From positions 81,711 through 102,417 of IMG/VR virus record IMGVR_UViG_3300022752_000033: a DNA stretch of 20,707 bases, one strand, 5' to 3'. The position numbers and the translations under genes were made by a program. Shown here in pieces: positions 1 through 20,707 of the stretch. Source of the DNA: a virus (lineage: Duplodnaviria; Heunggongvirae; Uroviricota; Caudoviricetes). Position 1 is the stretch's first letter. The number at the start of each line of letters is the position of its first letter. The notes under the pieces were generated by a model that was not told the origin of the DNA, ran no database searches, and saw only the letters and a list, made by a program, of their open reading frames with translations.

Positions 1-2077
1 CCCATGTTGCAAATGTAACCGCAGATAAATTAAATGCCTTCATTGTGAACGATTCCAACGGTCGTGTTATTGTTGGTGTCTGCGTTGGTGTACTTGTTTT
101 TGTTGGTGTTTGAGTTGGAGTGCTTGTTTTTGTTTGGGTTGGTGTTTTGGTAGTTGTTGGTGTTGGTGTCTGGCTTGCAGGAATACATCCCGCCGGACTA
201 CCAAATATTCTTTGTATATTTAAAACATTTGAGTTTGAACTTAATGTGTTATCATCTCTATCGTATTTAAAACAAGATTGTATAATACCACCATTATTAG
301 AATTGATAGTCCCATAGAAATAAATTCCGGGTAACAAATCAATCGTTCCAAATATTAAATTGTCTGAGGTATAATGTTCCAAAGATGTTGAAACATCAAT
401 CAATACTCTTGTTGTAGGACACTCCAAAGTTGGGTCAAGGTATTCAAATGTTGCTCTTGCAGATATACCGACTTTATTTGGTGGTGTTGTTGTAGGTGTT
501 GGAGTAACTGTTGGTGTCGGTGTTTGCGAAGAATTAAATATTGAAAAATTCATTCCAACGTTATATACCGGACTATTTGATGGTGTTGGAGTTACAAAAT
601 TATATGTAAATGTAAAACTAACGGCACTTTGAGGAACAAGATTAGTCGGTGTTGGTGTTACAGGAAAATCGCAATCAAAATATGCAACAAAATCAAATGT
701 TTCACAATTAACCGGCGGTGTTGGTGTAGTACAAATCCCTCCAACAAATATATTACTATCCAAATCCGGACAATTAGAATAACAAGGTCTCTTACCTTGC
801 AAAGAACAAACACCACCCAAAGATGTACTTAAACACCATTCATTATTAGTATAATATATTAACCCATTATTAACACTATCCCCTGTATAATATAACCTAC
901 CGTTATAATTAGTTAGTGTTGAACTGTATGTACCATTAAATCCCGTTAAAGAAATTAATTTAGTATCAAAACAAAAATTGGTATATTCACAAGGTAAAGG
1001 TGTTGGTGATGGTGTTGGAGTGATTGTTGGTGTTGGTCTTGGAGTTTGTGTCGGTGTTGGTGTTGGTTCACAAAAATCACAACTTTTAAACTGAGGCGAC
1101 CCTAAATAAGTTCCGCCCGCCCCTCCGAACTCCAAAAATGAATAACAAATTCCGTTATCAACATATGTGGCACCTAAGAAAGCAGTATCTGAATCAACAT
1201 TATAATAATGTACGGTTCCATCCGAACATCTATACATCACCGCAGATTGAATTGTTGTCCTAGGACATATATTATCAAAACAATCCGAAGCCAAAGTAAA
1301 CGTAACTCCGTTTCCATCATATAGTAATCCAACACCAGTGTATGTAACTATTGTCGCACATCCCTCAAATTCACCAAGACCTTGAATATAATAAGTTGCC
1401 CCGGTTGTTGATGGAATACCATTTCCCGCAAATCTAAAAACATTGTTTCCGTCCTCACAACTTCTAAATTGTGTTTGTCTTAACCCTGAAGGGGTAATAC
1501 TAGGTGTAACCGTTTTAGTTGGAGTATTTGTTGGGGTGGCAGTTTTTGTTGGTGTTTGTGTTTTAGTTGGCGTATTAGTTGCGGTATTTGTTGGTGTTTG
1601 TGTTTTAGTTGGTGTTTGTGTTTTAGTTGGCGTATTAGTTGTAGTTTTTGTTGGTGTTTGAGTTTTAGTTGGTGTTACAGTTTTTGTTGGTGTAACACTT
1701 TTTGTTGGAGTCCTTGTGTTTGTTGGTGTTTGAGTTAAAGTAGGAGTGTTGCTCGCAGTATTGGTTGGGGTTTGGGTTAACGTAGCAGTATTGGTTGGGG
1801 TTTGGGTTAATGTTGGCGTGGGTGTCGGAGTTTGAAAACAAGTCGAAATGGCAATGACGACACTATCACTATCCGTTTGATAACAACTCGTTCCCCCTAT
1901 GGTATAGTCAGAATAAAACCCTGATTTATTCCTTACACTACATATTGAATCTATATATAAAATACTACCAACAACCAAGGGGGTTGTGTCAGAGTAAAAA
2001 CCACTAGTTGACGATAACGAACAAGCGTCTTGACAACTGGTTTCAACATACGATAATTTAATTGGAATACAAGGCAT
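1..2077 (-). CDS. Cys-rich, Pro/Thr-repeat (mucin-like) modular protein, >=692 aa, 3' end outside the window; putative tail fibre/virion surface protein
   Basis: Manual translation from ATG at 2077 is open down to position 2 ([19 protein letters not shown]...[10 protein letters not shown]...SAVTFATW). Thr/Pro tracts alternate with Cys-rich globular segments (26 Cys counted). It is absent from the ORF track because there is no stop inside the window. The VGV-rich plus-strand ORFs are its antisense shadow. The function is inferred. Confidence 0.9.
1548..1676. repeat. ~60-nt-period tandem duplication in the Thr/Pro tract
   Basis: GTTGGTGTTTGTGTTTTAGTTGGCGTATTAGTTG (34 nt) is exact at 1548-1581 and 1608-1641, with degenerate similarity continuing. 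Confidence 0.85.
1755..1810. repeat. 30-nt-period tandem duplication in the Thr/Pro tract
   Basis: GCAGTATTGGTTGGGGTTTGGGTTAA is exact at 1755-1780 and 1785-1810 (encodes LTQTPTNTA twice). Confidence 0.9.
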
Positions 2078-2096
2078 AAATGTTTGCTATTATCTT

Positions 2097-2105
2097 ATAA
2101 ATAAT
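2097..2105 (-). promoter_or_regulatory. TATTTAT(A) upstream motif, putative late promoter
   Basis: The coding strand reads AAATTATTTATAAG about 20 nt upstream of ATG 2077. The same core precedes three other starts. A second copy, TATTTATTTATA, lies near 2184-2195. Confidence 0.5.
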
Positions 2106-2205
2106 TTGAAATCGGTTTTATTTTTACTAAAATAATAAAACCTCAAATTTTTTTATAAACAAACAATTAAAAATAATTTAGATATAAATAAATAACCCAC
2201 CATAA

Positions 2206-2463
2206 CTATGGTATTGGGCTCGTGCATAAGACATCACTTAGTAATTCACAATCAAGAGAATCAACAATTTTAACTCTAATTAAAGGAACATTTATGTAGG
2301 TATTTGTAAATGCGGATGGGACTTCAATAAAAATATCAGGAGGAGCTGTTTGGGTGAATGCCGTTAAAAATAATGAATTATTTCCATATATATCACTAAT
2401 CGTAATAGAATATGGTGGGGTACCACCCGAAAATTCAGTTAATTTTATTATCGGTATATTCAC
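2206..2463 (-). CDS. Small protein resembling a single SprB-like repeat (85 aa)
   Basis: SGGTPPYSITISDIYGNN...VKIVDSLDC parallels the repeat QGGTPPYTYTLIYPDGNN...VIDSVGC in the upstream 716-aa protein. GTG start lies 6 nt after the upstream stop. Confidence 0.75.
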   Translation of the reverse strand: MNIPIIKLTEFSGGTPPYSITISDIYGNNSLFLTAFTQTAPPDIFIEVPSAFTNTYINVPLIRVKIVDSLDCELLSDVLCTSPIP

Positions 2464-2469
2464 TATTAT

Positions 2470-4620
2470 TTAACTTAAACAATTTATTTCATAATCAATT
2501 AATAAATAAACTTTAATATTAATTGCCGCGATTGTACCATTAACAATATCTTGGTTATCAATATCACTTATAATAACTAACTTATTATTTAATTCATCAA
2601 TGATAACATTACCAACACCCTTAACTTTTAAAATCATTGATTTAATTGTATCCTGCCAAATATTATCACTTGGAGGCACAACCAATGAATTTGTAACATA
2701 AAAAGGTTCAATAACTTCAGTCCCGTATGGTTGTACCACCAATTTAGCACTGAATGTTGCAGATACTAAATTACAACCACTATTCCCATTAGTAACATCA
2801 TAATACCCCTCATTAAACATTTTTAGAATACTGTATTTTGCCGATGTATTAACATTAAACGTTTCCTCCGAAACTGTATATGTACTATAAGAAGAAATTG
2901 TGTTACTACCTTCAACCGTAACACTTCTTTCCGCATAATTTGAATTTGCATCAACTAAGGTCAATGTATATGTTCCGGCGGTTAAATTTTCCACCATATT
3001 TGTTTGTGGGTTATTTGGAATATTTGACGACCAATTAAACGTAAACGGAGGAACCCCCGCCATAATAAATGTTGTTATCGTACCCCCACTCGGTGTAGAC
3101 GCTATTGTCGGTAGCAAAGAAAAATTCACATTTGGTATATCTGTAACATACTCATTTGTTTTTTGTATACAACCATTATTATCGGTAACTGTAATATTAT
3201 ATTGACCCGACACGATATTTGTAAAGGTTACAGAACTTAAATAAGTGTTTAATATATCTATTTGTCCGTTATTTAACGAATAATTGTATGGGGCTGTACC
3301 ACCACTAGATATTGTTACCGTTATAGACCCATTTGCCAACCCAAATCTCGCACCAATTGAAGACGCGGATACAGTATATAGATTTTGACTAACTAACGTA
3401 TAATCCTGATTAAACGTGCAACCAACACTATCAATAACATATAGAGAATGTTCTCCACCACCCAAAAAAGAAAATAAATTATTTTGAGAGGTAGTTTGAA
3501 TTGATTTGTTATTCCCATCAGGGTAAATTAAAGTATATGTATATGGTGGAGTCCCTCCTTGTAAAAAAACAAACATTGACCCATTTTCATTAGAGCATCC
3601 CGGATTTGTCACATTAACATTTACCGATGTCATACCCTCAGGGGTCGCCAATAATGCAGATGCGGTTGCCGTACAATAAGCGGCATCCGTAACCAATAAT
3701 GAATAAGGCCCTGAAGATAAATCAGTTAATGTTAAACTAGTTGAATATGAAATCTCAAAATACCCGGTTGACGCCGAATAATAATAAGGTGGCGTACCTC
3801 CTTCAATATAAAAAGTTAAAGACCCATTATTTGTTAAACATGATGGCGGAACTGGTGTAACCAACGGTATAGTAACCGGACCAACATCTGTGATTGTCGC
3901 GGCAGATATCCTAGTACAACCCAAAGAGTCGGTTACATTAACACTATATAAACCACTCGTTAATCCCGTAATTGAACTACTCGTTTGTCCGTTACTCCAT
4001 ATATAAGTATATGGTGGAGTTCCGGTTTGTCCCGTAACAAATATCTTACCTAACGGCCCATTCCCACAACTTGAATTTGGAACAACATATAAACCATAAT
4101 CCAAATTTGTTGAAGGTTCAACTACAAAAGTATTAGTTCTACCCGTACATCCCCCTACATCCAAAACAACCATATAATAAGTTCCCGCTGTTAAATTGTT
4201 AAACACCCCAAAACTTGAATCCGTTATTGCCGACGATATAAAGTCGTTAGACCCACTATATAAAAAATAAGTTGTTTGTGAATATAATGATGATGAAGTA
4301 CCTGTTACCGAACCATTATTTAAACCACAAGTTGTATTCTGCACGTTATCTACATAAGCACAAACACCACTCGATAATGGTACAGACACCAATAAAGTAT
4401 TGTTTATAGGTAAACTACTATCGGTTATTTGAATCGAATATGTTCCGGAGTACAATAAAGTTCTCGATGAGTTGGTTACCAAAGCGTCATTACCTAAATC
4501 CGGTGTGAGCCAATTAACATTATATGGTGGGGTCCCACCATTAGGAACTATTAGAATACTTCCATCACCCGTACCCGAACAATCACCAACAACCGATATC
4601 GAATAAAACAAACTAGCCAT
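2470..4620 (-). CDS. SprB-repeat-containing protein (716 aa), putative adhesin/receptor-binding structural protein
   Basis: About 7 repeats of the form C..GS(I/V)....GGTPPY.Y.W/L....L..G.Y.V.V.D..GC (e.g. GTPPYTYIWSNGQTSSSITGLTSGLYSVNVTDSLGC) match the SprB repeat (PF13573) pattern. No signal peptide or obvious T9SS C-terminal domain is visible. Confidence 0.85.
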   Translation of the reverse strand: MASLFYSISVVGDCSGTGDGSILIVPNGGTPPYNVNWLTPDLGNDALVTNSSRTLLYSGTYSIQITDSSLPINNTLLVSVPLSSGVCAYVDNVQNTTCGLNNGSVTGTSSSLYSQTTYFLYSGSNDFISSAITDSSFGVFNNLTAGTYYMVVLDVGGCTGRTNTFVVEPSTNLDYGLYVVPNSSCGNGPLGKIFVTGQTGTPPYTYIWSNGQTSSSITGLTSGLYSVNVTDSLGCTRISAATITDVGPVTIPLVTPVPPSCLTNNGSLTFYIEGGTPPYYYSASTGYFEISYSTSLTLTDLSSGPYSLLVTDAAYCTATASALLATPEGMTSVNVNVTNPGCSNENGSMFVFLQGGTPPYTYTLIYPDGNNKSIQTTSQNNLFSFLGGGEHSLYVIDSVGCTFNQDYTLVSQNLYTVSASSIGARFGLANGSITVTISSGGTAPYNYSLNNGQIDILNTYLSSVTFTNIVSGQYNITVTDNNGCIQKTNEYVTDIPNVNFSLLPTIASTPSGGTITTFIMAGVPPFTFNWSSNIPNNPQTNMVENLTAGTYTLTLVDANSNYAERSVTVEGSNTISSYSTYTVSEETFNVNTSAKYSILKMFNEGYYDVTNGNSGCNLVSATFSAKLVVQPYGTEVIEPFYVTNSLVVPPSDNIWQDTIKSMILKVKGVGNVIIDELNNKLVIISDIDNQDIVNGTIAAINIKVYLLIDYEINCLS

Positions 4621-4623
4621 TCA

Positions 4624-7605
4624 TTAACAATTTACATTTATATTTATACCAACTTCTAACTTTAATAATTGTGACAAATAGAGCGGTTGGTTGGTTAGGT
4701 TTATAATTGTTAAGTCATTTCCATTTAAATTAAACCATAAATTATAATTTAATAATTGAGGTAAACTATTCTTTAACGCCAATTTCCATTCTCCATCACT
4801 TGGGTATCCATTAAGACCAACACCACTATAAAACTTATAATTAATCAATAAATTACTACCAATCGTCAAATTAACATACCACTCTGTAGTTAAACTATTA
4901 ATACCATTACAACTTGTAGTCGTGTATCCGTTTGATTGTAATAAAGTTCCAACTTGATTTCTCAATATTGCACTAAAGGATGATAATGCAGATTTTTGTG
5001 TTAACCACGGATATATCGGTACTGTTATTTTTTCCTCATTCGCACCATAATTTGATAAACTTGCAGTTCTAGAACAAGGGTCTACAAATTTTTCCTCAAT
5101 CGCACAACCTCTTTGTCTCCTATAAACGAATTTTTGTCTATGTAATACAGAATTTTCAAACCTCGTACCTCCCTGCCAAATCGTAGTTGCCGGAATCATT
5201 TGTTCCACCAATTTCATCCAATCAGGGCCAAGTCCATTTACATAATCAATAAGTTTTTGATACGTGTATTTATTATTTTGTGTCCCCGTATTTTGATATT
5301 GTTGTATATATTTCCAAAATAAAGATTGTAATGTTGGATATCCCCCGGTTTTTCCGTCCGTAATAAACTGACGATTTCTTGTGTTTATTAAATTTTGCCA
5401 AAAAGTTTGATTAAATTCAAAAAAAGTTTTGTTTTGTGGTTCGGGGTCAATAACCGTAGAATCCACACCACCCGGTACAGGGTATCCAATAGTTAAACCT
5501 GATTCGGGAATTGGGTATCCATATTTTCTTGATTGTTCCCAAATCTCATATGCCAATCCTTGACCCGGATTTAAAAACAAATCGATATTTTTTATATTGA
5601 GAACCAATTTTTCATTATTGATAAAATAATATGAATTGTAATTTGCATCTTTTGATGCCCTTAATTTATCATCTGTTGATATCCAAGATTTATTATTATC
5701 AATAATTCTGTCTAACCTAAAACCCTCATTCATATAAGGGAATTTTTTAAACACATTTAAATAGTCCTCACCATATGTGAATGGTTTTAATTGTGTTTGT
5801 ATATCTGTGTTTTGTCCCGAATATAATCTACTATTTATAACAAGTTCCTCGTTGTTTCTATGTTGTGGTGTTTGTTCGTACCATCCTGCACCTTTTTGGA
5901 AAAAGTAACTATCAGTTTCCGCAGGTGCCTTTGGATAACCAAATTCATCCACAGGATAATCTTTTCTTGTTAAAGTAACACTTTCGTATAAAGATTGATT
6001 TGTAAATGCCGTAAAGGTTTGTCCTTTAAGTTTATACGTTTGACCCACTTGCAATTGGGGTATTTGATTGACATATGTTCCTCCGGTTATTTGTGCGTAT
6101 TGATAATAGAAGTAATCCATATCAACCTCTCTATCCGCAACCTCTATATGCTCGTTATATTCAATTAACGACTCAGGAGCACCAATTAAATTTAATAAAA
6201 ATTCAATAGACCTCCTTGTTCCTTTTGACCTAAAAATATACCCTGAATTAAGTATTAAGTTTCTGTAAAAAGAATAGTTTAATTCTTGTGAGGTCAACGC
6301 CCTCGTATAACCAGGGTAGTTAGGTTTTACCTGAGCCCCAAATATTGTCTCTAAAAAATTATCATTTGTAATGGGTGAAAAATTTGACTGCCAACCAAGA
6401 GTCGACGCCAAATCTTTTAAAAGTTCGTTTGGTATATCATTTGACGGGTTGTAGTTAACCGATGTCATAAAACTTAATCCATCAATATATTTTTTAATGT
6501 CGTCAAAACTAACACCATAAATTTGGAATACCTTTTCAACTTTTCTCCCTAGAGTATCAAACTCTTTTAATGAACCCGCAGTTAAAAACCTCGAGATTAA
6601 ATTCGTTTTAAATGAATCAAATGCCTCACCGACCTCTTGTAGTATTGTTATATAATCATCAAATACCGCATTTCTAATATCTAGATTCCACGCCCCGTCT
6701 TTAGGCCATGTAACTTTTTGATTATTAATTGTTATTTTCCCATTATCTTGCTCTTGGGGTACTTTAAAGACCGCAGTATACTCCGGAATTACCAACCTAT
6801 TTAATAGAAAATTCTCAATCTCATCAAAAGTTTCCGCAAATACCTTATCAACAATATAGTCGTTAGGTCTAATTTGAAAATTTGTTGTGGATGTTGTTGC
6901 CGTAGTTCCAAATGGTGCCCCTGAAACATAAAATGCTATGTACCCAGAATATAACGCATCCGAGGGTAAAAAAGACTGAACCTTATATTCTAACCCTCCT
7001 ATTGATATCGCATAATCCAAATAAGTATTTGGTAAATTTCTATACTGAGAAATTGACATCTCCCTTCTAGCAATGTTTTGAGATGCATTTGTTGTATAAT
7101 CTATCTCAAATGGATTAAACAATCTTTTAGTATCCACCTCAAAATATGTTTCATCATTAATAGAATTATATGATATATTAACCGCCGTTGACCCGGTTGT
7201 AAAATCGGGTGTAAAGAACAAAGAATCTAAAGATGCCGGAAAATAATTAATTATTTTTGTTATTGATATTGCAAATCGTTTTGACAACGAACCATATAAA
7301 GCAAAATTCAATACTTGCGAATTATCAAATACAGGATAAACTTTAAATTGAGTTTTTTGTATTACCTTACTCTGAGCTATACTCGTTATGTTTAAATCCT
7401 CTAAATTAACCGGAGCAGAAAAAGCACCAATACCAAATTTTCTATTAACCTTATCTACAACATTTGAGGTAAACTCAAAGTTACCTTGCGTAAGTCCTCC
7501 ACCATCAACAATTTGTAAACCAACAATATTGTCGGAAAATGTTCCGGCACCGCTTCCGGGTCTGGGAGGATAAAAATATTTAGTATTTTTTATAGTTGTT
7601 GCCAT
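4624..7605 (-). CDS. Baseplate wedge protein with P2 gpI / T4 gp7-like core (993 aa)
   Basis: The central motif IPNELLKDLASTLGW...FYRNLILNSGYIFRSKGTRRSIEFLLNLIG (6181-6435) matches the L..LA..LG...KGT..(S/A)I...L pattern of gpI/gp7-type wedge proteins. It lies in a gp25/gp6 operon. Confidence 0.7.
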   Translation of the reverse strand: MATTIKNTKYFYPPRPGSGAGTFSDNIVGLQIVDGGGLTQGNFEFTSNVVDKVNRKFGIGAFSAPVNLEDLNITSIAQSKVIQKTQFKVYPVFDNSQVLNFALYGSLSKRFAISITKIINYFPASLDSLFFTPDFTTGSTAVNISYNSINDETYFEVDTKRLFNPFEIDYTTNASQNIARREMSISQYRNLPNTYLDYAISIGGLEYKVQSFLPSDALYSGYIAFYVSGAPFGTTATTSTTNFQIRPNDYIVDKVFAETFDEIENFLLNRLVIPEYTAVFKVPQEQDNGKITINNQKVTWPKDGAWNLDIRNAVFDDYITILQEVGEAFDSFKTNLISRFLTAGSLKEFDTLGRKVEKVFQIYGVSFDDIKKYIDGLSFMTSVNYNPSNDIPNELLKDLASTLGWQSNFSPITNDNFLETIFGAQVKPNYPGYTRALTSQELNYSFYRNLILNSGYIFRSKGTRRSIEFLLNLIGAPESLIEYNEHIEVADREVDMDYFYYQYAQITGGTYVNQIPQLQVGQTYKLKGQTFTAFTNQSLYESVTLTRKDYPVDEFGYPKAPAETDSYFFQKGAGWYEQTPQHRNNEELVINSRLYSGQNTDIQTQLKPFTYGEDYLNVFKKFPYMNEGFRLDRIIDNNKSWISTDDKLRASKDANYNSYYFINNEKLVLNIKNIDLFLNPGQGLAYEIWEQSRKYGYPIPESGLTIGYPVPGGVDSTVIDPEPQNKTFFEFNQTFWQNLINTRNRQFITDGKTGGYPTLQSLFWKYIQQYQNTGTQNNKYTYQKLIDYVNGLGPDWMKLVEQMIPATTIWQGGTRFENSVLHRQKFVYRRQRGCAIEEKFVDPCSRTASLSNYGANEEKITVPIYPWLTQKSALSSFSAILRNQVGTLLQSNGYTTTSCNGINSLTTEWYVNLTIGSNLLINYKFYSGVGLNGYPSDGEWKLALKNSLPQLLNYNLWFNLNGNDLTIINLTNQPLYLSQLLKLEVGININVNC

Positions 7606-8510
7606 TAAGTAGTTATAGTGTTAAAATTTTTACTGAAATCAATATTCGCCCCTCTACTTTGTCTAACCTCATAAAGAAGTTCGTTAAATTGGTCTCTAAT
7701 TTCAAACAAATTGTATTGTCTAAATATATTATTATTTGAATCGTAAATAGTGTAAACACCATCATCAATAGATTTGGTTTGATTACCGTAAAGAGCAATT
7801 GCCAATGTATCAATGTCGTATTCCGCCATTTGAATATCTATCGTAATAGGATTAAAAAATGTATTGGTTATGATTATGTCTTGTCCCGGCTGACCTATAA
7901 ATGGTGTTGCGTTTGGTTTGTTTGTTGGTGATGACGATGGTGATACCGTAACAAATAATAAATTTGAAATTCCATCAACATATCTATATCTAATTGATTT
8001 TTGTGATGTATTTGTTTGATTCACAACAACCGGTTCACAAAAAAAACATGAAGTAATTATCCTAAAAAAATTACTTATTTTACTTCCATCAAAATTAAGA
8101 TACTCAATTCTAAACCCAACCAATCCTTGTGGAACAAATTTGTTAAGATACTGAGATGGAACGTTTGCCAAATCAATAATAAGTCCCTTCACATTCGGTA
8201 ACGCACTTAAGATACCACAATCCGTAATTAAAGTCCTTATTTGTGCCGGTCTTAAATATAAAGTATAAAACCCTAAAGCATTAAATTCCTCCGCAGGTAA
8301 AGTTAAATTATACAACCCACCGAGTATCTCATTATTATTCCCACCTGTTTGAGAATTATTAAAATATGGTTTTAATAATGAGGTCGCATCCAATGTTTTA
8401 AGGACAAAATTATTGGTGACATCCCTTGATGGGGTATAATTCATTATTATCTCCACATCTTCAGGACTAACGTCCGCAGGCTTTAAAGTCCCATAAGTTC
8501 CAATACTCAT
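7605..8510 (-). CDS. Hypothetical protein, likely virion structural (301 aa)
   Basis: Long ORF with a TAATG overlap into the next gene and a conserved upstream motif. No recognisable domain. Confidence 0.8.
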   Translation of the reverse strand: MSIGTYGTLKPADVSPEDVEIIMNYTPSRDVTNNFVLKTLDATSLLKPYFNNSQTGGNNNEILGGLYNLTLPAEEFNALGFYTLYLRPAQIRTLITDCGILSALPNVKGLIIDLANVPSQYLNKFVPQGLVGFRIEYLNFDGSKISNFFRIITSCFFCEPVVVNQTNTSQKSIRYRYVDGISNLLFVTVSPSSSPTNKPNATPFIGQPGQDIIITNTFFNPITIDIQMAEYDIDTLAIALYGNQTKSIDDGVYTIYDSNNNIFRQYNLFEIRDQFNELLYEVRQSRGANIDFSKNFNTITT

Positions 8511-8516
8511 ACTTTT

Positions 8517-8535
8517 CTTTTTTTATAAATAGTTT
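8517..8535 (-). promoter_or_regulatory. AAACTATTTATAAAAAAAG upstream motif, putative late promoter
   Basis: Lies in a 36-nt intergenic gap before ATG 8510. It is identical, apart from one T, to the 20-mer at 17651-17670. Confidence 0.6.
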
Positions 8536-8546
8536 TATTATACTTT

Positions 8547-9623
8547 TTAATCTTTTCTAACAACATTAAAAAATCCATATCCATAGTTAAGCATATCACC
8601 AATGTTATCAACCTCCCCTAATCTTTGAACTCTTTCATATCCACTAACTTTACCCCTTTCAACATATACGTTTGTTTGTATTTGAGGTTGGTCGATAATA
8701 TTCATTAATACCTCTTGTTTCACAATCGGTACTGAGGTTATATTATCAACGGTATATCCTGAAGAGTCCATGAAAAATATTGTACGTCCATCCGCATAAT
8801 CATAGTAATCTATGTTTTGAATTGTATATGCGGTAAAAACCGGACTAATATTAGTTATAACACCAAGTACACCACCACTATCGTAAACAACCTTACCCAA
8901 AACATAACTGTCCGAACCGTATTGTTCCAAATCTTGTAACCTTGAAACGGATTCACCGGAAACAACATAAGGTGTACTTATATAACTTGATGAAACTTGT
9001 GACGCCAAAGAATTATTTGAATCCCCTGAAAATATAAAATCATAACTTATTGGTGTTGCAGACCAATTACCCAAATTAGATGTGAAATATGCCGTCCCTT
9101 TTTTATTTCCAATCGAAGGTTTCTTATAAGGTAAACTGACTTTTTTAGTGACCTTTATGTCACCCCAAGGATTTTTTTGAGATAATGTTATTTCATACTG
9201 ATAACTTTGTGTTGGATATGTATGACTGACATAATTGGGAGCAAAACTAGTAATGGTTTGAATATTACCATCCCCCCAATCAATAGTATAATTTGATAAA
9301 TCAATAAACTTTTGATATTGTTCCGAAGTGTTATACACATTAACCACGTACGGATTTTGAGTATCCGAAGAGAATAAAAAATTTGTAACGACATCTTGTT
9401 GCGTAATGTCACCATCAAAAGGGTCATAATATCCAACATCGTTTATATTCTCAACAATTAATATTGGTATTGTTAATCCAGTCAATAATGATGTACCATT
9501 AGTATTTCCCGTCAATATTTGGGTCATTGCGGAATAAACACCCACAGGTGTCCCACTATAACCAACTATGGTTAAATCCCTTTGTATTGTCTCAGGTGAT
9601 ATAATAATATTATAATAACTCAT
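8547..9623 (-). CDS. Hypothetical structural protein with PKD-like motif (358 aa)
   Basis: YTIDWGDGNIQTITSFAPNYVSHTY (~9217-9290) resembles the PKD-domain W.FGDG...HTY signature. The protein is S/T/Y/G-rich. Confidence 0.75.
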   Translation of the reverse strand: MSYYNIIISPETIQRDLTIVGYSGTPVGVYSAMTQILTGNTNGTSLLTGLTIPILIVENINDVGYYDPFDGDITQQDVVTNFLFSSDTQNPYVVNVYNTSEQYQKFIDLSNYTIDWGDGNIQTITSFAPNYVSHTYPTQSYQYEITLSQKNPWGDIKVTKKVSLPYKKPSIGNKKGTAYFTSNLGNWSATPISYDFIFSGDSNNSLASQVSSSYISTPYVVSGESVSRLQDLEQYGSDSYVLGKVVYDSGGVLGVITNISPVFTAYTIQNIDYYDYADGRTIFFMDSSGYTVDNITSVPIVKQEVLMNIIDQPQIQTNVYVERGKVSGYERVQRLGEVDNIGDMLNYGYGFFNVVRKD

Positions 9624-10423
9624 TAAACTAAAGGGGGGTTTACATATTCATACCACGATATGGGTGTATTAATACCGACTCTTTTATTTGTTAATATATC
9701 ATAAACTGAATAGTTTAAATTAACATAATCGCAAACAACCCGGTAATAATAAAATGTTAGGGTATCAAAATAATATTTATCCCCATTAACCGATGACTGT
9801 GGTTTATTCATCATCTTAACAAATTCACCCTTCTCCGCATTATAAAATTTTGCGGTCATATAAAAAGTATTGATTGGAACATACTCCAATTTCTTTAACC
9901 AATAAATAAAAAATCCTTCCTTATCCCCAACATAATCTAACTTAAAACTTGGTATTTTTATATTAACATTTTTATTTGCAACAATAAAACTAATTGTTGC
10001 CCCTTGTTGCGTCGGTATAATTATTGTGAAATAATTCACCTGAGATTTTGTATCAACCGAATCATAAAAGTCCAACTTAAAAAATGACTTGGTAAAATTA
10101 TTTCTAAAATAATATATGTCCTCACTTGTGAAACCCTCTGATATATAATTTTGATTCCACGACGCAGGATTACTTAACGACCCACCAGAATAAAAATAAA
10201 AATCATAATTAATATCCGTCTTTAACGTTAATGGGTCGGGAGCATGCGGAAATCTATTAACCTCAAAATCAATGCCAGTACCGACAACTTCTTTAACCAC
10301 CTCATCCTCATATAAATCTATAGATTGGTCTTGACCCGTGAAATCCCACTTAATCTCAACAGGTAAAGTAATTTCCCTGTCGGTTGACCCACTAAATAAT
10401 ATTCTATAACTATTCGCAATCAT
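9623..10423 (-). CDS. Hypothetical protein, likely virion structural (266 aa from ATG 10423)
   Basis: Long ORF that overlaps the upstream stop by 14 nt and ends in a TAATG junction. ATG 10423 is preferred over TTG 10426. Confidence 0.8.
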   Translation of the reverse strand: MIANSYRILFSGSTDREITLPVEIKWDFTGQDQSIDLYEDEVVKEVVGTGIDFEVNRFPHAPDPLTLKTDINYDFYFYSGGSLSNPASWNQNYISEGFTSEDIYYFRNNFTKSFFKLDFYDSVDTKSQVNYFTIIIPTQQGATISFIVANKNVNIKIPSFKLDYVGDKEGFFIYWLKKLEYVPINTFYMTAKFYNAEKGEFVKMMNKPQSSVNGDKYYFDTLTFYYYRVVCDYVNLNYSVYDILTNKRVGINTPISWYEYVNPPLV

Positions 10424-12125
10424 CAATAAAAGGTTTAACAGGTTCGTTTATACCATCTAAGAAATTATTTGAATCTTTACCTTCAGGAAAAAATCTAAAT
10501 ATCACCTCTTGAAATGGATAATGTGATTTATTTACAAAGGGGAAATCAACCCCCCGACCCAACTCATCTCTATATCCATAAGTATACAGGTCTCTCCATC
10601 TAAATTCTTGGTCGGATGGAGAGTAATAAGAATAAAAAGGAACTTGGTCTACATTTTCAACTCCACCCGTCTCTATATAATTAGAAAAAACCCTTATCTT
10701 CATCCCGTTATGTGGACTATAATAAAACCCATTCTCATTTGTTGTTGGCGTATTTGATGTTTTAAAATTGTCTTGATTGTATTTTACCTTGTGGTAGTAT
10801 TTTGATATAACTCTCTCCACTTGCTCGTAATCATTCCATTCGCAAAAATCCCCCTCTATCACATCCCCAACATTTAAATTGTTATTATAATAAAAGGTTT
10901 TAGTATTACCACTAGAATCTGTTTTTGTATATGATGAAGTTTGAATATTTGTATTTGAATCAACATTATTATCATCCCACCACGAGCTCGGAGTTTCATT
11001 TATATTAAACTCCCACCCTTGTTTTAAACCTACCCCATTGATAAATGGTTTATTAAAATACCCGGAAAATCCTTTATTTACTACCGTCAAAAAAAGTTCA
11101 CTGACAGGTCTTTTTTGATTGTCTAACAACCCCTGTAAATTAATATCTTTTATTGTTGTAAACGTATAACAATTATTACTATTTTGTTGTGCCGTCTTAG
11201 TTCTCAAATCCGGAGTTATTGAACTCAAAAAAAGTTCTATTTTTGTATTAAATGGTGTTTGCTGAAATCCTGTTTTATTTAAAATCATATCATCAACACC
11301 AATTAAAACCTTATGTTCTCTAATATAATATTTTGAACGAGACTCATCTATTATATCAGGATATAAAACTCTTTTAAACCTTCCTCTTTTTTTGTCGTTG
11401 AATGTTCCCCCTGTATACCCAATGTTGTATAAATTAAAAATCCTAATATCACTCTCAAATAACCCATTACCTAACGAATAAACTTCAAAAATTTTATTTC
11501 CATTATATGGAAAAGATAGTTCGACAGATTCTCCCGGCGTTAATCCATGTGGAGAAATACACTCAAAAGATATTAACGGGTCACCATTTATTTGAATATT
11601 TTTAATTGCAAAAGGTATCCCATCCTTCACGTTCCAAATAAAAGTTTGATTATTTAGTTGTGATGTCAATAATTTATTTTCATCATTACGATATGGATAA
11701 GTAATATAATAAGACCAATTATACGTATACGCACTTTTTGATATAAAATTAATATGTTGGTCTACAACATTAGGTCTTAAAAAATCAAACTCATAATATT
11801 GAGGATAACCATACCAAGTACTCATATTATTTAAAACCGTTTGTTCCGGGTCTACCAAAAACAAATTATTTCTAAATGGAACATAGTTTGCGGTACCAAC
11901 ATATCTATTATCATAGATATAATTCAACTGGAACGTAGGTCTAAAAATCTCACAACTTTGCCTTTCATCATCATACAATTGTGATAACGATACTGTCCTT
12001 ATTCTATCAAATTCATTATTTAATTCGACAGTATTATTTAAACTAATAGCAACCTTTTGGTCTGTAGATGGTGCAGATTTATATCTTAATCTACTTGGTA
12101 CTATTCTCGAATCAAATTGTTTCAA
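10410..12125 (-). CDS. Hypothetical protein, likely virion structural (571 aa)
   Basis: Long aromatic/Asn-rich ORF. The TTG start overlaps the upstream stop by 14 nt, and the exact start is uncertain. Confidence 0.8.
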   Translation of the reverse strand: MKQFDSRIVPSRLRYKSAPSTDQKVAISLNNTVELNNEFDRIRTVSLSQLYDDERQSCEIFRPTFQLNYIYDNRYVGTANYVPFRNNLFLVDPEQTVLNNMSTWYGYPQYYEFDFLRPNVVDQHINFISKSAYTYNWSYYITYPYRNDENKLLTSQLNNQTFIWNVKDGIPFAIKNIQINGDPLISFECISPHGLTPGESVELSFPYNGNKIFEVYSLGNGLFESDIRIFNLYNIGYTGGTFNDKKRGRFKRVLYPDIIDESRSKYYIREHKVLIGVDDMILNKTGFQQTPFNTKIELFLSSITPDLRTKTAQQNSNNCYTFTTIKDINLQGLLDNQKRPVSELFLTVVNKGFSGYFNKPFINGVGLKQGWEFNINETPSSWWDDNNVDSNTNIQTSSYTKTDSSGNTKTFYYNNNLNVGDVIEGDFCEWNDYEQVERVISKYYHKVKYNQDNFKTSNTPTTNENGFYYSPHNGMKIRVFSNYIETGGVENVDQVPFYSYYSPSDQEFRWRDLYTYGYRDELGRGVDFPFVNKSHYPFQEVIFRFFPEGKDSNNFLDGINEPVKPFIDDCE

Positions 12126-15100
12126 CTCCTAAAAATTTAACTCTAAATTTATCCAAGGCATTACTACCTCTCGTTAAACCAAAATAAAAATGAAATGGCG
12201 CTCCCACTAAATACTTTAAATTCGTATTAGTATTTGGAAGAGGTCCAACCACGTTTTCACTAAAATCATATCCACCCGTATTATTCGCCCTAACATTATA
12301 TATAAATCCTTTATAAAATTCATTTATCGCAGTTTCACCCATAAAATAATAGGAATTAACATCTACCCTATCTAATGATTGATATCTCGTATTTTGTATA
12401 ATATCTTTTAATCCGGTTTGCCATTCATTTTTTTGGTCGCCAAAAATAAATGTAGACTGTTGATTAGGTGCTCCATTAATTTTCCATCTATAAAACGGTA
12501 CGACTTGTGAACTAAACCCTAAATTATCGTATTGTGCCGGTGAAGTTGTATCGTTTCTTATTATCCTTCTTGGGGTTATATAATCTCTTGTTTGAGTGTC
12601 CGAGGAATAAAATATCCCCATAACTTTATCCCCAATATAATAAGTGTTTCCACCGGTAGTTGTTCCCGTTGAATAGTCATACGAATCAAAATCAAACTCA
12701 TCCACACCATGTTCCGAGTTAACCGAAATAGATTGTGCGTAATCACCATCAAACCTGCTATTATTTCTTGAGAAGAATTGTGCCACACTTCCAGAACCTG
12801 TTCTTGTTAAATTACTGAAAAATCCTGAAGTTCTTAATCGAGATATTAAAAATAAATTTAATATATTTTCAAATTCCTTATACGATGTTTGTTCCATTTT
12901 ATCAACATTATATCCGTAATAATCCGCACTTAATGTTAACTGATATGCAAATTCATCTCTAGGACCTAAATTCATTATTGTTGTTGGGGTTTGTAATTGT
13001 AACGAATTTCTACCATTTCTTCTCACAGTGGTTCCTCCTTGAGATGTTGGGGCTTTACCAACAAATTTAATCTCCCCTGTAGTCGCATTTAAATTTGTTG
13101 GTGATGACCTATAATAAAAATTACTAGATGGGTTATGTAATATTATAGTATCATTACAATATCTATTATAAGGTTGATTTCTTCCCGCGCCTGTATTTCT
13201 AAAGAACCTATTGTTTTTAAATGTGTAAAAAAATAATGTACCATTTATCCAATTATTAACAAAATTATGTGAAAATATTCCTCTACAACTTGCCATCATA
13301 ACTCTAAATCTCGCCAACCACTCGGCAAATGTTCTATAATCTCTTGGTAAAGTAAGAAATGGTGCACCTCTTAAAAGAATGTAACAACCATTTTCCGCAA
13401 TAACTCTATCGTAACACTTATCTGTCGTAGGAGCCAGTCTAAATGTACTTCCATATCCCTGATAACATTTTAAAGGAACAATACCACTACAAGAAAATGA
13501 AGATTGTAATGAATTTTCAAATTCACTTGGTTCATCCTCTTGGTTATCTCCTGAATTATATCCGGTAGATTGTAATTCTCCTGAACCAATAATCGATGAC
13601 CCATTATCCGTAATACTATAAATTGCCAACGACCTATTTTGATGTAATACAAACGTATTATTCTCATATACATCTGTTCTATTTGATGATGATGGTAACC
13701 TATCACACCTCATCACAAGTCTCGTCTCCGAGCTTGAGAATGTTGTTGGAGTCGCACCTGTCGCATAAACCGGAGAAAAATAATAATAATCATTTTGTTT
13801 AATAATAGGATAAGTCACTACACCCCCCAATGTAGGTATAAAAGCCGAGTTCTCAGAAGATTGGTTTAAATAAACATAACTACCCCCCTCAACATATTCA
13901 TTATTATAATAACCTCTATGCTGTTTTGCGGGTCCTATGTCAGTTAAAACAAGATAATTGTTTGGATTGACTGAACTACTATACGCACCGGAATTAACAA
14001 ATCCCGGAGAATTTGATGATGGCACCTGACTTCCTAACCTTGGATATCTAATGAAATTAACAACATTATTTGGTCCCACACCTAAATACGAAGTATTATT
14101 ACTTACCCAAAGACTTTGTAGTTTCGTATTATTAGTAGTACTCTGATTAGTTGTATCAATACTAAAACTATTAACACTACTCCCATCTAAACTAGAATAG
14201 TTTGATGTGTTATATGTTGTAAACCCACTAAAATCACTAGACGTATTATAACAATACGGCGGATAAAATATATACCCGTTTTGACTTTGCGTGTTTGGTG
14301 AATTTATTCGATTATGTCTTGGTAAAGACAATCCCGGTTGTACCGGTATATTCATCTTATAATTACCGGAAACAATATTAGTCCCATAATTTTGACCCAT
14401 TAATTTTGAAATATCAATATCCATAGGAACTCTCGCAGAATATGGGTCAACGCCACGCATTAAAAATACAACAATAAATTCTTTTTGGTCTGGCATCGTA
14501 TATATTGGCCTAAACGTATCATCAGTATCATAATATTCCCCATCTCGAAATCCTAAAGTTGTGGTGAATTTTTTACTCCAAACGGTTTGAAAGTTATCTG
14601 TATATCTATATTTTAGTGAATTGAAAAATGGTATTGCTGGATTATTATATTTTCCATTAGGGATGGTAGGGTTTTGTGTAACAAAACTACCATACGTCGT
14701 CGCAGTAATTACTTGGAAATATTCAATATCAGTTGGAAACTTATGAGTAATAAAATGTTTATTACTATTAGGGGTATTCGCCGGAACAAACTCAGTATAG
14801 TTCGCCAAAATTGGTAAATTATTTGCCGGCGGGACATCAAAATTTAAAAATATATTACCCGTATTATATTCAACCGTTCCGGTTCCTCCTAAATTACTTG
14901 TTATCACCCCATTAGAATTATCCGTAAACGTCTCCGTAAATCCACTTATAGTTTGAGCGTAAACCACTAAAGTACCTTTTAATAATAAAGTATTTAATGA
15001 CAAACTAAAAACGGTATTTGAATCGTCACCATATTCTCCGGTTTGATATCCAACATTATCTTTAGTAGAAAAATCAATTGCAGAACTTTGGTCAACAGAA

Positions 15101-17646
15101 TATGTTGTAGTTAATGGTGTTAAATTGTTAGAGTTGGCCGGGTCCGCATATTTTATAGTTACAGAACCATTATTTGTTGCTGTACCCGTTATCGCATTTG
15201 TGGTAACAACATTACCATCTATATCAACATAACTAATTGTTTTTCCACTCAACACATTTAAATCATATGTCTCCGAAATATTATTGAAAGATATTAACCC
15301 TCCAATAGGAAAATTGTCAAGACAAGAATTATCAATCAATAATGCCATAACATTATCATGATGAAACTTTCCTGGATTTTGCTGAGGATTAATCGAAACT
15401 TTGATTTGATTATCTCCACCCCCCTGAACTTGTAAGTCATTAAAATATTTTCCCTTTAAATTAAATAAATTTAACCTCTCCGACAATGTTAAATCTTGAG
15501 AAAAGAACCCATTAGGTGCAGTACTATTGGTTGCCAAGTTTGGTGTTCTTTTTGAATACGATTCCTTCATTGAACCCGATAAATTTTGTTGCATCAGTTG
15601 TGCCACCAAATCAGCTTGATTTGCGGGTGCAAATAAATTATTACAAGGTGCGGACCCAACCCCCAATAAAAGAGGGTCATCTTTACAATATTGTTCGTCC
15701 GCAACATTAGCAAAACTTGCGGCGGATTGAGTATCTATAGTACAAGATTGAGATGCATTTGCATATGTCTCGTTAAAAAATTCTTCAGCTTCTGCATCAC
15801 CCTCTATAGGCTCAGGAGTACAATCACACATCTCACATTCAGGGTAGGTAATCATTGGAAATTTCATATTACTAAACGGATTACCCGCCTTTCTCCATAT
15901 CTCCCCGGGAGACATAGGTCTCGGACAATTTAAATCCGCCAACCCAAAAGATATCACATTTACAGCTTGACATAAAAGCCAAATAATTGGTAATATTACT
16001 GTGAAAATAATTACAATTTGTACTTTTATAATCGGCCATATTAATCTTAATAAATGTAATATAGGTACCAACGACAAAATTGGTGTCGTAAAAATACCCA
16101 AAATAAAATTAAATAATGTAAACAATATGTCCGTACCCCTAACCCCATCATTCATTGGAAACTTATAACTACTACTCTCACAACTCTGATTTTGAATATC
16201 TTTTATCCCAATAAATCTTCTTCTATTTGTACCTTTTTGATATAGGTCAATTAATTGTGAAACAGTATAAACTTGGTTATATTTTAACTCATAAAATTTA
16301 TCCTCACAATCAATCGCCCTTTGTATTATTTTATTACCTAAAGTTGTTCCAGTATCCCCATAATCATTCCAATCCAAACTAAAACCATACGACCTAATAC
16401 ACGCATCATAATATGGTTTTTCTGCAGGATTAGTTGGATTTAAATTTGCCGGGTCTTTCCCAGACCCCCAACCATATTCACTAACATTTGGAACTAAATA
16501 GTACGCCCTCTTTATTTGTTGTCCCAAATCATCCGGTTGTTTCCATTTAATTTTAAACCTATATTTACCCTTTGTTGGTATACCTACCTTTGGGTCGTCA
16601 GATATTACTTTTTCACCGAATTCATTAGTAATAACATAATCTAAGTTCATCGGCAAATCAACCAACCATGAACCATCATCCTCAATCACGTCATTACCAC
16701 CCGGAAATTTAAATTCTTCCAATATAGGTCTTCCTTGATTATCAATATTGATTGTTTGTCTAATACATACAATTTGTCCCGGACCCGCAACCAAACTACA
16801 CATCTCACCCAAAGCTTTCCTAGGCTTACACCTTCGATTAATAAAATTTTGGTCTAACGTTGATGTCATCGAACCCATAAAAAGTCCTGTAGGTTGGATA
16901 TCAATATTTAACTCGTCCCTTAAATCAAAATCACATCTGCTTATTGCAATTTGACAAGTTTCTTGGTCTCCCCATAATGGTACAACATCTATAGATTTTG
17001 TTAATGAAACAATTTGAGGTAACGAATTTAAATTAGTAGAAGACTTAAACTTAGGACCATTCACTTGAGATTCGGTCGCCCTACCCATTCTAATCAAATC
17101 TTGAGGAGTTAATGAAAATTCTCCCATGTCAGATAAATCTAAATCAAGAAAAACCAAACTAACTCCAAGAGGAGCTCCCATAATCATATAGTCACCACTC
17201 TCATTAGTCTTTACGACATATTTGTAATATTTGTCGTATATTTCAATGGCAGTTTTATTTGTTAATGCATCTCTTCTTGATGGGAATGTTCCTGTGGGTG
17301 TATGACCCGCATGTGATTGTTCGTATGGTAATAGATTATATCTATATCCATCCTCATTTTTCTCGTCCGGAGTTGTATACGGATATATACTCGTTATTAA
17401 AGGATTTGATTTGTCTTGGTCTGTAATTGGTACGAATACTGAAACTCGAGCGTTAGGTATTCCAAACCCATTGTTTGCAGTTATTCTTCCAACAATAACA
17501 CCATAACCAGAACATGATTTGGTGTAAATCTCTTCTTGCTGTATTTTTAATGATAGAATCTCTAAAAAATCAAAATCTTGTTCTAATTCAATATCAATTC
17601 TTTTATTAATTCCTATTTCAGTTCTTATTCTTTGGGTGGTTCCCAT
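12112..17646 (-). CDS. Large baseplate-associated protein (1844 aa) with predicted hydrophobic helical hairpin
   Basis: First gene after gp6. The N-terminal YGVIVGRITANNGFGIPNARVSVFVP resembles carboxypeptidase-regulatory-like beta domains. A hydrophobic stretch spans aa ~507-569, followed by YPECEMCDC. The remainder is S/T/N/G-rich. Confidence 0.8.
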   Translation of the reverse strand: MGTTQRIRTEIGINKRIDIELEQDFDFLEILSLKIQQEEIYTKSCSGYGVIVGRITANNGFGIPNARVSVFVPITDQDKSNPLITSIYPYTTPDEKNEDGYRYNLLPYEQSHAGHTPTGTFPSRRDALTNKTAIEIYDKYYKYVVKTNESGDYMIMGAPLGVSLVFLDLDLSDMGEFSLTPQDLIRMGRATESQVNGPKFKSSTNLNSLPQIVSLTKSIDVVPLWGDQETCQIAISRCDFDLRDELNIDIQPTGLFMGSMTSTLDQNFINRRCKPRKALGEMCSLVAGPGQIVCIRQTINIDNQGRPILEEFKFPGGNDVIEDDGSWLVDLPMNLDYVITNEFGEKVISDDPKVGIPTKGKYRFKIKWKQPDDLGQQIKRAYYLVPNVSEYGWGSGKDPANLNPTNPAEKPYYDACIRSYGFSLDWNDYGDTGTTLGNKIIQRAIDCEDKFYELKYNQVYTVSQLIDLYQKGTNRRRFIGIKDIQNQSCESSSYKFPMNDGVRGTDILFTLFNFILGIFTTPILSLVPILHLLRLIWPIIKVQIVIIFTVILPIIWLLCQAVNVISFGLADLNCPRPMSPGEIWRKAGNPFSNMKFPMITYPECEMCDCTPEPIEGDAEAEEFFNETYANASQSCTIDTQSAASFANVADEQYCKDDPLLLGVGSAPCNNLFAPANQADLVAQLMQQNLSGSMKESYSKRTPNLATNSTAPNGFFSQDLTLSERLNLFNLKGKYFNDLQVQGGGDNQIKVSINPQQNPGKFHHDNVMALLIDNSCLDNFPIGGLISFNNISETYDLNVLSGKTISYVDIDGNVVTTNAITGTATNNGSVTIKYADPANSNNLTPLTTTYSVDQSSAIDFSTKDNVGYQTGEYGDDSNTVFSLSLNTLLLKGTLVVYAQTISGFTETFTDNSNGVITSNLGGTGTVEYNTGNIFLNFDVPPANNLPILANYTEFVPANTPNSNKHFITHKFPTDIEYFQVITATTYGSFVTQNPTIPNGKYNNPAIPFFNSLKYRYTDNFQTVWSKKFTTTLGFRDGEYYDTDDTFRPIYTMPDQKEFIVVFLMRGVDPYSARVPMDIDISKLMGQNYGTNIVSGNYKMNIPVQPGLSLPRHNRINSPNTQSQNGYIFYPPYCYNTSSDFSGFTTYNTSNYSSLDGSSVNSFSIDTTNQSTTNNTKLQSLWVSNNTSYLGVGPNNVVNFIRYPRLGSQVPSSNSPGFVNSGAYSSSVNPNNYLVLTDIGPAKQHRGYYNNEYVEGGSYVYLNQSSENSAFIPTLGGVVTYPIIKQNDYYYFSPVYATGATPTTFSSSETRLVMRCDRLPSSSNRTDVYENNTFVLHQNRSLAIYSITDNGSSIIGSGELQSTGYNSGDNQEDEPSEFENSLQSSFSCSGIVPLKCYQGYGSTFRLAPTTDKCYDRVIAENGCYILLRGAPFLTLPRDYRTFAEWLARFRVMMASCRGIFSHNFVNNWINGTLFFYTFKNNRFFRNTGAGRNQPYNRYCNDTIILHNPSSNFYYRSSPTNLNATTGEIKFVGKAPTSQGGTTVRRNGRNSLQLQTPTTIMNLGPRDEFAYQLTLSADYYGYNVDKMEQTSYKEFENILNLFLISRLRTSGFFSNLTRTGSGSVAQFFSRNNSRFDGDYAQSISVNSEHGVDEFDFDSYDYSTGTTTGGNTYYIGDKVMGIFYSSDTQTRDYITPRRIIRNDTTSPAQYDNLGFSSQVVPFYRWKINGAPNQQSTFIFGDQKNEWQTGLKDIIQNTRYQSLDRVDVNSYYFMGETAINEFYKGFIYNVRANNTGGYDFSENVVGPLPNTNTNLKYLVGAPFHFYFGLTRGSNALDKFRVKFLGVETI

Positions 17647-17650
17647 TATA

Positions 17651-17670
17651 CTTTTTTTAATAAATAGTTT
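17651..17670 (-). promoter_or_regulatory. AAACTATTTATTAAAAAAAG upstream motif, putative late promoter
   Basis: Lies 4 nt upstream of ATG 17646 and nearly duplicates 8517-8535. Confidence 0.6.
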
Positions 17671-17732
17671 AGGGCAAACTTTTAAAGTTACACCAACTTA
17701 AAAAATAGTATAAAAATTAATTAAATAAATTA

Positions 17733-19568
17733 TTACGAAAAACTAACCGACTGAAAATTCTTTACTGAGACCCTAATATCTTTATTTGGAAATCTTATTT
17801 GATAAACCTGACTCGGTTCGGCAAATAATGTGTCATCCACAGTTCTAATTTCTCTTGTCTCAGAATCTAAATAAGACATTGACGTTTCCGCAGATGAATA
17901 TTGACCTCCAACATTATTGAAAACTTGTAAATCCGTAACGGTTATAACTCCATTTTGACTTTGAATTAAACCTTTTATCTCAGAAAGAAAAACATTTTGA
18001 CCCAATTGTCTTGATGCTGGGTCCATATAATTTGATATGTTATTAATAATCTCAGTAATAATTTGTCCTGAATTTTGTGTTGCCTCTAATACTACCGAAA
18101 CTGTCATGGATAAATCAATTACGTCAGCACTTTTAACTGAGATATAATCATTCATCATTCTATAGTTGGATAAATAATTTGCAATATTTTGTTTTAGAGT
18201 GTTTGAAACTACGCTCGTTAACTTACCAGTAGTATCAAAAGATAAAATTTGAATATCTATTTTATTATCTATTTCCGTAATCGCAACTTTTGCAGGTGCC
18301 CCGAATTGTGCCGGCATAGTTCTTAAAAGAGAATCGTAATCCTGAACCGTAACCGCCCTTTTTTGTGCGGCAAAATTAAAAGAAACAAAATTTCTAACTT
18401 CTTCAGTTGTAGGAGCATTAGAACCACCAACCGCAGCAGTCACGTTATTACATCTTAAAGAACCAACAACAGACGTATTTGTTGCCTCCGAAGGTCCATT
18501 AACAAAAAATGAAACCGTACCTATTTGATTGATAACGTTTACCCCTAAATTAGTTTGCAAACCACCACCAATCCTATATTGTATAAATAATGTTGAATTA
18601 GGTGTTAACGTAGAACCAAGAGAAAAGTTATTAAAATATGTTTGCAAATTGAGTGGATTACCAAACCCTGTAAATTGGTTTAATGATTCCTGAGCCGAAT
18701 TTGTTCCTCCACCAAAAACCATTCTTTTATACCCCTCAGGTGTAAACTCAGAAATGAATCTATTATTTGTTTGAATATACTTACCAACTTTAGTGCCCGG
18801 TTGGTCGGAAACTTTTGTAGGGTCTTCAACAAATACTCTATCTTCCGCCAAAGCGTCTACTTCATACCATCTATTTTGAGCCCCTAAAAATTCCGCAGTA
18901 GTTGGTATATTACCATAGTCAGTACCATTTTTCAATAACACGCTTGTAATACCTAAAACATTTTTCTCAGGTAAAAATAACTCAAAGAAAGGTCTAACAT
19001 CACCAGCATTTATAATTCTCTTATAAACTTTTGTAATACCATTAACAACCAACTCTCGTTTTGTTATTGTATAATTTATTAAAACATTATTACTATTGAA
19101 GTTAGGTATCTTTAATCTATTGGGATATCCTTGAGAATTGTATGGACTAGCAAAATCTATGTCGTACACATTTTCAAATGCTTGTCCCGCACCTTGTATC
19201 TGTGAACCACGATACAAAATTCCAAGATATCTTTCATCCTCCTTATCCCCAAACGCAGGAACGGTTATTGAAAAATCAACAAGAGATACTGACGGTCTTA
19301 ATCCGGGAATCTTTAACCCATAGGTTCTGGCAATATTATATATTGAAGATTTTTGCTGAGCGTAAAGTAATACGGTTTCCTGTATACTCCTATCAATATG
19401 ATAGTGTAAGTTATCCGCAACCGCAGCGTTTAAATCCAAGAAAACTGAGAATACCGAAGCATCACTAAAATCTTGAATTAAATCGGGGTAATAAGCACGA
19501 ACATAATTATAAAGTTCCAACCTTATTCCTTCAAAATCCCTAACTGTATATGATATTTTTTTTGCCAT
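17733..19568 (-). CDS. gp6: Baseplate wedge subunit, T4 gp6 / baseplate J-like (611 aa)
   Basis: The N-terminal RDFEGIRLEL...FSDASVFSVFLDLNAAVADNLHYHID and the AAVGG...TTEEVR...FAAQKRAVTVQDY motifs are typical of gp6/J-family wedge proteins. It is adjacent to a gp25-like gene. Confidence 0.88.
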   Translation of the reverse strand: MAKKISYTVRDFEGIRLELYNYVRAYYPDLIQDFSDASVFSVFLDLNAAVADNLHYHIDRSIQETVLLYAQQKSSIYNIARTYGLKIPGLRPSVSLVDFSITVPAFGDKEDERYLGILYRGSQIQGAGQAFENVYDIDFASPYNSQGYPNRLKIPNFNSNNVLINYTITKRELVVNGITKVYKRIINAGDVRPFFELFLPEKNVLGITSVLLKNGTDYGNIPTTAEFLGAQNRWYEVDALAEDRVFVEDPTKVSDQPGTKVGKYIQTNNRFISEFTPEGYKRMVFGGGTNSAQESLNQFTGFGNPLNLQTYFNNFSLGSTLTPNSTLFIQYRIGGGLQTNLGVNVINQIGTVSFFVNGPSEATNTSVVGSLRCNNVTAAVGGSNAPTTEEVRNFVSFNFAAQKRAVTVQDYDSLLRTMPAQFGAPAKVAITEIDNKIDIQILSFDTTGKLTSVVSNTLKQNIANYLSNYRMMNDYISVKSADVIDLSMTVSVVLEATQNSGQIITEIINNISNYMDPASRQLGQNVFLSEIKGLIQSQNGVITVTDLQVFNNVGGQYSSAETSMSYLDSETREIRTVDDTLFAEPSQVYQIRFPNKDIRVSVKNFQSVSFS

Positions 19569-19573
19569 TATTA

Positions 19574-20041
19574 TTAAATATTTATTATTACAAAATCACT
19601 TTGAGAGAAGGTTGAAGAGTCTGTAGAATAATCAATCCTAATTTTTGCCGTATAGTCCGCAGTACCTTTACCCGGTACTCTAAAAATATATGGTAATTCG
19701 TCAGATTTTATATTTTGAGCCCCAATTGGACCTTCATCCTCAATACTCGCCGGTTCTATCGTTATACTATTAACAATTAAATTCGGCATAAAAGAATTTA
19801 TCGCGTCTCTAATATCTGTCTCTATTGCACTAAAAGTTAAATTATCAAAAGGTTCAAATATAAATTCATATATTCTTGTACCAAATGTTGGTAAATAATA
19901 ACGACTACCTCTTCTAGTTAAAATTAAATGTAATAGTGCAGCTCTAACTTCATCTTTTTGGAATTCCGTTAATTGTAAATAATCTCCTTTTCTAGAATCT
20001 CTAAACGGAAAATTTATACCATATGTTATACCTTCTGCCAT
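19574..20041 (-). CDS. gp25: Baseplate wedge subunit, GPW/gp25 family (155 aa)
   Basis: YGINFPF...VRAALLHLILTRRGSRYYLPTFGTRIYEFIFEP...IRDAINSFMPNLIVNSITIE is the gp25-family pattern, and the size fits. Confidence 0.9.
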   Translation of the reverse strand: MAEGITYGINFPFRDSRKGDYLQLTEFQKDEVRAALLHLILTRRGSRYYLPTFGTRIYEFIFEPFDNLTFSAIETDIRDAINSFMPNLIVNSITIEPASIEDEGPIGAQNIKSDELPYIFRVPGKGTADYTAKIRIDYSTDSSTFSQSDFVIINI

Positions 20042-20053
20042 ATAAATAAATAT
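20042..20053 (-). promoter_or_regulatory. TATTTATTTAT motif abutting the gp25 start
   Basis: The coding strand reads GTATATTTATTTATATG, with the same core as the other upstream motifs. Confidence 0.45.
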
Positions 20054-20060
20054 ACCGACA

Positions 20061-20237
20061 TTATTTTTTTATTGTAGTATTCCCTTTTTGTGCTTTGGGT
20101 TCAAAAGCACAATGTCTGCAATTATTTCCACAACAATACCCCCTATCAATATGATATTGTTCCGTAAACACTAATCTTGTCTCATCCATATAATAATGAG
20201 AAGGGAGAAGTTTAGGGGGTTTTTTTGTATTTTTCAT
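20061..20237 (-). CDS. DUF5522-like small Cys-cluster protein (58 aa)
   Basis: Manual translation: MKNTKKPPKLLPSHYYMDETRLVFTEQYHIDRGYCCGNNCRHCAFEPKAQKGNTTIKK*. The YY...VFT..YH..RGYCCG..CRHC pattern matches DUF5522 as I recall it. It is below the ORF-track size cutoff. An alternative start is ATG 20189. Confidence 0.8.
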   Translation of the reverse strand: MKNTKKPPKLLPSHYYMDETRLVFTEQYHIDRGYCCGNNCRHCAFEPKAQKGNTTIKK

Positions 20238-20707
20238 TCATTCCAAATTTAAATTCATCAATATTTTCAATAGGTAATTTATTTGTTTTATTTGTTTCTG
20301 CAACCTGATTACAAAGATAAATAAACATATCTTGGGGGTATATATTTTTCATAATATTAATATGTTTATGAACCCACTGAACATTACCAACAACGTACCC
20401 TAATGAACTATCAATTCTATCTAATGATGCGGTATGCGTTTTGTCATTCCAACTTTTTGGTAAGGTTATGTTTATACCACATAAATTACACTTCCCATCT
20501 TGTTTGGAAAACAAATTGTTTAAGTATTCTTTTGTCACATTAAACTCTAAGTTGTTTCTTTTGATTCTATTGTGAACTTTCATACTTGTTATTTTATACC
20601 ACATATTTCCCGTTATACCGCAAACTTTGTTTTTACATCCACAAGAAACTATTTTCCCTTCTCTTAGGTGTGTTCCAAATATTTTTTCTCTATCCCACAT
20701 TCACATC
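20212..20707 (-). CDS. HNH/His-Me finger homing-endonuclease-like protein, 5'-truncated by the window and apparently frameshifted at 20682-20687
   Basis: C-terminal CNLCG...SLDRIDSSLGYVVGNVQWVHKHINIMK nuclease motif. The N-terminal CECGIEKK is in a different frame from IFGTHLREGKIVSCGC, and the two join across an A6 run. Confidence 0.75.

Follow-up and report, generated by a model that had tools for sequence, protein, structure and literature searches.

How does a phage in which only two baseplate wedge proteins are recognisable build the rest of its adsorption apparatus? The question is raised by a 20,707-nt stretch of DNA (hereafter the window), which ends a 102-kb viral contig obtained from lake water and recorded in IMG/VR (completeness, 35%). 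Apart from the two wedge proteins, its products belong to no family that can be recognised, and where T4 has its fibre genes there are proteins with adhesin-like repeats. In our reading, the window carries the operon for the baseplate and adsorption organ of a freshwater jumbo myovirus that is uncultured and distantly related to T4. We give this explanation as a whole a probability of roughly 0.7 and infer the roles of the genes after gp6 from where they lie, how well they are conserved and a weak likeness of fold. A preliminary description, made from the sequence alone, had seen a T4-like baseplate core extended by adhesin-type proteins. Its observations are real in part and mostly hold, and its interpretation, that host-type adhesin modules replace the canonical T4 fibres, is partly supported. 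The features are as follows.

19574..20041, minus strand: gp25-like baseplate wedge protein, 155 aa (PF04965, phrog_261)
17733..19568, minus strand: gp6/Baseplate_J-like wedge protein, 611 aa (PF04865, phrog_219)
12112..17646, minus strand: 1844-aa conserved giant protein, clade-specific, directly after gp6
16897..17514, minus strand: carboxypeptidase-regulatory/transthyretin-like beta-sandwich with insertion, residues ~45-250 of the 1844-aa protein
15931..16131, minus strand: conserved hydrophobic, membrane-like stretch, residues 506-572 of the 1844-aa protein (Kyte-Doolittle)
10410..12125, minus strand: 571-aa conserved protein, no family
9623..10426, minus strand: 267-aa conserved protein, no family
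8547..9623, minus strand: 358-aa conserved protein, possible PKD-like unit at residues ~98-151
7605..8510, minus strand: 301-aa protein, no family, the most conserved of the block
4624..7605, minus strand: 993-aa protein, candidate gp7-type wedge partner with outward C-terminal domain
4627..5049, minus strand: C-terminal alpha/beta domain of the 993-aa protein (residues ~853-993), common to the SprB protein
2470..4620, minus strand: 716-aa SprB-repeat protein, about seven Ig-like units and then a C-terminal domain as in the 993-aa protein (PF13573)
2206..2463, minus strand: 85-aa protein with one SprB-like motif (PF13573)
2..2077, minus strand: first 692 residues of a 1173-aa Pro/Thr-linker, Cys-rich "beads-on-a-string" protein (sequence read directly)

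All ORFs of at least 155 aa between positions 2 and 20041 lie on the minus strand, and the junctions of the block either overlap or leave gaps of at most 128 nt, as the preliminary description had it when it spoke of co-oriented, tightly coupled genes. No intergenic terminator-like sites were found in the block, nor any promoter or terminator enrichment. The gp25 and gp6 genes recognised earlier were both confirmed. The gp25 protein matched PF04965 (GPW_gp25) in Pfam with 39.5 bits (cut-off, 27.2; E, 4.9e-10), and in PHROGs it matched phrog_261 (E, 2.6e-16) as well as phrog_43. The gp6 protein exceeded the Pfam cut-off for PF04865 (Baseplate_J; 23.6 versus 21.1 bits), matched phrog_219 (E, 1.4e-19) and aligned with T4 gp6 by hhalign over 264 columns with 67% probability. 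On these sequence matches, the two can be identified as contractile-tail wedge proteins. Homologues of gp6 had 77-100% identity among the matches listed (median of 75% across 82 loci), falling to about 25-27%, over 98-99% of the length, in the nearest isolates.

The genes following gp6 come in the order 1844-571-267-358-301-993-SprB, and the first six, the long unassigned genes of the preliminary description, are real ORFs without a family, kept in 80-82 related loci. The block was syntenic in the 82 fetched loci, and the 301-aa protein is encoded by 487 IMG/VR stretches. The arrangement is not peculiar to this contig but standard across a very large clade of lake phages, which are abundant, large and never cultured and have T4 as a distant relative. 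In two of the loci (L002 and L003), a gp25 gene of 151-156 aa occupies the same position and genes for DnaB, RNR and a 5'-3' exonuclease are found upstream.

Wedge proteins of the gp25 and gp6 type are present in all contractile injection systems, and the same block might in principle belong to a bacterial extracellular contractile injection system, a tailocin or a prophage remnant. The contig itself, a fragment, has neither capsid nor sheath genes. However, of five relatives having this block, four carry a Gp23-type capsid gene (E, about 1e-63) and all five an ORF of ~1070 aa with a Phage_sheath_1 domain (E, 3e-8; 30.2 bits, just below the 31.4-bit cut-off), and the locus is therefore that of a phage rather than of an injection system or a chromosome, in agreement with the viral classification of the contig in IMG/VR and with the replication genes upstream in L002 and L003. 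Furthermore, in a scan of 185,579 species genomes, the 301-aa gene appeared only on one stray 3.9-kb contig. Taken together, the viral contig, the capsid gene of the relatives, the replication genes and the near-absence from the species genomes effectively refute this reading, which we consider extremely improbable. Membership in the T4-like class, judged by gp23-type capsid and sheath genes, appears from the relatives only, the contig of the window being a fragment.

In T4, the inner wedge is composed of gp25, gp53, (gp6)2 and gp7, and gp8-gp12 are peripheral (structures such as 5IV5). The window resembles T4 in its gp25 and gp6 homologues and in having seven structural genes after gp6, and the clade relatives do so in the contractile tail and gp23-type capsid. 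It differs in that gp25 adjoins gp6, no gp7-gp12 family is detectable, the proteins after gp6 have other sizes, and the places of gp12 and wac are taken by SprB-repeat and Pro/Thr-linker proteins. An alternative reading, for which the equal gene number speaks, is that nothing has been replaced and that the seven genes are diverged orthologues of gp7, gp8, gp9, gp10, gp11, gp12 and wac. Baseplate proteins diverge fast, those of even the nearest isolates match no PHROG, and both the capsid and the sheath of the relatives are of T4-like type. Nevertheless, the sizes do not correspond (1844, 571, 267, 358, 301, 993 and 716 aa, against 1032, 334, 288, 602, 219, 527 and 487 aa in T4), no ORF matched a gp8-gp12 family in Pfam or PHROGs at E <= 0.01, with the same result for gp7, and hhalign against single T4 sequences gave probabilities of at most 1% for gp8-gp12 and no signal for gp7. 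The two folded proteins (the 993-aa protein and the N-terminal half of the 1844-aa one) have other folds and do not resemble gp8-gp12. This fold result covers these two only; the 571-, 267-, 358- and 301-aa proteins and the C-terminal half of the giant could have diverged folds of the gp8-gp11 type. With the 1844-aa N-terminal half being carboxypeptidase-regulatory/pilin-like and the 716-aa protein built of SprB repeats, unlike gp12 or wac, we regard orthology throughout as unlikely.

We favor instead a periphery in which the clade-specific, strongly conserved 1844-, 571-, 267-, 358- and 301-aa proteins would form the intermediate and outer baseplate and, with different folds that are in part adhesin-like, take over what gp8-gp11 do in T4. 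The 571-, 267- and 358-aa proteins were found in 82/82 loci with median identities of 56%, 54% and 55.5%, respectively. The first had no Pfam, PHROG or PDB-profile match and the second no credible match in searches that included Pfam and PHROGs. The third had been called PKD-like, a weakly supported label for a possible unit: PKD_4 reached only an E of 0.24 here (11.9 bits; cut-off, 27), and of 14 orthologues two matched PKD_4 and a third matched PKD (best E, 0.003-0.007). Its W116-G-D-G motif and H134 are invariant. The 301-aa protein, with a median identity of 80% (74-90%) in 82 loci, had no PDB-profile match and none in five reference phage genomes.

The 1844-aa protein has at least 1799 homologues, none of them named or with Pfam domains; median identity among the syntenic loci is 41%, with invariant residues (C604, C607 and C609 among them; H531 is near-invariant) spread over the whole length. 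Fold searches with its folded N-terminal half retrieved carboxypeptidase-regulatory/pilin-like beta-sandwiches, and the assignment of a CarboxypepD_reg/transthyretin-like sandwich at the N terminus has both a fold match covering the domain and a profile match. Its hydrophobic stretch (Kyte-Doolittle 19-residue mean of up to 2.7) was at the same position in 9/9 sampled homologues, is a single helix at 507-565 in the AF2 model and has no equivalent in the other proteins of the block.

This giant could itself be the gp7 counterpart, resembling the giant gp7 of cyanophages, and the 993-aa protein could be a fibre or an adaptor anchored by its conserved N terminus. The giant immediately follows gp6, as does gp7 in T4 and in the T4-like cyanophage P-SSM2 (Kyanoviridae), whose order is gp25-gp6-gp7 (5195 aa)-gp8 and which likewise has a large genome and an aquatic habitat; T4 gp7, too, has a hydrophobic stretch (879-907) and bears a predicted membrane domain in its annotation, and fibres, like the 993-aa family, typically combine a conserved N-terminal part with a variable C-terminal one. 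On the other hand, profiles of the N-terminal 860 residues of the 1844-aa protein and of the 993-aa protein found no match in T4 or P-SSM2, including their gp7 and the gp8 of the latter, and the gp6 of P-SSM2 aligned over only 47% of the length with 22% identity. No baseplate chain was among the matches listed for the N-terminal half of the giant, and the full-length protein had no tblastn match in the phage collection.

A further comparison is with the nearest gp6 proteins, those of Flavobacterium phage vB_FspM_immuto, Microcystis phage Mel-JY01 and the uncultured 484-kb phage LR756508, the baseplate proteins of which are likewise unannotated. All three encode a homologue of the 993-aa protein (1265-1404 aa) two to three genes past gp25-gp6, and gp25, gp6 and this protein are the only ones of those tested that they share with the window. 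In contrast, profiles of the 1844-aa N-terminal half (860 residues) and of the 571-, 267-, 358-, 301-aa and SprB proteins had no match near their gp6, nor did the first and the 301-aa profile match anywhere in their whole genomes. We hold the giant as gp7 to be a tentative possibility, and the 993-aa protein to be the likely gp7/gpI counterpart, which with gp25 and a gp6 dimer would make up the inner wedge.

The 993-aa protein (median identity of 62% among syntenic loci) is one of a large family in which the N-terminal part is conserved, whereas the C-terminal ends vary and now and then carry Fib_succ_major, SprB or Sortilin domains; one member matched phrog_37948, "virion structural protein". 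Neither it nor the 1844-aa protein matched gp7/gpI families in Pfam or PHROGs. Its model gave weak fold alignments to gp7/gpI-sized chains, those of the gp7/gpI type having an rmsd of 4.3-6.5 Å and Z inside the background range, so that the earlier label "gp7-like" keeps a weak fold likeness and no sequence or profile match. Compared with the gp7/gpI/TssG wedge proteins of the simple systems (Mu, diffocin, Streptomyces CIS, cyanophage A-1(L) and PhiTE), it is fivefold larger, contains beta domains as insertions and shows no sequence signal.

The adhesin-type modules announced in the preliminary description were found in several proteins, as the beta-sandwiches of the giant and as SprB units. 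The clearest case is the 716-aa protein (full length in 65 loci; median identity of 46.5%), with 92 bits to PF13573 against a cut-off of 28 (E, 1.6e-26; five stretches), at least five tandem repeats, and GGTxPY-type motifs at residues 28, 274, 355 and 440. This Pfam family derives from the SprB gliding-motility adhesin of Flavobacterium johnsoniae. The phage protein shares several tandem copies of the repeat with this adhesin but is not its orthologue, having 716 aa rather than thousands, no C-terminal T9SS sorting domain reported by Pfam (the scan gave only SprB, BiPBP_C and an EMC7 beta-sandwich), and a phage-specific C-terminal end. It may form a short rod of Ig-like units, and the C-terminal domain that it shares with the 993-aa protein suggests the same tip or docking module in both. 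The "single-SprB" label of the 85-aa protein (homologues in 37 loci; identity, about 33%) comes down to a weak match (E, 0.016 over 13 residues) and a GGTPPY motif at residue 13.

The Pro/Thr-rich, Cys-rich ORF, described earlier as mucin-like, is real and runs on to the left of the window; it matched phrog_15511 (E, 1.6e-11) and nothing in Pfam. In about 40 of 44 relatives, the gene next after SprB encodes a Pro/Thr-linker protein (332-1202 aa; Pro/Thr fraction, 0.07-0.62), and strongly variable genes are found only there, downstream of the SprB gene, whose own product is conserved. These products and the SprB-repeat protein might be Hoc-like capsid decoration or non-virion surface proteins that merely adjoin the baseplate genes. 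Many capsids carry Ig-like repeats, the 716-aa protein matched phrog_3945, "Hoc-like head decoration" (E, 4.9e-7), and Hoc-like PHROGs matched two members of the 993-aa family. However, the phrog_3945 match spans 57 residues, one Ig-like unit; the SprB gene begins 3 nt after the 993-aa gene, on the same strand and in the same block, in the loci reaching that far; the two proteins share the C-terminal domain; and it is right at the variable C-terminal ends that 993-aa family members bear SprB or other binding domains. Decoration is thus quite improbable. In the adsorption organ that we propose, the variable Pro/Thr-linker proteins would be long flexible fibres making the first contact and setting host range. 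The signal of peripheral binding would then run through the wedge and set off contraction of the sheath, as it does in other contractile systems. SprB-type units are also present in fibre genes of 986 and 2563 aa, the latter product sharing a 358-aa N-terminal domain with a 1627-aa protein.

The block is the baseplate module of a contractile tail of the T4/cyanophage lineage, with a periphery that is largely unrecognizable. All the ORFs of at least 155 aa between positions 20041 and 2 are on the minus strand, and the ORFs of the block overlap by up to 17 nt or are separated by at most 128 nt. The main features are as follows (window coordinates, except for the last line):

20212-20700, minus strand: 162-aa HNH/endonuclease VII-like ORF (phrog_3322, 1.1e-22), between the upstream genes and gp25
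19574-20041, minus strand: gp25, above the Pfam cut-off (E 4.9e-10)
17733-19568, minus strand: gp6/Baseplate_J, above the Pfam cut-off (phrog_219, 1.4e-19; hhalign to T4 gp6, 67% probability)
15931-16131, minus strand: hydrophobic, membrane-like stretch of ca. 65 residues in the 1844-aa protein (506-572; mean hydropathy reaching 2.7; near-invariant His531)
7605-8510, minus strand: 301-aa protein, the most conserved of the block
2470-4620, minus strand: 716-aa SprB-repeat protein (matched five times by the SprB repeat, with a total of 92 bits)
2-2077, minus strand: Pro/Thr-linker, Cys-rich protein (first 692 residues of a 1173-aa protein)
genome positions 60329-80257: continuation of the operon to the left of the window, with proteins of 257, 83, 215, 2563, 1627, 108, 986 and 725 aa

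The gp6 protein had at least 6955 matches at E ≤ 1e-10. Gp25, gp6, the SprB repeats and the Pro/Thr-linker, Cys-rich ORF had all been pointed out in the preliminary description and are indeed there, but as to its gp7/gpI-like gene, no ORF of the window matched such a family in the Pfam and PHROG scans. Neither the 358-aa protein, labelled “PKD-like” there, nor the 85-aa “single-SprB” one reached the threshold (E 0.24 and 0.016), and they are backed only loosely, the former by conserved motifs and a few orthologue matches and the latter by its motif. The HNH/endonuclease VII-like ORF is probably a homing-endonuclease insertion. In two related loci (L002 and L003), ribonucleotide reductase abuts gp25 with no HNH gene; L002 also has a small DUF5522 ORF there.

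The window (bases 81711-102417) forms the right end of an IMG/VR virus record of 102,417 bp. The GC content is 33%, and the completeness of 35% given by CheckV for the record would put the whole genome at around 300 kb. This contig stops a short distance upstream of gp25, which explains why capsid and sheath genes are missing from it. The same block was found on five related IMG/VR contigs (128-182 kb), four of which encode a protein of ca. 610 aa matching Pfam Gp23 at about 1e-63, and all five an ORF of ca. 1070 aa with a Phage_sheath_1 domain just under the cut-off (E 3e-8). On the 308-kb contig of L002 and the 155-kb contig of L003, genes for a 5′-3′ exonuclease, DnaB and ribonucleotide reductase are located just upstream of gp25. 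When a profile of the 301-aa protein was searched against 185,579 prokaryote species, each represented by one genome, the single match was a 3894-bp contig (CAZGNP010000057.1) in an “Aquiluna” (Actinomycetota) MAG, probably a mis-binned fragment of phage DNA rather than a host call. Thus, the gp23-type capsid and sheath-domain ORF of the relatives, the replication genes upstream and one stray contig among all those species bear out the assignment to a phage, and not to an eCIS or a bacterial chromosome. The MAG contig is at most a weak hint of the host and, being binned with Actinomycetota, would disagree with the Bacteroidota host that had been assumed. The structural genes of this clade are scattered; in one of the related contigs (G001), distances of about 38 kb and 60 kb separate baseplate block, sheath gene and capsid gene, and replication genes lie directly upstream of gp25.

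DNA nearly identical to the window was present in lake and freshwater metagenomes of at least five further studies (2011-2025), with no RNA data set among those listed; by megablast, the window as a whole matched none of 50,697 deposited phage records. This phage group, recurrent in the lake metagenomes of many studies and with its module represented in IMG/VR contigs by the hundreds and in protein clusters by the thousands, has no isolate, and the annotation of its baseplate amounted to gp25 and gp6. The order gp6-1844-571-267-358-301-993-SprB was kept in the 82 loci that we fetched, with median identities of 75% (gp6), 41% (1844 aa), 56% (571 aa), 54% (267 aa), 55.5% (358 aa), 80% (301 aa), 62% (993 aa) and 46.5% (SprB). 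Downstream of the SprB gene, a Pro/Thr-linker protein was found in about 40 of 44 loci, ranging from 332 to 1202 aa with a linker fraction of 0.07 to 0.62 and having little sequence in common with that of the window. Since the order is kept upstream and these proteins vary downstream, the block through the SprB protein looks like fixed machinery, with the variable part starting after it.

Two proteins have to be considered for the place of gp7. The 1844-aa protein directly follows gp6, like T4 gp7 and the 5195-aa gp7 of cyanophage P-SSM2. It had at least 1799 homologues, none of them named, and no similarity to either gp7 or to anything in Flavobacterium phage vB_FspM_immuto, Microcystis phage Mel-JY01 or the uncultured 484-kb LR756508. 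A tblastn search against phages gave no match, and the ESM Atlas nothing usable. Profiles of its N-terminal half and of the 301-aa protein found no match in the five reference phage genomes; one T4 hit in these searches was rejected for its nine stop codons. The 993-aa protein, on the other hand, had a profile that matched ORFs of 1265 aa (immuto), 1337 aa (Mel-JY01) and 1404 aa (LR756508), with E values of 2.5e-5 to 3.3e-15, all located two to three genes after gp6. No match appeared in T4 or P-SSM2, nor in tblastn searches against phages with the 993-aa protein or with residues 1-620 of a distant family member (P0263). Among hhalign comparisons of the module profiles with single T4 gp53 and gp6-gp12, P-SSM2 gp8 and the immuto and Mel-JY01 neighbours, the only links involved gp6 and the 993-aa protein. 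Therefore, besides gp25 and gp6, it is the sole tested component that the module has in common with the nearest known phages, as would be expected if it were the third protein of the conserved wedge triad. We consider it a lead for the gp7 counterpart, with a probability of about one in two.

Against 1.84 billion representatives, the 993-aa profile recovered 1751 relatives at E ≤ 0.001, conserved over the first 500-835 residues and with C-terminal ends that extend the totals up to 3037 aa. Among 36 diverse members, Fib_succ_major, SprB or Sortilin domains appeared in single proteins, and one matched phrog_37948 (“virion structural protein”). The AF2 model (pLDDT 74.7) had no PDB match by Foldseek at E ≤ 0.001; in the AFDB clusters there was one likely homologue (LamG-named, 8.4e-8), other rows being weak. 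The conserved first 68 residues are disordered in the model, which would fit a partner-dependent segment. A predicted complex of two gp6 (residues 1-300) and one 993-aa protein (1-400) scored 0.05, a result from fragments that speaks neither for nor against binding.

The membrane-like stretch of the 1844-aa protein is unusual at a wedge position and may be either a true membrane hairpin or a buried helix. It was in the same place in 9/9 sampled homologues, is followed by an invariant C-x2-C-x-C cluster (Cys604, Cys607 and Cys609) and has no equivalent in other proteins of the block. T4 gp7 has a weaker hydrophobic stretch, and its record mentions a predicted membrane domain. A baseplate giant with a membrane-spanning hairpin, whether the baseplate of this clade is built anchored in the host inner membrane or the wedge protein is inserted into the envelope on firing, is an unlikely though specific reading, and we know of neither behaviour for a wedge-position protein. 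If true, this hairpin, together with clade-specific proteins instead of gp8-gp11, would give one of the commonest lake phage groups a baseplate architecture of its own; the helix is a specific oddity, and the general view of contractile tail function stays the same.

The 571-, 267-, 358- and 301-aa proteins matched no family in the Pfam and PHROG scans, and nothing corresponding to them was found near gp6 in the reference phages. Searches of PDB sequences (phmmer and profile hmmsearch) with these four and the 1844- and 993-aa proteins gave nothing credible, and a PHROG scan of the post-gp6 proteins of immuto, Mel-JY01 and LR756508 assigned no family. PF07880 (gp9/gp10) was not detected in five relatives, although the control genomes gave none either. 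In the ESM Atlas, scores were under 0.8 for the 571-aa protein, and the stored model of the 301-aa protein was poor (pLDDT 0.36). The latter, encoded in 487 IMG/VR stretches, exceeds gp6 in conservation across the clade and has neither a fold lead nor a counterpart in the nearest isolates.

The 716-aa protein has about seven Ig-like units of the SprB type and, after them, a C-terminal domain of ca. 100 residues that resembles the C terminus of the 993-aa protein (hhalign E 1.6e-4, 92 columns). In BFVD, the Foldseek search with the 993-aa model also hit a protein named “SprB repeat” that, at 714 aa, is the size of the 716-aa protein. The Pfam scan found no T9SS sorting domain in it, so it has the repeat in common with gliding adhesins but is not itself one. 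By tblastn, it matched among phages only the huge uncultured LR756502. The 85-, 986- and 2563-aa proteins contain SprB-type units as well. The giant 1627- and 2563-aa fibre proteins have in common an N-terminal domain of 358 aa (62% identity), plausibly for attachment. Within the left-hand continuation of the operon, the 83-aa protein is a paralogue of the 215-aa one (E 5e-11), and the 986-aa protein has a weak Kelch-like match (E 5.8e-4).

We infer that gp25 and two gp6 copies, probably with the 993-aa protein, make up the inner wedge, around which five clade-specific proteins would form the outer baseplate. At the periphery, the 993-aa protein and the SprB rod may display the same terminal domain, and the long, variable Pro/Thr-linker proteins would capture the host, binding then rearranging the wedge and releasing the sheath. 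The preliminary description went too far in having adhesin modules replace the canonical fibres, in making the SprB protein a host-range element and in naming the host. If the layout is right, it provides a parts list for the adsorption organ (inner wedge, five conserved clade-specific proteins, Ig-repeat rod and variable Pro/Thr-linker fibres) and singles out the genes that most probably determine host range, so that linking this “dark” group to hosts and studying its structures becomes practical.

Scans for sigma-70 promoter-like sequences and terminators showed no enrichment, with no intergenic terminator-like sites in the block, and the T4 late-promoter motif TATAAATA was not enriched in the window (7 found versus 6.7 expected). 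One copy (4641-4648, minus strand) precedes the SprB gene start codon by 20 nt, in the last part of the 993-aa gene.

Follow-up and report, generated by a model that had tools for sequence, protein, structure and literature searches.

A conserved membrane-grade hydrophobic block in a giant protein encoded at the baseplate wedge locus of an uncultured large phage

The window analysed here, a stretch of 20,707 nucleotides from IMG/VR virus record IMGVR_UViG_3300022752_000033, encodes a giant protein (P0001) that occupies the gene slot of gp7/gpI, the third wedge component of phage baseplates, and that carries the most hydrophobic stretch on its 102-kb phage contig. We propose that this protein may be a baseplate-borne device that grips or breaches the host membrane, and tentatively favour the reading, possible rather than probable, that it is part of the virion baseplate and holds a shielded hydrophobic module that passes into the host envelope at infection. 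Models of envelope crossing by contractile-tailed phages currently assign membrane activity to the spike and the tape measure protein and treat the baseplate periphery as soluble, with a role in sensing and triggering. In the family described here, which numbers more than 1000 clusters, a membrane-grade module occupies the gene slot of a wedge component. If the module enters a membrane, infection by an abundant group of large phages would gain a new step; if it is a buried helix, transmembrane predictors would be mislabelling a recurrent element of the baseplate, and may already have done so for T4 gp7. On either reading the family merits a name and a structure.

Results

A giant protein gene follows two baseplate wedge genes

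The contig belongs to a lytic-type large phage with genes for DnaB, ribonucleotide reductase, 5'-3' exonuclease and endonuclease VII. Three consecutive genes of the window are of concern here:

19574-20041, minus strand: gp25-like baseplate wedge / sheath-initiator gene, 155 aa (PF04965, phrog_261)
17733-19568, minus strand: gp6-like baseplate wedge gene, 611 aa, Baseplate_J, immediately upstream of P0001 (PF04865, phrog_219)
12112-17646, minus strand: gene for the giant protein P0001, 1844 aa (open reading frame list and translation)

The gp25-like protein matches PF04965 with an E value of 4.9e-10 and phrog_261 with 2.6e-16, while the gp6-like protein matches PF04865 with 23.6 bits against a cutoff of 21.1 and phrog_219 with an E value of 1.4e-19, and shares 27% identity with the wedge protein of Flavobacterium phage immuto. 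In the window, in contigs L002, L003 and L004, and in the contig of P0293, a distant member of the family with different neighbours, the giant gene follows the gp6-like gene, which in turn follows the gp25-like gene. The preliminary description had labelled P0001 as baseplate-linked, a label that derives from gene order. [quoted passage not shown]

Since baseplate membership comes from gene order and no structural homology to tail proteins was found, P0001 might instead be a non-virion membrane protein, for example a host-envelope modifier or superinfection excluder, that is encoded within the late structural operon. We consider this very improbable, because the position after gp25 and gp6 is conserved across very divergent phages, because its size, its beta-sandwich modules and the SprB repeats in which P0293 ends are typical of tail and fibre proteins, and because P0001, with large soluble domains on both sides of the hydrophobic block, has no signal peptide by which such domains could be exported.

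As judged from sequence clustering, the family is very large and nameless. It comprises at least 1185 clusters at 50% identity, spread across marine, freshwater and rumen assemblies, among which no cultured, named or structurally solved member was found; the names of ten clusters were checked and all ten read 'hypothetical protein'. No characterised relative of P0001 was recovered from Pfam or PHROG at E values up to 1, a threshold at which the gp7, gpI (Tail_P2_I), Mu gp48 and TssG families also gave no match, nor from a profile search of the PDB, a search of the ESM Atlas by features, or tblastn of the full protein and of residues 1-500 against 50,697 phage records. When two distant family members served as tblastn queries, the result was empty or confined to a C-terminal repeat, matched in an uncultured phage of 642 kb. 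Alignment of the family profile by hhalign gave a probability of 0.1 with T4 gp7 and of about 0.1 with each of the two post-gp6 proteins of phage immuto. Third wedge components share with gp6/TssF a fold made of a helix and an alpha/beta 'trifurcation' domain. Fold searches by Foldseek and VIA were made with moderate-confidence AlphaFold2 models of residues 1-720 (pLDDT 73.5) and 1290-1844 (pLDDT 68.5), and neither model retrieved a chain of gp7, TssG or gp6. Sequence, profile and fold searches thus detected no homology of P0001 to any characterised baseplate or membrane-active protein. Families of the gp7/gpI/TssG type diverge beyond sequence detection (PMC6300606), and the lack of detectable similarity is therefore compatible with membership of P0001 among them. 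A complex prediction with two copies of gp6-like residues 1-120 and P0001 residues 490-720 scored 0.00 in a run without controls and counts neither for nor against binding.

The most hydrophobic stretch of the contig is conserved in character rather than in sequence

The part of the gene first singled out, 15820-16128 on the minus strand, encodes residues 507-609 of P0001 and comprises two features:

15937-16128, minus strand: hydrophobic block, membrane-grade and predicted helical, aa 507-570 (Kyte-Doolittle hydropathy, shuffles, column statistics, AlphaFold2)
15820-15927, minus strand: cysteine-bearing linker, aa 574-609 (column statistics)

This stretch had been described as nearly charge-free, and indeed only two charged residues, R535 and K541, occur among the 64 residues of the block. 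Its mean Kyte-Doolittle value is 1.97, against -0.48 for the remainder of P0001, in which 17.9% of residues are charged. None of 2000 shuffles of P0001 reached this value, the best 64-residue window being 1.31. Windows of at least 19 residues with a mean above 1.6 run unbroken over residues 506-572, and the top 19-residue window, 2.71 at residue 544, is the maximum of the entire contig; the other structural proteins of the window hold no comparable segment, their 19-residue windows not exceeding 1.42. Simple membrane-propensity scales thus uphold the earlier call of a membrane-type segment. Translocon insertion was estimated by a crude, position-independent sum over approximate Hessa-scale values. 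The sum was -1.1 for residues 544-562 but at least +1.6 in the first half of the block, which contains Pro, Thr, Asn, His and, in 58% of homologues, R/K at position 520, and whose propensity for insertion is marginal. By the same crude sum, two insertion-scale segments are present in 66 of 133 full-length homologues, one in 55, three in 1 and none in 11.

The block is found at the same position in all 120 homologues listed, and a window above 1.8 lies between residues 400 and 700 in 130 of 136 more diverse representatives. Because it is conserved across the family in this way, the block is a family feature and not a product of chance. Of the conditions named at the outset as refuting a membrane role, two could be checked, lack of a membrane prediction and loss of hydrophobicity in homologues, and neither applied. 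Its landmarks are D506 (98%), R/K520 (58%) with P521, H531 (98%), P538 (82%) and C559 (90%), with a lysine before GP in most homologues, and the spacing is nearly fixed, at 32 residues from N499 to H531 and 28-29 from H531 to C559. A pair of four-residue indels that had appeared inside the block proved to be an alignment artefact, the distance from H531 to C559 being 28 in both subfamilies. The later part varies freely in sequence: in columns 539-570 the top residue accounts for only 20-45% of sequences, while the mean Kyte-Doolittle value is 3-4. Such retention of hydrophobicity while residue identity drifts is the pattern expected of lipid-facing helices. Across the family the block as a whole is between 19 and 114 residues long; nine representatives, among them P0187, P0192 and P0208, carry extra hydrophobic segments rich in Gly and Ala, the distant relatives L012 and L016 retain FPxN and lack the block, and the most distant subfamily (P0278-P0288) has at the same place a shorter amphipathic helix of 27-47 residues with charges.

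The block is modelled as one long helix

The preliminary description had proposed a membrane-type helical hairpin. The membrane-grade and helical character stood up to analysis; the hairpin found no support, as neither the AlphaFold2 model, the periodicity nor the co-variation gives evidence of a clean two-helix arrangement. For the monomer, AlphaFold2 predicts one continuous helix over residues 507-565 (pLDDT 74-88), bounded by low-confidence linkers at 465-506 and 597-616. Hydrophobicity follows a 100-degree periodicity whose strength none of 5000 shuffles reached; family-wide, it holds its phase for 66 residues, and a narrow polar stripe keeps a single phase over the same length. Mutual information from 75 non-redundant blocks, too small a sample to exclude a hairpin, contained only i+3/i+4/i+7 pairs and subfamily markers, with no anti-parallel hairpin pattern. 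Together, the model and the periodicity suggest that the block is one long helix with a narrow polar stripe. A continuous helix of 60-65 residues would be about 90 A long, far exceeding the bilayer core.

These findings bear on the idea that P0001 is anchored in the host inner membrane during synthesis by an even-numbered helical hairpin, so that baseplates are built on the membrane, both large flanks of the protein remain in the cytoplasm and any role in infection is secondary. With big soluble domains on both sides and no signal peptide, only a hairpin or monotopic topology would be available, and positive charges at the candidate turn (R535/K541, and the lysine before GP in most homologues), together with the two insertion-scale segments in half of the homologues, are consistent with the former. 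The absence of a hairpin signal from co-variation and model argues against such an anchor, as does the contig itself, which with its replication genes points to a lytic-type large phage and not to a cell-anchored injection system. A tailed virion must moreover leave the membrane; we know of no mechanism for extracting a membrane-anchored baseplate, and lipid is not expected in tailed virions. We therefore regard an anchor of this kind as distinctly unlikely.

A straight helix with a single coherent stripe would also suit a segment that never meets lipid and is packed inside the assembled baseplate, its membrane-like look being only apparent. It could form the helical core of the wedge with two gp6-like subunits, or a bundle with copies from neighbouring wedges. 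There is a parallel in TssG, whose helical region of about 55 residues associates with two TssF subunits to make a three-helix bundle (PMC6300606), and the fixed spacing of N499, H531 and C559, as well as the charged amphipathic helix that distant members carry at the same place, fits such packing. The premise of the preliminary description, that segments of this kind are foreign to the normally soluble wedge proteins, is not fully right: T4 gp7 contains a 19-residue stretch with a Kyte-Doolittle value of 2.07 (residues 886-904), taken by annotators for a membrane domain and labelled 'predicted integral membrane domain' in RefSeq. Yet that stretch is short and strongly sequence-conserved from T4 to Aeh1 and a Vibrio phage, the opposite pattern to the block of P0001, and no similarity between the two proteins was detected. 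Against burial, too, the hydrophobic face takes up roughly three quarters of the helix surface along 18 turns, more than could be buried in a three-helix bundle, the second half is poorly conserved in sequence, and the block varies from 19 to 114 residues, gains Gly/Ala-rich segments and is missing in two relatives. On balance we judge a purely structural helix to be fairly unlikely.

Conserved regions flank the block

Three further regions of P0001 were delimited:

16156-17646, minus strand: conserved N-terminal region, aa 1-497 (AlphaFold2, invariant columns)
15577-15795, minus strand: small helical region after the Cys motif, aa 618-690 (AlphaFold2)
12112-13509, minus strand: conserved C-terminal domain, aa 1380-1844, with six invariant cysteines (invariant columns)

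The remainder of the chain had been characterised as polar and beta-rich; beta-rich structure is predicted for residues 45-465, modelled by AlphaFold2 as beta-sandwich domains (pLDDT 75-93) behind a disordered and conserved N-terminus (residues 1-44). Residues 45-250 resemble the transthyretin/carboxypeptidase-regulatory fold (VIA, 1qmu_A, Z 7.6, rmsd 2.0 A over 79 residues, 27% identity); the corresponding PF13620 is absent in P0001 and sub-threshold in homologues, at 21.3 bits against a cutoff of 32.3. Fold searches with the N-terminal model otherwise returned only generic beta-sandwich, pilin and long-helix matches. The region closes with a near-invariant F496-P497-x-N499-D500 motif.

Beyond the block, the NCP and YPECEMCDC motifs noted at the outset are both present. 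The linker contains C574 (within NCP, 87% conserved), P597, Y601 and C604-x-x-C607-x-C609, YPECEMCDC being residues 601-609. C604, C607 and C609 are invariant in all 120 close homologues, and CxxCxC is present in 112 of 136 representatives. AlphaFold2 confidence falls below 50 over residues 597-616. Helices are predicted thereafter at 618-630, 642-656, 666-672 and 678-690, with pLDDT of about 75-84 over residues 640-690. The model of the C-terminal domain (pLDDT 68.5) matched no known fold in Foldseek PDB, VIA wide or BFVD.

Discussion

Under the reading that we tentatively favour, entry of the hydrophobic module into the host envelope during infection, P0001 is probably attached to the gp6-like/gp25-like wedge by its N-terminal beta-sandwich region, while the long and variable C-terminal two-thirds would face outward, bearing adhesin-type SprB repeats in some relatives. 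Between them would lie a module of fixed geometry, running from FPxND over 32 residues to the invariant His and a further 28-29 to the conserved Cys, whose long hydrophobic helix may kink at the conserved prolines and which is closed by a cluster of C574, C604, C607 and C609, probably a metal or disulfide clasp. The module would be kept shielded inside the assembled baseplate until rearrangement of the baseplate on the host surface exposes its copies, which would then bury themselves in the host outer membrane, so that the baseplate is locked irreversibly or the envelope is loosened or opened around the tail tip. We infer the presence of the protein in the virion, its copy number, the shielding of the module, its target membrane and the timing of its entry, and likewise any insertion into the membrane or pore formation by the block.

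Several observations count for membrane entry. The hydrophobicity of the block is far above chance, with a Hessa-scale sum below zero at residues 544-562, and it is hydrophobicity and not sequence that is conserved in columns 539-570. A load-bearing core helix should not tolerate a length range of 19-114 residues or complete loss, as in L012 and L016. The helix is flanked by low-confidence linkers in the AlphaFold2 model, among the structural proteins of the window such a segment is unique to P0001, and tape measure proteins of T4 and P2 set a precedent. A baseplate role is in turn supported by the conserved position after gp25 and gp6, and the SprB repeats of P0293 fit an outward, host-contacting protein. 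Counting against membrane entry, a helix of about 90 A exceeds the bilayer core and its first half is marginal for insertion, and it is hard to picture how several copies of so hydrophobic an element could be shielded in a soluble particle. Insertion of an alpha-helix into the LPS outer membrane would also be unusual. T4 gp7 provides an example of a wedge protein with a TM-like stretch that is not known to enter a membrane, and the charged amphipathic helix of P0278-P0288 indicates that the ancestral role may have been protein-protein packing.

A bolder form of this proposal is that a large uncultured phage clade carries a membrane-insertion device on the baseplate, in which long, Cys-clasped helices released on a conformational switch embed in the outer membrane. 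The embedded copies would act as an anchor or as an oligomeric opening, an entry route distinct from those of spike and tape measure protein. We consider this somewhat unlikely.

Among known systems, tape measure proteins offer a precedent, as those of T4 and P2 are described as storing hydrophobic segments that enter membranes at infection (bioRxiv 10.64898/2026.03.06.709160; bioRxiv 10.64898/2026.09.14.750843). Like these segments (T4 gp29 TMP_TM, residues 207-246; the candidate helices of P2 gpT), the helix of P0001 is hydrophobic, membrane-grade and of contractile-phage origin, and for both it is proposed that they are stored away from water and enter the host membrane at infection. Tape measure proteins, however, consist of helices throughout and reside in the lumen of the tube, and their genes accompany those for the tube and its chaperones, whereas P0001 is mostly beta-rich, occupies the wedge slot and has its segment set between large folded domains. 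The beta-rich residues 45-465 of P0001 and the position of its gene after gp25/gp6 do not match a tape measure protein, whose gene would lie between the tail tube/chaperone genes and the hub genes. Bacterial contractile injection systems with membrane anchors, such as CisA of Streptomyces, are cell-resident and stay in the producer, in contrast to P0001, which is encoded on a large phage contig.

The gene-order counterparts of P0001 are T4 gp7, P2 gpI, Mu gp48, T6SS TssG and the gp7-like part of Afp12/Alg12, which are likewise encoded right after a gp6-like/Baseplate_J gene; components of this kind form 2:1 heterotrimers with the gp6-like protein. P0001 has a long predicted helical element, as has TssG (PMC6300606), and with T4 gp7 it shares a large, multi-domain architecture and the possession of a TM-like stretch. 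It differs from T4 gp7 in that its hydrophobic element is three times longer, varies in length and sequence and is sometimes absent, and in that its place is within the first third of the chain, whereas the stretch of T4 gp7 is near the C-terminus.

A conserved hydrophobic block in the giant protein

The hydrophobic block of the 1844-aa giant protein is real and strongly conserved, and the protein itself is without a characterised relative: searches of Pfam, PHROGs, PDB sequences, 50,697 phage genomes and Atlas features returned no characterised match. Translation places window positions 15820-16128 at residues 507-609. Residues 507-570, previously described as nearly charge-free, indeed hold 2 charged residues among 64, with a mean Kyte-Doolittle hydrophobicity of 1.97 against -0.48 for the remaining protein; after shuffling of the protein (n=2000) the best 64-residue window reached at most 1.31. 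The peak 19-residue window (2.71, at residue 544) is the maximum of the whole contig, and the other structural proteins of the window do not exceed 1.42. Downstream lie NCP (C574) and then YPECEMCDC (601-609), just as the preliminary description had read them.

At least 1799 homologues came up in a word-indexed search; every one is annotated as 'hypothetical', and none has a Pfam domain. When residues 1-720 served as the query of an exhaustive profile search, at least 1185 clusters (50% identity) matched, 863 with E-values under 1e-30. The preliminary description had proposed conservation of the hydrophobicity and of the cysteine motif as checks, and both proved conserved. The block lies at the same place in all 120 close homologues listed, and among 136 diverse representatives, 130 show a hydrophobicity window exceeding 1.8 between residues 400 and 700. 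CxxCxC is kept in 112 of these 136, with C604/C607/C609 at 100% among close homologues; more distant family members keep YPDCxxC alone or have lost the motif. A reasonable guess would be that the cysteines bind a metal or form a disulfide clasp at the helix base.

Conserved columns in and around the block are D500 (100%), D506 and H531 (98% each), C559 (90%), C574 (87%), P538 (82%) and R/K520 (58%, adjoining P521), as well as P597 and Y601. N499 and H531 are 32 residues apart in 186 of 189 sequences, and the next Cys follows H531 by 28 residues in 94 sequences and by 29 in 29. Length is variable past C559, the whole block spanning 19 to 114 residues (median 61), and across columns 539-570 the top residue reaches an identity of merely 20-45%, yet mean hydrophobicity is 3-4.

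The block is predicted to form one long helix

An AlphaFold2 model built from a 120-sequence alignment has beta-sandwich domains at residues 45-465, a linker of low confidence (465-506), a single unbroken helix at 507-565 (pLDDT 74-88), a region with the Cys motif (597-616) whose pLDDT is under 50, and then a small set of helices at 618-690. The chain outside the block, described earlier as beta-rich, is so in the model at 45-465 and not at 618-690. Independently of the model, family-averaged hydrophobicity supports a helix: its periodicity peaks sharply at 100 degrees per residue, with an amplitude reached by none of 5000 shuffles and a phase that stays within about 70 degrees across all 66 positions; the helix therefore bears one narrow, less hydrophobic stripe, which includes Y509, N513, R/K520, Y524, H531, A534, N560 and N563. 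Of the helical hairpin originally proposed, the helical character is thus upheld and the hairpin is not: the model has one continuous helix, and co-variation, in a small sample, gave helical i+3/i+4 pairs only, with no positive evidence for two helices. A crude translocon-scale sum falls below zero only at residues 544-562 of the giant protein, and two segments pass the same sum in half of the homologues.

The main mundane alternative, which we consider rather unlikely, is that this is a buried structural helix. Such helices have a precedent in TssG, the third wedge component, whose helical region, about 55 residues long, joins two TssF subunits to make a bundle of three helices (PMC6300606), and the most distant subfamily has a 27-47-residue amphipathic, charged helix in the block position. 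However, such a bundle cannot bury a helix surface that is about three-quarters hydrophobic over 18 turns. Moreover, several lineages gain extra hydrophobic segments (Gly/Ala-rich, in nine representatives), and in two distant relatives the block is missing altogether although the FPxN motif at its boundary is present:

L012:2813-5111, 766-aa ORF with N-terminal domain and FPxN, on a contig in a Wolfebacteria MAG bin
L016:7962-10062, 700-aa ORF with N-terminal domain and FPxN, on a contig in a Paceibacterota MAG bin

These two may be natural 'module-less' forms. L011, L013 and L016, long contigs of 84, 287 and 363 kb that carry family members, are filed under a single-cell genome of Prochlorococcus, a MAG of a rumen Bacteroidales and a MAG of Paceibacterota. 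Probably they are genomes of large phages that ended up in cellular bins, which therefore say little about hosts.

Gene order suggests a baseplate link for the giant protein

The window is the terminal 20.7 kb of a 102,417-bp IMG/VR virus contig (completeness about 35%, CheckV), and all its long ORFs lie on the minus strand. In reading order:

minus strand, endonuclease VII/HNH gene
minus strand, gp25-like gene (PF04965)
17733-19568, minus strand, gp6-like gene, 611 aa (Baseplate_J, phrog_219)
12112-17646, minus strand, giant gene, 1844 aa (ORF translation)
minus strand, genes for 571, 267, 358, 301 and 993 aa, in that order, without family match
2470-4620, minus strand, 716-aa protein with SprB repeats (domain match), last

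In a longer copy of this phage, genes for 5'-3' exonuclease, DnaB helicase and ribonucleotide reductase lie upstream of gp25. The order DnaB, ribonucleotide reductase, gp25-like, gp6-like, giant recurs in a 155-kb contig, where the giant copy is 45% identical, and in the contig of a very distant giant copy, P0293; it is from this stable order that the link to the baseplate comes. The gp6-like protein and its giant neighbour evolve at very different rates, since the former has 78-100% identity among its top 120 of at least 6956 matches and the latter about 45-55% in most of its homologues listed.

Elsewhere in the giant protein, residues 45-250 resemble a transthyretin/carboxypeptidase-regulatory sandwich (1qmu_A, Z 7.6, rmsd 2.0 A over 79 residues). 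The other prominent region is:

12112-13509, minus strand, C-terminal domain (aa 1380-1844), strongly conserved, with six invariant cysteines

Its motifs include NNWINGTL and GAPFHFYFGL. Searches of PDB and BFVD gave no match for the domain, which may therefore be an undescribed fold; the pLDDT of its model is just 68.5. In the distant homologue P0293 the chain closes with SprB repeats and a BiPBP_C-like domain (residues about 1295-1514), and the SprB repeats suggest a host-facing C-terminal part. There seems to be movement of adhesin modules among baseplate proteins of the clade, since the SprB repeats are in the giant protein itself in P0293 and in the separate 716-aa protein in the window.

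Comparison with known systems

Judged by gp6, the cultured phages most closely related are Flavobacterium phage immuto and Microcystis phage Mel-JY01, alongside an uncultured 484-kb phage. In these three the slot after gp6 holds an unrelated 369-420-aa protein, and no hydrophobic block lies anywhere near it. Three genes after gp6, Mel-JY01 and immuto encode proteins of 1336 and 1265 aa that match the window's 993-aa protein (4624-7605) over a weak segment (27% over 107 aa, E 2.5e-6); they correspond weakly to that protein and not to the giant protein. The match suggests a component of the baseplate or fibre that is conserved downstream.

Within the T4 baseplate, gp7 (gene 7, L006:5061-8156) has a 19-residue stretch at residues 886-904, VGFGFIAITLLTMFINVGL, with a Kyte-Doolittle value of 2.07, annotated in RefSeq as a 'predicted integral membrane domain', which likewise speaks for a buried helix in the giant protein. 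However, the gp7 stretch is short and almost invariant, its motif RFVHPVGFxF...LT..IN.G being nearly unchanged in Aeromonas phage Aeh1 and Vibrio phage D479, whereas the block drifts in both sequence and length.

Overall we favour, as somewhat more probable than not, a membrane-directed role for the block, and we infer that the giant protein is a baseplate protein that carries a membrane-grade module of its own, the baseplate link coming from gene order. Of the two forms that this role could take, an inner-membrane anchor used during assembly is the unlikely one. The other, which we hold tentatively, is insertion into the host envelope at infection, for which the giant protein would have to be carried in the virion; its weak points are that it leaves unexplained how so greasy a segment is shielded in a soluble particle, and that a straight helix would be roughly 90 A long. 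Insertion at infection is better suited to a lytic virion than an assembly-time anchor, and it has a precedent: tape measure proteins store hydrophobic segments that, as has been proposed, go into membranes once contraction has taken place (bioRxiv 10.64898/2026.03.06.709160; bioRxiv 10.64898/2026.09.14.750843).
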